A stretch of DNA of 64,000 nt from an uncultured Actinomycetota bacterium (lineage in GTDB: Bacteria > Actinomycetota > Actinomycetes > JAFAQI01), in contig CAVYQE010000001.1 of assembly GCA_963770565.1 (NCBI GenBank), forward strand, positions 448,001 through 512,000, read 5' to 3'. The notes under the pieces were generated by a model that searched no databases, had not been told where the DNA came from, and saw only the letters and a program-made list of their open reading frames with translations. Below, one piece after another: positions 1 to 64,000 of the stretch. The position numbers and the translations under genes were made by a program. Numbering within the stretch: the stretch's first letter is position 1; each line of letters opens with the position of its first letter.

Positions 1-1
1 G

Positions 2-220
2 CTCCGCCGGCAGCAGGCGAATGCGGTGGTTGCCGCACGGTCACGGATCGTCGAAGGCGCGGTCGGGATGGTCGAGATGGCGCTGGCCCGGCTGAGCGAG
101 CGCGAGATCGTCACTCTGGACGAGGAGCGCAAAGCGGCGATGGTCAGCAACCTGATGGTTGTCCTCTGTGGTGACCAACCGGCGTCACCCATCGTGAATG
201 CCGGGTCGCTCTACACGTGA
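2..220 (+). CDS. SPFH/band 7 domain protein, C-terminal part (truncated by window)
   Basis: Open from base 2; [28 protein letters not shown]...[17 protein letters not shown]...NAGSLY is the typical tail of this SPFH subfamily. Confidence 0.85.
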
Positions 221-417
221 GCCAGGAGCGCAAGCCAGTCCTGTTGCGCATCGATCCTGAAGTGCACGATGCGTTGGCCCGGTGGGCGACCGACGAGTAT
301 CGCAGCCTCAACGCCCACATAGAAATGCTGTTGCGCCAAGCCCTGACGAACGCGGGCCGGATGCCGAAGCGCGCCGGCCCGCTGCCGAAGCGGGGTCGCC
401 CGCCTGCGGCTGGCTGA
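217..417 (+). CDS. Small Arc-like ribbon-helix-helix DNA-binding protein
   Basis: [30 protein letters not shown]; overlaps SPFH stop (GTGA); usual partner of this SPFH family. Confidence 0.75.
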
Positions 418-429
418 CGATTCAGTGCG

Positions 430-2517
430 CTAGGTCTTGACCGAGATCCTGGCGTGGAAGGTGGTCTTCACGCCGGTCGAGTCCGTCGCGGTCACCCTGA
501 CGATGTACTTGCCCGCGTGGTGCCAGGTGTGCGACACGTTCAGGCCCTTGCTGGTGTGGTGGTCACCCCAGTTCCAGTGCACGTGCCGGACCTTGCCGCC
601 GGTGTTCCGATCGATGACCTCGGCACTGAACTTGGCCTTGTGACCGGCCTGGATCACGATCGTGCGGAACACGACGATCTTGAGCTTCTTGCCGACGGTG
701 ATCTTCCCGTGAGTGACGCTCTGGTGGCCTGAGCTGTCGGTCACGGTCAGGGTGACGGTGTGCGTGCCGGACTTCGTGTAGGTGTGCTTGGCGTGCACGG
801 AGGTGCTGCTCGTGCTGCGACCGTCACCCCAGCTGTAGAAGTACTTGGTGATGTGGGCGCCGCTGATCCGCGGAGTCGCGTGCGCGGTGAAGGTCGCGGC
901 ATGGTGCAGCTTCACCACCTTCGGCGTAGTGAGCGAGACGACCGGGCTGTTCGAGGTGAACAGTCGTACGCCGATCGGCGTCCCGACGCCGGACGGGCCG
1001 TCGTAGCCGATGCCCGCATTGCATTCAGAGCTCAGTGGCGGCGGTGACACCGGGTCGGTGTTGTTGCGCGGGAAGCTGCAATCGACCGTGCCGGCGCCGA
1101 GCGCGTTCGGGTTGTGGGTGGCGCCGTTGCTGAACTCGTCGAACACCGCGTTGCCGCAGTTCGTGGTGCTATCGCCGCCGCAGAAGCTGTTGCCGCCAAT
1201 CGTGATGTCGGTGAGCCAGCTCGGATGCAGCTTGGCGTTCTGGTAGATGGTCTGGGCCGGGTACGGCGTGCCGCCCGAGCCGCCGGCGAGTGCAAACAGC
1301 GCGGCCACGAGTGGTGAGGCGAGCGACGTCCCGCCGACGGTTCGCCAGCCGGCGTCCGAAGGAGCAGTTCCCCAGCTGTCGTACTCGTCGAAGCCGGTGG
1401 CCGGGTCGGCCAAGTCCGAGATGTCCGCGGCCAGCCGCTTGCCTGCGCATCCGGTCGCGCTGTATCCGCTGAAGTGTGCCTGCCAGCTCTTCGCGGTGAA
1501 CAGCTGACTGCAGCCGCCGCCGCCCGCGCCGTCGGACCGACCGTCGGTCGCCCCGTTGATGTCGTCGGCGCCATCGTTGTTCCAGACGTACTGGTTGCCG
1601 GTCGTGTCCGACGTCGGCTGGAAGCCGGTGCCGCCGACCGACACGACGTCGGGAGACGTGGACGGGAACGACGCGGCCTGTGGGTTCGGCGGTGACGCAG
1701 CGTTGGCGAAGTCCCAGTCGAACCAGCCGTCGTCACCGGTCGATGCCGTGATCACGACGCCCGGGTGGTTGAACGCGGCGACGAAGCTTGAGGGCAGCGG
1801 TCCTTCGGGGCCGCCGAAGGAGTTACTGACCTCGGTGGCGCCCATCCGCACCGCGGTGTTCTCGGCGGCGCCAATGTCCGTGACGGTGGGCCCCTTTGCC
1901 TCGACGAGCAAGATCCTGCAGGTGTTGCACACGCCGCGCACGGTCTCGACGTCGAGGGCGATCTCGTCCGCGGACGACCTGCCCTCCGAGCTCGACGGCA
2001 GTGGCGAGGTCTTGCCGTTCTGGTTGACCTTGCGGAACGACTTCGAGGTTTCGGCCTTCAGGCCGTACTGCGCATCGAAGTGTCCAAGGTCGCTGCGGAT
2101 GTGCGGGTCGTCGAACCAGTCGACGATGCCGACGGTCTGGCCGGACCGACTGAGGGCCGGGTTGAAGCCGTAGAACGACGCGAGGTCAGCGGGGGTGAAG
2201 CCGCCGGCCGGGCCCGGCCCGACGGTGTCCGACTTGAGGTACTCGTAGGCGCCCGGGGTGCCCTTTTTCACGGCAACCCGCTGCATCGCGTAGCAGGTCA
2301 CCTGCCCGACCTTCACGACCCTCGAGCACAGCGGTCGGTTCACGGCGTACCCGATCTCGCGCGCGGGCGCGTGCAGCGCGGGCTGCGGATGTCCCGGCAG
2401 CACGGTCGATGCGGACGCGGCGCTGCTCGCCATCAGGCCGCAGCCGATGGCGACGGCCGCAATCGCGGCGATCAGGCGCGGCCGACGGCCGACCGACAGG
2501 TGCAATGGAACCTTCAA
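430..2517 (-). CDS. Secreted S53 (sedolisin-like) serine protease with two C-terminal PKD domains
   Basis: Signal peptide; DEIALDVE (E/D), STGDDG, GGTSLASP (Ser); two WGDG/WGDH...HTY/HTW..G...VTLTVTD PKD repeats. Confidence 0.85.
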   Translation of the reverse strand: MKVPLHLSVGRRPRLIAAIAAVAIGCGLMASSAASASTVLPGHPQPALHAPAREIGYAVNRPLCSRVVKVGQVTCYAMQRVAVKKGTPGAYEYLKSDTVGPGPAGGFTPADLASFYGFNPALSRSGQTVGIVDWFDDPHIRSDLGHFDAQYGLKAETSKSFRKVNQNGKTSPLPSSSEGRSSADEIALDVETVRGVCNTCRILLVEAKGPTVTDIGAAENTAVRMGATEVSNSFGGPEGPLPSSFVAAFNHPGVVITASTGDDGWFDWDFANAASPPNPQAASFPSTSPDVVSVGGTGFQPTSDTTGNQYVWNNDGADDINGATDGRSDGAGGGGCSQLFTAKSWQAHFSGYSATGCAGKRLAADISDLADPATGFDEYDSWGTAPSDAGWRTVGGTSLASPLVAALFALAGGSGGTPYPAQTIYQNAKLHPSWLTDITIGGNSFCGGDSTTNCGNAVFDEFSNGATHNPNALGAGTVDCSFPRNNTDPVSPPPLSSECNAGIGYDGPSGVGTPIGVRLFTSNSPVVSLTTPKVVKLHHAATFTAHATPRISGAHITKYFYSWGDGRSTSSTSVHAKHTYTKSGTHTVTLTVTDSSGHQSVTHGKITVGKKLKIVVFRTIVIQAGHKAKFSAEVIDRNTGGKVRHVHWNWGDHHTSKGLNVSHTWHHAGKYIVRVTATDSTGVKTTFHARISVKT

Positions 2518-2594
2518 TATGTGAACCTTCCCCGCGCCTTAGGCGCTCGCCTTTGGGCACGGTGACCCCACCTTGTGCCTTCTACTATGAAAAC

Positions 2595-3740
2595 GTGATC
2601 TCCGTGACAAACCTGATCGGCCTAACGGGTGAACGCGAGGGCGTATTGCCCAGTCAGTGGCTCGCTTCGGCCATTTCCGAGGGCGTCATCGACGCCGGCG
2701 GCTTCACGATCCCGAAGGACAACATCCAGCCGGCCAGCCTCGACCTGCGGCTCGGCGAGGTCGCGTATCGGATCCGCTGCAGCTTCCTGCCCGGTGCCGA
2801 CACCGTCGAGCGACGGGTCAAGGACTTCGTCGTCGACGAGATCAACCTCCATCGCGAAGGTGTCGTGCTGGAGACCAACCGGCCTTATCTGATCCCGCTG
2901 AAGGAGCGGCTGTCGCTGCCGGCCGGCGTCCGTGGCAAGGCCAACCCGAAAAGCTCGACCGGCCGCGCCGACGTGTTCACCAGGGTGATCACCGACGGCA
3001 GTTCGCGCTTCGACGAGATCGCGGACGGCTATCACGGCGGGCTCTATCTCGAGGTTGTCCCGCTGTCGTTCCCGGTGCGGGTGCGCGAGGACCTTTCGCT
3101 CAACCAGCTGCGGCTCGCGATCGGCCGGGCCCAGCTCACCGATGACGAGGTACGCCGGCATCACGAAGCCGAGCCGATCCTCTACCTCGACGGCGAGCCG
3201 GTGCCGGTGGGCTCGCTCGAGCTCTCGGACGGTTTGTTCCTCGGCCTCGACCTGCGTGGCGACGCCCACGGGCGGGTCGGCTACCGGGCCCGCGAGAGCG
3301 CGCCGCTGCTCGACCTCACCCGCACCGGCGAGGCCGATCCGGACAGCTACTGGGAGTCGGTCCGTCGCGAGGACGGCGACCGGATCATCCTGAGTCCGCG
3401 CAACTTCTATCTGCTCATGTCGCGCGAGGCGGTGAGTATCCCGCCGTCGCTCGCCGCCGAGATGACGGCGTACGACCCGACCAGTGGCGAGTTGCGCACG
3501 CACTACGCCGGCTTCTTTGACCCCGGGTTCGGCTACGACCCGACCGGCGGATTCTCCGGGTCGACCGCGGCGCTCGAGGTCCGCGCGCACGACGTGCCGT
3601 TCATGGTCGAGCACCACCAGCGGGTCTGCAAGCTCACCTTCGAGCGGATGCTCGAGCCGCCGACCGTGCTCTACGGCCAGGGCATCGGGTCCAACTACCA
3701 GCGGCAGACCGAGACCCTCGGCAAGCACTTCCGTCGGTGA
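2595..3740 (+). CDS. dcd: dCTP deaminase, long two-domain (DCD) type
   Basis: IQPASLDLRLG, ANPKSSTGRADVFTR, HYAGFFDPGFG, LEVRAHDVPF, SNYQRQ; start placed at GTG 2595, 6 nt after TACTAT. Confidence 0.85.
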   Translation: MISVTNLIGLTGEREGVLPSQWLASAISEGVIDAGGFTIPKDNIQPASLDLRLGEVAYRIRCSFLPGADTVERRVKDFVVDEINLHREGVVLETNRPYLIPLKERLSLPAGVRGKANPKSSTGRADVFTRVITDGSSRFDEIADGYHGGLYLEVVPLSFPVRVREDLSLNQLRLAIGRAQLTDDEVRRHHEAEPILYLDGEPVPVGSLELSDGLFLGLDLRGDAHGRVGYRARESAPLLDLTRTGEADPDSYWESVRREDGDRIILSPRNFYLLMSREAVSIPPSLAAEMTAYDPTSGELRTHYAGFFDPGFGYDPTGGFSGSTAALEVRAHDVPFMVEHHQRVCKLTFERMLEPPTVLYGQGIGSNYQRQTETLGKHFRR

Positions 3741-3920
3741 CGCCCGCCCGCGACGACCAGGCCTGATCGACCACTCCCCGGTTCAGCACACAACAGCCGT
3801 CGCAGCGGCCGGCGGGACCGGACGAGCCGTGCGCGACGGACCCACAACGCACGTCCGACGGCGGCGTTGTGTGCTGAGACGGGGAGGGCGGGTCCGGGAG
3901 ATTCGCGGTACGGAGCGGGG

Positions 3921-6878
3921 TCAGTCGATCAGGTGGTTGCGGCGTGCGACGGCGACCGCCTCAGTGCGGCTCCCGGCGTCGAGCTTCGCCATGACGTTGG
4001 AGATGTGCACGCTCACCGTCTTGGCGCTGATGAACAGTTGCTGGGCGATCTCGCGATTGCTGCGCCCGGTGGCGACCAGCGTGAGCACCTCGCGCTCGCG
4101 GGTGGTCAGTGCGTCGGCGTCTCGCGACCTTGGCGCGCGGCCGGCAGTGGCGGTCGAGCCGGTCAGGGCCCGCAGCTCCTCGAGCAGCGGGCGCGCGCCG
4201 AGGGCGGTGGCTGACGCGCGCGCCAAGTCGGCTTCGGCGCCGGCCTCGGCGGACTTGCCGGCAGCGAACAGTACCGCGGCAAGTCGGGTGCGGCTGCGCG
4301 CGGTCTCATACACGTGCCCGAAGTCGTCGAACGTCGCGACCGCGTGCCGCCAGACGGCGATCAGGTCGGCCTCCTCGGGCGGGGTGATCCCGGCGAGCCA
4401 GTGCAAACGGGCGTGCTCGGCCTTGACCCGCGCCGTCCACGCCAGCCCTTCCGGGCCGACCGTTCGGCCTTTGGAGGCGATGACGTCGGCGGAGGCGGCG
4501 AGCTCGTCGCCACGGGCGACGAATGCCTCGCGCTCAGTCGCGGTCGCACCCGCGGCCGCGGTCGCGAGCTGGCCGAGCAGCAGCCCCGCCAGCCGGGTCC
4601 GCGCCGGGAACGCGGTGCGCTGCCACAACATGGAGACGGTGTCCACCGTGTCGTCGTGGACCGCGATGGCCCTCGCGATGTCGCCGGCCGCGCCGTGCAG
4701 GTCGATCGCGGCAGCACCGCTGGTGATCGGGACCAGGCCATCGATGTGCCACGACTTGCGCAGGCGCGGCATTGTTGCCAGCGCCCCGACGTCGCCGCGG
4801 CCGGCGGCGATCTCCAGCCCGATCGAGGTCAGCAACGCCTCGGCGAACTCCGGCGGCGACTCGCCGGTGACGTCGATCATCTTCTCGGCCGCCGCCCAGT
4901 CGCCGGTGACGACCGTCACGATCGCGCCGGTGGCCACCGCGTCCAGCCCGTACGGCGCCCACCGCCGGCCGATTCCGCACGCCTTGCGGACGGCTTGGTC
5001 GAACAGCTCGATCGCCGAGCTCAGCCGGCCCCGGGAGTACTGCATGCTCGCGAGGTGGTAGAGGCCGCGAAGCTCGGCGAAGGAGTCGCCGGCCGCCCTC
5101 GCCTCGTCGATGACCGCCGCGAGGGCCGACTCCGCGGCCTCCGGGTCGCCGGCTCGCTCGTCGAGCTTGGCCAGTTGGATCGTCGCGTCAGTCGCGACGG
5201 CGGCGAAGTTGAGGTCGCGCGCAATGGCCAGCGCCTCGGAGGCCCACATGGCGGCATCGTCGTCGCGGGCCCGGTCCGCGGTCGCTCGCGCGTGGACGCT
5301 GAGGATGTTGGCGCGCAGCTTGCTGGGCGGCTGGTCGGCCATCAGCTGGACCGCCTCGGTGGTGAGCGCGAGCAGGTCGAGCTTGTGATCCATCACCAGC
5401 GCGGTGACCGCGATCGCGTGGATCAGCCGCACCCGATCGAGCGGGGGCGCGTCCTCGGGCAGCGCGCCCAGCTGAGTCTCCGCCAGGGCCAGCGACCTGA
5501 CCAGGTGGCCGGCCGCGGCGGCCGCGTTGCTGGCCCGCACCACGACGTCGGTGCGGTCGAGCGGGTCGATGTCGCCGTCGGTGCTCGTGACCCCGGCTGC
5601 CACGCCGGGATCGGCTAGCAGCTCGAGGGCCATTTCGTAGTGCCGCAGCGCCTCCTCCGGGCCGCCAACCGACATCGCTTCGTCGCCGGCCTGGACGCTT
5701 GCGCGGGTCGCGGTGACCAGGTCGTGCGAGGCGCGCGCGTGCCGCGAAAGCTCCGCGGCCGAGCCTTCGACCCGATGGGCGGCGAGGGCACCGGCGTACA
5801 TCGCATGCAGTCGCACCCGCTCGCCGGGCAGCAGGTCCTGGTAGATCGCCTCGGCCAGCAGGGCGTGCCGGAAGGCGTAGCCGTCGGAGCCGAGCGCGAC
5901 CAGGATGTTGGCCTCGACCGCGGCGCGCAGCGCCTCCTCGAGCGCTGCTGCGTCGAGGTCGGTGCCGTGCGCGAGCAGGTTGTGCGACACCCGTCGCCCG
6001 GCCACCGCCGCGGCGCGCACGACCAGCCGGCCGTGGTCGTCGAGCTGGTCGAGCCGGACCAGAAGCAGGTCGGCCAGGTCGGCCGGGACCAGTCCGCCGC
6101 TGACCTCGGCGGCCGCGACCAGCTCCTCGATGAAGAACGGGTTGCCTTCGGCGCGGGTGAGGATCTGCCGGAGCTCCTGCTCTGGCATCGGGTCGGGGTG
6201 CAGCTCGCGGACCAGGTCGCGGGACTCCTGCTTGCTCAACGGGCCGAGTTGCAGGCGCGACACGGTCGGCAGCCGGACCCACTCGGACAGCGCGGTCCGC
6301 AGCGGGTGCCGGCGGTGTAGGTCGTCGCTGCGGTAGGTCGCGAGGATCGCGACCGGGGAGCTGAACTGTCGAGCGAACAGCAGCCGGAGCAGGTCCCGGG
6401 TGGACTGGTCGGCCCAATGGACATCCTCGACGATCAACAGGACGGAGGTGTCCTCGCTCAGCCGGGACAGACCGGCGTGTACCGCGTCGAACAGAGCGGC
6501 CCGTCCGGTCGGCTCGGGCGCGGGATCCTCGGTCAGCAGGCGGTGGGCCGGCATCAGGACCGAGATCGAAGGGTCAACGTCAACGAGCGAGGCCGCCAGC
6601 CCGGGGCTGTCCGCTGCCAGTCGGCCGAGTGCCTCGCTGAAGGGAAGGTACGGCGGCGAGCCGTCGCCGAAGTCGAGGCAGTGCCCCACCAGCACCCGCC
6701 AGCCGTCGGCGAGCACCCGGGCGCGCAGCTCGGCCACGAGCCGGCTCTTGCCGGCCCCGGCGTCGCCGCCGAGCAGCACTGCTCCGCCGGCGACGTCGCC
6801 GGCTCCGACCAGCTCGGCGAGCTGGCGGATCTCCTCGACCCGTCCCACCAGCGGCGTCGGCGTCACGTCTAACGGCAC
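3921..6878 (-). CDS. Large ATP-binding LuxR-family (LAL-type) transcriptional regulator
   Basis: GDAGAGKS Walker A, LLIVEDVHWAD Walker B, GNPFFIEEL, C-terminal LTTREREVL...SNREIAQQLFISAKTVSVHISN HTH. Confidence 0.92.
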   Translation of the reverse strand: MPLDVTPTPLVGRVEEIRQLAELVGAGDVAGGAVLLGGDAGAGKSRLVAELRARVLADGWRVLVGHCLDFGDGSPPYLPFSEALGRLAADSPGLAASLVDVDPSISVLMPAHRLLTEDPAPEPTGRAALFDAVHAGLSRLSEDTSVLLIVEDVHWADQSTRDLLRLLFARQFSSPVAILATYRSDDLHRRHPLRTALSEWVRLPTVSRLQLGPLSKQESRDLVRELHPDPMPEQELRQILTRAEGNPFFIEELVAAAEVSGGLVPADLADLLLVRLDQLDDHGRLVVRAAAVAGRRVSHNLLAHGTDLDAAALEEALRAAVEANILVALGSDGYAFRHALLAEAIYQDLLPGERVRLHAMYAGALAAHRVEGSAAELSRHARASHDLVTATRASVQAGDEAMSVGGPEEALRHYEMALELLADPGVAAGVTSTDGDIDPLDRTDVVVRASNAAAAAGHLVRSLALAETQLGALPEDAPPLDRVRLIHAIAVTALVMDHKLDLLALTTEAVQLMADQPPSKLRANILSVHARATADRARDDDAAMWASEALAIARDLNFAAVATDATIQLAKLDERAGDPEAAESALAAVIDEARAAGDSFAELRGLYHLASMQYSRGRLSSAIELFDQAVRKACGIGRRWAPYGLDAVATGAIVTVVTGDWAAAEKMIDVTGESPPEFAEALLTSIGLEIAAGRGDVGALATMPRLRKSWHIDGLVPITSGAAAIDLHGAAGDIARAIAVHDDTVDTVSMLWQRTAFPARTRLAGLLLGQLATAAAGATATEREAFVARGDELAASADVIASKGRTVGPEGLAWTARVKAEHARLHWLAGITPPEEADLIAVWRHAVATFDDFGHVYETARSRTRLAAVLFAAGKSAEAGAEADLARASATALGARPLLEELRALTGSTATAGRAPRSRDADALTTREREVLTLVATGRSNREIAQQLFISAKTVSVHISNVMAKLDAGSRTEAVAVARRNHLID

Positions 6879-6984
6879 GAACCCATCATGCTGCGTGGCG
6901 GTGACGGTTCCTAGCGGGATTTCGCCCTCCCGCGCTCTGTGGAGCCGCGCGGAGTCAGGCGACCGAGCATCGTCCGCTCGCGTG

Positions 6985-7170
6985 TCAGTGGTGCGGGGCC
7001 GGCCGCAGGCCGGACGGGTGGTTGGCCTCGGCCCGCCGCTTCTGGCTGATCAGGCCGATCGGCCACTTGAGGTGCAGCTTGCGAGGTGACCGGGCGAATT
7101 CAGCCGCGAGCCGCTCGGCGCGGTAGTTCACGTCGGCGAGGGCCATGAGTTGAGTGGTCTGTCCGAGCAT
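6985..7170 (-). CDS. Small hypothetical protein upstream of LuxR regulator
   Basis: 61 aa ORF with GAAGGGA SD-like sequence upstream of ATG; co-oriented with the regulator. Confidence 0.55.
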   Translation of the reverse strand: MLGQTTQLMALADVNYRAERLAAEFARSPRKLHLKWPIGLISQKRRAEANHPSGLRPAPHH

Positions 7171-7329
7171 CGTGGTCGCTTCCCTTCGGACGCTTTGCTG
7201 TCCTTGTTGACAGGCTCAACATTGCGCGTCTGAGGTAGGCCGCCACATCGGGAGGAATCCTTATTTCGAGCGTGGAATCGCGGCCGGACCGCCTTAGGCC
7301 GGAGGGGGTCCTTAGGCCGCCTTAGCCGC

Positions 7330-8823
7330 CTAGACCTTGACCTCCGCCAGCTCGAGTTCTGCCTTCGAAGGTGCTTTCGGCTCCCGCGCGAAGCGCGGAA
7401 GCAGCGGCGACAAGGCCAGCAGCGCGAGCGTCGTACCGATCTGGACGATCAGGACCCGCCGCAGGCCCAGGTGGAAGTCGCCGGACGTGATCGCGTCGAA
7501 GAAGATCGTGCCGAGGACGGCGACCCCGATCGAGTTGGCCAGCTGCTGTCCGGCGTTGAGGACGCCGGAGGCCGAGCCGGTCTCGGCATCGGTGACCGAC
7601 GCCAGGATGATGTCGAACATCGGCGCGACGACCAGCCCGAGACCCACGCCGGTCACGAGCAGACCGGGCATGAGGTCGAGGAAACCGATGGTGGAGTGCC
7701 CGCGCAGCGCCACGGCCAGCAGCACCCAGCCCAGGACGCTGACGGCCAGGCCCGCCTGCAGGGTCCGCCGGCCGAACTTCGGCCCGAGCACGCCGCCGGA
7801 CAGGCCGGCACCGATGACCAGGCCGACCGACAGCGGGACCGTGCAGATGGCTGCGTGGATCGGGGTGAAACCCTGCCCGATCTGCAGGAACAGGGTGGCG
7901 CAGAGCAAAGCGCCGCCCATCCCGCTGAAGAAGAGCATCGCGAAGACCAGGCCGGCCGAGTAGCCACGGTGCCCGAAGACGCTCGGCGTGACGAGCGGGG
8001 CCTGCCCGGCCGCATCCCGGCGGCGCTGGTGCGCGGCGAAGCCGAGCAGGAGCGCGATGCCGGCCGCGATCATCGTGTAGGTCCACCACGGCCAGCCGTA
8101 GACCCGGCCCTGGATCAGCGGATAGACGACAAGTACGGCGAATCCGCTCACCAGAGCGGTACCGGTCAGGTCGAGCCGGGTGCCGCGATCCGGGAGTGAG
8201 GGAGGCAGCAGCCGTGCGGCGCCGATGATCGCGGCGATCCCGAGCGGCACGTTGACGAGGAAGACCAGCCGCCAGCCGCTGCCGAACAGGTTCCAGTCGA
8301 TCAGCGAACCACCGATGATCGGGCCGAGCACGGCCGAGAAGCCGATCACCGGCCCGAAGATCGCGAAGGCCTGCTGGCGCTCGTCGGGCGGGAACACCTC
8401 ACGCAGGATGCCGAACCCCTGCGGCAGCATCAGCGCGGCGAACCCACCTTGGATCAACCGGGCCGCGATCAGGACCGTGGTGTCGGGGGCGAGGCCACAC
8501 AGGGTGGACGCCAGCACGAAGCCGGCCGCACCCATGAGGAACATCCGCTTGCGTCCGATCAGGTCGCCGAGCCGGCCGCCGGTGATCAGCCCGACCGCGA
8601 TCGCCAGCGGGTAGCCGCCGACGATCCACTGCAGCGAGGTCGACGACGCGTGGAACTGGCGAGCGATCTGTGGCGCCGCGACATTGACCACGGTGGAGTC
8701 GATCAGGTCCATGCACTCGGCGGCCAGCACGACCGCGAGGATCAGCCACCGGTGCCGGTAGAAGATCGAATCTGGGGCGGAAGCGTCGGCTTTCTCAGCG
8801 GCGGCGCGAACATCGTTCGTCAT
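7330..8823 (-). CDS. MFS efflux transporter, DHA2 (14-TM) family
   Basis: MDLIDSTVVNVAAP, GGRLGDLIGRKR motif A, many TM helices; start trimmed to MTNDVR. Confidence 0.9.
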   Translation of the reverse strand: MTNDVRAAAEKADASAPDSIFYRHRWLILAVVLAAECMDLIDSTVVNVAAPQIARQFHASSTSLQWIVGGYPLAIAVGLITGGRLGDLIGRKRMFLMGAAGFVLASTLCGLAPDTTVLIAARLIQGGFAALMLPQGFGILREVFPPDERQQAFAIFGPVIGFSAVLGPIIGGSLIDWNLFGSGWRLVFLVNVPLGIAAIIGAARLLPPSLPDRGTRLDLTGTALVSGFAVLVVYPLIQGRVYGWPWWTYTMIAAGIALLLGFAAHQRRRDAAGQAPLVTPSVFGHRGYSAGLVFAMLFFSGMGGALLCATLFLQIGQGFTPIHAAICTVPLSVGLVIGAGLSGGVLGPKFGRRTLQAGLAVSVLGWVLLAVALRGHSTIGFLDLMPGLLVTGVGLGLVVAPMFDIILASVTDAETGSASGVLNAGQQLANSIGVAVLGTIFFDAITSGDFHLGLRRVLIVQIGTTLALLALSPLLPRFAREPKAPSKAELELAEVKV

Positions 8824-8853
8824 AACGAACACTGTTCCAACGAACAATGTTCG
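8807..8853. promoter_or_regulatory. Three tandem palindromic TetR-type operators CGAAC-N3-GTTC
   Basis: cgaacATCgttcg 8807-8819, cgaacACTgttcc 8826-8838, cgaacAATgttcg 8841-8853 at the MFS start, between divergent MFS and TetR genes. Confidence 0.7.
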
Positions 8854-8875
8854 TGTCAAGTGGTTTACTTGATCT

Positions 8876-9631
8876 GTGAGGAAGGCGTCGGAGACCACGG
8901 CGCTCCCGCCCGCGCCACGCCGGCAGGGCCCGCCCCGCCAGACCCAGCAGCGCACTCCGCGCACGCTCAGCCGCGGAGCGATCGTCGATGCTGCGGTGCG
9001 AGTGCTCGACGCCGAGGGGCTCGGGGCGGTGACGATGCGCCGGGTGGCGGACGAGCTCGGCACCGGGCCGGCGTCCCTCTACGCCCATGTCGCCGACAAG
9101 GACGAGATGGTGGCCGCGGTCCTCGACCGGGTGATCAGCGAGGTGGAGATCCCCGATCCGATCGACCCGGAGCGATGGCAGGAACAGCTCAAGGAGCTGG
9201 CCCGCTCGGTGCGACGGACCTTCGCGCAGCATCGCGACATCGCCCGCGCCAGCCTCGGCAACATCCCCACCGGAGAAGGCGCGCTGCCCGGGATGGACGC
9301 GATGGTCGGCATCCTGCTTGCGGGCGGGGTCAGCCCGGTGGTGGCCGGCCTCTCGGTGGACATCCTGGCGCTCTACTTCACTGCGTCGGCGTTCGAGGAG
9401 AGTCTCGAGACCTTCCCCGTCGGCGAGCAGGAGAAGCAGGCGTTCCACGAGGAGCTGAGACAGTTCTTCGCCGCGCTGCCGGCCGACCGCTTCCCACACT
9501 TGGTCGGGATGGCCGGACCACTGACCTCCGGTGACGGTGACGAGCGGTTCGAGTTCGGTCTCGACCTGCTCGTCCGCGGCATCGCCTCGACCGTCAAGGC
9601 GGCGAAGAAGTCACGCAAGAAGAAGCGCTAG
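8876..9631 (+). CDS. TetR family regulator with TetR_C domain
   Basis: LSRGAIVDAAVRVLDAEGLGAVTMRRVADELGTGPASLYAHVADK; ERFEFGLDLLVRG. Confidence 0.92.
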   Translation: MRKASETTALPPAPRRQGPPRQTQQRTPRTLSRGAIVDAAVRVLDAEGLGAVTMRRVADELGTGPASLYAHVADKDEMVAAVLDRVISEVEIPDPIDPERWQEQLKELARSVRRTFAQHRDIARASLGNIPTGEGALPGMDAMVGILLAGGVSPVVAGLSVDILALYFTASAFEESLETFPVGEQEKQAFHEELRQFFAALPADRFPHLVGMAGPLTSGDGDERFEFGLDLLVRGIASTVKAAKKSRKKKR

Positions 9632-9645
9632 CCGGCGTCGCGCGG

Positions 9646-9708
9646 AGTTGATCATGGCAAAGAGCGGCGTTTTCTCGCCGATATTGCCTCGGTTTGCCAT
9701 GATCAACT
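9646..9708. repeat. Extragenic inverted repeat (REP-like or terminator)
   Basis: agttgatcatggcaaa ... tttgccatgatcaact, 16-bp perfect arms just after the TetR stop. Confidence 0.7.
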
Positions 9709-9732
9709 TCTGGTGCCGCCTAGCATCGAGGC

Positions 9733-11455
9733 GTGGACCTGCCGCGGTCGGCGTTGCTCGACCAGATCCGCGACGCGGTGATCGGCGACGACACGCTGAT
9801 CGACGGGCCGTACGGCCCGCGGCGGGTCACCTACGCCGACTACACCGCGAGCGGCCGGGCGCTGAGCTTCATCGAGGACTTCATCCGGGACGCGGTCCTT
9901 CCGACGTACGCCAACACCCACACCGAGTCGAGCGGCACCGGGCTGCAGACCACCCGGCTGCGCGAGGAGGCGCGGCGGATCATCCGCGATGCGCTCGGCG
10001 GCGACGACGACACGGTGGTGATCTTCACCGGCTCCGGCGCGACCGCGGCGGTGGACAAGATGGTCCGGATCCTCGGGATCCGGATCCCGTCGCAGCTCGA
10101 GGACCGCTACACGCTCTCGCAGCTGATCCCGCCGGCCGAGCGGCCGGTCGTGTTCGTCGGCCCGTTCGAGCATCACTCCAACGAGCTTGCCGTGGCGTGA
10201 GTCGATCGCCGACGTGGTCGAGATTCCTGCCGACGCGGACGGGCACATCGACCCAGCGGTGCTCGAGCGGCACTTGATCGAGTACGCCGACCGGCCGTTG
10301 CGGATCGGGTCGTTCTCCGCCGCTTCCAACGTCACCGGCGTGGTCAGCGACACCGCCGGGATTGCCCGGCTGTTGCACCGGCACGGCGCGCTGTCGTTCT
10401 GGGACTTCGCCGCGGCCGCGCCGTACGTCGAGATCGCGATGTCGCCGGCCGATGACCCGGATGCGCGGCTGGATGCAGTCTTCCTCTCGCCCCACAAGCT
10501 GATCGGCGGCCCGGGCACTCCCGGGGTGCTCGCCGTACGACGGGAGCTCGTCACCAACCGGGTGCCCACGGTGCCGGGCGGCGGCACGGTTGCGTACGTC
10601 AACCCGCTCGAGCACGTGTATCTGGCCGATCCGGTCGCCCGCGAAGAAGGCGGCACGCCCGACATCATCGGCTCGATCCGGGCCGGCTTGGTGTTTGCGC
10701 TCAAGCAAGCCGTGGGCGCACCGCTGATCAAGGCGGTCGAGGCGGCGCTGCTCGAGCGCGCGGTCGAGGTGTGGTCGGCCGAGCCGGCGATCGAGATCCT
10801 CGGCAACCTCGACGCCGAGCGGCTGTCGATCGTCTCGTTCGTGGTGAAGCGGCCGGGGGGCTTCTACCTGCACCACAACTTCGTCGTGGCGTTGCTCAAC
10901 GACCTGTTCGGGATCCAGGCCCGTGGCGGCTGCTCATGCGCCGGCCCGTACGGACACCGCCTGCTGGGTATCGACATCGAGCATTCGCATGCGTTCCAGC
11001 ACGAGATCGCCGCCGGTTGCGAGGGAATCAAGCCGGGCTGGGTGCGGGTCAACTTCACCTACTTCCTCGACGAAACGGTCGCCGACTACATCATCGAGGC
11101 GGTGCGGTTCGTCGCTCGCGAGGGCGATCGCTTCCTCACCGACTATCGCTTCGACCCGCCGTCGGGGTTATGGCACCACCGCAACGCCGCGGCCGACCCG
11201 CCGCTGCGGCTGGCCGACGTGCACTTCGACACACCGGATCACGTGATGGTCTTCCCGGCGCACTCGGCCCGCGCCGACGTCTCAGTGCTGCAGGACCACC
11301 TGCACGACGCCGAGCGGCTCGCGGCCGAGCGGGAGCGACCGCCGTCGGGGCAGCCGGCGGGGGAGGCGCTGACCGGCCTGCGGCCCGACGTCGAAGCGTT
11401 GCGGTGGTTCGACCTGCCGCCCGGCTGCCTGGTCGGCGACGCTCCGGAAGACTAG
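9733..11455 (+). pseudogene. Class V PLP aminotransferase (cysteine desulfurase-like), frameshifted
   Basis: YADYTASGR, YANTHT, EHHSNEL|PWRE split by one extra T at 10187-10188; second half has SNVTG, FLSPHKLIGGPG, QARGGCSCAGPY. Confidence 0.8.
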
Positions 11456-11470
11456 ATCGCTGCGAAGAGG

Positions 11471-11659
11471 CTAGATCTCGGACGGGTCGCCGCACGCGGC
11501 GGTGAAGGCAGCGGTTGCCTCGGGCGACTCCCAGTGCACGGTGTGGCCGGCCTCGACGAAGGCTGCGATGCCTTCCCAGCCGTCGATGATCTCGCCGGTC
11601 CGAGCGCCGGAGGCCCACCAGGTGCCGTCGTCGTGTTGCGTGATCAAGACCTCACCCAT
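11471..11659 (-). CDS. Small hypothetical protein
   Basis: 62 aa, protein-like composition, TAGCCT-N6-ATG leaderless-type promoter. Confidence 0.55.
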   Translation of the reverse strand: MGEVLITQHDDGTWWASGARTGEIIDGWEGIAAFVEAGHTVHWESPEATAAFTAACGDPSEI

Positions 11660-11704
11660 GGCGGCAGGCTATCCGCGCGACCGGGCTCGGCACGACGGTG
11701 ATCG

Positions 11705-11819
11705 CCCCACCAATGGCCCATGCGTGGGGCTATGACCCCACCGATGGGCCACGGGTGGGGCTATGACCCCACCAATGGGCCACGGGTGGGGCTATGACCC
11801 CACCGATGGGCCATGCGTG
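11705..11819. repeat. Tandem 31-bp hairpin-forming repeat, ~3.7 copies
   Basis: Units CCCCACCRATGGSCCAYGSGTGGGGCTATGA start at 11705, 11736, 11767 and 11798 (partial). Confidence 0.9.
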
Positions 11820-11822
11820 TGG

Positions 11823-13574
11823 TTAGCCGAAGGTGAAGTCGTAGGCCTTGACGCCGGGCGAGACGTCCAGTTGCAGGAGGCCGTGCTGCAGGTTCGATCC
11901 CGAGATGACCGTGTACAACGACGGCACTCCGGCGACGTGCTGGGTCGGGAGCGCCTTGCCGTTCAGGGTTGCCGTCACCGTGCCGGTCCCGGAGAGTACG
12001 AGGTAGACGTCGGAGGCGTCGATGTCGATTCTCAGCTCGGCCGCGGAGCCGGCCACGATGTCCTCGCTCTGGACCGTCCACTGGCCGGACAGGCTGAGGT
12101 CGTTCGCCGGCAGCGACGAGGGGAAGCGGTAGGTCGCGGCCCGGTCCTTCACGATCGAGGTTCCGACGTACCGGGCCAGCCGCTCGTAGCCGAGGTAGCT
12201 CTCCGGTGTCGAGGCCTGGGTCGGCGTGCGGTCCGGTACGTCGGTCGGCGGCGGCAGCGTCGCGCCGTTGGCCTTGAGCAGCGCGCGGATCGCGCCCTCG
12301 GTGGTGCCGTAGTCGCCTTCGCCAACCGAGCCGTAGCGGACATGACCGCTCGGATCGATCAGGTATTCGGCCGGCCAGGAGTTGTTGCCCCACGCGTCCC
12401 AGGTGCCGTAGTCGTTGTCCATGGCGACCGGGTATTTCACGCCGAGGCGCTGCACGGCGGAGATCACGTTGCCCGCCACGTGTTCGAAGTCGAACTCCGG
12501 GGTGTGCACGCCGATCACGTCGAACCCGGCGTTGTGGTAGCGGTCGTACCAGGCTTCGACGTGCGGCAGGCTGCGCAGGCAGTTGATGCACGAGTAGGTC
12601 CAGAAGTCGATCAGCACCACGTGGCCGCGCAGCTGCGACAGGTGCAGGGCAGCGCCGGCCGGGGTGTTGATCCAGCGGGTGACGTCCGCGAAGTCCGGCG
12701 CCGGTCCGTAGTTGGGCAACGAGGAGGCGGACAGCGTCGGCACCTGGTCGGCCATCGGGACGATGCTCGGACCGGACGGCGTGATGGTCGCGTTCAGCGA
12801 GCCCTGGATCCGCTTGGCGTTGTCGGACTCGTGCGGGTTGCTGATGTGGGCGATCCGGCCGCTGATCGACTTGCTGTCGGTGAGGTGGTGCTCGATCGTC
12901 GCCGAGTACGACGGAACCGCGGTCTGCAACGCGGTAGCGGCACCGAACATGATCGCGACCGCGCTCCCAGCCAGCGCAACGCCGCCGGCCCGCCGCAGCC
13001 CGATCGCGTGCGCCCGCAGCCAGCCGGTCGCGCTCGACACCCGCTCGGTGAGCAGGACCAGCCCGAAGACCGGCAGGGCGATCCCGAGTGCGTAGGCGAC
13101 GGTCAGCGCGACCGCGTCGACGCCGAGCGCGTTGTGCGGGCTCCCGACCGCGGCGATCGTGGCGAGGATCGGACCGCCACACGGCAGGTAGAGCAGCCCG
13201 AGCGTCGCGCCGAGCACGAAGCCGCTCGCCGTACCGTCGGGGGAGCGGTTCACGCCGAGCCGGGCGAACGGCCGCTCGAGCAGCTGACCGACCTGAGGAA
13301 TCAGGAAACCCGCGGCCAGGACGAACAGCACGCCGATGGCGATGTCGTAGCGCAGGCCCAGCGGCAGCCCGAGCGCCTGGAGCAGGCGGATGCTGAACAG
13401 CGCCGAGACGCCGAAGGCCAGGGCGAGGCCGGTCGCGATGGCGGCGGCTCGGCGCCGCCCACCGGCCGTCACGCCCGAAGCGACAACCGCCGGCAGCACC
13501 GGCAGGATGCACGGCGAGACGATCGTGAGCAGCCCGGCGAGGAAGCCGATGAACAGCAGCAGGCCAGTTGTCAC
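11823..13574 (-). CDS. dipZ: DipZ-like protein (CcdA TM domain + thioredoxin + C-terminal domain)
   Basis: SPCILPVLP, LPCGGPIL, DFWTYSCINC, GVHTPEF, TPESYLG. Confidence 0.9.
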   Translation of the reverse strand: MTTGLLLFIGFLAGLLTIVSPCILPVLPAVVASGVTAGGRRRAAAIATGLALAFGVSALFSIRLLQALGLPLGLRYDIAIGVLFVLAAGFLIPQVGQLLERPFARLGVNRSPDGTASGFVLGATLGLLYLPCGGPILATIAAVGSPHNALGVDAVALTVAYALGIALPVFGLVLLTERVSSATGWLRAHAIGLRRAGGVALAGSAVAIMFGAATALQTAVPSYSATIEHHLTDSKSISGRIAHISNPHESDNAKRIQGSLNATITPSGPSIVPMADQVPTLSASSLPNYGPAPDFADVTRWINTPAGAALHLSQLRGHVVLIDFWTYSCINCLRSLPHVEAWYDRYHNAGFDVIGVHTPEFDFEHVAGNVISAVQRLGVKYPVAMDNDYGTWDAWGNNSWPAEYLIDPSGHVRYGSVGEGDYGTTEGAIRALLKANGATLPPPTDVPDRTPTQASTPESYLGYERLARYVGTSIVKDRAATYRFPSSLPANDLSLSGQWTVQSEDIVAGSAAELRIDIDASDVYLVLSGTGTVTATLNGKALPTQHVAGVPSLYTVISGSNLQHGLLQLDVSPGVKAYDFTFG

Positions 13575-13756
13575 GTCCGCCTTCTGGAGTCGAGGGTGTC
13601 GCGCCCCGCCGCAACAGTCCAGGTCCTTTGTACCAACGTGGGGCGGGCTGGCCCGGGCTCACAGCTGATCCGTAAGCAAATCGTTCGAAATCCGCCCGGT
13701 TGAACTGCGCTTGCACTGCGGGGGACGATGTCGGTGGTCGGGGTTAGGTTCATGCG

Positions 13757-14575
13757 GTGACCGCCGACGACCTCGCCGCCCACTTCCTCGCCCTGCACGG
13801 CGGTCCGACCCCGTTGCTCATCCCCAATCCGTGGGACGCGGGCTCGGCCCGGGTTCTCGCCTCGCTCGGATTCCAGGCGTTGGCGACGACCAGCAGCGGG
13901 TTCGCGGCCACGCTCGGGCGGCTCGACGGGTCGGTGAGCCGCGACGAGGCGCTCGCCCACGCGGCCGCGATCGCGGCGGCCACCGATCTGCCGGTCTCGG
14001 CCGACCTGGAGAACTGCTTCGCGGACGAGCCGGCGGGAGTCGCCGAGACCGTGACCCTGGCCGCAAGCACTGGCCTGGCCGGGTGCTCGATCGAGGACTT
14101 CACGGGTGATCAGTCCGACCCGATCTACGACCTCGGGCCGGCCACCGAGCGGGTGGCGGCCGCCGCTGAGGCCGCGCACGGCGGCCCGACCCGGCTGGTG
14201 CTCACTGCGCGGTCCGAGAACTACCTGCACGGACGCGCCGACCTCGCCGACACGATCGCTCGGCTGCAGGCCTACTCGGCGGCCGGCGCCGACGTGCTCT
14301 ATGCGCCGGGGCTGACCAGGCTCGAGGACATCCGGGAGGTGGTCGACTCGGTCGACCGGCCGGTCAACGTGCTCGCGTTGCCGAGCGGTCCCGACGTCGG
14401 GGCGCTGGCCACGTTCGGCGTACGCCGGATCTCGGTCGGCGGCGCATTCGCGTACGCCGCACTCGCTGGGCTGGTCGATGCCGGGCGGGAGCTCATCGAG
14501 CGCGGCACGCTCGGGTTCTGGGACCGTGCCGCGGTCGGCGGAGCGGCTGCCCGGGCGGCCTTCGCGAGCACCTGA
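13757..14575 (+). CDS. Isocitrate lyase/PEP mutase family protein
   Basis: IPNPWDAGSAR, ALATTSSG, PVSADLENCF, SIED, AGADVLYAPG. Confidence 0.88.
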   Translation: MTADDLAAHFLALHGGPTPLLIPNPWDAGSARVLASLGFQALATTSSGFAATLGRLDGSVSRDEALAHAAAIAAATDLPVSADLENCFADEPAGVAETVTLAASTGLAGCSIEDFTGDQSDPIYDLGPATERVAAAAEAAHGGPTRLVLTARSENYLHGRADLADTIARLQAYSAAGADVLYAPGLTRLEDIREVVDSVDRPVNVLALPSGPDVGALATFGVRRISVGGAFAYAALAGLVDAGRELIERGTLGFWDRAAVGGAAARAAFAST

Positions 14576-14617
14576 TCCTGAAGATCCACCAAAGGCGGAA
14601 CCGGCTAGCGTCGGATC

Positions 14618-15298
14618 GTGCCTGTTGACGTCCCCGACGACGAGGAGGAGCCAAAGGAGCGGCTTCACATCTCGCTCTCGCAGATGGCGGCGAGTTCGCT
14701 CGCGGCCGTCTCTGCGGCTGTCCTCTGCTCGCTGTTCGGGGTCGCCGGCACCGTGATCGGCACGGCGGTCGCGAGCGTGTTGTTCACCATCGGCAGCGCG
14801 TTGTACGTCCACACTCTGCGCCGTACCAAGGCTCGGCTGCGACGGATGCATCAGGCCGGCGCAGCGTCGCCGTCGTTCCGCGAGGTGATGAAGACGGCGA
14901 GGCTGCAGGGCCGGCGGCTGTTGGACAACGTGCCGTGGCGGCTTTCCGGCGCGATCGCCGCGTCGGTCTTCGTGATCTCGATCGGGGTCGTGACCGCGAT
15001 CGAGGCCGGCGTTGGCGAGCCGCTGTCGGCGCTGCTCGGCGTCTCGCATGCTGGCGATCGAAACACGAGTGCGGGCTCCCTGGTTGGCGCCGGCCCCAAG
15101 CGTCACCACCACAAGGCGAAACCGACGCCGACCGTGACCGAGACCGTCACGGCCACTCCGACCTCGCCCCCGCCGTCGTCGAGCACTTCACCGACACCGA
15201 CGGACACGCCCACCAAGAAGCCCACTCACTCGCCGACCCACTCACCGTCGACGACCCCGACACCAACGACGACGCCGACCGCAACCGGGTCGCCTTAG
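14618..15298 (+). CDS. Hypothetical membrane protein with Pro/Thr-rich tail
   Basis: Hydrophobic segments (S.FGVAGTVIG..V.SV), PT-rich C terminus, TAGCGT-N6-GTG. Confidence 0.75.
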   Translation: MPVDVPDDEEEPKERLHISLSQMAASSLAAVSAAVLCSLFGVAGTVIGTAVASVLFTIGSALYVHTLRRTKARLRRMHQAGAASPSFREVMKTARLQGRRLLDNVPWRLSGAIAASVFVISIGVVTAIEAGVGEPLSALLGVSHAGDRNTSAGSLVGAGPKRHHHKAKPTPTVTETVTATPTSPPPSSSTSPTPTDTPTKKPTHSPTHSPSTTPTPTTTPTATGSP

Positions 15299-15326
15299 CA
15301 CGGTCGCGGTCGGCGAGGCGGCCTAC

Positions 15327-16235
15327 TTAGGCCTTGAGCAGCTTGGCGTCATGCTCCAGCCAGTCCAGGACCAGGCCGGTCGTCCAGTCCGGCGCCTCGA
15401 GCATCGGGACGTGGCCGATGTCCTTGGCGACCTCGAACCGCCAGGCCGGGAAGGCCCGCGCGGTCGCGACCGCGAGGTTGATCGGCACCAACCGGTCCTG
15501 GTCGCCGTGCAGCATGAGGACCGGCGCGGTCACCCGCTCGAACGTACGGCGGACCACCTGGGGTCGGGCCAGCAGCCGGATCAGCGACCGGCCGGCGTCG
15601 ACCACGTCCGCGGCGCTGAAGTCGCCTGGCCGCCGGCTCTCGATCGAGGCGATCCCGGCTTCGATGACCTCGGGCGGCACCCGGGACATGTCGACCGTGC
15701 ACAACATCAGCGTGTTGTAGACCTGCGTCGATACGCTCTGCCGCCTCCGTCGGCGGTCGAGCAGCATTCCGCCGATGCCCGGCGCGGCGATGATGGCGAA
15801 CTGCAGCGCGACCCGCTTGTCGACCCGCGACAACAGCGGGTGGGGCAGGGCGGGATCGACGAGGACCGCACCCGCGACCTGGGCGGGCGCGATCGCGGAC
15901 TCGAGCAGGGTGATCAGGCCGCCCATCGAGTTGCCCATCAATACGACCGGCTCCTCGATGACCTCACGAAGGAACCGGTCGAGCAGCGCGCGGTTGGCCA
16001 GCACCGCGGTCGACCGCCCGGCGGCCGGACTCAGGCCGTGCCCGGCCAGGTCGATCGCGACCATCCGGCAGCGTTCGGTCAGGCGGGGGGCGACCGCCAG
16101 CCAGTTCCAGGCCGACCCGCCGAGCCCGTGAACCGCGACGATCAGCGGCCCGTCGGCCGGCCCGCCGAAGTCGAGGTAGTGGGTCGGACCGTCGAGGTCG
16201 ACGATTCGCGAGACGGCGGCGTGGGTGGTAGTCAC
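15327..16235 (-). CDS. Alpha/beta fold hydrolase
   Basis: VHGLGGS, DLAGHG, GNSMGG nucleophile elbow, HGDQDRLV, GHVPMLE. Confidence 0.88.
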   Translation of the reverse strand: MTTTHAAVSRIVDLDGPTHYLDFGGPADGPLIVAVHGLGGSAWNWLAVAPRLTERCRMVAIDLAGHGLSPAAGRSTAVLANRALLDRFLREVIEEPVVLMGNSMGGLITLLESAIAPAQVAGAVLVDPALPHPLLSRVDKRVALQFAIIAAPGIGGMLLDRRRRRQSVSTQVYNTLMLCTVDMSRVPPEVIEAGIASIESRRPGDFSAADVVDAGRSLIRLLARPQVVRRTFERVTAPVLMLHGDQDRLVPINLAVATARAFPAWRFEVAKDIGHVPMLEAPDWTTGLVLDWLEHDAKLLKA

Positions 16236-16397
16236 CCCTCCACGATGCCTTATGGCGGCGAGAGGCAGCCCACCGAACGTCATTTGCGGTGAGGGTGAAC
16301 CGTCATCTGGGGTTCACTTTGGCGTTGCCCAACGGCTGCGCACAGTACCGTCGGGGGTCGAGATTCTGGCGCGTGACGTCGGCGGGAGGACGGGCTG

Positions 16398-17330
16398 ATG
16401 ACGCACGACGGGATTCCCGAGCTGGTGTATTCGGACGGCACGGTTGCCGACGACGACCTGCTCGATGCGCTCGACGATCTCGAGATCGACGTACTCATCG
16501 ACGACGACGGCGAGCCGACGTTGCTCGATGCACAAGGCCGGCCGGTCGAGACCTGGCGCGAGGGCTACCCCTATGACCGGCGGATGACCCGGTTCGACTA
16601 CGAGCGCACGAAGCGGCTGCTCCAGATCGAGCTGCTGAAGCTCCAGTCCTGGGTCAAGGCGGACGGCCGGCGGCTGGTCCTGCTGTTCGAGGGTCGGGAC
16701 GCGGCCGGCAAGGGCGGCACGATCCGGCGCTACACCGAGCATCTGAACCCGCGCGGCGCCCGCGTGGTGGCGCTCGAGAAACCGACCGACGTCGAGCGTG
16801 GCCAGTGGTATTTCCAGCGGTACGTCGAGCAGCTGCCCGCGGCCGGGGAGATCGTGTTCTTCGACCGCTCCTGGTACAACCGGGCCGGCGTCGAGCGGGT
16901 GATGGGGTTCTGCAGCGACGAGGAGTACCACCGGTTCATGGTCCAGGCGCCGCCGTTCGAGCGGATGCTGGTCGAGGACGGCATCGACCTGGTCAAGTTC
17001 TGGTTCTCGGTGACCCGCAGCGAGCAGCGCACCCGCTTCACGCTGCGCCGGGTCGACCCGGTCAAGCAGTGGAAGCTCAGCCCGATGGACCTCGCATCCC
17101 TGGATAAATGGGATGAATACACCGCGGCGAAGGAGCAGATGTTCCGCTCGACGCACACCTCGTTCGCTCCGTGGATGGTGGTGAAGAGCAACGACAAGCG
17201 GCGTGGGCGGATCGAGTCGATGCGCTACGTGCTGTCGCGGTTCGACTATCCGGGCAAGAACCGGGCCGTGGTGGGAGCGCCTGATCCGGTCCTCGTGGGC
17301 TCTCCCGACGCGGTGCTCGAGGACCGCTAG
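16398..17330 (+). CDS. ppk2: Polyphosphate kinase 2
   Basis: FEGRDAAGKGG, QWYFQRY, FDRSWYNRAGVERVMGF, WKLSPMD; SD GGGAGGA. Confidence 0.95.
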   Translation: MTHDGIPELVYSDGTVADDDLLDALDDLEIDVLIDDDGEPTLLDAQGRPVETWREGYPYDRRMTRFDYERTKRLLQIELLKLQSWVKADGRRLVLLFEGRDAAGKGGTIRRYTEHLNPRGARVVALEKPTDVERGQWYFQRYVEQLPAAGEIVFFDRSWYNRAGVERVMGFCSDEEYHRFMVQAPPFERMLVEDGIDLVKFWFSVTRSEQRTRFTLRRVDPVKQWKLSPMDLASLDKWDEYTAAKEQMFRSTHTSFAPWMVVKSNDKRRGRIESMRYVLSRFDYPGKNRAVVGAPDPVLVGSPDAVLEDR

Positions 17331-17358
17331 GAGCGCTACTCACAGCGCAACTTCTGGC

Positions 17359-17391
17359 GTTCATCTAGTGGTCATCCGGCGTTCGGCTTCC
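17359..17391 (+). promoter_or_regulatory. PHO box-like 11-nt direct repeats
   Basis: GTTCATCTAGT/GGTCATCCGGC/GTTCGGCTTCC matches the Streptomyces PhoP G(G/T)TCAYYY unit. Confidence 0.7.
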
Positions 17392-17479
17392 GTGCGTCGG
17401 TTGTCGTCGTCCGTCGGTTGTCGTGGTGTGACGGCAAATGCGTCAATCCGTGAGCGTTGCCACGACGAGGAGGAGTTGC

Positions 17480-17941
17480 GTGAAGTCGCCGCGGTTTCTG
17501 TTCGTCGTGGGCGTCGGTCGCGGCCCGGAGGCGCACCCGGTCTGGCCGGACGTGCACCAGAACTTCGAGGGTGAGGTCGACGCCGACGAGTCGTGGGTCG
17601 CGTGGCGCCTGACCGGCGCCAACCATCGCGAGCTCGGCCGCAGTTCGCGGGTGTTTCCGGACCTGACCACAGCCCGAGAGGACGCGATCGCTCTGCACGA
17701 GCGGATCGACCAGGCCCAGGCGCACATCCTCACCGTGCCGCACACCGGCACCTGGGGGTGGCGGCTGCGGCTCGACGACGTGCCGGTCGCGACTTCGAGC
17801 CGGGGATACGCCCGGCACCGCGAGTGCACCTACAACGTGGCGGCCTTCATGGCCGCCGCTGCCGTGGCGGAGCTCTCCGAAGGAGAGTTTCCGCGGGCCT
17901 GGAAGTTTCACATCGAGCCGATAGTTGGACCCGCGCTATGA
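17480..17941 (+). CDS. YegP/DUF1508-like small protein
   Basis: Two WRL...N.RELGRS / W.WRL...VATSSRGY repeats; SD GAGGAGGAG before GTG 17480. Confidence 0.6.
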
Positions 17942-17958
17942 CGACTGAGGGAGTATCG

Positions 17959-18798
17959 ATGACCACGGTTGCGCCACCGGTAATTGACATCGCGGTGGCC
18001 GAGTTGCCGCAGCGCAATCCCACCGGTGCCCATCTGGACGCGCAGCGTGTTTCGGCGTGGTTCGGCACGAACAAGGTGCTTGAACGGGTTTCGTTGTCAA
18101 TGCCGCCGGGCGTGGTGACGGCGCTCATCGGTCCGTCCGGGTGTGGAAAGTCGACCTTCCTCCGAATCCTCAACCGGATGCACGAGTCGGTGGTGGGCGC
18201 GAAGCTCGCCGGTGAGGTCCTGCTCAACGGTTCGGACATCTACGCTCCAAGCGCTCGGACGACCGAGACCAGGCGGCGGATCGGGATGGTCTTCCAGAAG
18301 CCCAACCCGTTCCCGACCATGTCGATCGCAGAGAACGTCACGGCCGGGCTCAGGCTCACCGGTACCAAGATCGCTAGATCTGATCGAACCGCTCTGGTCG
18401 AGGACTGCCTGCAACGCGGCGGGTTGTGGGGCGAGGTGAAGGACCGGCTCGACTCGCCTGGTGGCGCGTTGTCGGGCGGCCAGCAACAGCGGCTGTGCAT
18501 TGCCCGCTCGCTGGCGGTTAACCCCGACGTGCTCCTGATGGACGAGCCATGCTCGGCGCTCGATCCGACCTCGACCCGACGGATCGAGGAGACCATCGCC
18601 GTCCTGCGCGAGCAGGTCACGATCGTCATCGTCACGCACAACATGCAGCAGGCCGCGCGGGTTTCCCAGCAGTGTGCGTTCTTTCTGGCCGAGCAGGGGA
18701 CCCCGGGCCAGATCGTCGAGGCCGGGTCAACCGAGGACATCTTTGAACGGCCCAAGGACTCGCGCACCGCGGACTACGTCCACGGCCGCTTCGGCTGA
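17959..18798 (+). CDS. pstB: Phosphate ABC transporter ATPase PstB-like
   Basis: [60 protein letters not shown]. Confidence 0.93.
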
Positions 18799-18886
18799 TC
18801 GACATTTCTCACGGCCGGTCCGCCGGCCCGTCCTGCCTGCACGCCTGGCTGGTCGACACGGGCTCGGTGGTTGCTCCCGGACAAGC

Positions 18887-18924
18887 GGTAGGGGCGTCAC
18901 CTCGATCGAGGTGACGCCCCTACC
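18887..18924. terminator. Perfect 38-bp palindrome between convergent genes (probable bidirectional terminator)
   Basis: ggtaggggcgtcacctcga|tcgaggtgacgcccctacc. Confidence 0.7.
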
Positions 18925-18941
18925 AATGGGCGACCGGTGGC

Positions 18942-20072
18942 CTACTTCTTGATCTTCGTCGCAGCGGTTGTCGCAGTTCCGCTGGCATAGCCGGTCTTGT
19001 GCGCAGTCACCTTGCAGGTGAGCTTCTTGCCCTTGTCCGAGCTCGGTACCTTGAGCGAGGACTTGGTCGCATGCTTGATCTTCTTGCCGTTCACGTACCA
19101 CTGGTAGCTGTACGACGAAGCGGCCGGCGACCACTTACCCTTCGAGGCCTTCTCCGTCTTGCCGACCGTGTGCGGTCCGGAGAGCGTGGGCTTCGTCGTG
19201 GCGTGAAGTGCCTTGCCGATCGCGACCTTCTTCGACGTACTGGTGCCCGGCGTCGACCCGCCGCCGTTCGTCCCGGTTGCTCGGCAGGCGAGCGACTTCT
19301 TGTATTGGGATCCCGGAATCGTGTACGTGCTCTTGGTCGCGCCGGAGATCGCCTTCGTACTCGCCAGCCACTGGTAGCTGACCGACGTGGCTCCGGTGAA
19401 GGAAGCGTGGCAGGTCACCTTGTCGCCGACCCGGACGGTGCCGGAGAGCGTGACCTTGCCGTTGAGGGTCGGCGCAGCGCCCGGGTAGACGACCGTCCAG
19501 GTGTTGGCACCGGCGTCCACCGCGATGTCTACGCGGTCGTAGGCGCTGGTGTCAGGTTCCTGGCCCGGCCCCAGGGTGAAGATTCGCATCTCGTAAAGGT
19601 TCTGGTAGCCCGAATCGGTGAGGTTGTTCGGGTACTCACCGATGTAGTCGTCCATCGTCAGGTCTTCGGCCGTTCCAACTACGAACGGGTTGCCGCTGGC
19701 AGTTACTGCGGCTGGTACGCCGCCCGGCGCCGGGTCGTACTGGCCTGCGCTCAGAAGGTCGCCACTCCACGTCTGTGGGTTCGCACCGCCCTCCTGGGGT
19801 GTGTAGGCGTAGAGGTCGGCGTGGTTGTCACCGGAACGGCCCGCGTGACCGGCCACGGCGTACGCGGCAAAGGGCGCGCTGTCCAGTGTGCCGCCCGTGA
19901 TCACGTGTCCGCTGGAGTCGTAGAAGGTGATCGAGCCGATCGCGTTCGGGTCCGGCTCCCAGCCCGGCGTGACCGTAGCGGCTGACGTCCCTCCCATCGT
20001 GGTGAGCAGCGTGCCGACCGAGATCGCGAGTGCGCCGATCCCGGCGACCAGTCGCTGTCGCGTGAGCATCAT
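18942..20072 (-). CDS. Secreted protein: unnamed N-terminal domain + two basic Ig-like repeats
   Basis: SD GGAGG, signal peptide, GWEPDPNAIG domain, two LSG...VG...YQW...I..ATKS...K.L.C repeats. Confidence 0.8.
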   Translation of the reverse strand: MMLTRQRLVAGIGALAISVGTLLTTMGGTSAATVTPGWEPDPNAIGSITFYDSSGHVITGGTLDSAPFAAYAVAGHAGRSGDNHADLYAYTPQEGGANPQTWSGDLLSAGQYDPAPGGVPAAVTASGNPFVVGTAEDLTMDDYIGEYPNNLTDSGYQNLYEMRIFTLGPGQEPDTSAYDRVDIAVDAGANTWTVVYPGAAPTLNGKVTLSGTVRVGDKVTCHASFTGATSVSYQWLASTKAISGATKSTYTIPGSQYKKSLACRATGTNGGGSTPGTSTSKKVAIGKALHATTKPTLSGPHTVGKTEKASKGKWSPAASSYSYQWYVNGKKIKHATKSSLKVPSSDKGKKLTCKVTAHKTGYASGTATTAATKIKK

Positions 20073-20431
20073 CGTTAGCCTCCGTCTCAGTGGCACTGGT
20101 CCCAAGACCCGCCTGACTTTCCCTGTCACCCTAGGTCGCACAAGCCCTTCGGTGATCGGCGCGAAGGACGCGTCGGCGGTTGTTCATTGGTCGGCCGCTG
20201 CTCGTTAACCTGCCAGTCGTTCCGTACCGGAATGGGTGGCACCGCTGAGGGCGCCTGGCGTCTCGGCCGCGCTCGAAACCGGCGGTCAGACGGCGGCCGC
20301 GGAGGACATCTGTTATTCGTCTTTGTGACACCCGGTGTTAGGTTTCAGTCTTCTCCACGGTTGCCAAAGGCCCGCAGTTTGGGCATTGCGCGGCTTGTCG
20401 CGCCCTAGGCACCTGGAGGGGAACTGGTCTG

Positions 20432-21451
20432 ATGACCACTGACACCCTTCGCCTCGCCCCAGGGCCTGAGTCCGAACCTGACGTCCCGCGCGCAATCAGC
20501 GGTGGGCATACGAGGCCGGACCAGGTCTTCAACGGCGTGGCTCGCGCGTTCGGGCTGTTCGTTCTGGTGCTGATGGCGGCGATCGGACTCTTTCTCGGGC
20601 TGCAGATGATCCCGGTGTTGAGGCATTACGGCTTCAACTTCTTCACCCGGGCGCAATGGGACCCGGACTTGAATCAGGTCGGTGTCAAGGCGGCAGTTTG
20701 GGGAACCATCGAGATCGCCTTTATCGCCCTCGTGGTCGGCTTCCCGCTGGCATTGGGCACCGCCCTGTTCATCACAGAGCTTGCTCCCCGGCGGCTCAGA
20801 TCGTTCCTCGTGTCAATGGTCGATCTGATGGCTGCTGTGCCCAGCATCATCTACGGCTTGTGGGGCTTGAACCTGCTCGAACCGCATGTGATTCACCTGT
20901 CCCGGTGGCTAGCGGAGTACTTCGGTTGGTTCCCGCTCTTTCACGTGGACACGGACACCCACGCTGCCGTTTGGCAGACGTCAAAGTTCACCTCGTCCGC
21001 ATTCATTGCAGGGCTCGCGGTCTCCATGATGGTGACACCGCTGACCTGCGCGATCATGCGTGGCGTGTTCGCGCAGGCACCACTCGGTGAGCGCGAGGCG
21101 GCGCTCGCGCTTGGCGCGACCAAATGGGGGGTGATCCGCTCGGTCGTGCTCCCCTTCGGTCGTGGCGGCATGATCGGCGGCACGATGCTCGGGCTCGGGC
21201 GAGCGTTGGGCGAGACAGTTGCGGTCCTTTTGATCATGGCGCAGTCGTTCAAGATCAGCCTGCATGCGCTGCAGAACGGTTACATCTCGATCTCCGCGCT
21301 CATCGCTAACTTCTTCAACTCCGCAACCTCGCTGCAACTGAAGGCATTGCTGGCCGCCGGATTCGTGCTGTTCGTGATGACCCTGATCGTCAACACGATC
21401 GCGGGAATCATCGTGAACCGCAGCCGCAGCGGCGCGGCGACGGAGATCTGA
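20432..21451 (+). CDS. pstC: Phosphate ABC permease PstC-like
   Basis: DLMAAVPSIIYGLWG, EREAALALGATKW, LGLGRALGETVAV; SD GGAGGG. Confidence 0.9.
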   Translation: MTTDTLRLAPGPESEPDVPRAISGGHTRPDQVFNGVARAFGLFVLVLMAAIGLFLGLQMIPVLRHYGFNFFTRAQWDPDLNQVGVKAAVWGTIEIAFIALVVGFPLALGTALFITELAPRRLRSFLVSMVDLMAAVPSIIYGLWGLNLLEPHVIHLSRWLAEYFGWFPLFHVDTDTHAAVWQTSKFTSSAFIAGLAVSMMVTPLTCAIMRGVFAQAPLGEREAALALGATKWGVIRSVVLPFGRGGMIGGTMLGLGRALGETVAVLLIMAQSFKISLHALQNGYISISALIANFFNSATSLQLKALLAAGFVLFVMTLIVNTIAGIIVNRSRSGAATEI

Positions 21452-21452
21452 A

Positions 21453-22556
21453 ATGGCCGCGATCACTTCAGCCGTGGAATCCGTCGACGCCAGCGCCGCG
21501 CCGGCTCCGGAGCCCGACCAGCCACGACGACTGGGCACCACCACCGTCGACGATGTGATGTCGCTGCTTGGCTCGATCGTGGGCGCGTTCGGGCTGGTGT
21601 GGATCGTTCTCTACCGCCTGCTCCCGCTGTCCGGAACGCTCGGTTTCGTCGTCTGCTGGTATGTCGTCTTCCTCGCGCTGTACACAGCGGTCACGGCGAT
21701 GTCGCACCCGAAGCCGATCGTCGTCGATCGGCTGGCGCGGAGCTTGATCTGCGGTGTTGCCGGAATCGTCGCCCTGGCGCTGGCGTCGACGATCCTCGAC
21801 ACCTTCCTTCGTGGCCGGCATGCCCTGGTGCACTGGAACTTCTACTCCAAGGACGCCAACGGCGTATCGCCGACGGCACCGTTGAACCAAGGCGGGATCC
21901 TGCACGCGATCGCCGGAACGTTCGTCGAGCTCGGCATCGCGACGGCAATTTCCCTTCCGTTGGGGATCGGCGCCGCGATCTACATGAGTGAGGTAGGCGG
22001 CCGACTGGCTCGCACGGTGCGCACGGTCGTCGAGGCGATGACCGCCCTTCCGGACCTGCTGGCTGGTCTGTTCATCTATACGACCGTGATCGTCGCGCTG
22101 AGATTCGAGAAGAGCGGCCTGACGGCCGCGCTTGCCCTTGCCATCACGATGCTCCCGATCATCGCCCGCTCGGCTGAGCTTCAGCTGCGGGTCGTGCCTG
22201 GCGGGTTGCGGGAGGCCGGGCTTGCCCTCGGCGCGCCGAAATGGCGCATGGTGCTGCGGGTCGTGCTGCCGACCGCGGCCACCGGCCTCGCGACCGCCCT
22301 CATCCTCGCCTTCGCTCGCGCGGTCGGCGAGACCGCTCCCGTGCTGATCGCGTCGGGGGCCACGCCGTTCCTTCGCTTCAATCCGACCGGTGAGCCGATG
22401 ATGTCGCTCCCGCTATACATCTTCACCGAGGTACGAAGCGGCCAGCCATTGGAGATCGAGCGCGCGTACGGAGCCGCCTGCGTGTTGCTGGCAATTGTGC
22501 TCGTGTTGTTCATGGCCCTACGGGTCCTGGCCCGACGGAAAGGCACTGTTCGGTGA
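21453..22556 (+). CDS. pstA: Phosphate ABC permease PstA-like
   Basis: GGILHAIAGT, PLGIGAAIYMSE, LREAGLALGA, ARAVGETAP, SLPLYIF. Confidence 0.9.
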   Translation: MAAITSAVESVDASAAPAPEPDQPRRLGTTTVDDVMSLLGSIVGAFGLVWIVLYRLLPLSGTLGFVVCWYVVFLALYTAVTAMSHPKPIVVDRLARSLICGVAGIVALALASTILDTFLRGRHALVHWNFYSKDANGVSPTAPLNQGGILHAIAGTFVELGIATAISLPLGIGAAIYMSEVGGRLARTVRTVVEAMTALPDLLAGLFIYTTVIVALRFEKSGLTAALALAITMLPIIARSAELQLRVVPGGLREAGLALGAPKWRMVLRVVLPTAATGLATALILAFARAVGETAPVLIASGATPFLRFNPTGEPMMSLPLYIFTEVRSGQPLEIERAYGAACVLLAIVLVLFMALRVLARRKGTVR

Positions 22557-24190
22557 ACGCTCGCCGGCTTCGTCCGACTCGGCTCGCCGTCCTTGCGGCG
22601 GCGATGCTGATGTCGGTCTTCTGGACCATGCCCACGCCCGCGTTCGCCTCGGGCACCACGCAGATCAACGGCTCGGGCTCGACCTGGGCCTACAACGCGG
22701 TCAACGCCTGGATCGGCGAGGTGTCTGCCCAGGGCCTTCGGGTGACGTTCAACCCGAACGGCTCGGCAGCGGGCCGCCAGGATTTCGCGAACCGAGCGGT
22801 CGACTACGCCGTCTCCGACATCGGCTTCCAGGGAAAGGACCCGTTGACCGGCACCAACGACACCTCGAGCGGGCGAGCGTTCGCGTACGTCCCACTGGTG
22901 GCGGGTGGCACGTCGTTTCCGTATCACCTGACGGTTGCGGGACAGCTGGTGCGCAACCTCAGGTTGTCCGGTGCGACCTTGGCAGGAATCTTCACGGGTT
23001 CGATCACCAACTGGGACGCGCCGCAGATCAGCAAAGACAACAACGGGAGGAAGTTCCCCTCGATTCCGATCGTGCCGCTCGTGCACTCGGAGGGCTCTGG
23101 GACGAGCTACCAGTTCTCCGCGTATCTGGCTCAGGATTTCTCCAGCGTCTGGTCCTCCTTCGCGGGCAAGGACAAGCCGACCGAGTATTGGCCGAGCGAC
23201 AAGGCCAACGAGATCGCGCTGAACGGGTCGGACCAGTTGATGAACTACCTCGCATCGCAATCGGGCCAGGGAGCGATCGGCTACGACGAATACTCGTATG
23301 CGATCGCAAAGAACATTCCGGTCGCCAAGATCGAAAACCAGGCGGGCTACTTCACACTCCCCACCCAGTACAACGTCGCGGTGGCGCTCACCCAGGCGAT
23401 CATCAACTACAACCAGAACTCGCCGGACTACCTGCTCGAGAGTCTCAAGGACGTATACGGGTACTCGGATAAGCGCACCTATCCGCTGTCGTCGTACTCG
23501 TACGGCATCATCCCTACGGCGGCGAACGACGGGACGATGAGCACTCCCAAGCGGCAGGCCCTCGCCGACTTCCTCTACACCTCGATCTGTCAAGGTCAAG
23601 GTGCGATCGGCCAGATCGGCTATTCAGCACTTCCGATCAACCTGGTTCAGGCTGCGTTCAAGCAAGTCGGCCTGCTCAAGAAGGTCGACTCGCAAGTCTC
23701 GCTCACCAACCTGAACGTGACGACCTGCGGCAACCCCACGTTCGTGGCCGGGAAGCCCAAGGAAAACCACCTGGCCCAGATCGCGCCCGAGCCGCCGTTG
23801 TGCGACGAGGTCGGGCATGGCCCCTGCACCACCAGCAACGACACCACCGGCCCGACCCCAACGACGGGCGGGAAGAGCTCGTCGCCGACCGGCTCGAAGA
23901 AGGGGAAAGGTGGCCACCACTCGAGCAGCCCGAGTCCCGGGACAAGCCCGAGTCCCGGGACCAGCCCGAGTCCCGGGACGAGTACTGGTGGAGGCATCGA
24001 TCCAGTGACCGGGCTGCGCAGTAGCGACCCGAACGGCACCTCGGGCACAGGGACGGTCGAGACCGAGCCGGTCACGCTCGGCACCGGTGCGTCGTCCGGC
24101 ACCGCGCTTGCGGTGCTTGCCGCTGTGCTCTTCCTCGCGGCGATCGTTGTCCCTCCGACCTTGGCTCGACGCTGGCTCCGCAGGAAGTGA
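22553..24190 (+). CDS. pstS: PstS-like binding protein, non-lipoprotein, with S/P/G/T linker and C-terminal TM anchor
   Basis: GSGSTW, NGSAAG, VSD, HSEGSGTS, GAIGYDEYSYA, YPLSSYSY; AFA signal-peptide end; (SPSPGT)3; TM + RRWLRRK. Confidence 0.85.
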   Translation: MNARRLRPTRLAVLAAAMLMSVFWTMPTPAFASGTTQINGSGSTWAYNAVNAWIGEVSAQGLRVTFNPNGSAAGRQDFANRAVDYAVSDIGFQGKDPLTGTNDTSSGRAFAYVPLVAGGTSFPYHLTVAGQLVRNLRLSGATLAGIFTGSITNWDAPQISKDNNGRKFPSIPIVPLVHSEGSGTSYQFSAYLAQDFSSVWSSFAGKDKPTEYWPSDKANEIALNGSDQLMNYLASQSGQGAIGYDEYSYAIAKNIPVAKIENQAGYFTLPTQYNVAVALTQAIINYNQNSPDYLLESLKDVYGYSDKRTYPLSSYSYGIIPTAANDGTMSTPKRQALADFLYTSICQGQGAIGQIGYSALPINLVQAAFKQVGLLKKVDSQVSLTNLNVTTCGNPTFVAGKPKENHLAQIAPEPPLCDEVGHGPCTTSNDTTGPTPTTGGKSSSPTGSKKGKGGHHSSSPSPGTSPSPGTSPSPGTSTGGGIDPVTGLRSSDPNGTSGTGTVETEPVTLGTGASSGTALAVLAAVLFLAAIVVPPTLARRWLRRK

Positions 24191-27000
24191 TGGCGCGAGT
24201 GCGATCAACGAGCCCGACCCGGCACCCTCGCGCGTACATCGGCGCGGCAACCCTTGCGGTGGTGCTGGCCGGTCCGCTTGCCGTGGCATCCGGATCGCCG
24301 GCGGCAGAGGGCATTTCCGACCACCCGGTGACAGTGAGCAAGACGGTCACCCGCACGAACATCCTGCCTGATGGCCAGCAGCAGACTGTCGTCAAGAAGA
24401 AGGTGACGGTCTCAGTCAGCGCAACGACGGGGCTTCGGACGCTTCAGCAGATCAACGTGTCTTGGAAGGGCGCATATCCGACCAACTACATAGACCCGGA
24501 CCCGAACTCAGCGAATGCCTCGTCGTATCAGGAGTATCCGGTTGTTGTCCTTGAATGCCGTGGCGTGGACTCGACGAAGGTTCCGCCGAAGGACCGGCTG
24601 AGCCAGCAAAACTGTTGGACCCAGTACAACATCGAGCGAAATGCTTCTGCGCCGGGCACCGAGTTCCCGCCGTGGCGAATGGACCGGTACGCCGGCAATC
24701 TCGGCCTGTTCCCCCACAAACCGAAGAAGCTGCCAACCGGTTGTTCGCCGTACAGCTTTGGTGAAGCCGATTATTTCGAGCCGCTGAGGGCGCTGAACGG
24801 GAGGAGCTACTACGGCGGGCCGACGCTCGCCTGTAGCACGTTGTCTCCGGAGCAGTCGGGATTCACGGCCGACTTCCCGGACAACACGACCTTCGGCGTG
24901 ACCGGTGCGGGTGGTGCGGGTCGGGCAAAGTTCGTGGTGTGGAGCAGCGAGACGAACGAGACGCTGGGCTGCTCGGCGACTGTGAAGTGCTCACTCGTTG
25001 TGATTCCGATCGTCGGGATCAGCTGTGATGAGCGGTCAAAGTCCGCGGATGAGACCCCGCAGGACGTCGACCATTGCGACTATGCCGACACCGAGCATGG
25101 CCTGCTCGAGAATGCCGCTGGTGAGCTCAGCAGCCCTGGCCAGATGGCGCTGGAGTCTGTGACCGGCGAGCTGTGGTGGTCGGCGTCGAACTGGCGCAAC
25201 CGGATCTCGATCCCGCTGTCATTCGCGCTGCCCTCTGATTACTGCGCCGTCGTGAACAAGCGTGCATCAGTGTTCGTGTACGGATCGGAACTGATGAACG
25301 AAGCTGCGCAGCAGTGGAGCCCCGAATTCTGCACCGACTCAAAGCGGACGCCGTTCACCCAGATCGCGCAGGCTGAACCCGCGGCTGTGAACGAGCTCAA
25401 TGAGCGTTCGATCGATGCTGCGTACGAGACCTATCCTCCCAAACCCGCCGGTAGAGCCGGGCCACCGGTCGTGAACGCACCGGTGGCGGTCAGCGGCTTC
25501 GCAATATCGACAGTGGTCGACGATGCACAGCACAACGAGGACTTTGATGTCAAGCTCGACCCTCGGCTGCTCGCCAAACTCCTGACCGAGTCCTATCCGG
25601 ACCTTCCCGACATCGCCCAGAACGACGGTATGGCGAACAACCCACTCAACATCACGCTCGACCCTGAGTTTCGGGCGCTCAACCCCGACGTGCCCGAGGA
25701 GACCGCAAGTTCGGGCTTCCAGATCATCACCGATGCCCGTGCCACGCTGATGGCACTGTCCTCGGACTCCGATGTGACGCACGCGTTGACCGCATACATC
25801 GCGGCCGATCCGGCGGCAATGGCCTTCATCGACGGCAAGCCCGATCCGTGGGGCATGGTCGTCAATCCCAGCTACAAGGGGACGAAGCTGCCGACTGACT
25901 TCTGGCCGCTGAAGGACACTTATATTCCATATGCCGTCTACAACAGTGACCAGACGTCCTGCTTCGCCCAGGCTCGCTATCAGGTGCCGTACCTTCCGCT
26001 GGTCGCCTCGCCGTTGCTGACCTTGTCGAGCATCGCGTACGACCTCGAGTTCTCGTTGCCGAACTCGGTGACCTCCTGTTTCGTCAGTGTGGGAACCCCC
26101 GAGGCGGACAAGCTGATCACCGGCCCCCGACAAGCTCCCGGTGAAAGATTCCTGCTCGGTATCACATCTTTGTCTGAAGCCAAGCGCTACGACCTTGACA
26201 CGGCCGAACTCGAATCCCAATCGACGGTGTCGCCGACGACGGCATTCACGAGTGCAGAGGGGAGCACGTTCGTCCACCCGACTAACGCCTCGTTGACCGC
26301 CGCGACGAAGGCGCTCGTGCCCGACAAGGCGGACAACAGTTGGCGTCTTGACTACGACAAGCTGCGCACGAGTCCCTCGGAGGCAAACGCCTACCCCGGG
26401 ACCATGCTGGTGTCGATGAGCGTTCCGACGGCGGGGCTTGCCGCCGCGGACGCCAAGGCGTACTCACAAATGCTCGCGTTTTCGGCCGGGCTGGGCCAAA
26501 CGCCCGGGCCAGACTTCGGCCAACTTGCCGCGGGATACCTGCCGATGACGACCGCGAACGGTCTCGGCGCATTAGCGAGCTACACGCAGCGGGCCGCCGC
26601 GGTAGTCGCTGCGCAGCAATGTGAAGTCCCCAACGTGGACAACTCGGCTCAGGCCCGCTCCACGTGGAGCGGATGCCCACCGCCGCCACCACCTCCGTCG
26701 CACTCACCCTCGCCAACCCCTGACTCGAGCTCGACATCGCAGCCATCGTCCGGACAGACCTCGATTCCCGCGGTGAACAGTCCATCGGCGAGCGCTTCGC
26801 CGAGCTCACCGGGAGGTAGTCCGACGGTTGCCCCGTCCCCGTCGCCGACTCCAGTCGCCGAGGCCACGCCGATCTCGCCAGTGGGATCGTGGGTGTATTT
26901 CCTGCCGGCGGTGGTTTTCGCTGGGCTGCTCTGCGGCGGCGCCGTGGGCGGCACCTGGCTGCTTCGGCGTTATCGCGGTAGACGCGGGTCGGCTCCGTGA
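24187..27000 (+). CDS. Large Cys-rich secreted protein with degenerate PstS-fold domain and C-terminal TM anchor
   Basis: Signal peptide; VYGSELMNEAAQQW, APVAVSGFAI, AYPGTML recall PstS segments; P/S linker, TM, basic tail. Confidence 0.75.
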   Translation: MMARVRSTSPTRHPRAYIGAATLAVVLAGPLAVASGSPAAEGISDHPVTVSKTVTRTNILPDGQQQTVVKKKVTVSVSATTGLRTLQQINVSWKGAYPTNYIDPDPNSANASSYQEYPVVVLECRGVDSTKVPPKDRLSQQNCWTQYNIERNASAPGTEFPPWRMDRYAGNLGLFPHKPKKLPTGCSPYSFGEADYFEPLRALNGRSYYGGPTLACSTLSPEQSGFTADFPDNTTFGVTGAGGAGRAKFVVWSSETNETLGCSATVKCSLVVIPIVGISCDERSKSADETPQDVDHCDYADTEHGLLENAAGELSSPGQMALESVTGELWWSASNWRNRISIPLSFALPSDYCAVVNKRASVFVYGSELMNEAAQQWSPEFCTDSKRTPFTQIAQAEPAAVNELNERSIDAAYETYPPKPAGRAGPPVVNAPVAVSGFAISTVVDDAQHNEDFDVKLDPRLLAKLLTESYPDLPDIAQNDGMANNPLNITLDPEFRALNPDVPEETASSGFQIITDARATLMALSSDSDVTHALTAYIAADPAAMAFIDGKPDPWGMVVNPSYKGTKLPTDFWPLKDTYIPYAVYNSDQTSCFAQARYQVPYLPLVASPLLTLSSIAYDLEFSLPNSVTSCFVSVGTPEADKLITGPRQAPGERFLLGITSLSEAKRYDLDTAELESQSTVSPTTAFTSAEGSTFVHPTNASLTAATKALVPDKADNSWRLDYDKLRTSPSEANAYPGTMLVSMSVPTAGLAAADAKAYSQMLAFSAGLGQTPGPDFGQLAAGYLPMTTANGLGALASYTQRAAAVVAAQQCEVPNVDNSAQARSTWSGCPPPPPPPSHSPSPTPDSSSTSQPSSGQTSIPAVNSPSASASPSSPGGSPTVAPSPSPTPVAEATPISPVGSWVYFLPAVVFAGLLCGGAVGGTWLLRRYRGRRGSAP

Positions 27001-27929
27001 GCGCTGGTGTCCTCGACGATCGGGCGCAGCCGGATGCGACGTCAGGTGTGACGTCCGGCCGTCGCCGCCCGCGGGCGCCGCAGGCACCCCTGTCCACTCC
27101 GGCAGCGATCTCGGTCGCGGCTGCGGCGATCCTCTTTGCGGTCGCGATCTGGGCCATTCTCTACGCGTTCGTGCTTAGTGGCGTGCAGGAGCACACCGCC
27201 CAACGCGGCCTGTACGCGAAGCTTCGATTGGAACTGGCGAACGAGGTGGCGCCGGTCGGGGGGCAGGTCGCCGACGGCGCCCCGATCGCCCTCATCAACG
27301 TGCCTGCGCTGGACCTGAAGGACAACGTGGTGGTCGAGGGGACCACCACGACGGACCTGCAGAACGGGCCCGGTCACCAGGTCAACACGGTGTTTCCGGG
27401 CCAGGCGGGCGTGTCGGTGATCTACGGCAAGAGCGCCACCTTCGGCGCTCCGTTCCGGAGCGTGTCCCATCTTCGATCCGGCGACAAGGTCATTGCCACC
27501 ACAGGGCAGGGCACCTTCACCTACACGGTCAACGACGTGCGCCGGGCCGGCGATCCACTGCCGCAGCCGCTGGCGGCCGGTCAGGGCCGACTGACCTTAG
27601 TCGCCGCGGTCGGCCACGGTTGGCGCGCTGGTTGGGCGCCTTCGCAGATCGTCTACATCGACGCCACGTTGAACGGCAAAGGCAAGGCCTCGCCGTCGGG
27701 TGGCCCGGCCCTGCAGCCCGCCAGCCAACTTCCCATGTCGCGTGACGACTCGGCGCTGACCCCATTGGTGCTGTGGTTGGAGTTGCTGGTCGTTACTTCT
27801 GTCGCTTTTGTGTGGGCCCGAGGTCGCTGGGGCGGTTGGCAGGTGTGGCTGGTGGGAACTCCTGCACTTCTTGCAGTCGTTTGGGTTGTGACGGAGACGG
27901 CCGCGCGACTATTGCCCAATCTGCTCTGA
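26997..27929 (+). CDS. Sortase-fold protein (class E-like) lacking catalytic His and Cys
   Basis: VVVEGT...LQNGPGH...FPGQAG.SVIYGK.ATFGAPF...LTLVAA; N-terminal TM and two C-terminal TMs. Confidence 0.8.
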   Translation: MSAGVLDDRAQPDATSGVTSGRRRPRAPQAPLSTPAAISVAAAAILFAVAIWAILYAFVLSGVQEHTAQRGLYAKLRLELANEVAPVGGQVADGAPIALINVPALDLKDNVVVEGTTTTDLQNGPGHQVNTVFPGQAGVSVIYGKSATFGAPFRSVSHLRSGDKVIATTGQGTFTYTVNDVRRAGDPLPQPLAAGQGRLTLVAAVGHGWRAGWAPSQIVYIDATLNGKGKASPSGGPALQPASQLPMSRDDSALTPLVLWLELLVVTSVAFVWARGRWGGWQVWLVGTPALLAVVWVVTETAARLLPNLL

Positions 27930-27949
27930 GGCAAACACTGCCGGGCATC

Positions 27950-27971
27950 GTTCGTCTGCTGTTCAGCATCT
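27950..27971 (+). promoter_or_regulatory. PHO box-like repeat pair
   Basis: GTTCGTCTGCT/GTTCAGCATCT at 11-nt spacing, ~80 nt before the 28050 start. Confidence 0.5.
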
Positions 27972-28049
27972 AGCGACCTTCTAGCCCGATGACCTCCCTA
28001 GGTTTGGCGGGTCGGAGATGGACTCCGTAAAACCTCCCGAGGAGGGTGC

Positions 28050-29345
28050 ATGTTCAAAAGGGCCAAAACCGCCCTGGCGATCGGCGCCGTGGGATCGACC
28101 GCCGCGCTGCTCGTTACGATGCAGCCGGCGTTCGCTGACCCCCAGGCGCGGCCAGGTGACGCGGTCGTTGTGGGTTCTGACACTGTGCAGAACGCTGCCG
28201 ACTTCCTGTTCAGCGGCGATGTCAGTGGCGACCCGGCATACAACACCGGCAAGACCAACGAGATCTACAACATCACCGCGACCGGCGACAACAACGGCCG
28301 AGCTCTCTATGACCCCAATGGCAACCTGCTGTACGGCGTCGGCACCACCTCAGTCGTGATGCGGGCCGGCACCAAGCCGGTCGAGCGGGTCGATGGCTCA
28401 GGGGCTGGCATCACCGCCTTGACCGCCGACTCCCTTGGCGGCGCGGGCTACAACGGGCTGGTTAACGGATCGTTCACCTTCTCGCGCTCCTCGCGGCTGC
28501 CAAAGGCTGCGGAGCAGTCGGCGTGTGCAGCAATCGCGGGCTGCGGCGGGCTGCACGTCTTCCAGCTCGCCACGGACAACCTCGAAATGGCGGTCAGCAG
28601 CGTCTCCACGAACGCGTTCCCGATGTCGACCACGCAGCTGGCGTATGTCTACAGCCACTGTGACGGCTCTCAGGGCGTCGAGTTTTCCGAGGTCCCCAAT
28701 GCTCCTGGTGGGGCTTCGAACAACCACATCATCCCAACAATCCCGCAGGCCGGCTCGGGCACGCGCGGCTCGTTCGAGTCCGACATCGGGGTTTCGGACG
28801 CCACGATCACGTCAACCCCCTGCCTTCGGATCAGCGAAGAGCACGACCCGACCGGCGTTACCCTCGCGACGCAACCGGGATCTAGCACGCTCGACCCGGC
28901 GGACGCGATCGAGCCGTTCTCAGTGGGCAAGATCAAGCTCATCCAGAGCGGGTACTACGGCAACAGCGGTCAGCCGGCGTCGAACTTCCAGATCACGCTG
29001 ATGACGGGTTGCACAACCGGCGACCAGACACCGAACTGCCCGACGGCCCACCAGATCCTGGCCAGCGACGGCAATCCGGTGTACGACAACACCCGAGGCA
29101 TGTACCTGCTGGCGCGTGACTTCGACCTCAACCTGACGCCTGGTGTGGGCGTATGCGCCTCAGGTGGAGCCGATGCAAGCTACGGCCAGTGCAAGCCGTC
29201 GCAGCCCGGTGGCACCAAGAACTGGGTGAACGATGTGTTGAAGGGCGCGACGTCCTGGATTGCTCGGGCGGCAAACGCCCCGGACATTGCAGCGGCCGGC
29301 TTCACCGCGAACTACGCGGACCTCGGCGACGCCTCGTCCGGCTGA
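28050..29345 (+). CDS. Secreted PstS/PBP2-fold protein with no obvious anchor
   Basis: SD GGAGGAGG; signal peptide ...PAFA; VGSDT, DGSGAG, FSRSSR, PQAGSGTR; 8 Cys. Confidence 0.78.
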   Translation: MFKRAKTALAIGAVGSTAALLVTMQPAFADPQARPGDAVVVGSDTVQNAADFLFSGDVSGDPAYNTGKTNEIYNITATGDNNGRALYDPNGNLLYGVGTTSVVMRAGTKPVERVDGSGAGITALTADSLGGAGYNGLVNGSFTFSRSSRLPKAAEQSACAAIAGCGGLHVFQLATDNLEMAVSSVSTNAFPMSTTQLAYVYSHCDGSQGVEFSEVPNAPGGASNNHIIPTIPQAGSGTRGSFESDIGVSDATITSTPCLRISEEHDPTGVTLATQPGSSTLDPADAIEPFSVGKIKLIQSGYYGNSGQPASNFQITLMTGCTTGDQTPNCPTAHQILASDGNPVYDNTRGMYLLARDFDLNLTPGVGVCASGGADASYGQCKPSQPGGTKNWVNDVLKGATSWIARAANAPDIAAAGFTANYADLGDASSG

Positions 29346-29375
29346 TCGGATTCTTCGCAATCTCGTGAGGTAATG

Positions 29376-29419
29376 CCTCTCCCCGGTGCCACGGCTTGGC
29401 AGCGGGCACCGGGGAGAGG
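29376..29419 (+). other. Intergenic 15-bp stem-loop (mRNA stabiliser or partial terminator)
   Basis: cctctccccggtgcc ... ggcaccggggagagg. Confidence 0.6.
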
Positions 29420-29518
29420 ACTTCGAAGGGGACCGGACCAGGGCCCAGCCCCTCGTCCATCATGCGCCCTTTCGGATTGATCGTCCAAGTCGAATCGACT
29501 CAAACAGGGAGACAATCC

Positions 29519-31378
29519 GTGAGAATCAGTCTTAAGCGTGCGTCCACCGGGGTGGGAGCCCTGGCGCTCGCGGCCGGCCTTGTGCTTGCCTCGAGCGGGG
29601 TGGCGTCCGCATCCACCAACGTCGGGTGGGAGCCCGACCCGAACGCGATCGGCACGATCACGCTGCTCGACTCGAACGGCGTGCCGATCACGGGCGGCAG
29701 TCTCGACTCGCACCCGTTTGCGGCGTACGCAGTCGCCTCGCACCAGGGACGTAGCGGGATCGACAGCAAGGGCCAACTCTACGCATACACCCCACAGGTC
29801 GGCACCAACCCGCAGACCTGGAGCGGCGACCTGCTCAGCGCCGGCACCTATAGCCCCGCGCCCGCAGGGACCCCGGCGGACGTGTCGAGTACGGGTCTTC
29901 CATTCGTCACCGGTGGATCCGCCGACTTCTCCTTCAACGACTACATCAGTGAGTACCCGAACACGCTGTCGACGACCGGCTACGTGAACCTCTACCAGTT
30001 GAGGTTCTACACCGCCGGCTCGCAGGCGCCGGACACCACCGCGTACGACGTCGTGGACATCCAGGTCAACACCTCTGCGGACACCTGGCAGGTCGTCTAC
30101 CCGGGTGCGGCGAACGGCAACTACCCGGACGCCACGGATGCCACCACGACGACGCTTACCACTACGCCGAGCAGCCCGGACACGTCCAGCAACAACCCGG
30201 AGACGGTAACCCTGCACGCGTCCGTCAGTGCCGCCACGGCGGTTCCGTCCGGCTACACCGGCGGGATCGGCACGGTGTCGTTCTTCGACGGGACCACGCC
30301 GGTCGGCTCACCGCAACTGGTCAGCGGAACTGGCCCTTACACGGCCAGCGTCACCGACTCAGTGCCCAACCCGTCGTCGCACACGTTCACGGCGAAGTTC
30401 GCTCCGTATGTCGGCACCGGCCTGGCCGCCTCACAAGGGTCAGCACCGTTCCAGGTCGGCGCTCCGGTTCCTGGCACCACCACGGCTCTCTCGGTGACCC
30501 CGGGTCAGTTTGCGGGTGACCAGAACAGCTACACCGCCACGGTTACGTACCCGGCGGGGACGAACTGCACCGGTACCGTCAACTTCTTCGACGGCACGAC
30601 ACTTGTTGCAGGGCCGATCAGCCCGAAGCCGGGTACTCCGAACGAGTTCGACGCGACGAACACCTTCAACGCGCCGGACTCGCACTCAATTACTGCGGCG
30701 TTCACCCCGGCCGACCCGTCCGTTTGCGGTGGGTCGACCTCGTCGCCGTCGACGTTCTCGCAGGGCGCAAACCCGAACGGTCCTTGTGCGACGTCGAACG
30801 GCGGTCAGTGCACCGATGTCCAGACGATCACGACCACGGTGCCCCAGGGCATCTTGGTCATCTCCACGCCCTACACGGCCAGCAACCCGCTGAACCTGGG
30901 GACGATGTCACTGGACAGCACCGGCACGATGTTCACTGCGCACGCTACGTTCGGCGCGAGCTCGACGGACGCGACGCAGGACATCTACGTCACCGACACC
31001 CGTTCGGGTGACCTCCCGTGGACGGCTCAGGCGCAGGCCTCGAACCTGTCCGACGGTGGGTCGAACGTCAGCTCGCAGATCAGCGGCGAGAACGTCGGGC
31101 TGTCCGGTCTCACGGAGGTTCCGGTCACGGGTAACGGGTTCGACGGTACGGCGACGAACTTCACCACCTACAACAACTTCGCCGCCAGCCCGGCCGTTGC
31201 TCCGACCGACACAGGTACCGCCGGTCTCGGGAACGCTGCGCATGACATCGCTCAGGCGCAGCACGGTACTGGTTCGATCGGTCTCACCGGGACGCTCACT
31301 GTGAACGCCCCGAGCTCCACCGAGCCCGGTACGTTCACCGGCACGGTTACCTTCACGCTGGTCGGCAGCCTGGTTTAG
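29519..31378 (+). CDS. Secreted protein: unnamed domain + two Ig-like (Big_3-like) repeats + C-terminal WxL-like domain
   Basis: SD CAGGGAGA/GTG; GWEPDPNAIG domain; GTVSFFDGTT and GTVNFFDGTT repeats; VTDTRSG..PWTA...GTFTGTVTFTL. Confidence 0.8.
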   Translation: MRISLKRASTGVGALALAAGLVLASSGVASASTNVGWEPDPNAIGTITLLDSNGVPITGGSLDSHPFAAYAVASHQGRSGIDSKGQLYAYTPQVGTNPQTWSGDLLSAGTYSPAPAGTPADVSSTGLPFVTGGSADFSFNDYISEYPNTLSTTGYVNLYQLRFYTAGSQAPDTTAYDVVDIQVNTSADTWQVVYPGAANGNYPDATDATTTTLTTTPSSPDTSSNNPETVTLHASVSAATAVPSGYTGGIGTVSFFDGTTPVGSPQLVSGTGPYTASVTDSVPNPSSHTFTAKFAPYVGTGLAASQGSAPFQVGAPVPGTTTALSVTPGQFAGDQNSYTATVTYPAGTNCTGTVNFFDGTTLVAGPISPKPGTPNEFDATNTFNAPDSHSITAAFTPADPSVCGGSTSSPSTFSQGANPNGPCATSNGGQCTDVQTITTTVPQGILVISTPYTASNPLNLGTMSLDSTGTMFTAHATFGASSTDATQDIYVTDTRSGDLPWTAQAQASNLSDGGSNVSSQISGENVGLSGLTEVPVTGNGFDGTATNFTTYNNFAASPAVAPTDTGTAGLGNAAHDIAQAQHGTGSIGLTGTLTVNAPSSTEPGTFTGTVTFTLVGSLV

Positions 31379-31412
31379 GCCAGCGCGCTGACAAGCGTCG
31401 GCACAGCAGAAG

Positions 31413-31450
31413 GGTCGGGGCGGGCCGAAGCGGCCCGCCCCGACCTCTTT
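31413..31450 (+). terminator. Rho-independent terminator
   Basis: ggtcggggcgggccg-aag-cggcccgccccgacc followed by tcttt. Confidence 0.8.
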
Positions 31451-31507
31451 ACTCTCTGTTCATCCCTGGATCGATGGGCGTTCATGCATTCACGGTTACC
31501 TCTTGAT

Positions 31508-32656
31508 GTGACTCGCACGGCCGGTCGTCTGCGCGCCGCGCTGCGGGCGGCAGTCTTCGGGCTTGCTGTCGCAGTCGCGACCCTCGTGGTCAACGCCGGC
31601 GGTTCGTCGGCAAGAGCGAAGCCGACGAGCGTCGCCTTTCGCCTGGTCGAGAAGAGCGGTAGCGGGTCATCCCAGAAGGCGGCAGCGAAGAACAAGGCAA
31701 CCTGGGGGATCGGTCCTGCGTCGCGCAAGAAGATCGACGGTCGGCCGGACTACAAATGGTTCGTCTCACCCGGCGCAGTCCTGCACGACCATGTCGCGAT
31801 CGAAAATCTCAGCAAGCGCTCACTCAAGTTGTTCGTGTATGCGCGGGACGCCACCAATGCTCCCAACGGCCAGCTCGCCCTCCAGCCCAGGCAGGCTGCG
31901 CCGCAGGGAATTGGCGCCTGGGTGACGATCGACCTTCCGCAGCACCGAGATTGGGTGATCGTCGGAGCCCGGTCGACGCTGATTCTGCCCTTTACTCTGC
32001 AGGTTCCCACCAATGCTGACCCTGGTGACTACACCGGTGGGGTCATCTCCGCGCTGAACGCGCAGGTGACGACCAGCGGCGGCCAAGCGATCTCTCCTAC
32101 GCTCCAGCAGCGGGTTGCGGTACCGATGATCGCTCGGGTATCCGGACCACTCCATCCGGGCCTCTCGATCACGAATCTGCACACCTCCTACAAGGGGACG
32201 TTCAACCCGATCGGCGATGGACAAGCGACCGTCACTTACCGCGTCGTCAACACGGGTAACGTCAACCTCGGGGCCCAACAGCAGGTCACGCTCCGCGGCT
32301 TGTTCGGCACCACAACGCGGATCGGCGCGGCGAACGTTCCAGCACTCCTGCCCGGCAGCTCCGAGACGATCACGGTGCCGGTGGCCGGCGTCTTTCCGGA
32401 GTTCCTCGAGACCGCGAAGGTGATCCTCCAGCCGTTGATTCCCGCCGGCGATGTCGATGGGCCGGTGCCCCAGCCGCACGCAAGTTCTCGATTACTCGCC
32501 ATACCGTGGATGCTTATTCTCTTGGTCGCACTTCTTGTGGCGCTCGTCGTTCTCGAGGTGCGTCGCCGTCGTACCTCCGCTCGAAACCGGCGGGCTGCAG
32601 CGTCTGGCCGCGCCGGCCGACTCGATACCGCCCCGAACGCGCCGGAAACAACATGA
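31508..32656 (+). CDS. WxL-interacting protein-like (DUF916-type) with C-terminal TM
   Basis: PGAVLHDHVAIENLS...L.VYARDA, F.LQVPTNADPGDYTGG, RV...RVSG.L.P.L, Y.VVNTGNVNL, LLPG, IPW+TM+RRRR; start 31484 or 31508. Confidence 0.78.
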   Translation: MTRTAGRLRAALRAAVFGLAVAVATLVVNAGGSSARAKPTSVAFRLVEKSGSGSSQKAAAKNKATWGIGPASRKKIDGRPDYKWFVSPGAVLHDHVAIENLSKRSLKLFVYARDATNAPNGQLALQPRQAAPQGIGAWVTIDLPQHRDWVIVGARSTLILPFTLQVPTNADPGDYTGGVISALNAQVTTSGGQAISPTLQQRVAVPMIARVSGPLHPGLSITNLHTSYKGTFNPIGDGQATVTYRVVNTGNVNLGAQQQVTLRGLFGTTTRIGAANVPALLPGSSETITVPVAGVFPEFLETAKVILQPLIPAGDVDGPVPQPHASSRLLAIPWMLILLVALLVALVVLEVRRRRTSARNRRAAASGRAGRLDTAPNAPETT

Positions 32657-32669
32657 CAGGTGAATCACG

Positions 32670-33605
32670 ATGAGTCGATTGCGCCGCGTGGCCAGCGTTG
32701 GCCTCCCCCTCTTGATCGCAGTCGGCCCCATGGTCGGGCCGGCGGTTGTTGCGGCTCGTGCCGTCACAGCACCCGCCGACAACTACGCGCAGGGCTACGT
32801 CGGGCTGTGCGACAAACAGGGCCAGAATGTCACCAGCGGAAGCGTGTACGACAAGCCGTTCATCTGGCGCGCGGTCGGCTCGGTGGCGGCGCCGGTGCCG
32901 TTCAACGCCTCGAGCCGCAAGGCCACTCTGTATGCCTTCCAACCCCGTCCAGGGGTCGACGCGAGCGAATGGAGCGGTACCACCATGACCGCCGCCTCGC
33001 CCTACTCGAACCCGTCGGTCCCCATGGCGCAGGCGAACCATCGCGACCTGGGGCTATCGGACTACCTCAACGACTATCCGGCCGAGGTGAACGGAATCGT
33101 GGAGCTTCGGCTTCTCTACAGCTCCGCGGATACCGGCTTCTCCACGAGCTACGCCGCGTCGTTTATCCAGGTTCACGGCACGACTTGGACCCTGATCAAG
33201 GGGGGCAAGGTCAACTGCACGGCGGGCAGGGCGACTTCCCCGGAAGCGAAGCTGCCCAAGTACGACAAGGCGGGAAAGCAGCCTCCCCAGTTGTTGTCGG
33301 TCGTGGCGGCCAAGTCGGTCGGCGCTCCGACCAGCCGGGCTGCGAACCTTGCCGCTCGGAACGCGGCGCTTCACGGTCCCGGCACGGAGACGTCACCGTC
33401 TGCGACTTCTTCGACAGGGTCGACCCCTCCCTCCGGCTCGCCGATCGGCGCTTCTACTAGCCCCGCGACGTCCGGTGGTGAGGCTGCGGCTGGCGGCTCA
33501 AGCGGATCATCCGCTGGGCTGATTGCTCTCGCGATCGCGATCGCGGTCGTCATCGCGGGCGGCGGATTGTTCTGGTGGAAGCGCGGAACGGGCGCGACCG
33601 GGTAG
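32670..33605 (+). CDS. Secreted protein with divergent copy of the unnamed domain and C-terminal TM anchor
   Basis: Signal peptide; G.V.L.D..G..VTSGS...PF...AV, LYAFQP....WSG, DYLNDYP; S/T/G linker; TM + WWKR. Confidence 0.75.
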   Translation: MSRLRRVASVGLPLLIAVGPMVGPAVVAARAVTAPADNYAQGYVGLCDKQGQNVTSGSVYDKPFIWRAVGSVAAPVPFNASSRKATLYAFQPRPGVDASEWSGTTMTAASPYSNPSVPMAQANHRDLGLSDYLNDYPAEVNGIVELRLLYSSADTGFSTSYAASFIQVHGTTWTLIKGGKVNCTAGRATSPEAKLPKYDKAGKQPPQLLSVVAAKSVGAPTSRAANLAARNAALHGPGTETSPSATSSTGSTPPSGSPIGASTSPATSGGEAAAGGSSGSSAGLIALAIAIAVVIAGGGLFWWKRGTGATG

Positions 33606-33640
33606 CGGTAGCGGACCTGACGGATTGAGCCCAGCCAGAC

Positions 33641-34666
33641 TTACGGCTGGTCCGACGATCCCCCGCCGTCCGGTGGGCCCTGAACGGCGGCCGCGTGCTT
33701 GGCCCTGATTCGCCGCTTACGTCGTCCCATTGCCCACCAGAAGCCCGTGCCCGCCAGAAACGTCAGGGCTGCTGCGCCGGCCAGTGCGGGAAGCCGGGTG
33801 GAGGTGTGCCGCGGGGCGGAGGGCGTGCTCGTCGAGGGTGGTTGGCCGCCGCCCACCACCGCGGTCGTGATGGGCGCGGGACTCGGGCTCGCAGTCGTAC
33901 TCGGGCTCGGGCTCGCACTCGGGCTCGGGCTCGGGCTCGGCCTGGCACTTGGGCCGGCCCCTGGACTCCGGTGGTGCTTGTGGTGGTGCTTGTGGTGGTG
34001 CTCGTGGTGGTGCCGCTTCGGTGGCTTCACCGGAACGACGGCTCTGCTGCAGCCGACGGTGAACGTCAGCGTGCCGCGGTAGCTGCCAGGCGGTGTGGAC
34101 GTGGGTGCCACCACCCGAAGATCGCCCGACAGCGTCACGACTCCGCGACCGCGTCGGGCCGATGCGATGACGTGCGGTCGGCCGCCCAACCCATCCGTGC
34201 CCTCGGCATCCTCAGCGACGGCGGGGTCCGCGGGAGGGTTGTTGTGCAAACGGAGGTTTCGCGCTGATGGGTCGAAAGTTGAGCCCTTGGATGCGATGAC
34301 GTGCACATGGACCAGCCCGACGTCTTGGTCGTCGATGGCGTTGATCGTATGGTGGATCGAAACCTTGGCCCGCAGCCTTGAGGCCTCGCCTCGCAAGGTC
34401 CAAGGGCGCTCCCTGTGGCGCGAGTCGTGGACGGTAATCCCGCTAAACGCGACGGTGGCGACGTACTGGTCCGCGCGTGCGTTCAAGACCAAGAGGAGCG
34501 TGAACCGGAGCGGATGGCGGCTCGTGTAGGGCGATGACACTCGAAGCTGGCAGTGCGGATGGCGAACGGGTGGGGCGGCGGCGGCCGGGACGGTCATCCA
34601 GGCGGAGCCAAGCGTGAGGATCGCCGCCAATGCCGATCGGAACCCGACCTCCGACCGACCGCCCAC
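33641..34666 (-). CDS. Membrane-anchored WxL-like protein
   Basis: Collinear with the C domain of the 29519 ORF (SPYT..PL, V.DSR....PWTL, DVGL, PAVA....GLG, APTST.PGSY.GTLTFTV); His-rich and PS linker; TM + RRKRR. Confidence 0.72.
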   Translation of the reverse strand: MGGRSEVGFRSALAAILTLGSAWMTVPAAAAPPVRHPHCQLRVSSPYTSRHPLRFTLLLVLNARADQYVATVAFSGITVHDSRHRERPWTLRGEASRLRAKVSIHHTINAIDDQDVGLVHVHVIASKGSTFDPSARNLRLHNNPPADPAVAEDAEGTDGLGGRPHVIASARRGRGVVTLSGDLRVVAPTSTPPGSYRGTLTFTVGCSRAVVPVKPPKRHHHEHHHKHHHKHHRSPGAGPSARPSPSPSPSASPSPSTTASPSPAPITTAVVGGGQPPSTSTPSAPRHTSTRLPALAGAAALTFLAGTGFWWAMGRRKRRIRAKHAAAVQGPPDGGGSSDQP

Positions 34667-34788
34667 CTCTGAGTCAACTCCCGCGATGGCTCGGTGTCGT
34701 GAATTGGCTTGAGAGTACGACGTCGGCCGACTCCGGGATGGGCGTTTTGGATCATTTCACCCACTCGGGTAGTAGTCGCAATCGAGCG

Positions 34789-35865
34789 TCAGTGATGATG
34801 CGGGAGCTTCGTCGGCAGCGAGGGAGACGGGGTAGGGGTTGGGCGGGCTGACAAGGTCGGGCTCGGAATCGGCTGGGGCGGCGCCGGCGAGGCCGGAGGG
34901 GTCGGGTTGGTTGGTGGAATCCCGGTCGGCTGACTCGGCGGAACGATCTGCATGGGGATTAGTCGTCGGCGACGCTTGGGCAGGCCGTTGATCCCTAGCT
35001 TGGCCGGGTTGATGTGGCGATAGGCCGCAATGGCGGTGAGTACCGAGCGCACGTATATATGGGAGTGGTTGTAGGTGTAGACCGCCCGGATCAGGTTGGG
35101 CGGGCGATTAAGGCTGCTGGCCGCCGCACAGAGGTAATGTGCCGCCGCGAGAGTGGCATCGTCGATGTCCTGCGGGTTTCGCATTCCGTCGTGGTTGCCG
35201 TCGGCCCCGTAGTAGGCCCACGTCGACGGCAGGATCTGCATCGGGCCGACGGCGCGGTCCCACCGACGGTCGCCGTCGTAGGTACCGCGGTCGGTGTCCG
35301 GCACGCGCGCGACCCCGCCATTCCCGTCGAGAACGGGACCGTAGATCGGAGGATTCGCAACGCCATCCCAATGGGGGCTAGCCGACCCTCCGGACACTGC
35401 ATTGTCCGACTCCACAAGACCGATGCCGGCGAGTACCTGCCACGCCAACCTGCATTCACGATCGGACGTGGCGGTGAGGCGTGCTGCGTTCACATAGGCG
35501 GCGAGCACCGGGCGCGGGATGGCGGCCGCTGGCACCGGTACGACCCTGTTCTGCGGCAATGGCACGAGCGCGGCGACGGGCGTAGCCAGAGCTTGCGCGC
35601 TCGCCAGTCGCTGGATGACCCGGGCGGTGAGTGGGGTCGTTGGAGGGATCGCGTCGAAGGGCATGGTGGTGCTTGGTGCGCTCGACGCTTGGTCGGCGAC
35701 GCTGCCACGGGCGCTGCCCCCCGCGGGTTGAGTCGGTCCGACGGATAACCCGACCGCGAGCAGTACCGTCGCCGCGGCCAGCCTGCCTAGGCTGAATCGA
35801 GCGCGGGTCAACTCGGCCACCCTCTTACACCTCCGGGCGCCGTAGCGGGCATCGGACACACTCAC
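34789..35865 (-). CDS. Lytic transglycosylase (SLT_2/MltB-like)
   Basis: LAGIGLVES, DRAVGPMQILPSTW, DGNHDG..NPQDIDDA..AAAHYL, YNHS. Confidence 0.85.
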   Translation of the reverse strand: MSVSDARYGARRCKRVAELTRARFSLGRLAAATVLLAVGLSVGPTQPAGGSARGSVADQASSAPSTTMPFDAIPPTTPLTARVIQRLASAQALATPVAALVPLPQNRVVPVPAAAIPRPVLAAYVNAARLTATSDRECRLAWQVLAGIGLVESDNAVSGGSASPHWDGVANPPIYGPVLDGNGGVARVPDTDRGTYDGDRRWDRAVGPMQILPSTWAYYGADGNHDGMRNPQDIDDATLAAAHYLCAAASSLNRPPNLIRAVYTYNHSHIYVRSVLTAIAAYRHINPAKLGINGLPKRRRRLIPMQIVPPSQPTGIPPTNPTPPASPAPPQPIPSPTLSARPTPTPSPSLPTKLPHHH

Positions 35866-36098
35866 GCTAGAAGCCCTCCAGGCGCTGCGGGCGCTGGTGC
35901 CCGACCATTCATCCAGGCGTCACTTGTTGTCCACGACCGTCCGATGCACGGGTTGTCGCGACGTGTTCGAGCGCCTTTTATGAGTGGGACGCGCCGAGTG
36001 GTCGAACTTCTGCTTGAGTCGATCTTGGACTTGTGGATAACGTGCCGTGTAACCGAAACGTGACCTGCTGACCTCCCCTGGTTAGCGACGTCTCGGGA

Positions 36099-36250
36099 CC
36101 GCCGAGTCGCGTGGGTTCACCGGTTGTGACGCCGGGGGGCTCGCCAGAGCCGGGGACCCGTTCCCCAGGGGTGAGTCGGCGTCGCGCAAGCGGCGTCGTA
36201 GGGCGAAGTTCTTCCGCGCCCGAACCCGGCAGCTAACCCGGTAGGCGGGG
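36099..36250 (+). ncRNA. Cyclic di-AMP (ydaO/yuaA) riboswitch
   Basis: GCCGAGTC...GGGGACCC...GGGGTGAGTC...GTAGGG...CTTCC..CCCGAACCCGGCAGCTAACCCGGTAGGC upstream of a cell-wall hydrolase. Confidence 0.85.
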
Positions 36251-36278
36251 ATGACGGAAGAAAGGCGCCGCCCCGCTG

Positions 36279-37409
36279 ATGCTGCGACAAGCTAAGTTGA
36301 CGGGGCGCAGGCTGGTGGCAACCGGGATTGCCGCGACCGTGATCACCGGTTTTGTGGTCGCCGTGCCGCTCTCCGCGCACGCCGAGAGCGCGAAGCAGGT
36401 CAAGGCCGATATCGCCGCTGCCCAGGTCACGCTGCGCGCCCTCGACAACCAGGCCGAGGCCGCCAGTGAGCGGTACGACGCCGCGCGGATCAAGCTCGCG
36501 GCAGCTCAGCGCGGCGCGGCGGTGGCGAAGGACAACTTGTCCCGGGCGCAAGCCAAGATGGCGGCCCTGCAGTCCTCGGTGACGGCTTTCGCGGTCGCGG
36601 CTTACCGCGGTCAGACCGACACCTCGATGCTCACGTTGATGAATGGCTCGGCCAACAACCTGGTCGGTCGGGTCTCCTCACTGCAGGCGATTTCCGCGAG
36701 CGAGGCCGAGACGCTGGTCCGCGTCGACGCGGCCCGCCGGGTCGAGGAGCAGGCGCAGGCGAGCGCAACGGCCGCACTGGCCGCTCAGCAGTCAGCGACG
36801 ACCGCAATGGCCGCGGACCGCACCGCGATCCTCGCTGCCGCGGCGAAGGAACAGACGATCTTGCAAGGGCTTCAGGCTAAGGAGGCCGCGATCATCAAGG
36901 CCGCCAAGGCCCGCGCCGCCCGGTTGGCGGCCGAGCGGGCGGCCGCTGCGTTGCGGCGGCAGCGGGAAGCGGCTGCGGCGGCCGCACGGCAGGTGAAGTC
37001 ACAGCCGGTCTCGCCGCCGACGCCCACCCCGGTGCCGGGCTCGGGCGGAGCGGCGACCGCGGTGGCCTGGGCTTACCGCGAGATCGGCAAGCCATACGTG
37101 TGGGGTGCGGCCGGGCCGAACTCCTTCGACTGCTCAGGTCTGGCGATGTACGTCTGGGCCAAGGCCGGCGTCGCACTCGAGCACTTCACCGGCGACCAGT
37201 GGCACGAGGGGACGCACGTCTCGCGGTCGCAGCTCGAGCCGGGCGACCTGGTGTTCTTCGCCTACAACACCTCCGATCCCGGGACCATCCACCACGTGGG
37301 CATCTACATCGGCGGCGGCGAGATGATCGATGCGCCGTACACCGGGGTGGACGTCCGCAAGGACCCGGCCTTCCGCTCCGACTACATCGGCGCGGTCCGT
37401 CCGGGCTAG
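36279..37409 (+). CDS. Secreted NlpC/P60 peptidoglycan endopeptidase with coiled coil
   Basis: GKPYVWGAAGPNSFDCSGL, PGDLVFF, HHVGIYIGGG. Confidence 0.92.
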   Translation: MLRQAKLTGRRLVATGIAATVITGFVVAVPLSAHAESAKQVKADIAAAQVTLRALDNQAEAASERYDAARIKLAAAQRGAAVAKDNLSRAQAKMAALQSSVTAFAVAAYRGQTDTSMLTLMNGSANNLVGRVSSLQAISASEAETLVRVDAARRVEEQAQASATAALAAQQSATTAMAADRTAILAAAAKEQTILQGLQAKEAAIIKAAKARAARLAAERAAAALRRQREAAAAAARQVKSQPVSPPTPTPVPGSGGAATAVAWAYREIGKPYVWGAAGPNSFDCSGLAMYVWAKAGVALEHFTGDQWHEGTHVSRSQLEPGDLVFFAYNTSDPGTIHHVGIYIGGGEMIDAPYTGVDVRKDPAFRSDYIGAVRPG

Positions 37410-37589
37410 TCCCGTTTCGCGCCGGTAGAGCCACCAGGTACGCCGGATCCGGGCCGGGTGATGATCATCCGCAATCCGCCGGATTGCGCGCGCGAGCGCC
37501 TATAGTCACCCCGACCCAGCAATCGCCTGAGCAACCGTCCTGCTCGCTCGGCCACAAGCCGTGGCAGCAGTCGTTCAAAGGGGCTGGCT

Positions 37590-38858
37590 ATGCACCTCAA
37601 CGCCGGTGACACCGCCTGGATGCTGACATCGACCGCTCTGGTGTTGTTCATGATGCCGGGGCTCGCGTTGTTCTACGGCGGGCTGGTGGGCGCCAAGAAC
37701 GTCGTCGCGACCATGGTCCAGTCGTTCATAGCGATCGGCCTGATCAGCGTGTTGTGGGCGGTCATCGGCTACACCTTGACCTTCGGCCCCGATCACGGCG
37801 GCGTGATCGGCGGCCTGCGCTACTTCATGCTGCACGACGTCACCGGCCAGCCGAACGCCTACGCCCCGACCATTCCGGCCTTGGTCTACATGGCGTTCCA
37901 GATGAAGTTCGCGGTGATCACGCCAGCGTTGATCGCGGGCGCCTTCTGTGAGCGGATGCGCTTCCGCGGCTATCTCGTCTTCATCGGGCTGTGGTCACTT
38001 TTCGTCTACTCGCCGTTCGCCCACGCAGTGTGGGGCGGCGGATTCCTCGGCAGTGGCGGCCTTCATGCGATCGACTTCGCCGGTGGCTCCGTCGTGCACG
38101 AGCTGGCCGGAGCAGCGGCCCTCGCGACTGCGTTGTATCTGCGCCGGCGGCACCAGCTCGAGCGACCGCACAGCGTGCCGCTCGTCCTGCTCGGTGCCGG
38201 CATCCTGTGGTTCGGCTGGTTCGGTTTCAACGCCGGCAGTGCGCTCTCAGCCGGGCAGGTCGCCGGCTATGCGTTGGTGAACACCCAGCTCGGAGCCTCG
38301 ACCGCGATGCTCGCCTGGATGGCGATCGAGTGGTGGCAGCGCGGCCGGCCGACCGGCGTCGGCATCGCGACCGGCGCGGTGGCCGGGCTGGCCGCGATCA
38401 CCCCGGCGTCCGGATACGTGCAGCCGTGGGCATCGATCGTGATCGGTGCCGCCGCTGGAGTCATCTGCTACGGCGCGGTGCACCTGAAGGACATCTTCCA
38501 TTACGACGACTCGCTCGACGTCGTCGGCGTACACATGGTGGCCGGCGCGATCGGCGTGGTGTTGACCGGCGTCTTCGCCAGCCTGGCGGTCAACGCGGCC
38601 GGGGAGGCCGGCGGATGGACGCAGCTCGGCCGACAGTCGGTGCTGGCTGTCATCGCGATCGCCTACCCGTTCGTCATGACCTGGATCATCTTGTGGATCA
38701 CCGACCGGGTCGTCGGCCTGCAGGTGAGCCCGGAGGTCGAGGAGCGCGGGCTCGACCTGGCCGAGCTCGGGGAGTCGGGCTACGAGTGGCCCCTGTCGGG
38801 CAGTGACACGACCGATGGCATGGTCGGCGCGGCGGGGGGCGCCCAGTCCGGCGGGTGA
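37590..38858 (+). CDS. amtB: Ammonium transporter
   Basis: GDTAW, PGLALFYGG, FQMKFAVITPAL, DFAGGSVVH, LWFGWFGFNAGS, DDSLDVVGVH. Confidence 0.95.
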   Translation: MHLNAGDTAWMLTSTALVLFMMPGLALFYGGLVGAKNVVATMVQSFIAIGLISVLWAVIGYTLTFGPDHGGVIGGLRYFMLHDVTGQPNAYAPTIPALVYMAFQMKFAVITPALIAGAFCERMRFRGYLVFIGLWSLFVYSPFAHAVWGGGFLGSGGLHAIDFAGGSVVHELAGAAALATALYLRRRHQLERPHSVPLVLLGAGILWFGWFGFNAGSALSAGQVAGYALVNTQLGASTAMLAWMAIEWWQRGRPTGVGIATGAVAGLAAITPASGYVQPWASIVIGAAAGVICYGAVHLKDIFHYDDSLDVVGVHMVAGAIGVVLTGVFASLAVNAAGEAGGWTQLGRQSVLAVIAIAYPFVMTWIILWITDRVVGLQVSPEVEERGLDLAELGESGYEWPLSGSDTTDGMVGAAGGAQSGG

Positions 38859-38871
38859 GCCGACGACAACC

Positions 38872-38926
38872 ATTTACCTAGGGTTTCCGAACCGGTCACC
38901 ATCGGTTGCCGACCCGGTCAACTTGC
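38872..38926 (+). promoter_or_regulatory. PHO box-like array of five degenerate 11-nt units
   Basis: ATTTACC/GTTTCCG/GGTCACC/GTTGCCG/GGTCAAC at 38872, 38883, 38894, 38905, 38916, just before a phosphoesterase gene. Confidence 0.6.
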
Positions 38927-38942
38927 GGGGAAGGCCGACCGC

Positions 38943-41843
38943 ATGTCGACTTCCAGCAGCCCATTCGCCACTGCCAACGCTGCTCGACCGCGCCACCGGA
39001 CCACGCGACGATCGCGCGCTGTCCTGGCGTCGGTGGGCGCACTCACCCTCGTGGCGGCCTCGATGGCCGCGGCCCTGCCCGCCGTCGCCTCGACCGCGCA
39101 CAACCGGGTACCCCGAAACGTCACGATCTCCAGCACCGGGCTGAAGCCCGGCCAGATCAAACACGTCTGGCTGATCATCCTGGAGAACAAGTCCTATGAC
39201 GCGACGTTCACCGGCCTCAACCAGAACAGCTATCTGTGGAAGACCCTGCCCAGTCAGGGGGTGCTGCTGAAGAACTACTACGGCACGGGGCACTCGAGCA
39301 TGGACAACTACCTCGCGATGGTGTCCGGGCAGGCGCCCGAGGAGGACACCCAGAGCGACTGCAGCGTCGCCGACACCAACTTCTCCAGCAACGCCGACAT
39401 CGTCACCGCCGGCGGATCGCTGCGGAACAACCCGAACTACGGCCAGGCCGCCTCGGCCGCGAACGCAGCCCAGCCGTCAGGTGCGAACGCGCCGAACGGC
39501 GCCAACGGCTGCACCTACCCGCTGGATGTGCCGACCCTGTTCAACCAGCTCGACGCCGCGGGTCAGACCTGGAAGGGCTACGCCCAGGACCTGCACAACC
39601 AGCCGAATCGTGAGGACGCCGTCTGCGGCGGCCCGGGCGAGGCGAGCAACAACCCGGACACCAACCCAACCTTCCTGACCCCGACCGCGAGTAACCCGTT
39701 GCCGCCCGGGGTCACCAGCTTCACCGGTGCCCAGGCCAACGACCAGTACGTCGCAAAGCACTTCCCGTTCCCCTGGTTTCACTCGATCACCGGCAGTGTG
39801 ACCTCGACCGGCACCACTCCTGGTCTGACCACGCCGGTCCAGGGCGGCACCGACTGCGACAGCGCGCACATCGCCAACCTCGACGACCCGAGCAACGGGC
39901 TGTTCCACGACTTGCAGCAGGCGTCGACCACGCCGGCTTTCTCCTGGATCACGCCCAACAACTGCAGCGACGCCCACGACGCGATCTGCAAGGGCAACAA
40001 CCTGTCCGGCTCGTTCACCTCGAGTGGTCAGCCGATCTACCAGTCCCCGACCCCCGACCCGCAGTCCACGACGCCGATCAACTTCACCGGCGGCCTGTAT
40101 GCCTCGGACCTGTTCCTCGAGTACTACATCCCGATGATCGAGAAGTCGCCGGCGTTCCGGAACGGCGGGCTGATCGACGTTACGTTCGACGAGGGGTTCC
40201 CGCCGTTCACCTACACCGGCAACAGCTTCAACAACGCGAACGCGTACGGCCCGACGCTGGGCGACCGGCCGGACGCGTCGTCGAGCCTCACCGCCGATTC
40301 CGCGGGGGAGTACCTGTTCGGGCAGAACGTGCACACCGAGCCGACCGGACCGAACTCCACCCTGGGCACCGACAGCAGCGGCAACCAGCTCTACCCCGGT
40401 CCCGGCAACAACACGTTCATCGACCGGCCACCGGCATGTACGTCGACCAGCCCGAACGTGCCGTCGGACTGCGTGCCGGGGATCGTCCGCGGCGGCTCCG
40501 GCAACAGCCCGGGCGCGCGCACGGACGCGGTGGCCGGCAACTCCTCGTCGAGCTTCGTCGAGGACAAGTCAATCGTCGCTGACGACACCGGCCGTCAGGT
40601 CACGGACACCACGGACAGCCCCGACCCGATCCCGGCGAACACCTTCGTCGGCGCGGTCAGCGACACCGGACCGGACTTCCCGACCAGCAGTTCCGGACAG
40701 GTCACGAACGGGTCGTTCCAGCTGGTCGACCAGAGCGGCAACCCGGTCACGCCGACCGGCACGGTCTCGAGCCTCACGCTGAGCGCCGAAGGCGATCCCG
40801 GTGACCTCGCTCCCGGCCAGACCGCGGACCCGCTGTGGGACGCCGCCCACCCGACCACGGGCGGTGGCGACACCGGCAGCGTGCTGATCAGCCCGCTGAT
40901 CCTGCCCGGCTCGGTCAGCACCACCTTCTACAACCACTACAGCTGGTTGCGGACGATGGAGGACATCTTCGGGGTGTCGCACGGGCATGATCACGCCCCG
41001 CTGCCGGCCGGGACGGTGTCCGGCGGCCTGGACGGCAACGGCCACATCGGCTACGCCGCTCAGCCCGGTCTCGCGCCGTTCGGCCCCGACGTGTTCAACA
41101 ACGCGCGGGGGTTCGGCGGTGGGCACGGCCACCAGGTCGCGGTCCCGTGGCTGCCGCTGACCACCGGCGGCGGCTTGGCGGTCGTGACGGCGCTGGGTCT
41201 GCTGGTCTGGTACCGCCGTGAGCGCCGGCTGGTCGCACCTGAAGGCCGTGCTGGCCACGTGAGGTTCCGAAGCCGCCGAGCCGTGCTCGGAGTGGCCGCC
41301 CTCGTGGCGGCCGCTTCGAGCCTGCTCGGTGTCGGCATCGCGGAGGCGGTTAGCGGGGCGAGCGGGCCCGGCGGCGGGTCATATGGCGCCTTGCCGGCGT
41401 ACTTGCCGACGTCGACGATCCAGCCCGACTCGACCCTGACCGGCTCGGCTGCGCACCCGGCGCTCACCTCGGAGGGCGACGCGGTCGAGGTGCGGCTACC
41501 GCACGGATCGGTGCTGGCAACCGTGTCGGGGCCGGTGGTGCCCGGTGAGGGCTTGCCCTACCAGGCGAGTGCGACGACCGCGACCTGGACGGTGACGCTC
41601 TCGCACGCCACCACCCGGATCCCGATCGACATCAAAGCGTTCAGCGCGATCGACGAGCAGGGCCGGATCTACCACCCGGGGCTGGTCCCCGGGCAGCGCC
41701 GTCCGCCGGGTGCGATCGGTCCGGGTCAGACCGTGCGGTTCGAGCTACGCCAGGTCGTCGCGGTCGGCGAGGGGATGATGCGCTGGGCGCCGGCGCACCG
41801 CGATCTGGTCGCCACCTGGGACTACGTGGTCGAGAACGACTGA
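38943..41843 (+). CDS. Secreted phosphoesterase (acid phosphatase/PLC family) fused to TM segments and an extra C-terminal domain
   Basis: IKHVWLIILENKSYD, HSSMDNY, KHFPF, ITPNNCSDAHD, TFDEG, YNHYSWLRTMEDIFG. Confidence 0.85.
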   Translation: MSTSSSPFATANAARPRHRTTRRSRAVLASVGALTLVAASMAAALPAVASTAHNRVPRNVTISSTGLKPGQIKHVWLIILENKSYDATFTGLNQNSYLWKTLPSQGVLLKNYYGTGHSSMDNYLAMVSGQAPEEDTQSDCSVADTNFSSNADIVTAGGSLRNNPNYGQAASAANAAQPSGANAPNGANGCTYPLDVPTLFNQLDAAGQTWKGYAQDLHNQPNREDAVCGGPGEASNNPDTNPTFLTPTASNPLPPGVTSFTGAQANDQYVAKHFPFPWFHSITGSVTSTGTTPGLTTPVQGGTDCDSAHIANLDDPSNGLFHDLQQASTTPAFSWITPNNCSDAHDAICKGNNLSGSFTSSGQPIYQSPTPDPQSTTPINFTGGLYASDLFLEYYIPMIEKSPAFRNGGLIDVTFDEGFPPFTYTGNSFNNANAYGPTLGDRPDASSSLTADSAGEYLFGQNVHTEPTGPNSTLGTDSSGNQLYPGPGNNTFIDRPPACTSTSPNVPSDCVPGIVRGGSGNSPGARTDAVAGNSSSSFVEDKSIVADDTGRQVTDTTDSPDPIPANTFVGAVSDTGPDFPTSSSGQVTNGSFQLVDQSGNPVTPTGTVSSLTLSAEGDPGDLAPGQTADPLWDAAHPTTGGGDTGSVLISPLILPGSVSTTFYNHYSWLRTMEDIFGVSHGHDHAPLPAGTVSGGLDGNGHIGYAAQPGLAPFGPDVFNNARGFGGGHGHQVAVPWLPLTTGGGLAVVTALGLLVWYRRERRLVAPEGRAGHVRFRSRRAVLGVAALVAAASSLLGVGIAEAVSGASGPGGGSYGALPAYLPTSTIQPDSTLTGSAAHPALTSEGDAVEVRLPHGSVLATVSGPVVPGEGLPYQASATTATWTVTLSHATTRIPIDIKAFSAIDEQGRIYHPGLVPGQRRPPGAIGPGQTVRFELRQVVAVGEGMMRWAPAHRDLVATWDYVVEND

Positions 41844-41846
41844 GTC

Positions 41847-42527
41847 TCAGCTGGCGAGGGAGCAGGATCGGCGCGGAGCGGCGCCCGGCTGTCCGGCGAC
41901 CGCCTCGTCGTAGCGGTCGAGGACGATCTCGGCCAGCAGCGGGTGGGCGCCGAGCGGAGCGGCGCGCACGGGCGAGCGGACGCCCGTGATGACGGCGGCG
42001 TAGCGGCCGGGACCGATCAGGTACGGCACGACCGCCTCGCCCGCCACCGTGGCGAGCGCCGGCTCGCCGGAGCCCGCGAACACCGCGCGGGCAGCAGCGC
42101 CGGTCAGCTGGGTGAGGGCGTGCGCGACCCGTCGTACGTCGTCGAGCGCGGCTTCGTCCGCGGATCCGGCGCCGACGACTGCGACGGAACGGCGCCCGTC
42201 CCAACCCGCCTCCCGCAACCGGTTGGCGAGCACGCGTGCGAGCCGCGGATCCGGTCCGATCGCGGCCGCGATCGTCGCCCCCGGCGCGCGGGACGGAATG
42301 TCGATGTGTGCGTGGTAGCCGTTGGTCAGCAGCGCCGGGACGACGACCGTGCCCGGGTCGGCGACATCAGCAAGGTCGGGCGGGCCGTGCTCGAGATAGC
42401 CGATCCGGACGTCGAGACCCGGGCGCGCGGACGCAACGGTCGACGCCAAGGTGGTGATGACCGCGTGGAACCCGGGGTCGGCGCTCCCGTGCGCAGCAAG
42501 CACGAGCGGCGCCGTGGCGCGCGTCAT
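41847..42527 (-). CDS. sirB: Sirohydrochlorin chelatase (SirB/CbiX)
   Basis: LAAHGSAD, GYLEHGPP, LLTNGYHAHIDIP; overlaps cysH stop. Confidence 0.85.
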   Translation of the reverse strand: MTRATAPLVLAAHGSADPGFHAVITTLASTVASARPGLDVRIGYLEHGPPDLADVADPGTVVVPALLTNGYHAHIDIPSRAPGATIAAAIGPDPRLARVLANRLREAGWDGRRSVAVVGAGSADEAALDDVRRVAHALTQLTGAAARAVFAGSGEPALATVAGEAVVPYLIGPGRYAAVITGVRSPVRAAPLGAHPLLAEIVLDRYDEAVAGQPGAAPRRSCSLAS

Positions 42528-43294
42528 CCGTGCAGTCCGCACTCCACTTTCGGTAGTCCGAGCCATCGGCCGGTCCGGCCCTCCCCGCGATGGGTGCAGG
42601 GCGCGCAGCCGATCGAGCCGTAGCCCTCCGACATCAGCGGGTTGACCAGGATGTCGTTGTCGACGATGTAGCGCTGGACGTCGTCGTGGGTCCAGGTCGC
42701 GAGCGGGTTGACCTTCACCATCTGGTGCCGCTCGTCCCACTCGACCACGCCGACGTCGGACCGCGTGGTCGTCTCGTCGCGCCGGATCCCCGAGATCCAC
42801 GCGACGTACGGCGCAAGGGCCTTGGCGAGCGGTGCGACCTTGCGCATCGCGCAGCACAGGTCGGGGTCGCGGGCGAACAGGTCCTGGCCGAACGCGGCGT
42901 CCTGGCCGGCGACCGAAAGGTGCGGCCGGACCCGGACCAGCTCGATCGGCAAGGTGGCGTCGAGCGCATCCGCGGTGCCGATCGTCTCGGCGAAGTGATA
43001 GCCGGTGTCGAGGAACAGCACCCGGATACCCGGCCGGACCGCGGCGGCCATGTGCGCCACCACGCCGTCGGCCATCGAGGAGGTGACGACGAGGCGTTGG
43101 CCGAACCGGTCGACGGCCCAGCGCAGCACTTCCTCGGCGGTCGCGCCTTCCAGTGCCGCGCCGGCATGCGCCGCTAGATGGGCGAGGCCGTCAGAGCTGT
43201 CATACAGATCTTGAAGCACGGTGGCCTCGTCGTGCAGGAACGACAGCGACGGTGCCGTTTGCGACGCTGCTGCCGTGGCAGTTGTGGTAATCAC
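42524..43294 (-). CDS. cysH: APS/PAPS reductase
   Basis: FLDTGYHFAET, CC..RKV.PL, GIRRDE, GYGSIGCAPCT, GRW...KVECGLH. Confidence 0.93.
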   Translation of the reverse strand: MITTTATAAASQTAPSLSFLHDEATVLQDLYDSSDGLAHLAAHAGAALEGATAEEVLRWAVDRFGQRLVVTSSMADGVVAHMAAAVRPGIRVLFLDTGYHFAETIGTADALDATLPIELVRVRPHLSVAGQDAAFGQDLFARDPDLCCAMRKVAPLAKALAPYVAWISGIRRDETTTRSDVGVVEWDERHQMVKVNPLATWTHDDVQRYIVDNDILVNPLMSEGYGSIGCAPCTHRGEGRTGRWLGLPKVECGLHG

Positions 43295-43336
43295 CCGATG
43301 TCCTCAAGGCAGTGGAAATGGTGCGGGCGCGTAGGT

Positions 43337-43417
43337 TCAACGCGCGCAACACACAGAGCTCTGAACGCGCTGCAGGTCGATGTGCAGGCGCGCTACCAGG
43401 AGCAGCTGCGAGGACAT
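43337..43417 (-). CDS. Cys-containing leader peptide (Ms4533A-like attenuator)
   Basis: MSSQLLLVARLHIDLQRVQSSVCCAR fits the RxHxDLxRxxSxxC pattern; 42 nt upstream of cysH; CAGACT-N6-ATG. Confidence 0.75.
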   Translation of the reverse strand: MSSQLLLVARLHIDLQRVQSSVCCAR

Positions 43418-43524
43418 ACAGGTAGTCTGCCATACGACGGGAAGGCCTGCCCAGCGCAGTGACCCCGTCCCGTCACGCGAGACAACGGCGTCTCCCTCCG
43501 CAGCCCGATCGGAAGCCTCGTCTG

Positions 43525-45168
43525 ATGCCACCACCACGCCGCAGCCCAGGCCAGGGCCAGTGGGCGCTCGGTCACCTCGAGCCGCTCACGCCTCAGGAGC
43601 GGATGAAAAAGGACGACGACGGCCTCAATGTCCGCGCCCGGATAGAGAACATCTACTCCAAGGCCGGTTTCGCCTCGATCGACCCTTCTGACCTGCGCGG
43701 GCGGATGCGCTGGTGGGGGCTCTACACCCAGCGCCGGCCCGGGATCGAGGGCGGCCGGACCGCGATCCTCGAGCCCGAGGAACTCGACGACGAGTACTTC
43801 ATGCTGCGGATCCGGATCCCCGGCGGGGCCATGACCAGCGAACAGCTGCGGGTCGTGGCCGGGATCGCGTCGGAGTTCGGCCGCGACTTCGCGGACGTCA
43901 CTGACCGGCAGAACATCCAGCTCCACTACATCCGGATCGAGGACGTGCCCGAGATCTGGCGGCGGCTGGAGGAGGTCGGGCTCAGCACCGGCGAGGCGTG
44001 CGGCGACACCCCGCGCAACATCCTTGGCTGCCCGCTGGCCGGCGTCGACGCCGACGAGGTCCTCGACGCCACCAAGGCGCTGGTCGAGATCAACGACCAC
44101 GCCCTCGGCAACACGGAGTTCTCCAACCTGCCGCGCAAGTACAAGACCGCGATCAGCGGCTGCCCGGTCCAGTGCACGGCGCACGAGATCAACTGCGTGT
44201 CGTTCGTCGGGGTCCGTCACGACGACGGCCGGGTCGGCTACGACCTGTGGGTCGGTGGCGGCCTTTCGACCAACCCCAAGCTCGCCCAGCGACTCGGGGT
44301 CTTCATCCCGCCCGGCGAGACCCTCGAAGCCTGGGTGGGGGTGACCCGGATCTTCCGCGACTACGGCTACCGGCGCTCGCGCAACCGGGCCCGGCTGAAG
44401 TTCCTGGTCGCCGACTGGGGTCCGGAGCGCTTCCGCGAGATGCTCGAAAGCGCCGAATACCTCGGCCACCGGCTCGAGGACGGGCCGGCGCCGGTCGAGC
44501 TGACCGGAGACCGCGACCATGTCGGCGTACGCCGGCAGAAGGACGGCCGCAACTACGTCGGTTTCGCCTTCCGAACCGGCCGGACCAGCGGCACGGAGCT
44601 CACCGCGATCGCGGACCTGGCGGACCAGCACGGCAGCGGCCGGGTCGCCGCGACGGTCGAGCAGAAGATGGTCATTCTCGACGTGGCGGACGACCAGGTC
44701 GAGGACCTGGTCGCGGCGCTCGAGGCGCGTGACATCGCGGTCCGGCCGTCGGCGTTCCGCCGCGGGATGATGGCCTGCACCGGGATCGAGTTCTGCAAGC
44801 TCGCGATCGTCGAGACCAAGGCCCGGGCGATCGACCTGTACGCCGAGCTCGACCGGCGGCTGCCGGACTTCGACACCCCGATCACGATCAACCTCAACGG
44901 CTGCCCGAACTCCTGTGCACGGTTCCAGGTGGGGGACATCGGGCTCAAGGGCATGATCGTCGACGACCGCGAGGGCTTCCAGGTGCACCTCGGGGGTGCG
45001 ATCGGGATGGATGCCGGGTTCGGCCGCAAGCTGCGCGGGTTGAAGGTCACCGCCGACGAGCTGCCCGACTACGTCGAGCGGGTGCTCCGCAACTACCTGG
45101 GGGATCGGACCGAGGGCGAGCGGTTTGCGACCTGGGTCCGGCGCGCCGACGAGGCCCTGGTCCAGTGA
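43525..45168 (+). CDS. sir: Ferredoxin sulfite reductase (nitrite/sulfite reductase family)
   Basis: GQWALG, RWWGLYTQR, TDRQNIQLH, ACGDTPR, LPRKYK, ACTGIEFCKLA, NGCPNSC. Confidence 0.93.
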   Translation: MPPPRRSPGQGQWALGHLEPLTPQERMKKDDDGLNVRARIENIYSKAGFASIDPSDLRGRMRWWGLYTQRRPGIEGGRTAILEPEELDDEYFMLRIRIPGGAMTSEQLRVVAGIASEFGRDFADVTDRQNIQLHYIRIEDVPEIWRRLEEVGLSTGEACGDTPRNILGCPLAGVDADEVLDATKALVEINDHALGNTEFSNLPRKYKTAISGCPVQCTAHEINCVSFVGVRHDDGRVGYDLWVGGGLSTNPKLAQRLGVFIPPGETLEAWVGVTRIFRDYGYRRSRNRARLKFLVADWGPERFREMLESAEYLGHRLEDGPAPVELTGDRDHVGVRRQKDGRNYVGFAFRTGRTSGTELTAIADLADQHGSGRVAATVEQKMVILDVADDQVEDLVAALEARDIAVRPSAFRRGMMACTGIEFCKLAIVETKARAIDLYAELDRRLPDFDTPITINLNGCPNSCARFQVGDIGLKGMIVDDREGFQVHLGGAIGMDAGFGRKLRGLKVTADELPDYVERVLRNYLGDRTEGERFATWVRRADEALVQ

Positions 45169-45353
45169 CCCAGCGGGCCGTCCCGTTCTACTGCCCCTAC
45201 TGCGGTGACGAGGACCTGCAGCCTTACGCCGACCATCACGGCGCCTGGTGGTGCCAATCGTGCCGCCGGGCGTGGTCGCTGTCGATGATCGGCACCGGCA
45301 CCCCGAGCCAGATCGCGGCGCAGGTCGCCGACGACGCCGAATCGACCCGCTAG
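45165..45353 (+). CDS. Small zinc-ribbon protein linked to sir
   Basis: RAVPFYCPYCGDEDL.P...W.C.SC.R; translationally coupled to sir. Confidence 0.75.
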   Translation: MTQRAVPFYCPYCGDEDLQPYADHHGAWWCQSCRRAWSLSMIGTGTPSQIAAQVADDAESTR

Positions 45354-45454
45354 CGCGCTCGTGAGCGAGCTGGGCCGATTCCGGTAGGTCGGCCTATTGG
45401 CGAGGCCGGATGGATCTGCCACGATGCGCGCAACGGGCGTGAGTGAGGTGGCGG

Positions 45455-45943
45455 ATGAGCGGCGAGGCCGGCGAGTGCATCGCCGTCGTCGTATATCGGG
45501 AGAACGGCGTCTGGCAGTCGGGCGTCCTGCCGGATCGGGTCGGGAGCGATCTCGACGGTCTGATCCAGGTGCTGCGCCAGCAGCCGGCGGAGAACGTCGC
45601 GATCGCGCTGGTCAACGTCGCCGACGAGTTCTTCGTCGCGGTGCGGATGCGCGGCGACGACGTCCGCCTGATGTTGTCGGACGTGACCGCCGCCGTCGAG
45701 TGGGATCTCGCCCGCCAGGTGGTCGAGCGGCTCGGCATCGAGGCGCCGAGTGACGACGGCCTCGAGGAGGTGTGGCCGGTCGGCGACGTCGCGATCTTTG
45801 CCGATCTCGGACTCGACGAGATGGAGCTCAGCGCGATGCTGGGCGATCTCGACGCGTACGCCGACGAGATGCTGTTGTCAGTAGCGGACCGGCTCGGCTT
45901 CGCCGAGGTCTACGACCGCGCACTGGAGGCGCTTCCGCGTTGA
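45455..45943 (+). CDS. tRNA adenosine deaminase-associated protein (copy 1)
   Basis: VYRENGVW, DEFFVAVR...VRLMLSD, P.GD..FADLG; upstream of tadA. Confidence 0.8.
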   Translation: MSGEAGECIAVVVYRENGVWQSGVLPDRVGSDLDGLIQVLRQQPAENVAIALVNVADEFFVAVRMRGDDVRLMLSDVTAAVEWDLARQVVERLGIEAPSDDGLEEVWPVGDVAIFADLGLDEMELSAMLGDLDAYADEMLLSVADRLGFAEVYDRALEALPR

Positions 45944-45980
45944 GTATTTTCAAGGTCGGTAACGACTTGAGGAGTGGCTC

Positions 45981-46508
45981 GTGACCTACGCCGCGGCGGC
46001 CCTTGCCCGCGTCGATGGCGCGTGGTTCGGCGACGAGCTCGACCTGGCGGACGTCGAGGATCTCGACGGCGTCGTCGAACTGCTTCGCGAGGTGGTCGGC
46101 GACGACGCCACCACCGCATTGCTCTTCGTCGAGGAAGACGATGAGTGGTTCGCCGTACTCCGGGTCGACTCCGACAACGAGCCGCGAGTGTTCGTCTCCG
46201 ACGCCAGGGTGATCGCGTCGAGCGACACTGCTGCGCTGTTCGCCGAGGCGGCGGTGGAGGTCAGCGTCGATGACGATGACGACGCGGACGAAGATGACGA
46301 GGCGGACGAGGAAGAAGACGCCGACGAAGGCACTCGCGCGGACGGCGACCCGACGGGCGACGCGACCCTGCTGGCCGATCTGGGCACGCCCGCACATCGG
46401 CTCCTGGAGCTGTGCGCCGAGGAAGGCCAGCTGCCTGCGGACGTCATCACGGCGCTCTGCGAGGCGGCCGGCTGCCTCGACGTGCTGGAGAAGCTTCGCG
46501 GCGTGTGA
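45981..46508 (+). CDS. tRNA adenosine deaminase-associated protein (copy 2, acidic tract)
   Basis: DEWFAVLRV...RVFVSDAR, D/E tract, P.GD..LLADLG. Confidence 0.8.
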   Translation: MTYAAAALARVDGAWFGDELDLADVEDLDGVVELLREVVGDDATTALLFVEEDDEWFAVLRVDSDNEPRVFVSDARVIASSDTAALFAEAAVEVSVDDDDDADEDDEADEEEDADEGTRADGDPTGDATLLADLGTPAHRLLELCAEEGQLPADVITALCEAAGCLDVLEKLRGV

Positions 46509-46960
46509 GTGCCGACGAGACGTCGATGCGCCTGGCGCTCGACGAGGCCCGGCAGGCGGAAGCCGCGGGCGAGGTCCCGATCGGTGCGGTCGTCGTCGAT
46601 GCCGGGGGCGAGGTCATCGGCGCGGGCCACAACCAGCGCGAGTCGAGCTCCGACCCGACCGCGCACGCCGAGGTGCTCGCGATTCGTGCGGCGGGCGCTC
46701 GGCTCGGCAGCTGGCGACTCGAGGGCTGCAACCTGTTCGTGACCCTGGAGCCCTGCACGATGTGTGCAGGTGCGATCGTGCTGGCCCGCCTCGACCGGCT
46801 GGTGTACGGCGCGATCGATCCCAAGGCCGGCGCGGTTGGCTCGCTGTGGGATGTGGTCCGGGACCGGCGGCTCAACCACCGGCCGGAGGTCGTGAGCGGC
46901 GTACTCGATGCCGAGTGCGGCGAGCTGCTGCGTGGGTGGTTCGACGCCAAGCGCGGGTAA
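46505..46960 (+). CDS. tadA: tRNA adenosine(34) deaminase
   Basis: GEVPIGAVV, DPTAHAE, VTLEPCTMCAGA, DPKAGA, RLNH. Confidence 0.92.
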   Translation: MSADETSMRLALDEARQAEAAGEVPIGAVVVDAGGEVIGAGHNQRESSSDPTAHAEVLAIRAAGARLGSWRLEGCNLFVTLEPCTMCAGAIVLARLDRLVYGAIDPKAGAVGSLWDVVRDRRLNHRPEVVSGVLDAECGELLRGWFDAKRG

Positions 46961-47101
46961 CGAACTGGGCCGCCGGCCGTCGTCCTCCGAGGTTCACATG
47001 ACAGACGGTCGAGAAGACCGGCTCGACCCTGCCGGCTCGCGTAGGCCTAGTCAGTCCCGGCCGCCGTCCCAGGGATGAGCGCGAACGTCTAGCCTCGTGC
47101 C

Positions 47102-48133
47102 GTGAAGGCATTGGTCAAGGCAGCGGCCGAGCCCGGCTTGGTGTGGTCGGACGTGCCGGTCCCCGGGGTCGGCCGTGACGACGTACTGATCAAAGTGCTT
47201 CGCACCGGCGTCTGCGGGACGGACCTGCACATCTACTCCTGGGATCCCTGGGCGCAGTCGCATGTCCCTGTCCCGCTCGTGGTCGGCCACGAGTTCGTCG
47301 GCGTCATCGCCGAGATCGGCAACGACGTGCACGACCTTGCCGTCGGCGACTTGGTCAGCGGCGAGGGGCACCTGGTGTGCGGACGCTGCCGCAACTGCAT
47401 GGCCGGACGTCGGGTGGAATGCGCGCGGACCAAAGCTGTCGGCGTCAACCACCCCGGTTGCTTCGCCGAGTACATCGCGCTACCAGCGACCAATGTCTGG
47501 CGGCACCACGACGACATCGACCTCGACGTCGCGGCGATCTTCGACCCGTTCGGCAACGCGGTGCACACCGCGCTCGCCTTTCCGGTGCTCGGGGAGGACG
47601 TGCTCATCACCGGAGCCGGACCGATCGGCGTCATGGCCGCGCTCGTCGCCCGCCACGCCGGTGCGCGATTCGTTGTCATCACCGACGTCTCGGACTACCG
47701 CCTCGATCTGGCCCGGCGGCTCGGGGTGAGCCGAGCTGTCGACGTGCGCACCGAAACGCTGGACACGACGATGCGTTCCCTCGGCATGACCGAAGGGTTC
47801 GATGTCGGTCTGGAGATGTCCGGGCGCCCGGAGGCGTTGCGCTCGATGCTGGCGAGCATGCGCCACGGCGGGTCGATCGCCATGCTCGGCCTGCCCACCG
47901 AAGACTTCGGCATCGACTGGAACTATCTCGTCCTCAACATGATCACCATTCGCGGCATATATGGCCGGCGCATGTTCGAGACGTGGTACGAGATGGGCGT
48001 CCTCATCCAGTCCGGCCTCGACATCTCCCCCGTCATCACCCACCGGTTCGCGGCCGCCGATTTCGAGGCGGCTTTCAGCGTTGTCGGCGGTGGGCAGTGC
48101 GGCAAAGTCATCCTCGAATGGGGCGACCGCTGA
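47102..48133 (+). CDS. tdh: L-threonine 3-dehydrogenase
   Basis: [20 protein letters not shown]...[29 protein letters not shown]. Confidence 0.95.
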
Positions 48134-48145
48134 CAGGAGGCTCAC

Positions 48146-49327
<1,182 letters not shown>

Positions 49328-49460
49328 TGCTCGGCTGGACCTGAGCAGCTGGTGACCAGTTACCGCCCGGTAGGTGACCTTGGTCTCTAGGATCGAGCAC
49401 CGGCGATGCGGGATCTTCGGGGATGGTCGGCTGGCGACCGCTGGTGATGGAGGCGATGCG

Positions 49461-51101
49461 GTGCCTGCGATGAGCGTGTCCCCGACCCTGCGCCCGATCG
49501 AGGCGGTCGCCTCCGACCTGGGGCTGTCCGCCGATGACATCAGCGTGCACGGGCACTACCGCGCAAGGGTGCATCTCGACCTCCCGCAATCGGATCGACG
49601 CGGCCGCTATGTGCTGCTCACCGCGTCCACGCCGACCGCATCGGGCAGTGGCAAGACCGTGTCGGCGATCGGACTCGGCATGGGCTTGCGGCAGCTCGGT
49701 CACCGCAGCGTCGTGACACTTCGGGAGTCGGCCGTCGGGCCCACCTTCGGGATGAAGGGCGGCGGGGCGGGTGGTGGAGCTGCGCAAGTGTTGCCGCTCG
49801 AGGAGTGCCTGCTACGACTCACCGACACTCCGGCAGTCACCGCAGCCCACAACTTGCTGGCGGCCGTCGTCGATGACGCACTGCACCGCGGCACCGGCAT
49901 CGACCCGGCTGCCATCACCTGGCGGCGGGTCCTCGATGTCGATGACCGCGCCCTGCGGCACATCGTGGTCGGGCTCGGCGGAGCGGCCAACGGGCCGTCG
50001 CGCGAGACCGGCTTCGACATCACCGCCTCCAGCGAGGTCATGGCTCTGCTCGCGCTCAGCCGCGATCCCGCCGACCTGCGCGACCGGCTCAACGCCCTCG
50101 TAGTCGGGTGGGACCGCGAGGGCAAGCCCGTCACGGCGGGCGGGCTGGGCGCCGCCGGGGCGATGGCCGTGTTGCTGAGCGACTCCCTTCAACCAAACCT
50201 CATGCAGAGCAGCGAGGGGACCCCGGTCGTCGTACACACCGGCCCGTTCGGCAACCTGGCCGCCGGCAACTCGTCAGTCATTGGCGACCGATTGCTGTTG
50301 CCGAGAACCGACTACCTCGTCACGGAGGCCGGCTTCGCCGCAGACCTCGGCGCGGAGAAGTTCTTCGACATCAAGTGCCGCGCGTCCGGACTCGAGCCGG
50401 ACGCGGTCGTCCTCGTCACGAACGTCCCGTCGTTGCGCGCGCACGGAGGTGGCGAGCCACGCGAACCCGACGTAGCCGCAGTCGCGGCCGGCTGTGCGAA
50501 CCTGCGCCATCACGTGCGGGTGTTGCTCCGCTACGGCCGCCCGGTGGTCGTCGCGATCAACACCTTCCCCGATGACCAGCCCGATGAGACCGCTGTCGTG
50601 GTGGAGGCCGCGCTCGGCGCCGGCGCCGTTGCCGCCGTACCTCATCACGCTTTCACCCGAGGCGGTGCCGGTTGCGAGGACCTCGCTGCCGCCGTTGTCG
50701 GCGCGTGCGACGACGCACCCACGACGCCGATCACTCCCGTCTACGCCCTTGAGGCGAGCTATGAGGACAAGGTGCACGCCATCGCGACGGGGGTGTACGG
50801 CGCTGCTGATGTGGCGTGGTCTGCGAGCGCGCGGCGCGACCTCTCCCGGTTCGTCAATGCCGGGTACAACGGCCTGCCGGTATGCATGGCCAAGACACCG
50901 CTGTCCCTTTCGCACGACCCGACGCTGCTCGGCGCGCCAACCGGGTTCACGCTGCCGGTGCAGAGCGTCCGGCTAGCCGCAGGTGCCGGCTATCTGACGG
51001 TGCTGACCGGCGACATTATGACGATGCCGGGGTTACCTGCGCACCCGCGCCTGCTCGACATGGACGTCGACGCCAGCGGCGCCATCGTCGGTTTGGTCTG
51101 A
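49461..51101 (+). CDS. fhs: Formate-tetrahydrofolate ligase, divergent
   Basis: G.GKT, GP.FGMKGG.AGGG, AAHNLLAA, GFDITASSEVMA, TEAGFAADLGAEKFFDIKCR, PVCMAKT, MTMPGLP. Confidence 0.88.
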   Translation: MPAMSVSPTLRPIEAVASDLGLSADDISVHGHYRARVHLDLPQSDRRGRYVLLTASTPTASGSGKTVSAIGLGMGLRQLGHRSVVTLRESAVGPTFGMKGGGAGGGAAQVLPLEECLLRLTDTPAVTAAHNLLAAVVDDALHRGTGIDPAAITWRRVLDVDDRALRHIVVGLGGAANGPSRETGFDITASSEVMALLALSRDPADLRDRLNALVVGWDREGKPVTAGGLGAAGAMAVLLSDSLQPNLMQSSEGTPVVVHTGPFGNLAAGNSSVIGDRLLLPRTDYLVTEAGFAADLGAEKFFDIKCRASGLEPDAVVLVTNVPSLRAHGGGEPREPDVAAVAAGCANLRHHVRVLLRYGRPVVVAINTFPDDQPDETAVVVEAALGAGAVAAVPHHAFTRGGAGCEDLAAAVVGACDDAPTTPITPVYALEASYEDKVHAIATGVYGAADVAWSASARRDLSRFVNAGYNGLPVCMAKTPLSLSHDPTLLGAPTGFTLPVQSVRLAAGAGYLTVLTGDIMTMPGLPAHPRLLDMDVDASGAIVGLV

Positions 51102-51139
51102 GCTGTTGGCGGGTCCAGCGCTCGGCTAGGCTCGACGAC

Positions 51140-51229
51140 GGTGGAGTGTCCGAGCGGTCGAAGGAGCACGCCTCGAAAGCGTGTGAGGGGGCAACTCCTC
51201 CGTGGGTTCAAATCCCACCTCCACCGCCA
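51140..51229 (+). tRNA. tRNA-Ser(CGA)
   Basis: GGTGGAG/CTCCACC acceptor stem, loop CTCGAAA, long variable arm, GGTTCAAATCC, encoded CCA. Confidence 0.95.
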
Positions 51230-51307
51230 AGTGCTCGGCCGCTGACCTGGGGTTTTGCGGCTGCGCGGCCTGAAGGCGTCTTCAGTTGCGGTCCCTACAC
51301 TCCGAGC

Positions 51308-52918
51308 GTGGCGGTCCTGACGCGCGCCGGCCCATTGGGTCGCGACAACGCACCTGAAGTAGCTGGCGCAGCCGCTTCGCTGATCGTCGCGATCGTGTTG
51401 TTCACGCGATTCTCGCTGGCTGACTCGCTGGGCCGCGACGAGGCGATCTACGCGTACGGCGGGCAACGGATGGCGCACGGGGTCCCGCCCTACACCAGCA
51501 TCTTCGACCCGAAGACCCCGATGGCGACGCTGGTGTCGGGGGTCGCTGCGGGCCTCGCGCGACTGACCGGACGTAACGAGCTGGCCGCCATCCGGCTCGC
51601 TTTCTTCCTGATCGCCCTGCTGATGGTCCTGGCGATCTACGTGCTCGCCCTGCGGCTCTGGCACTCGGTTGCCGGCGCCGTGATCGGCGCGGTCGTGTTC
51701 GCGAGCTTCAACCTCATCGCCAGCGATGCTCTCGGCGGTCCGGACGCCAAGGCGCCGGGCATCCTCGCCGCGATCCTCACGATGTGGCTGGTCATTGAGC
51801 GACGCTGGTTCTGGGCGGCGTTCGCCGGCGCGGCCGCGTTCCTGAGCTGGCAGCCGTTGGTCATCTACCCGGTCATGGTCGGTGTGATCGTTCTGGTCGA
51901 GGCGATCAAGAAGCGGGAGTGGCGGACATTCGCGAACATGCTGGCCGGCACGGCGTTGCCGTTCGTCGTAGTGACGATCTACTTCGCGGCCACCCAGGGG
52001 CTCGGCAACTTCTGGGTGTCGGCCTTCGAGTTTCCGGCGACCGGGATCGTTCGCCCGCCGTACGTCTTCAGCGCCCACATGCGGCGCATCTTCGACACCG
52101 TCACCGATGCGTACGGATTCAGCGGGGCGCTGCTGTGGGCAGGTGACCTGATCCTGCTGGGGCTGATCGTCACTTACCTGATTCGCCACCGTGACAACCT
52201 GCGTGGCGCGGTCCGTAACCCGCTGGTCTGCATCGTTCTGGTCACGATGCTGGCCGAGTTGGGCTACGCGATCTATGACTTCGAGGGTCCACCCGACGTC
52301 TACCCGTTCCTGGCGTATCCGCCGCTCGGGTTCGCCGGGCTCACGGCGCTCGCGGTCAGATCGGTCGCCTCGACCACGCGCCGCCGGGTGGCGACCGGGT
52401 CGGCGCTCACCGCGGCGGCGGTTCTTGCCGGCTTCTCCTTCGTGTGGTTCAAGGACAGCCCGATCCACGACGGCGGTCTGCGCGCCCAGCAGGCCGACGC
52501 CTGTGCCGTCGACCGAATCCTCGGCGCCGGATCGGGCTTGTACTCGGTCGGCGATCCGATCCCGCTCGTCATGACCCAGCGAGTGAACCCCGATCGATTC
52601 ATCTACCTGCTCGAGAGCGTCGACCGGTGGAAGATCGACCACACGCCGGGCGGGTTTGCGGGATGGACCCGCCAGATCCAGGCCGCCGATCCTTCTGTGC
52701 TCATTGTCGAGAAGTTCCCGAGCCGGTACCAGGACGAGATGAGGGCCTGGGCCAAGTCCGATGGATACCAAGCGCGCTTCGCGGGTCACTGGCACCTGTT
52801 CCTGCGGCCCGCGACGGTCCGGCAGGCGGCGCAGCGCGGAGTGGCACTGACCGCAGGTCCGACGGCGTACGCCACCGGGGTCGACGGTCGGGAACTGCCG
52901 ATCGGCGGATGCCAATGA
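51308..52918 (+). CDS. GT-C fold (PMT-like) integral membrane glycosyltransferase
   Basis: RDEAIYAY.G...G..PY...FDPK.P after the first TM, ~11 TMs; TACACT-N6-GTG start. Confidence 0.75.
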   Translation: MAVLTRAGPLGRDNAPEVAGAAASLIVAIVLFTRFSLADSLGRDEAIYAYGGQRMAHGVPPYTSIFDPKTPMATLVSGVAAGLARLTGRNELAAIRLAFFLIALLMVLAIYVLALRLWHSVAGAVIGAVVFASFNLIASDALGGPDAKAPGILAAILTMWLVIERRWFWAAFAGAAAFLSWQPLVIYPVMVGVIVLVEAIKKREWRTFANMLAGTALPFVVVTIYFAATQGLGNFWVSAFEFPATGIVRPPYVFSAHMRRIFDTVTDAYGFSGALLWAGDLILLGLIVTYLIRHRDNLRGAVRNPLVCIVLVTMLAELGYAIYDFEGPPDVYPFLAYPPLGFAGLTALAVRSVASTTRRRVATGSALTAAAVLAGFSFVWFKDSPIHDGGLRAQQADACAVDRILGAGSGLYSVGDPIPLVMTQRVNPDRFIYLLESVDRWKIDHTPGGFAGWTRQIQAADPSVLIVEKFPSRYQDEMRAWAKSDGYQARFAGHWHLFLRPATVRQAAQRGVALTAGPTAYATGVDGRELPIGGCQ

Positions 52919-53015
52919 GCGAGCGGCTGCAGTCCGTCGGGTCAGGTACCGTCGTATCAAAGGCAGCGCCAGGGGGCGAGGCGTCCGCCCCGTCGACCCC
53001 CTGGACGGTAAGGCC

Positions 53016-54221
53016 ATGACCCGCCCCGCAGGCTTCTCTCACGACATCGTCGTCATCGGCGGCTGCGGCCGGGTGGGTCTCCCGCTCGCGATCGCATTCG
53101 CCGACCGCGGAGCCTCGGTCGTCATCTACGACATCAACGAGGCCGCAGTGGCCCTTGTCAACGACGCGACGCTGCCCTTCGACGAGCCCGGCGCGGACGA
53201 CGTCCTGAAGGCCGTCATCAACAGCGGCGCGTTGTGGGCATCGACCGACCCCGCGGTGGTGGGCTGGGCCGAGAACGTCGTCGTGGTCATCGGCACTCCG
53301 GTGGACGAGCATCTCAATCCGGACCCGCAGGCTTTGCCGCGCGCCCTCGACGTGGCCGGTCAATGCCTTCGCGACGGGCAGCTGCTCGTGCTTCGAAGCA
53401 CGGTGTTTCCCGGAGTGACCGCGCTGATCGAACGGCTGATCCACCAACGCGGACTGGCCATCGACGTCTCGTTCTGCCCGGAACGGATCGCCGAGGGCCG
53501 GGCCATGACCGAGCTCTACGACCTGCCGCAGATCGTGTCCGGCAGCGACCAGATCAGCCGTGACCGGGCAGCCGCGTTGTTCCGGCGCCTCACTGACGAG
53601 ATCGTCGAACTCGAGCCCGAGGAGGCCGAGCTGGCGAAGCTGTTCACGAACGCCTGGCGCTACATCAAGTTCGCGGCCGTCAACCAGCTCTTCATGATCG
53701 CGGACAATCGCGGACTGGACTTCGAACGCATTCGAATTGCGCTCGTTCACGACTACCCGCGGGCTGCTGACATGCCATCGGCCGGTTTCGCGGCCGGGCC
53801 GTGCCTCTTCAAGGACACGATGCAGCTCGCCGCCTTCAACGACAACGACTTCGCCCTCGGCCACGCTGCCATGCTCGTCAACGAAGGTCTCCCGCTGCAT
53901 GTCGTGAGCCGCCTCGCCGAGCAGTACGACCTGTCCACGCTGACGGTCGGGATTCTCGGTGCGGCGTTCAAGGCCGGCTCCGACGACATCCGGTCGAGCC
54001 TGGCCTACAAGCTCAAGCGCATCCTGACCTTCAAGGCGCGGCGCGTGCTGATGACCGATCCCTACGTCACCGTCGACCCGGATCTTGTTCCGCTCGGGCA
54101 GGTGCTCGACGAGTCCGATGTGCTGATCGTCGCGAGCCCGCACCCCGAGTACGCCGGCATTGTGACCGACAAACCGGTCGCCGACGTGTGGAACATCCTC
54201 GGCCGGGACGCCCGCACATGA
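53016..54221 (+). CDS. Nucleotide-sugar dehydrogenase (UDP-glucose/GDP-mannose DH family)
   Basis: GGCGRVGLP, IGTP, LRSTV.PG, CPERI.EG, AELAKLFTN, GPCL.KD, FK..SDD.R.S. Confidence 0.9.
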   Translation: MTRPAGFSHDIVVIGGCGRVGLPLAIAFADRGASVVIYDINEAAVALVNDATLPFDEPGADDVLKAVINSGALWASTDPAVVGWAENVVVVIGTPVDEHLNPDPQALPRALDVAGQCLRDGQLLVLRSTVFPGVTALIERLIHQRGLAIDVSFCPERIAEGRAMTELYDLPQIVSGSDQISRDRAAALFRRLTDEIVELEPEEAELAKLFTNAWRYIKFAAVNQLFMIADNRGLDFERIRIALVHDYPRAADMPSAGFAAGPCLFKDTMQLAAFNDNDFALGHAAMLVNEGLPLHVVSRLAEQYDLSTLTVGILGAAFKAGSDDIRSSLAYKLKRILTFKARRVLMTDPYVTVDPDLVPLGQVLDESDVLIVASPHPEYAGIVTDKPVADVWNILGRDART

Positions 54222-55000
54222 TGTTGATCGAGCCCCGGGTCGCGGTGGTCATCCCGGCGTACAACGAGGGTGCGGCCATCGTGCCGGTGCTGGACCGGCT
54301 GATCGAGTTCGTCACCACGCCGTGCGAGGTCCTGGTCGTCGTCGACTTCCCCGAAGACACCACGGTCCCGGTGGTCGAGGCGTATGCGGCCGACAAGCAG
54401 CCGAGCATCCGGGCGGTGGTCAACGACTTCGGGCCCGGGCCGGCCAACGCGATCCGCTTCGGCATGCAAGCCGCCCGCGCGCCCGTCGTGGTCGTCACGA
54501 TGGCCGACGGGTGCGACGACCTGCAGCAGATCGATGTCCTGACCCGGCTGGTCGAGCGGGGAGTGGTGATCGCCGCCGCCTCGCGCTACATGCCGGGAGG
54601 GCAGCAGGTCGGCGGGCCACTGCTCAAGAAGTGGCTGTCCTCCGGCGCCGGCCGGTCGCTGTTCTGGTTCGCCCGGGTCGGCACTCGGGATGCGACGAAC
54701 TCGTTCAAGGCATACAGCAAGGCCTTCATCGACGACGTCGGCATCGACAGCCGCGACGGGTTCGAGATCGGTTTGGAACTGACCGCCAAGGCCCGTCGCC
54801 TGCGCTTGCCGGTGGCGGAGATCCCCACCATCTGGCTGGACCGGGAGGCCGGCGTGTCACGCTTCAGGCTGGCCAGATGGCTTCCCAAGTACCTTCGGTG
54901 GTATCGCTTTGCCTATGGCCCGAAGCTGGACCTGCCGGCGCTCGAAGCGCACCTCCCTGAGGCGGCCAAATCGCCGTCGACCGAGGGAGTCATGACGTGA
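54218..55000 (+). CDS. GT2 polyprenol-phosphate glycosyltransferase (DPM1-like)
   Basis: VVIPAYNEG, D..EDTT, MADGCDD, ASRYMPGG, DATNSFKAY. Confidence 0.88.
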   Translation: MMLIEPRVAVVIPAYNEGAAIVPVLDRLIEFVTTPCEVLVVVDFPEDTTVPVVEAYAADKQPSIRAVVNDFGPGPANAIRFGMQAARAPVVVVTMADGCDDLQQIDVLTRLVERGVVIAAASRYMPGGQQVGGPLLKKWLSSGAGRSLFWFARVGTRDATNSFKAYSKAFIDDVGIDSRDGFEIGLELTAKARRLRLPVAEIPTIWLDREAGVSRFRLARWLPKYLRWYRFAYGPKLDLPALEAHLPEAAKSPSTEGVMT

Positions 55001-56019
55001 GGACCCTGGTCAGCGGTTCGGCGGGGTTCATCGGCGGTTACGTCGTCGATGAGCTGCTCAAGCGCGGCCACGACGTGGTGGGGGTGGACAACCTCTCGAA
55101 GTACGGCAAGGTGGCGAAGTCCTACGACGACCACCCGCGCTACACCCTGGTGCTGGGCGATGCTCGCGACACCGACCTGATGTCGGACCTGCTTGCCGAC
55201 TGCGACCACTTCATCGCCGGTGCGGCCCTGATCGGCGGCATCTCGTACTTTCATGCCTACGCCTACGACCTGATCGCGGCCAACGAGCGGATCATCGCCG
55301 CCTCTTGTGACGCGGCGATCAAGGCACACGGTGCGGGCCGACTGCAGAAGGTGACGTACCTGAGCTCGTCGATGGTCTTCGAGTCGACGACGCACTGGCC
55401 GTCGACCGAGGGGGACGAGCTCAAGGTCCCGCCGCCGCTGTCGTCGTACGGCTTCCAGAAGCTCGCGGTCGAGTACTTCGCCCGGGCCGCGTGGGATCAG
55501 TACTCGCTGCCGTACACGATCATCCGGCCGTTCAACTGTGTCGGAACCGGCGAGGGCCGCGCCCTCGGCGACGTGGAGATCGAGTCCGGCAACGTCAAGC
55601 TCGCGATGAGCCACGTCGTCCCCGACCTGGTGCAGAAGGTGCTCAAGGGCCAGGACCCGCTCCACCTCCTGGGCACCGGTGAGCAGGTGCGCCACTACAC
55701 CTACGGCGGCGACCTCGCGCGGGGAATCGTCGATGCCGTCGAAAGTGACGCGGCCCGCAATGACGACTTCAACCTGTCCACCGCTGAGTCGACGACGGTG
55801 CTCGAACTCGCTGAGCTGATCTGGACGAAGATCAAGGGACCGGACGTCGCGTTCAACTACGTCCTGGACCCCGGGTACGAACACGACGTTCAGCGGCGGG
55901 TCCCGAACACCGAGAAAGCCGAACGGGTCCTGGGCTTCACGGCGACTACGAGCCTGTCGGAGATGCTCGACGAAGTGATCCCGTGGATCGCTAAGGCAAT
56001 CGAGAACGGCACCATCTGA
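54997..56019 (+). CDS. NAD-dependent epimerase/dehydratase
   Basis: SGSAGFIG, LSSSMV, YGFQK, RPFNC.G. Confidence 0.9.
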   Translation: MRTLVSGSAGFIGGYVVDELLKRGHDVVGVDNLSKYGKVAKSYDDHPRYTLVLGDARDTDLMSDLLADCDHFIAGAALIGGISYFHAYAYDLIAANERIIAASCDAAIKAHGAGRLQKVTYLSSSMVFESTTHWPSTEGDELKVPPPLSSYGFQKLAVEYFARAAWDQYSLPYTIIRPFNCVGTGEGRALGDVEIESGNVKLAMSHVVPDLVQKVLKGQDPLHLLGTGEQVRHYTYGGDLARGIVDAVESDAARNDDFNLSTAESTTVLELAELIWTKIKGPDVAFNYVLDPGYEHDVQRRVPNTEKAERVLGFTATTSLSEMLDEVIPWIAKAIENGTI

Positions 56020-56050
56020 CCGGGTTGGGCCGAGCGTGCGCGCCGTGTCC

Positions 56051-57427
56051 CTACAACGCAGGGAGCCGGGCGGAGTAGATCGAGTAGCCGTCGAGGTAGC
56101 GGGCGACCGTAGTGGCGATCACGGTCGCGACGATCATTGCCACGACGAGCGAGTTGGTGGTGTTAGTGAGTTCGAGCATCAGCACCAGTCCGGCAAGTGG
56201 TGCCTGCAAACCCGCGCCCAACATGGCCGCGGCGCCGACGACGGCATAGGCCCCGATCGGTGCTCCGGACCACAGGTGGGTCCAGGCAAGGCCGAGGAAG
56301 CCACCGAGGACCGCGCCGATGCTCAGAGTCGGCGTGAAGAGCCCTCCGGTCGCGCCGCTTCCGATACACGCCGCGGTCGCCAGCGGCTTGAGCGCGGAGA
56401 GTGCGAGGAGCAGACCCGTCGACCCCACGCCGAGGAACGCCGGCCCGGCCATATCGGCGCCGTTGCCCAGCAGCTGTGGGTAGTGCAGTCCGACCAGGCC
56501 GACGAGGGTGAAGGCGATCAACGGGCCGACCGCCATTCGCCAGCCGGTCGGCCGGTGTGCGGACACCCAACCGATCAGCCGAACGTGACACACGCTGAGC
56601 GCTCCGATCAGCACCCCGGCCGGCAGGGTCCAGACCAGCAGCGCCGCGTCGAGGTGGTAAACGGGAACCAGCGTGTACGTCGGCCGGTTTGGCAGCACCA
56701 GCCAGGACGTCACAGTCGCGATGACCGAGCAGGCGAGAGCCGGTAGCACCACGGCGAGCGCCAGGCTGCCGTACAAGACCTCGGCCGCGAGCAATGCGCC
56801 GCCGAGCGGCACGTTGTAGATCGCGCCCATGCCCGCGCCGCCGCCGCAGGCGACCAGCAGTCGCCGCTGCTCCGGAGTCAGTCCCGCCCAGCCGGCCAGG
56901 GCACTTCCGGACGCCGCACCCACCAGTTTCGGCGCGGCCTCGAGGCCCATCGACGCCCCGCAGCCAACTGCGATCTCGGAGAGGACACCGGAGGCAAAGC
57001 TGCGCCGTAGCGACAATTGCGCGTGCCCGGCCCACAGCGCGTCGTCGAGGTCCGAGCTGTGCGAGGACATGACCCGGCGCAGGACGTACCAACCGATCCC
57101 GGTGACAAGACCACCGACCGCAAGCGCGAGCACGCGCCTCGATCCGGCTGCCTCGGCGACGCCGGCAGCGAAGGTCCCGTGGTCGAAGCCGAAGGCCACG
57201 TGCTCCACCAGGGTGAGCACCTCGTGCATCACGATGCCGAGCAGGCCCGTGACGACGCCGGTGACGCAGGTCAGCAGCCACGTCATCGGTGTCAGCTGTG
57301 CGTCCTCGTCGCCGGTGGCATTCGGCTGTTCGGTCGCGCCACGGCCTGACGGCAGTCGCCTGCGCAGCAAGGGAGGCGGGTTCCGGACCCGGTCGAAGCC
57401 CGGTTTCGACGCGTCCTCGCGACTCAC
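56051..57427 (-). CDS. ClC-family chloride channel/transporter without CBS domains
   Basis: GASMGLEAAP, GAGMGAIYNVPLGG, GGLFTP, QAPL, SIY. Confidence 0.85.
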   Translation of the reverse strand: MSREDASKPGFDRVRNPPPLLRRRLPSGRGATEQPNATGDEDAQLTPMTWLLTCVTGVVTGLLGIVMHEVLTLVEHVAFGFDHGTFAAGVAEAAGSRRVLALAVGGLVTGIGWYVLRRVMSSHSSDLDDALWAGHAQLSLRRSFASGVLSEIAVGCGASMGLEAAPKLVGAASGSALAGWAGLTPEQRRLLVACGGGAGMGAIYNVPLGGALLAAEVLYGSLALAVVLPALACSVIATVTSWLVLPNRPTYTLVPVYHLDAALLVWTLPAGVLIGALSVCHVRLIGWVSAHRPTGWRMAVGPLIAFTLVGLVGLHYPQLLGNGADMAGPAFLGVGSTGLLLALSALKPLATAACIGSGATGGLFTPTLSIGAVLGGFLGLAWTHLWSGAPIGAYAVVGAAAMLGAGLQAPLAGLVLMLELTNTTNSLVVAMIVATVIATTVARYLDGYSIYSARLPAL

Positions 57428-57442
57428 GGTCGGCTCGCAGTC

Positions 57443-57898
57443 CTAACTCGCGGCAGTGGCCGTAAGGATCTTCTCAATCGCGGCGTCCTGGGCCGCAAGG
57501 TGGGCCTGGATCTGTTTTGCCTCGGCGAGCACGGCGGCCGCGTCTTGGTACGTCGCCAGGGAACGGGCGTCCGCCGCGGCGGCCTGCACGTTCTGGCCGA
57601 CGATGATGATCGGCAGCAGGACCAGCTGGAGGAAGGTCTGCGCGATCCAGGCCACGATGATCAGCTTGTCCCCGCTGCTGAAGGCGGTCGGCGCGCTGAT
57701 GAGGGCGAGCAGGGTGAACACGTAGGCGCACCACATCGTGCCGACGATCACGGTGATGCGCAGCCCGATCTTCGCGTTCAGCCGGCCGAGCCGGCCCGGG
57801 CCATGGATCTCCTCGAGTGCCTTCGCAACGGTCGGTGGGCCGGCCGCCTTACGGGCCTCGATGTGTGGATGCGGAACGTATTGGAACAGCGATGACAT
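57443..57898 (-). CDS. Small membrane protein (DUF1003-like)
   Basis: IT..VGTMW..Y.F, FLQLVLLPIIIVGQN; two TMs and a coiled tail. Confidence 0.7.
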   Translation of the reverse strand: MSSLFQYVPHPHIEARKAAGPPTVAKALEEIHGPGRLGRLNAKIGLRITVIVGTMWCAYVFTLLALISAPTAFSSGDKLIIVAWIAQTFLQLVLLPIIIVGQNVQAAAADARSLATYQDAAAVLAEAKQIQAHLAAQDAAIEKILTATAAS

Positions 57899-58026
57899 GC
57901 CCTAAAGGTCCCACGAGACAACGCGATCACCGGCCATTGCCGAGCGCCGTCGCCTTGTCGCCGACCAGTGGTTTGCGGCCGGCACGGTGGCATCAAGGGT
58001 GAGCCGTCGTACGTCGATACAGAACG

Positions 58027-59340
58027 GTGCGTACCTGCGGGCAGTGCGGCGCCGTTACGCCGCCTTCGGCTGCCTGGTGCGGCCAGTGCTACCTGCCCTT
58101 CCAGGCCGCGGTGCCGGTGATGTCGTACGCCAGGGTGGCTGCGGGGGTCGCCGCCGGTCCCGCTGTTTGGCCGGCCCCGCCGGTCGTCGCGCCACGTCCT
58201 GGCTGGGCGCCCGCGCCGCTGGCCGCGCGCTACACCGAGGCCGAGGCACGGCGCGACGGACGCCTGCTCGACCACCGGGCGCTGGTGCTGGTCGTCGCGG
58301 CTATCGGTCTGGGCGGGCTCATCCAGCTGGTGGCCGTGGCGCTGTCGCACATCACGTCGATCGAGCCGGAAGCCTTGATCCGGTACGACATCGTGCTGAC
58401 CGTCGGCATGTACGCGATCGTCGCCGCGATGATCGTCAGCCAGATCACGCCGTCGGTGCGACTCCGCTGGGGTGAGGGCGCACTCGCCGGTCGAATCGGT
58501 CTAGGCGCTTGCGTCGGCGTGGGCATCAGCCTGGCTTTGCTCGGGCTGGTGTACGTGATTGCCGGTCACGTGCAATCCGATCCGCGGATCGTCCTGTTGA
58601 TGAGCGAGGGCGACCCCACGCACATCATCGCGACCGTCTTCATCGGCTGCGTTGCAGCGCCGCTGGTCGAGGAGACCTTGTTTCGCGGGTTGCTGCTCGA
58701 GTCGCTGCGGCCCCGCGGCAAGGCGGTCGCCGTCGTTGGATCAGCCGGTGCCTTTGCGGTCTGGCACTTCATGCCGGCCTCGCTGATCTACTACGCCGCG
58801 CTGGGTGCGGTGCTCGGCGGGCTGTATCTCAAGCGCGGGCTGGCCTGTTCGATCGCGGCACACGTCGGATTCAACGCGGTGCTGACGGTGGCGGCCATCT
58901 CGATCGTGCTCGGACCGGCCCGCACGATCGAGGTGGGCGGGCTGAACCTGACCGCGCCGAGTGGCTGGTCGGTTGCGTCGATGTCGGCGGGGGAGACGTT
59001 CCCGGGCGTGGGGATGCTGCTCGGTCCCGATGATGCCCAGCTGGAGGTCGTTCACGCGCAGGTCGCCCGGCAGTTGAGTCCCGACGAGGTGGCGACCCGG
59101 TTGCGGAGCGGGACGCTGGCGCTGCCGCCCGGACTGGAGCTTGACTCGAGCTCGGTCACCGAGACGTCGTCGCCAGCCGGCGAGGTGGTCGAGGACGGCC
59201 TCACCGTCGAGGGACGGCAGGGCGAGGTCGCGTTCCTGCAGGCCGGTGGCCAGGGCTATGAGCTGGTGTTTCTCAGTGCCGGGAGCAATCGGGCTCAGCG
59301 GGACTTCCAGGCCATGCTCGGCTCGCTCCAGGTCGCCTGA
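58027..59340 (+). CDS. CPBP/Abi intramembrane metalloprotease with N-terminal zinc ribbon and C-terminal extracellular domain
   Basis: C..CG......A.WCGQC; EETLFRG, FAVWH, H..FN. Confidence 0.85.
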   Translation: MRTCGQCGAVTPPSAAWCGQCYLPFQAAVPVMSYARVAAGVAAGPAVWPAPPVVAPRPGWAPAPLAARYTEAEARRDGRLLDHRALVLVVAAIGLGGLIQLVAVALSHITSIEPEALIRYDIVLTVGMYAIVAAMIVSQITPSVRLRWGEGALAGRIGLGACVGVGISLALLGLVYVIAGHVQSDPRIVLLMSEGDPTHIIATVFIGCVAAPLVEETLFRGLLLESLRPRGKAVAVVGSAGAFAVWHFMPASLIYYAALGAVLGGLYLKRGLACSIAAHVGFNAVLTVAAISIVLGPARTIEVGGLNLTAPSGWSVASMSAGETFPGVGMLLGPDDAQLEVVHAQVARQLSPDEVATRLRSGTLALPPGLELDSSSVTETSSPAGEVVEDGLTVEGRQGEVAFLQAGGQGYELVFLSAGSNRAQRDFQAMLGSLQVA

Positions 59341-59405
59341 TTCCCGACTGCGAAAACCAGGTCGAACCGTGGCCGCGCGTCACCCGCACGGCCACGGCCG
59401 AGCCG

Positions 59406-60038
59406 TTAGTGCGTGCGGAGCTTCAGCTTCAGCTTCTCGCCGACCCGGATGACGCCGGGGTCGGCCCCGATCACGTGCCGGTTGTCGCGATAAATCGCGT
59501 GCCACCCTCCTTTGACATCGTGGCGGCGCGCGATCTCGGCGAGGGTGTCACCGTGCTTGACGGTGTAGTGCACCCAGGTGCCGTGCTGGTGCGTGCCCTT
59601 GGCGTCGTGGTGGTGGCGGCCGGTGTGACGGTGGGCCGCGCGCAGCTCAGGGGTGCTCGGCCCGGGCGCTCCGGCGTACTGCGAGCACACCGGCCAGGCG
59701 TGCCAGCCCTGCCGCTTGAGAACGCGGTTGGCGACATCCATCTGCTGCGCCTTGGTGGCGAGGTCGGCGCGGCTGGCGTAGTTGTCGACGTCGAACGACG
59801 TCCACGTCGAAGCGGAGAACTGCAGGCCGCCGTAGTAGCCGTTGCCGGTGTCGATGTGCCAGCGGTCGCCGGACTCGCAGTTCGCGACCCGCTCCCACTG
59901 GACGTTGGTCGCCGCGTGCGCGGCGGCCGGGCTGAGGATGGATGCTGCGATCGTGCCGGCCCCGATGGCACTGGCGGCGGTCAGCCGGCCGGCGTTCGAG
60001 GGTTTGCGATGACGGCCCCGTTTTTGGGCGTGGCGCAT
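59406..60038 (-). CDS. rpf: Resuscitation-promoting factor with LysM domain
   Basis: WERVANCESG..W.I.TGNGYYGGLQF..STW, QGW.AWPVC; YTVKHGDTLAEIA. Confidence 0.93.
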   Translation of the reverse strand: MRHAQKRGRHRKPSNAGRLTAASAIGAGTIAASILSPAAAHAATNVQWERVANCESGDRWHIDTGNGYYGGLQFSASTWTSFDVDNYASRADLATKAQQMDVANRVLKRQGWHAWPVCSQYAGAPGPSTPELRAAHRHTGRHHHDAKGTHQHGTWVHYTVKHGDTLAEIARRHDVKGGWHAIYRDNRHVIGADPGVIRVGEKLKLKLRTH

Positions 60039-60055
60039 TGAAGGGTCCCTTCCCT

Positions 60056-60220
60056 GCGCCTACGAAGTGAGCTGACGGGTTCGGGCTGGAAGGTGCCCGG
60101 CCGGCCCTGGTTCGGCCGACTTAACCCCATGCGTGCGGTGTCGGAATCGACGCCGTCCGCGGTGGGTCCCCCGCTCCTGCCGTGAGGTTCTGATCGCTAC
60201 GGCCGGCAGGACTCGGCGCA
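60056..60220 (-). ncRNA. Cyclic di-AMP riboswitch upstream of rpf
   Basis: Reverse complement reads GCCGAGTCCTGCC...GGGGGACCC...GGGGTTAAGTC...CTTCCAGCCCGAACCCGTCAGCTCACTTCGTAGGC. Confidence 0.88.
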
Positions 60221-60278
60221 CCGTAGTGGTCTCAAGCGTTTGCTGTGAGCAAGCGCCAGGCTAGTCAACTAAGCGTTG

Positions 60279-61739
60279 CTAAGCCAAATCCGCAGGTCGG
60301 ATCGCGTGTCGGGCGCTTGCAACAGCTAGCACTACGAGGAGAGCGATCAGCAGGACCGGTGACACGACGTCGCGCATCCCGAACGCCACCGTGTGCATCG
60401 CCCCGTGCAGCGTGACGGCAGCCCGGCCGGGGATATACGCGAGGGACAGTACGGCGGTATGTGCGAGCAGCAGCAGGTCGAGCCGGCTCGCGGCCAGCAG
60501 CGGGATCAGCACCCAGGGGACCGCGTCGTACCAGGGCAGTGAGTACGGCGCGGACAGGACGTAGCCGAGCGAAAGCGCGAAGGCGAGGGCAGCCGGTGCC
60601 CCGCTCCTGACCTCGGCGTTGACCCGTTGGAGTGCGTACACGATTGCGACAAATAGGACAATAGCGAGGGCGCCGATCAGCTGCCTCGAGGCGCCGTGGC
60701 CGAAGGCCGGGTCGGTCAGGTCGGCGAGCGGGCGCCAGGGGGTCGCGAGCGAGACCTGGTGGGAGGCGCGGCCGAGCGCCCGCAGCGCGCCGAGGCCGGC
60801 GAACCCGTAGCCGATGCCCACCACCGCGGCGGCGCCCACTGTGACCTCGATCAGCGAGCGCCGCGACCGGCGGGCGGCCCAGACCAGCGCGATCCAGACC
60901 AGCCCGGCGGGTGCCTTGACCGAGGCGGCGACGGCAGCCAGCACGCCCGCGGCGAGGCGGCTGCGGGCCGCGACCGCGATCGCCGCCAGCACCCCGACCG
61001 CCGCGATGACGTCGAGATGGGCGCCGGCGACTAGCTGAAGCCACATCAGCGGATTGGCGGTCCACAGCAGGGCACTGCGAAGCCGCCCGGGCTCGGTACG
61101 GGCGATCCGCTGCAGCAGGAGTGCGGCGGCGATGAAGGCGGCGGATCCGACCAGGTCGAGCAAGAGGACCGTGACCGCGATGTCGGTGCCGGCCAGCTGC
61201 GAGGCGGCCGCCTGCTCGGCGGTGGCGACCGGCCCGTAGACCGAAGGGGTGTGCTGCCAGGGCACCTCGACTGCCCGCTCGACCGGGTCGGAGGCGGCCA
61301 GCTGGGACGGCTTGGTGGTCCAGGGGTCGTGGCCGGTGGCGACCATCCGGCCGTAGGCGGCGTAGGACAGCGGGTCGGCCGAGCCGATCGGCGCCAGCAG
61401 GCCGAGCGCGGTGGCGGCCAGGATCCCCCCGACGACCAGCCGGCGCGGGTCGGGCCGCCAGCGGCCGCTGAGCCCGAGTGCGACGGCGGCAACGCCCGAG
61501 ACGATCGCGATCGCGAGCAGCGCGGTGACGAGCCACGGCGACGGCGAGGCGGCGACGTGCCATGGCGGGGTGGCGCCGTTGTCATGGACGCCGAGCGGTG
61601 CTTCGGCAGCGCTCGGTCCGAGCAGCTGCGTGGTCGCGATCGCGACGAAGCTGAGCGCGAGCAGGGCGGGTCCGGCGTACCGGACCGAGGCATCGGAGCG
61701 ATCGGATGGCAGGGCTGGTGGCTCCGCCCGGCTGGCGAT
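60279..61739 (-). CDS. GT-C membrane glycosyltransferase (MptB-like mannosyltransferase)
   Basis: GSADPLSYAAYGR, SVYGP, WTANPL, GAHLD, LPWYD; frame stays open and hydrophobic to 61739 (ATC, 6 nt after GGAGG). Confidence 0.78.
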   Translation of the reverse strand: MASRAEPPALPSDRSDASVRYAGPALLALSFVAIATTQLLGPSAAEAPLGVHDNGATPPWHVAASPSPWLVTALLAIAIVSGVAAVALGLSGRWRPDPRRLVVGGILAATALGLLAPIGSADPLSYAAYGRMVATGHDPWTTKPSQLAASDPVERAVEVPWQHTPSVYGPVATAEQAAASQLAGTDIAVTVLLLDLVGSAAFIAAALLLQRIARTEPGRLRSALLWTANPLMWLQLVAGAHLDVIAAVGVLAAIAVAARSRLAAGVLAAVAASVKAPAGLVWIALVWAARRSRRSLIEVTVGAAAVVGIGYGFAGLGALRALGRASHQVSLATPWRPLADLTDPAFGHGASRQLIGALAIVLFVAIVYALQRVNAEVRSGAPAALAFALSLGYVLSAPYSLPWYDAVPWVLIPLLAASRLDLLLLAHTAVLSLAYIPGRAAVTLHGAMHTVAFGMRDVVSPVLLIALLVVLAVASARHAIRPADLA

Positions 61740-61778
61740 CGCAGGCCTCCAAGTCGGGGATGTCGGCGGGCGATGACC

Positions 61779-61867
61779 TGGCGGAGGATGCGAGATTCGA
61801 ACTCGCGAGGGGTTGCCCCCAACACGCTTTCCAAGCGTGCGCCATAGGCCAACTAGGCGAATCCTCC
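61779..61867 (-). tRNA. tRNA-Ser(GGA)
   Basis: Reverse complement GGAGGAT...CTTGGAAAG...long variable arm...GTTCGAATC...ATCCTCCGCCA. Confidence 0.95.
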
Positions 61868-61896
61868 GTCGCGGAGTCTATCGAAACCCGCCGTGT

Positions 61897-61983
61897 CCCA
61901 AGCAATGTCACATTGCCCCGCACTTCGTGGGGGCAATGTGACACCACCCCCACGAATCCCGGGGCAATGTGACATCGCTTGGG
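61897..61983. repeat. REP/MITE-like inverted repeat
   Basis: 24-bp arms with 1 mismatch, cccaagcaatgtcacattgccccg / cggggcaatgtgacatcgcttggg, plus an internal ggggcaatgtgaca copy. Confidence 0.75.
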
Positions 61984-62044
61984 GGTGTTGGGGTGGGTGC
62001 GCGGGCCTGGCCGGGTGTCGGCGGGCGCGGCTACAGTGGGCGCC

Positions 62045-62132
62045 GACCCCTCGTGCGGCGTTATCCCGCCCAACTCCCCCAGGGCCGGAAGGCAGCAAGG
62101 GTAAGCGGGCTCTGGCGGGTGTGCGAGGGGTC
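62045..62132 (+). ncRNA. ffs: Signal recognition particle RNA (small type)
   Basis: Terminal stem gacccctcg/cgaggggtc; core CAGGGCCGGAAGGCAGCAAGG; lies just before dnaX. Confidence 0.9.
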
Positions 62133-62158
62133 CTCGTTTTGGGTGTGGAGGCCGCTCG

Positions 62159-64000
62159 ATGTCGTTGGCGCTGTACCGGAAATACCGGCCTGGCACGTTC
62201 GCCGAGGTGATCGGGCAGGAGCACGTCACCGAGCCGCTGTGCCGGGCGCTCGAGTCCGGGCGGATCCACCACGCGTACCTGTTCAGTGGGCCGCGGGGCT
62301 GCGGTAAGACCTCCAGTGCGCGGATCCTGGCCCGCTCGCTCAACTGCGAGAAGGGCCCGACGCCCACTCCGTGCGGGGTCTGCGACTCGTGCGTCGCGCT
62401 CGCCCCAAACGGCCCGGGATCGCTCGATGTGATCGAGATTGACGCGGCCTCGCACGGTCTCGTGGACGACGCCCGCGACCTGCGGGAGCGGGCCTTCTTC
62501 GCGCCGGTCTCCTCGCGGTTCAAGATCTACGTGATCGACGAGGCGCACATGATCACGACCGCTGCGTTCAACGCGTTGCTCAAGGTGGTTGAGGAGCCGC
62601 CGCCGCACGTGAAGTTCATCTTCGCGACGACCGAGCCGGACAAGGTCCTCGTGACGATCAAGTCACGCACCTTCCACTACCGCTTCCGGCTGATCCCGCC
62701 GCAGGTCATGCGCGAGGACCTGGCCCGGCTCTGCGAGCGCGAGGGCATCACGATCGAGCCGGCCGTCCTGCCACTGATCGTGCGGGCCGGCGCCGGGTCG
62801 GCGCGCGACGCGCAGTCGATCCTGGACCAGCTGGCCGCCGGGTCTGGCGACGCCGGGATCAGCTACGACCGGGCGCTTTCGTTGCTCGGCTACACCGACG
62901 CGGCGCTGCTCGAGGAGGTGGTCGGGGCGTTCGCGGCGGGCGACGGCGCGGCAGTCTTCCAGGCGGTCGACCGGGTCATTGACGCCGGCATCGAGCCGCG
63001 CCGATTCGCGCAGGACCTGCTCGAGCGCTTCCGCGACCTGCTCGTGCTCGACGCCGTACCCAATGCCGCCGACAAGGGACTGATCGACGCACCCGCCGAC
63101 CAGCTCGACCGGATGCACGCCCAGGCCGCGCACTACGGCCGCCCGTCGCTGTCCCGCGCCGCCGATGTCATGGCACAGGCACTCGTGGACATGCGGGGTA
63201 CGACGTCGCCGCGGCTGGTCCTGGAGCTGGCCTGCGCGCGGGTGCTCCTGCCGGGCGCGGCCGACGACACCGCCGCCCTGCTGGCCCGCCTCGACGCCTT
63301 CGAGCGGCGCCTCGGTGCCACCGGCGCCGCGGTGCCGCTTGTGGCTGACCTCCCGGCCGCCGAGCCGGCGGCCCCCGCGCCGAAGGTTTCGGCGCCGAGC
63401 GATGTGCCGGCCGAGACTGCCGCACCGCCGGCCGAGGTCACCGAACGACCTGGCCTGGCGGCGCCCGACACTGAGCGGACCGAGCCGGCTGCGGCCGACG
63501 GCATGCCGGCCGAGCCGAGCGCCCCGACCGTGCCGGGCCGGATCGACCTGGTCGCGCTGGAACGGCTGTGGGACCCGGTCCTCGACGCGGTCAAGAAGCG
63601 CAGCCGCACCGCGCACGCGCTGATGTTCTCGGCCGAAATCGAGTCGCTGGAAGGCAAGACGCTGACCCTGACCTTCCAGACCCCGACGCTGGCGACCCGG
63701 TTCGCCAACGACGTGTCCGACTTCGTCGTCGAGGCGTTGAAGGAGGTGCTGGGGGTCGATCTCGTCGTCCGCACCACGCATGCCGCCAGATCAGCACCCC
63801 CGCCGCCCGATGACCCGCCGTCGGCGGCCGAGCCCTCGACCGGACCGTCCTCCGGCCCGCCGGCCGGCCCGGCGAGCCCGTCGACACCAGAACCGCCCGG
63901 CGGTCGGTTGAGCGGGCCGGCGTCCGGCTCGGTGGCCGCCGGCGAGCCGCAGCCCGAGGATCTCGACGAGATGGGTGACATCGAGTCTTCGACCACGGTC
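62159..64000 (+). CDS. dnaX: DNA polymerase III subunit gamma/tau (runs off window; absent from ORF track)
   Basis: MSLALYRKYRPGTFAEVIGQEHV, SGPRGCGKTS, EIDAAS, IDEAHM, NALLK..EEPP. Confidence 0.95.
   Translation, partial: MSLALYRKYRPGTFAEVIGQEHVTEPLCRALESGRIHHAYLFSGPRGCGKTSSARILARSLNCEKGPTPTPCGVCDSCVALAPNGPGSLDVIEIDAASHGLVDDARDLRERAFFAPVSSRFKIYVIDEAHMITTAAFNALLKVVEEPPPHVKFIFATTEPDKVLVTIKSRTFHYRFRLIPPQVMREDLARLCEREGITIEPAVLPLIVRAGAGSARDAQSILDQLAAGSGDAGISYDRALSLLGYTDAALLEEVVGAFAAGDGAAVFQAVDRVIDAGIEPRRFAQDLLERFRDLLVLDAVPNAADKGLIDAPADQLDRMHAQAAHYGRPSLSRAADVMAQALVDMRGTTSPRLVLELACARVLLPGAADDTAALLARLDAFERRLGATGAAVPLVADLPAAEPAAPAPKVSAPSDVPAETAAPPAEVTERPGLAAPDTERTEPAAADGMPAEPSAPTVPGRIDLVALERLWDPVLDAVKKRSRTAHALMFSAEIESLEGKTLTLTFQTPTLATRFANDVSDFVVEALKEVLGVDLVVRTTHAARSAPPPPDDPPSAAEPSTGPSSGPPAGPASPSTPEPPGGRLSGPASGSVAAGEPQPEDLDEMGDIESSTTV

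Follow-up and report, generated by a model that had tools for sequence, protein, structure and literature searches.

Gene cluster of Actinomycetota in which a Pst-type transporter, a sortase-fold protein without catalytic residues and candidate surface-fibre proteins are encoded together

The Isd and Hta/Hmu haem relays repeat one ligand-handling domain on wall, membrane and distal proteins, have a sortase of their own and an ABC importer alongside, and are under nutrient-starvation control. In the E. coli Pst structure, arginines of PstA and PstC bind Pi (PMC12976172). A preprint on the Elr pilus reports complete Elr/WxL pilus operons in Bacillota only and mentions "Actinomycetota satellite" chaperones, which its supplement may identify (bioRxiv 10.64898/2026.10.17.759780). 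Here, we analysed a 14-gene block (17359..35865) in a 64,000-nt stretch of DNA from an uncultured Actinomycetota bacterium (the window). No published description of the cluster was found in the literature searched, coverage of which mostly excluded subscription journals. All 14 ORFs were confirmed, in the order and orientation given by the initial annotation. The features are as follows:

17358..17391, + strand: PHO-box-like array made up of three direct repeats of 11 nt, ahead of pstB and the DUF1508-like gene
17480..17941, + strand: small, cytoplasmic DUF1508-like protein (likely start 17480, behind a strong RBS; ORF open from 17438)
17938..18798, + strand: PstB-like ABC ATPase, all motifs intact (TIGR00972, 5e-100)
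18889..18922, no strand: perfect inverted repeat, probable terminator between the convergent pstB and X-Ig genes
18942..20072, − strand: X-Ig, secreted, X domain and two lysine-rich Ig domains (Ig_2 match; ORF open to 20141)
20432..21451, + strand: PstC-like permease (TIGR02138, above cut-off)
21453..22556, + strand: PstA-like permease (NCBIfam cut-off passed), R220 equivalent kept, S133 equivalent changed to Asp
22553..24190, + strand: PstS1, PstS domain with Ser/Thr/Pro stalk and C-terminal membrane helix
24187..27000, + strand: Big, 937 aa, Cys-rich N-terminal β domain, PstS fold, stalk and membrane helix
26997..27929, + strand: class-E-like sortase-fold protein with N-terminal and two C-terminal membrane helices
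27949..27970, + strand: PHO-box-like repeat ahead of PstS3 (13.5 bits), weak in the window, conserved in relatives
28050..29345, + strand: PstS3, secreted, no anchor, PstS fold (best profile match 1twy, 4.5e-16)
29377..29418, + strand: strong hairpin in the sequence 3' of PstS3, mRNA stabiliser or terminator
29519..31378, + strand: X-Ig-Ig, donor strand (30821-30841) and WxL, predicted pilin (Big_3_5 match; ORF open from 29396)
31412..31446, + strand: hairpin 3' of the WxL gene, resembling an intrinsic terminator, 16-pair stem and T tail
31484..32656, + strand: membrane-anchored WxLIP/DUF916-type chaperone, predicted donor hairpin at 32096-32116
32670..33605, + strand: X-TM, membrane-anchored X domain (by X similarity) with stalk and membrane helix
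33641..34666, − strand: WxL-TM, acceptor-only WxL without donor strand, stalk and membrane helix (35% identity to the pilin WxL)
34789..35865, − strand: lytic transglycosylase-like protein, accessory (SLT_2, 1e-5)

The block is real and conserved. pstC ends at 21451 and pstA starts at 21453, and 4-nt overlaps join pstA to PstS1, PstS1 to Big and Big to the sortase gene, bearing out the earlier description of genes that are translationally coupled or abutting from pstC to the sortase; the end of the DUF1508-like gene overlaps the earliest possible pstB start by 4 nt. Big gave 497 matches in GTDB contigs, and the core was found in eight of 300 sampled Actinomycetota. Among loci picked by similarity to Big, which are related to one another, pstC, pstA, PstS1, Big, the sortase and pstB occurred together in 36 of 36 of at least 22 kb; distant genomes had the identical core. 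The sortase gene lay immediately 3' of Big in all 70 loci with flank, so this pairing is not due to chance. Contigs from four soil DNA runs (two studies) covered the block in short pieces, none spanning the whole. WxL and WxLIP were both missing from nine of the 38 loci with at least 6 kb after PstS3. Since the WxL/DUF916/X module can be lost and also occurs without Pst genes, the fixed unit is a seven-gene core of PstB, PstC, PstA, membrane-tailed PstS1, Big, the sortase without catalytic residues and secreted PstS3. The whole WxL/WxLIP/X module is accessory, as are WxL-TM (the window and locus L011 only) and the SLT genes (homologues in 12/79 loci), whose lytic transglycosylase-like product could open the cell wall. 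The DUF1508-like protein (23/79 loci), a possible regulator, is also accessory. Its DUF1508 (PF07411) match had an E of 0.05 in the window protein and 4e-4 in one relative; like the WxL label, this assignment was weak or absent in the window proteins alone and held at family level.

We tentatively interpret the block, at slightly less than even confidence, as an accessory PhoP/RegX3-type-regulated apparatus that collects phosphorus both at the cell wall and outside it, feeding an importer. That it is one co-regulated phosphate unit is very probable. Using a PHO-box matrix trained on housekeeping pstS promoters, the array at 17358..17391, where the block begins, scored 17.4 bits, the 19th-ranked site of the genome list; the weak box before PstS3 is one of a background of 101 genomic sites above 12 bits. 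Sites of at least 14 bits preceded PstS3 in 25/48 loci, against 0.1 expected, and PHO-box-like sites preceded pstC in 8/62, and pstA, PstS1, Big and the sortase in 0/62, 0/69, 0/73 and 0/70, respectively. Against such control, a single clear box was found ahead of PstS3 in the distant loci, and the window pstC has no preceding box (best 4.6 bits). No sigma-70-type promoter was found. The suggestion of phosphate-starvation control finds motif-level support in the PHO-box-like repeats. The motif evidence points to PhoP/RegX3-type control, whereby phosphate starvation would turn on two sub-operons through the PHO boxes.

Two such sub-operons could also be independent, a second Pst importer and an adhesin or pilus operon that lie side by side and are co-inherited without contact; the importer, with its membrane-tethered binding proteins, would perhaps be tuned to acid soil (His and Asp favouring H2PO4-). 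In favour of this, each module has promoters of its own, their relative order and orientation differ between loci, some core loci lack WxL/WxLIP, and WxL/WxLIP pairs without Pst were found in four of seven inspected distant genomes. Yet PstS3, which heads the surface operon, was present with the Pst core in all eight sampled core genomes, X was restricted to Big-bearing genomes (10/10, against 0/26 others), and the PstS1 Arg-to-His change was placed, as one event, at the base of the X-bearing clade. Ordinary Pst systems, moreover, need neither a dead sortase nor Big. We regard this arrangement as quite unlikely.

The transporter itself has remained under constraint. PstB scored 333.8 against TIGR00972, just under the NCBIfam cut-off of 343.2, and its Walker A/B, LSGGQ and H-loop motifs were invariant in 60/60 cluster copies. 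The phosphate-site Arg and Glu of PstC are retained at 21197-21214 (alignment to E. coli PstC, 9k3s), with R237/E241 equivalents in 60/61 cluster copies, and the PstA R220 equivalent was Arg in 66/66. The PstA S133 equivalent was Asp in 35, Glu in 15 and Ser in 16 of the 66 (Asp or Glu in 50), and Ser in 28/28 housekeeping copies. Cluster PstC (n = 62) formed its own branch apart from housekeeping PstC (n = 30; SH-aLRT 100), the source genome carries a canonical pst operon in addition, and 13/15 Big-bearing genomes encode a housekeeping-type pstC elsewhere. The block is hence not the genome's sole pst locus, and conserved synteny was present and nesting within housekeeping Pst absent, contrary to the genomic outcomes set beforehand as refuting a distinct system. 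From these sequences, we infer an active PstB2-PstC-PstA importer that would receive its substrate from PstS1, the latter being held by its C-terminal helix rather than by lipid. PstS1 scored 165.5, just below the NCBIfam cut-off of 205, and had a C-terminal TM tail in 65/69 copies; a lipobox pattern occurred in 1/69, versus 23/25 housekeeping proteins, and no Tat or lipoprotein signals were found in cluster proteins.

The binding site has changed within the window's clade. The PstS1 R135 equivalent, Arg in 24/24 housekeeping PstS, is His in the window, and was His in 44, Gln in 15, Arg in five, Asp in two and Pro in one of 67 near loci. This loss of the phosphate arginine in 62 of the 67 counts against the phosphorus-collecting interpretation; the distant members retained the canonical arginine (10/10 parsed). 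The clade's site would have been retuned, from Arg to His/Gln in PstS1 and from Ser to Asp/Glu in PstA, so the cargo may be another phosphate species or protonation state.

Big had no Pfam match. Residues 358-810 of its AF2 model (pLDDT 84) matched PstS with a Z of 31.6 and an rmsd of 2.8 Å over 318 aligned residues. Its cleft motifs are acidic, and the phosphate arginine is missing throughout, which also weighs against phosphorus collection. The Cys-rich N-terminal β domain is probably neocarzinostatin (NCS)-like: one distant Big-like protein consists of an NCS domain, PstS and TM. The ESM Atlas returned nothing for the Big N-terminus, and profile-profile comparison did not confirm a match of this domain or of X to an NCS-like payload. 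A G-x-T motif in the stalk/tail is conserved (G 62/83, T 73/83).

The adjoining sortase matched PF04203 (4e-14), NF033747 (6e-19, under cut-off) and 5go5 (1e-12). It could be aligned to SrtE 5go5. Across the family, the column of the catalytic His held Arg in 52, Lys in 14 and His in five of 71 sequences, Cys was present in 0/71 and Arg in at most 11/71 at candidate columns. An active enzyme was thus rejected, and the initial description of a dead sortase was borne out. The C-terminal LLPN end is conserved (P 69/69, N 68/69). LPxTG-like motifs ahead of the TM were found in no Big, no WxLIP, two PstS1 and five X-TM tails, and on these counts LPxTG anchoring of PstS1 or Big was rejected. The inactive sortase may serve as a non-catalytic membrane adaptor by which the degenerate sorting motif of Big is kept next to the transporter.

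X, a β-sandwich, occurs three times in the window, matching the repeated unnamed domain noted earlier: the X domains of X-Ig and the WxL protein share 63% identity, and the other identities are 24-26%. X-Ig-type proteins have basic C-termini in 21/39, the window X-Ig being a probable non-covalent wall binder, and LAxTG-like ends occur in some; X-TM proteins had a TM tail in 38/46. A scan of 72 passengers gave Ig/Fn3/RTX repeats and no enzyme, rejecting enzymes as passengers; this repertoire also fits a plain adhesin. Pfam matches were scattered and weak, the ESM Atlas matched X to unnamed clusters only, below 0.9, and comparison with a Cys-pair payload domain of distant loci was weak (profile-profile probability 27%, E 7e-4). 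Foldseek found no match at E ≤ 0.001, and the best VIA match had a Z of 5.8 (ASF1/Fn3-type sandwiches); X has no close solved fold and hence no tie to PstS3 binding. The family comprises 1182 clusters at 50% identity, and X is a new secreted domain family.

PstS3 has a remodelled cleft, with GSDT and Pro at the R135 equivalent, and lacks the phosphate arginine throughout, including in distant members, a further point against our interpretation. A TM tail was found in 0/51. PstS3 and X-WxL had the highest codon bias, and strong 3' hairpins (z < -2.5) followed PstS3 in 19/30, X-WxL in 23/28 and X-Ig in 13/25 loci, and other genes in at most five of 23-30. PstS3 is therefore probably abundant; counting against this, codon use of the block in the source genome is unlike that of ribosomal genes (PstS3 47th, X-WxL 62nd percentile). 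Unfused PstS3 was accompanied by X in 42/42 loci, and X was absent in the 3/3 where PstS3 is fused to a basic Ig tail, as if PstS3 without X carried its own wall-binding tail. These three loci form a single Aeromicrobium-like clade, which weakens the argument, and two distant loci (G116 and G072) have unfused PstS3 and no X match. An X-PstS3 relay is possible, though we lean somewhat against it.

Alternatively, the Pst-derived ABC might import little, and instead sense phosphate or power the assembly of PstS3 and X/WxL into an adhesive coat or fibre that aids adhesion to minerals, roots or biofilm during phosphate starvation. Big, being homologous, would then form the base or nucleate assembly, and the dead sortase would act as a chaperone. 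An unanchored, seemingly abundant core PstS3 whose phosphate arginine is lost even in distant members would suit such a coat or fibre, as would the acidic Big cleft, the structural repeats borne by X and the differences in PstS1 ligand residues between clades, and one study describes PstS-rich appendages induced by phosphate limitation in P. aeruginosa (PMC2242829). However, the membrane phosphate-site arginines are invariant, distant members retain the canonical PstS1 site and PstS3 showed no recognisable polymerisation motif, and we consider this reading unlikely.

In the predicted pilin, the X-Ig-Ig payload is N-terminal to the donor strand. WxL (PF13731) was detected in 27/48 aligned members at E ≤ 0.1 (best 3e-7), with no match for the window protein alone and no real PDB match for the profile. 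The donor strand, Q(32/38)-x-[IVL](94%)-x-[VAT]-x-[IV](97%)-P-x-G, was profiled from 38 rows, 10 further rows being without the anchor motif. DUF916/WxLIP_PGBD (PF06030) was found in 27/42 chaperone family members, and the family profile matched the E. faecium WxLIP1 structures 9i25/9i1y (5e-10), hairpin included. TM was present in 29/36 (strict TM-detection window); the second domain matched DUF7507/NEW3/CARDB-type Ig, and DUF3324 (PF11797) in 0/42 at E ≤ 0.01. The chaperone strand, V(78%)-x-[LVFI](100%)-x-Q(22/33), is the pilin strand reversed, with a polar fourth pocket. Since the two proteins carry mirror-image donor strands, the fibre suggested at the outset is plausible: by analogy, an Elr-like donor-strand-exchange pilus is predicted, and the WxL protein likely forms a fibre.

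The loci examined showed neither a small WxL pilin nor a terminator with a donor strand only, which counts against a fibre. The WxL protein could instead be a single displayed adhesin, 1:1 with WxLIP, whose pre-WxL strand completes its own fold: most loci have one large WxL gene, and large C-terminal-WxL proteins of Bacillota are tip adhesins. Elr tip adhesins, however, are without a donor strand, whereas the cluster protein has one that mirrors the chaperone strand, only two residues ahead of the first WxL strand, and the hairpins and codon bias point to far more pilin than chaperone. We regard a lone adhesin as very improbable. In support of the phosphorus-collecting interpretation, the payloads of stand-alone actinobacterial WxL pairs (HtaA beside an iron/haem-type binding protein; purple acid phosphatase) are nutrient-related.

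Returning to the phosphorus-collecting apparatus, the DUF916 chaperone would prime the WxL protein, and the internal donor strand would connect one WxL subunit to the next, giving a thin pilus from which each subunit extends an X-Ig-Ig arm. In the weakest step, abundant secreted PstS3 would act as capture or carrier protein, held by X domains on pilus, wall and membrane, and would hand its cargo to Big and PstS1. A bolder version, which we consider somewhat unlikely, is a "bottle-brush" WxL pilus with a PstS3-docking arm per subunit, passing a non-standard P ligand (mineral-bound or organic) via Big and the dead-sortase adaptor to the Pst-derived importer; as a machine for nutrient capture in monoderms, this would be a new class.

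Phosphorus acquisition by soil actinobacteria in poor soils is little known, and the cluster, a delimited and widespread set of seven genes, is a candidate system that occurs in culturable hosts (Dactylosporangium, Aeromicrobium and Marmoricola). It also offers for study a natural, conserved non-catalytic sortase and the X family. It predicts that chaperone-guided WxL pili, with a payload on each pilin, reach Actinomycetota, contrary to the October 2026 claim of the Elr preprint.

Compared with the Isd and Hta/Hmu relays, the layout is alike; the cluster belongs to the phosphate regulon, uses PstS-fold proteins and X instead of NEAT/CR, has an inactive sortase, and its relay is putative, from gene context. 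Its sortase resembles class E sortases (SrtE 5go5, SrtE1 5cuw) in fold and N-terminal anchor, with NF033747 the best NCBIfam match, and differs in lacking the catalytic His, Cys and Arg, in its two extra C-terminal helices and LLPN end, and in having neighbours without LPxTG. Like PstSCAB (E. coli 9k3s/9k3x; PMC12976172), the cluster has the PstB motifs, PstA R220, PstC R237/E241, the PstS fold and, at motif level, PHO-box-type control. Unlike PstSCAB, it lies on its own branch beside a housekeeping operon, has three PstS-fold proteins with no lipoprotein among them, has PstS1 R135 and PstA S133 changed in the window's clade, and is without phoU and joined to a dead sortase and surface proteins. 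The P. aeruginosa PstS/DING appendages (PMC2242829) combine a secreted PstS-fold protein with phosphate-starvation-induced surface structures, as predicted for the cluster, but belong to a diderm host with Hxc type II secretion and canonical PstS, and are without WxL, sortase or Big. With the Elr pilus of Enterococcus (bioRxiv 10.64898/2026.10.17.759780), the cluster shares a WxL domain, an adjoining membrane-anchored DUF916 protein, an alternating donor strand and a reversed chaperone strand with the last pocket free. In contrast to Elr, it has no DUF3324 match, small pilin or LPxTG terminator, and its sortase is inactive; its donor strand is internal, after X-Ig-Ig, rather than N-terminal, its pocket code is Q-I-V-I rather than S/T-G/A-V/I-F ([S/T]-x-[G/A]-x-[V/I]-x-F), and it occurs in Actinomycetota, tied to Pst genes.

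All 14 open reading frames that the initial annotation had described at 17359..35865 are present in the window, and the genes from pstC to the sortase abut or overlap, in line with the translational coupling read there. Against the NCBIfam cut-offs, the window PstC and PstA scored above threshold, and PstB and the membrane-tailed PstS (PstS1) narrowly below. A family search with the 937-aa PstS-fold membrane protein (Big) gave no match; in its AF2 model (pLDDT 84), residues 358–810 match PstS structures (Foldseek E 2e-9; Z 31.6, rmsd 2.8 Å). An unnamed β-sandwich domain (X) is present in three window proteins. The GC3 of the block is 0.74–0.87, below that of its flanks (about 0.9). Among the neighbors are two phosphorus-related genes, a polyphosphate kinase 2 gene ending just upstream of a PHO box (16398–17330) and, downstream, one for a phosphoesterase-family protein of 966 aa that has a membrane helix and an extra C-terminal domain (38943–41843), as well as a c-di-AMP riboswitch (RF00379, 60 bits; 36120–36262) ahead of an NlpC/P60 wall hydrolase (36279–37409).

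At least 15 of 41 related genomes carry Big (11 of the 24 in the family, likewise a lower bound). There were 595 homologues among 7999 scored candidates, and a scan of GTDB contigs confirmed 497 relatives, of which the best 79 were used for locus analysis. Their hosts belong to Frankiaceae, Acidothermaceae, Jatrophihabitans, Dactylosporangium, Marmoricola, Aeromicrobium, Streptosporangiaceae and Acidimicrobiia. The synteny expected of a single system is conserved: pstC, pstA, PstS1, Big, the sortase and pstB occur together in all 36 loci that span 22 kb or more, with the sortase after Big in 70/70 loci with flanking sequence and PstS1 before Big in 62/69 (by a distance rule). A second module, consisting of a secreted, unanchored PstS-fold protein (PstS3), the predicted pilin X-Ig-Ig-WxL (X-WxL), a DUF916-type chaperone (WxLIP), X on a stalk with a membrane helix (X-TM) and one or more secreted X-Ig proteins, lies before, after or inverted relative to the first. 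Across 300 evenly sampled Actinomycetota, a single Big query matched in 5 genomes and PstS3 in 8 (E<1e-24). All 8 also encode Pst proteins, a Big-like protein and the dead sortase, although PstS3 is on a separate contig from the rest of the core in one (G233) and pstB is past the contig end or not seen in another (G314). Of the 38 loci that extend 6 kb or more beyond PstS3, 9 have neither WxL nor WxLIP. Because the core recurs in all 8 genomes with a PstS3 match and these nine loci have neither gene, the fixed unit is a seven-gene core (PstB, PstC, PstA, PstS1, Big, dead sortase and PstS3), with WxL, WxLIP and X as accessory parts.

The proposal that the sortase is dead was borne out when 71 cluster sortases were read against SrtE. 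The catalytic Cys is missing from all 71, the catalytic His position holds Lys in the window copy and Arg or Lys in 66/71, and the alignment (n = 71) has no conserved Arg after the Cys position. The protein has gained two C-terminal helices and ends in LLPN in 68–69 of 69 copies. Big carries G-x-T about 10 residues ahead of its helix (G 62/83, T 73/83). We infer from these residues that the dead sortase may serve as a binding adaptor.

A separate canonical pst locus, which the initial annotation had left to be checked, was found on contig C2 of the source genome (C2:432694–439542), with a regX3-senX3-like pair, phoU and a lipoprotein pstSCAB; nearby are a pit-type transporter and strong PHO boxes of its own. 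The PstB encoded there and the cluster PstB share 58% identity. In a quick tree without outgroup, a branch with SH-aLRT 100 separates the 62 PstC rows of the cluster from the 30 housekeeping rows, one of which comes from the unpublished genome G032. A second, housekeeping-type pstC was present in 13 of 15 Big-bearing genomes; one had a partial copy, and one (80% complete) had none. In some genomes, the cluster directly adjoins a canonical pst operon that bears a PHO box (loci L133:11597–15732 and L078:15795–19982). Acidimicrobiia copies are mixed among Actinomycetes copies in the PstS1 and PstC trees, which suggests lateral transfer.

The PstB motifs are invariant in 60/60 cluster copies. The E. 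coli membrane phosphate site includes PstA R220, the S133 position and PstC R237/E241, according to the available text of PMC12976172. The equivalents of R220 and of R237/E241 are kept in 66/66 and 60/61 cluster copies, respectively; at the S133 position, 50/66 cluster copies carry Asp or Glu, and all 28 housekeeping copies carry Ser. At the R135 position, housekeeping PstS has Arg in 24/24, and PstS1 has His 44, Gln 15, Arg 5, Asp 2 and Pro 1 (n = 67). A FastTree tree, with housekeeping PstS taken as outgroup, places the loss of this arginine, with one reversal, at the origin of a clade of 63 rows (support 100), which coincides with the clade that carries X; one row was omitted because of gaps, and one carried a wrong label and was not grouped. 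Distant cluster members retain Arg. PstS3 has GSDT in its cleft with Pro in place of the arginine, and the cleft motifs of Big are acidic. A C-terminal helix is found in PstS1 (65/69) and Big (74/76), the lipobox is absent from both, and none of 51 PstS3 proteins has a membrane anchor. At L161:11183–13024, adjoining a dead sortase, a Big-like protein combines an enediyne-chromoprotein (neocarzinostatin-like) domain with a recognizable PstS domain and a membrane helix, and has the appearance of an early stage of Big. From homology, the cluster importer (PstB, PstC and PstA) would drive ATP-powered import. That the ABC proteins were instead repurposed for sensing or for assembling an adhesive coat seems somewhat unlikely; the PstS-rich appendages of P. 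aeruginosa (available text of PMC2242829) are a precedent for the coat.

A PHO-box matrix, trained on 22 distinct direct repeats that lie ahead of housekeeping pstS genes, agrees with the Streptomyces PHO box, described in the accessible part of PMC6988585 as 11-nt units with GTTCACC. Sites of at least 14 bits were found ahead of PstS3 in 25/48 loci, versus 0.1 expected from shuffles, and ahead of pstC in 8/62, WxLIP in 8/40, X-Ig in 5/42 and pstB in 3/61; there were none ahead of pstA, PstS1, Big, the sortase or X-WxL across the analysed loci. The window has none ahead of pstC, and two PHO-box-like sites elsewhere:

17358, PHO-box-like site, 17.4 bits
27949, PHO-box-like site, 13.5 bits

Among the distant loci, a clear site precedes PstS3 in G072 only. 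In the source genome, the top-scoring PHO-box 22-mers on two contigs, at C4:27188 and C2:370129, are identical, with a second identical pair 600 bp away, which suggests a duplicated or redundantly assembled stretch.

The X model is a confident β-sandwich (pLDDT 93.5), and fold searches returned no solved structure close to it. At 50% identity, the family falls into 1182 clusters. X almost always follows immediately after the signal peptide in the best 150 of these; the passengers in the 72 scanned were Ig, Fn3, TIG or RTX repeats or WxLIP, and none was an enzyme. X was present in 10/14 Big-bearing relatives versus 0/26 other relatives, and in none of the 300 sampled Actinomycetota. It has three settings: pilin, membrane anchor and wall-binding protein, the last with a basic Ig end in 21/39 and LAxTG-like or repeat ends in the remainder. 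In the distant loci, the place of X in each of these settings is taken by a Cys-pair or NCS-like domain, a candidate X homologue. Unfused PstS3 co-occurs with X in 42/42 loci; X is lacking beside the unfused PstS3 of two distant loci. In loci with PstS3 fused to a basic Ig end, all of one clade, X is absent (3/3), as it is from the three such genomes searched.

WxL proteins are pilins linked by donor-strand exchange, with the DUF916 protein as their chaperone, whose reversed strand leaves the final pocket unoccupied (10.64898/2026.10.17.759780). The available text of that source places complete WxL pilus operons in Bacillota only, reports a small satellite group of chaperones from Actinomycetota, and mentions neither PstS nor phosphate. 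The X-WxL family matches WxL in 27/48 members and the chaperone family DUF916 in 27/42, with no DUF3324 match among the 42; the chaperone profile also matches E. faecium WxLIP1 structures, hairpin included. Immediately N-terminal to the WxL domain is a strand Q-x-[IVL]-x-[VAT]-x-[IV]-P-x-G (38 rows, with 10 rows lacking the anchor motif left out; Q 32/38, [IVL] 94% and [IV] 97% aliphatic). The chaperone hairpin reads V-x-[LVFI]-x-Q with a polar fourth position (V 78%, [LVFI] 100%, Q 22/33; 9/42 rows unmatched). Because the two strands make a mirror fit, X-WxL and the chaperone are predicted to share the donor-strand chemistry of known WxL pili, with the payload of X-WxL placed on the N-terminal side of that strand, and would assemble a pilus. 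A WxL adhesin that does not polymerize is a very unlikely alternative to this predicted pilus.

Strong hairpins lie 3' of three genes, those for PstS3, X-WxL and X-Ig, in an analysis of each gene's first 30 loci with six shuffles apiece. The use of C-ending codons is highest in PstS3 and X-WxL and also above Big in the ABC genes; the chaperone, sortase and X-TM are on a level with Big. These signals are an indirect indication of the ratio expected of subunits versus assembly factors.

WxLIP matched in 55/300 sampled genomes at E≤1e-10 (two of them unpublished); since this tally probably includes unrelated Ig proteins, we relied on the 11 genomes with matches at E<1e-50, and a WxL gene was adjacent in 7/7 inspected. 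Stand-alone payload-WxL and WxLIP pairs occur in actinobacteria (L145:8583–11267, L146:7798–10976, L147:7426–10661 and L149:7608–10115), with HtaA, purple acid phosphatase, TIM-barrel and one unnamed payload. A donor-like strand precedes the WxL domain in each, which suggests a general actinobacterial display platform.

What the data establish are the genes, their conservation, the residue states, the separate branch and the motif enrichment; ATP-driven import and the assembly of a pilus are extrapolated from homology. From context, X would hold PstS3, Big would receive it and the dead sortase would position Big, with uptake by the importer. This full relay is a serious possibility, falling a little short of probable. 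Two operons, co-regulated yet unconnected, would be an unlikely account of the same genes.

A literature search found no description of the cluster, which is a real, conserved, undescribed system assembled from known parts. It resembles the Elr pilus, the WxL donor-strand-exchange pilus of Enterococcus, but is without DUF3324, an N-terminal donor strand and an active sortase. It would work like a Pst importer, but differs in the PstS arginine and the lipid anchor. The proposed relay is comparable in layout to the Isd/Hta haem relays.
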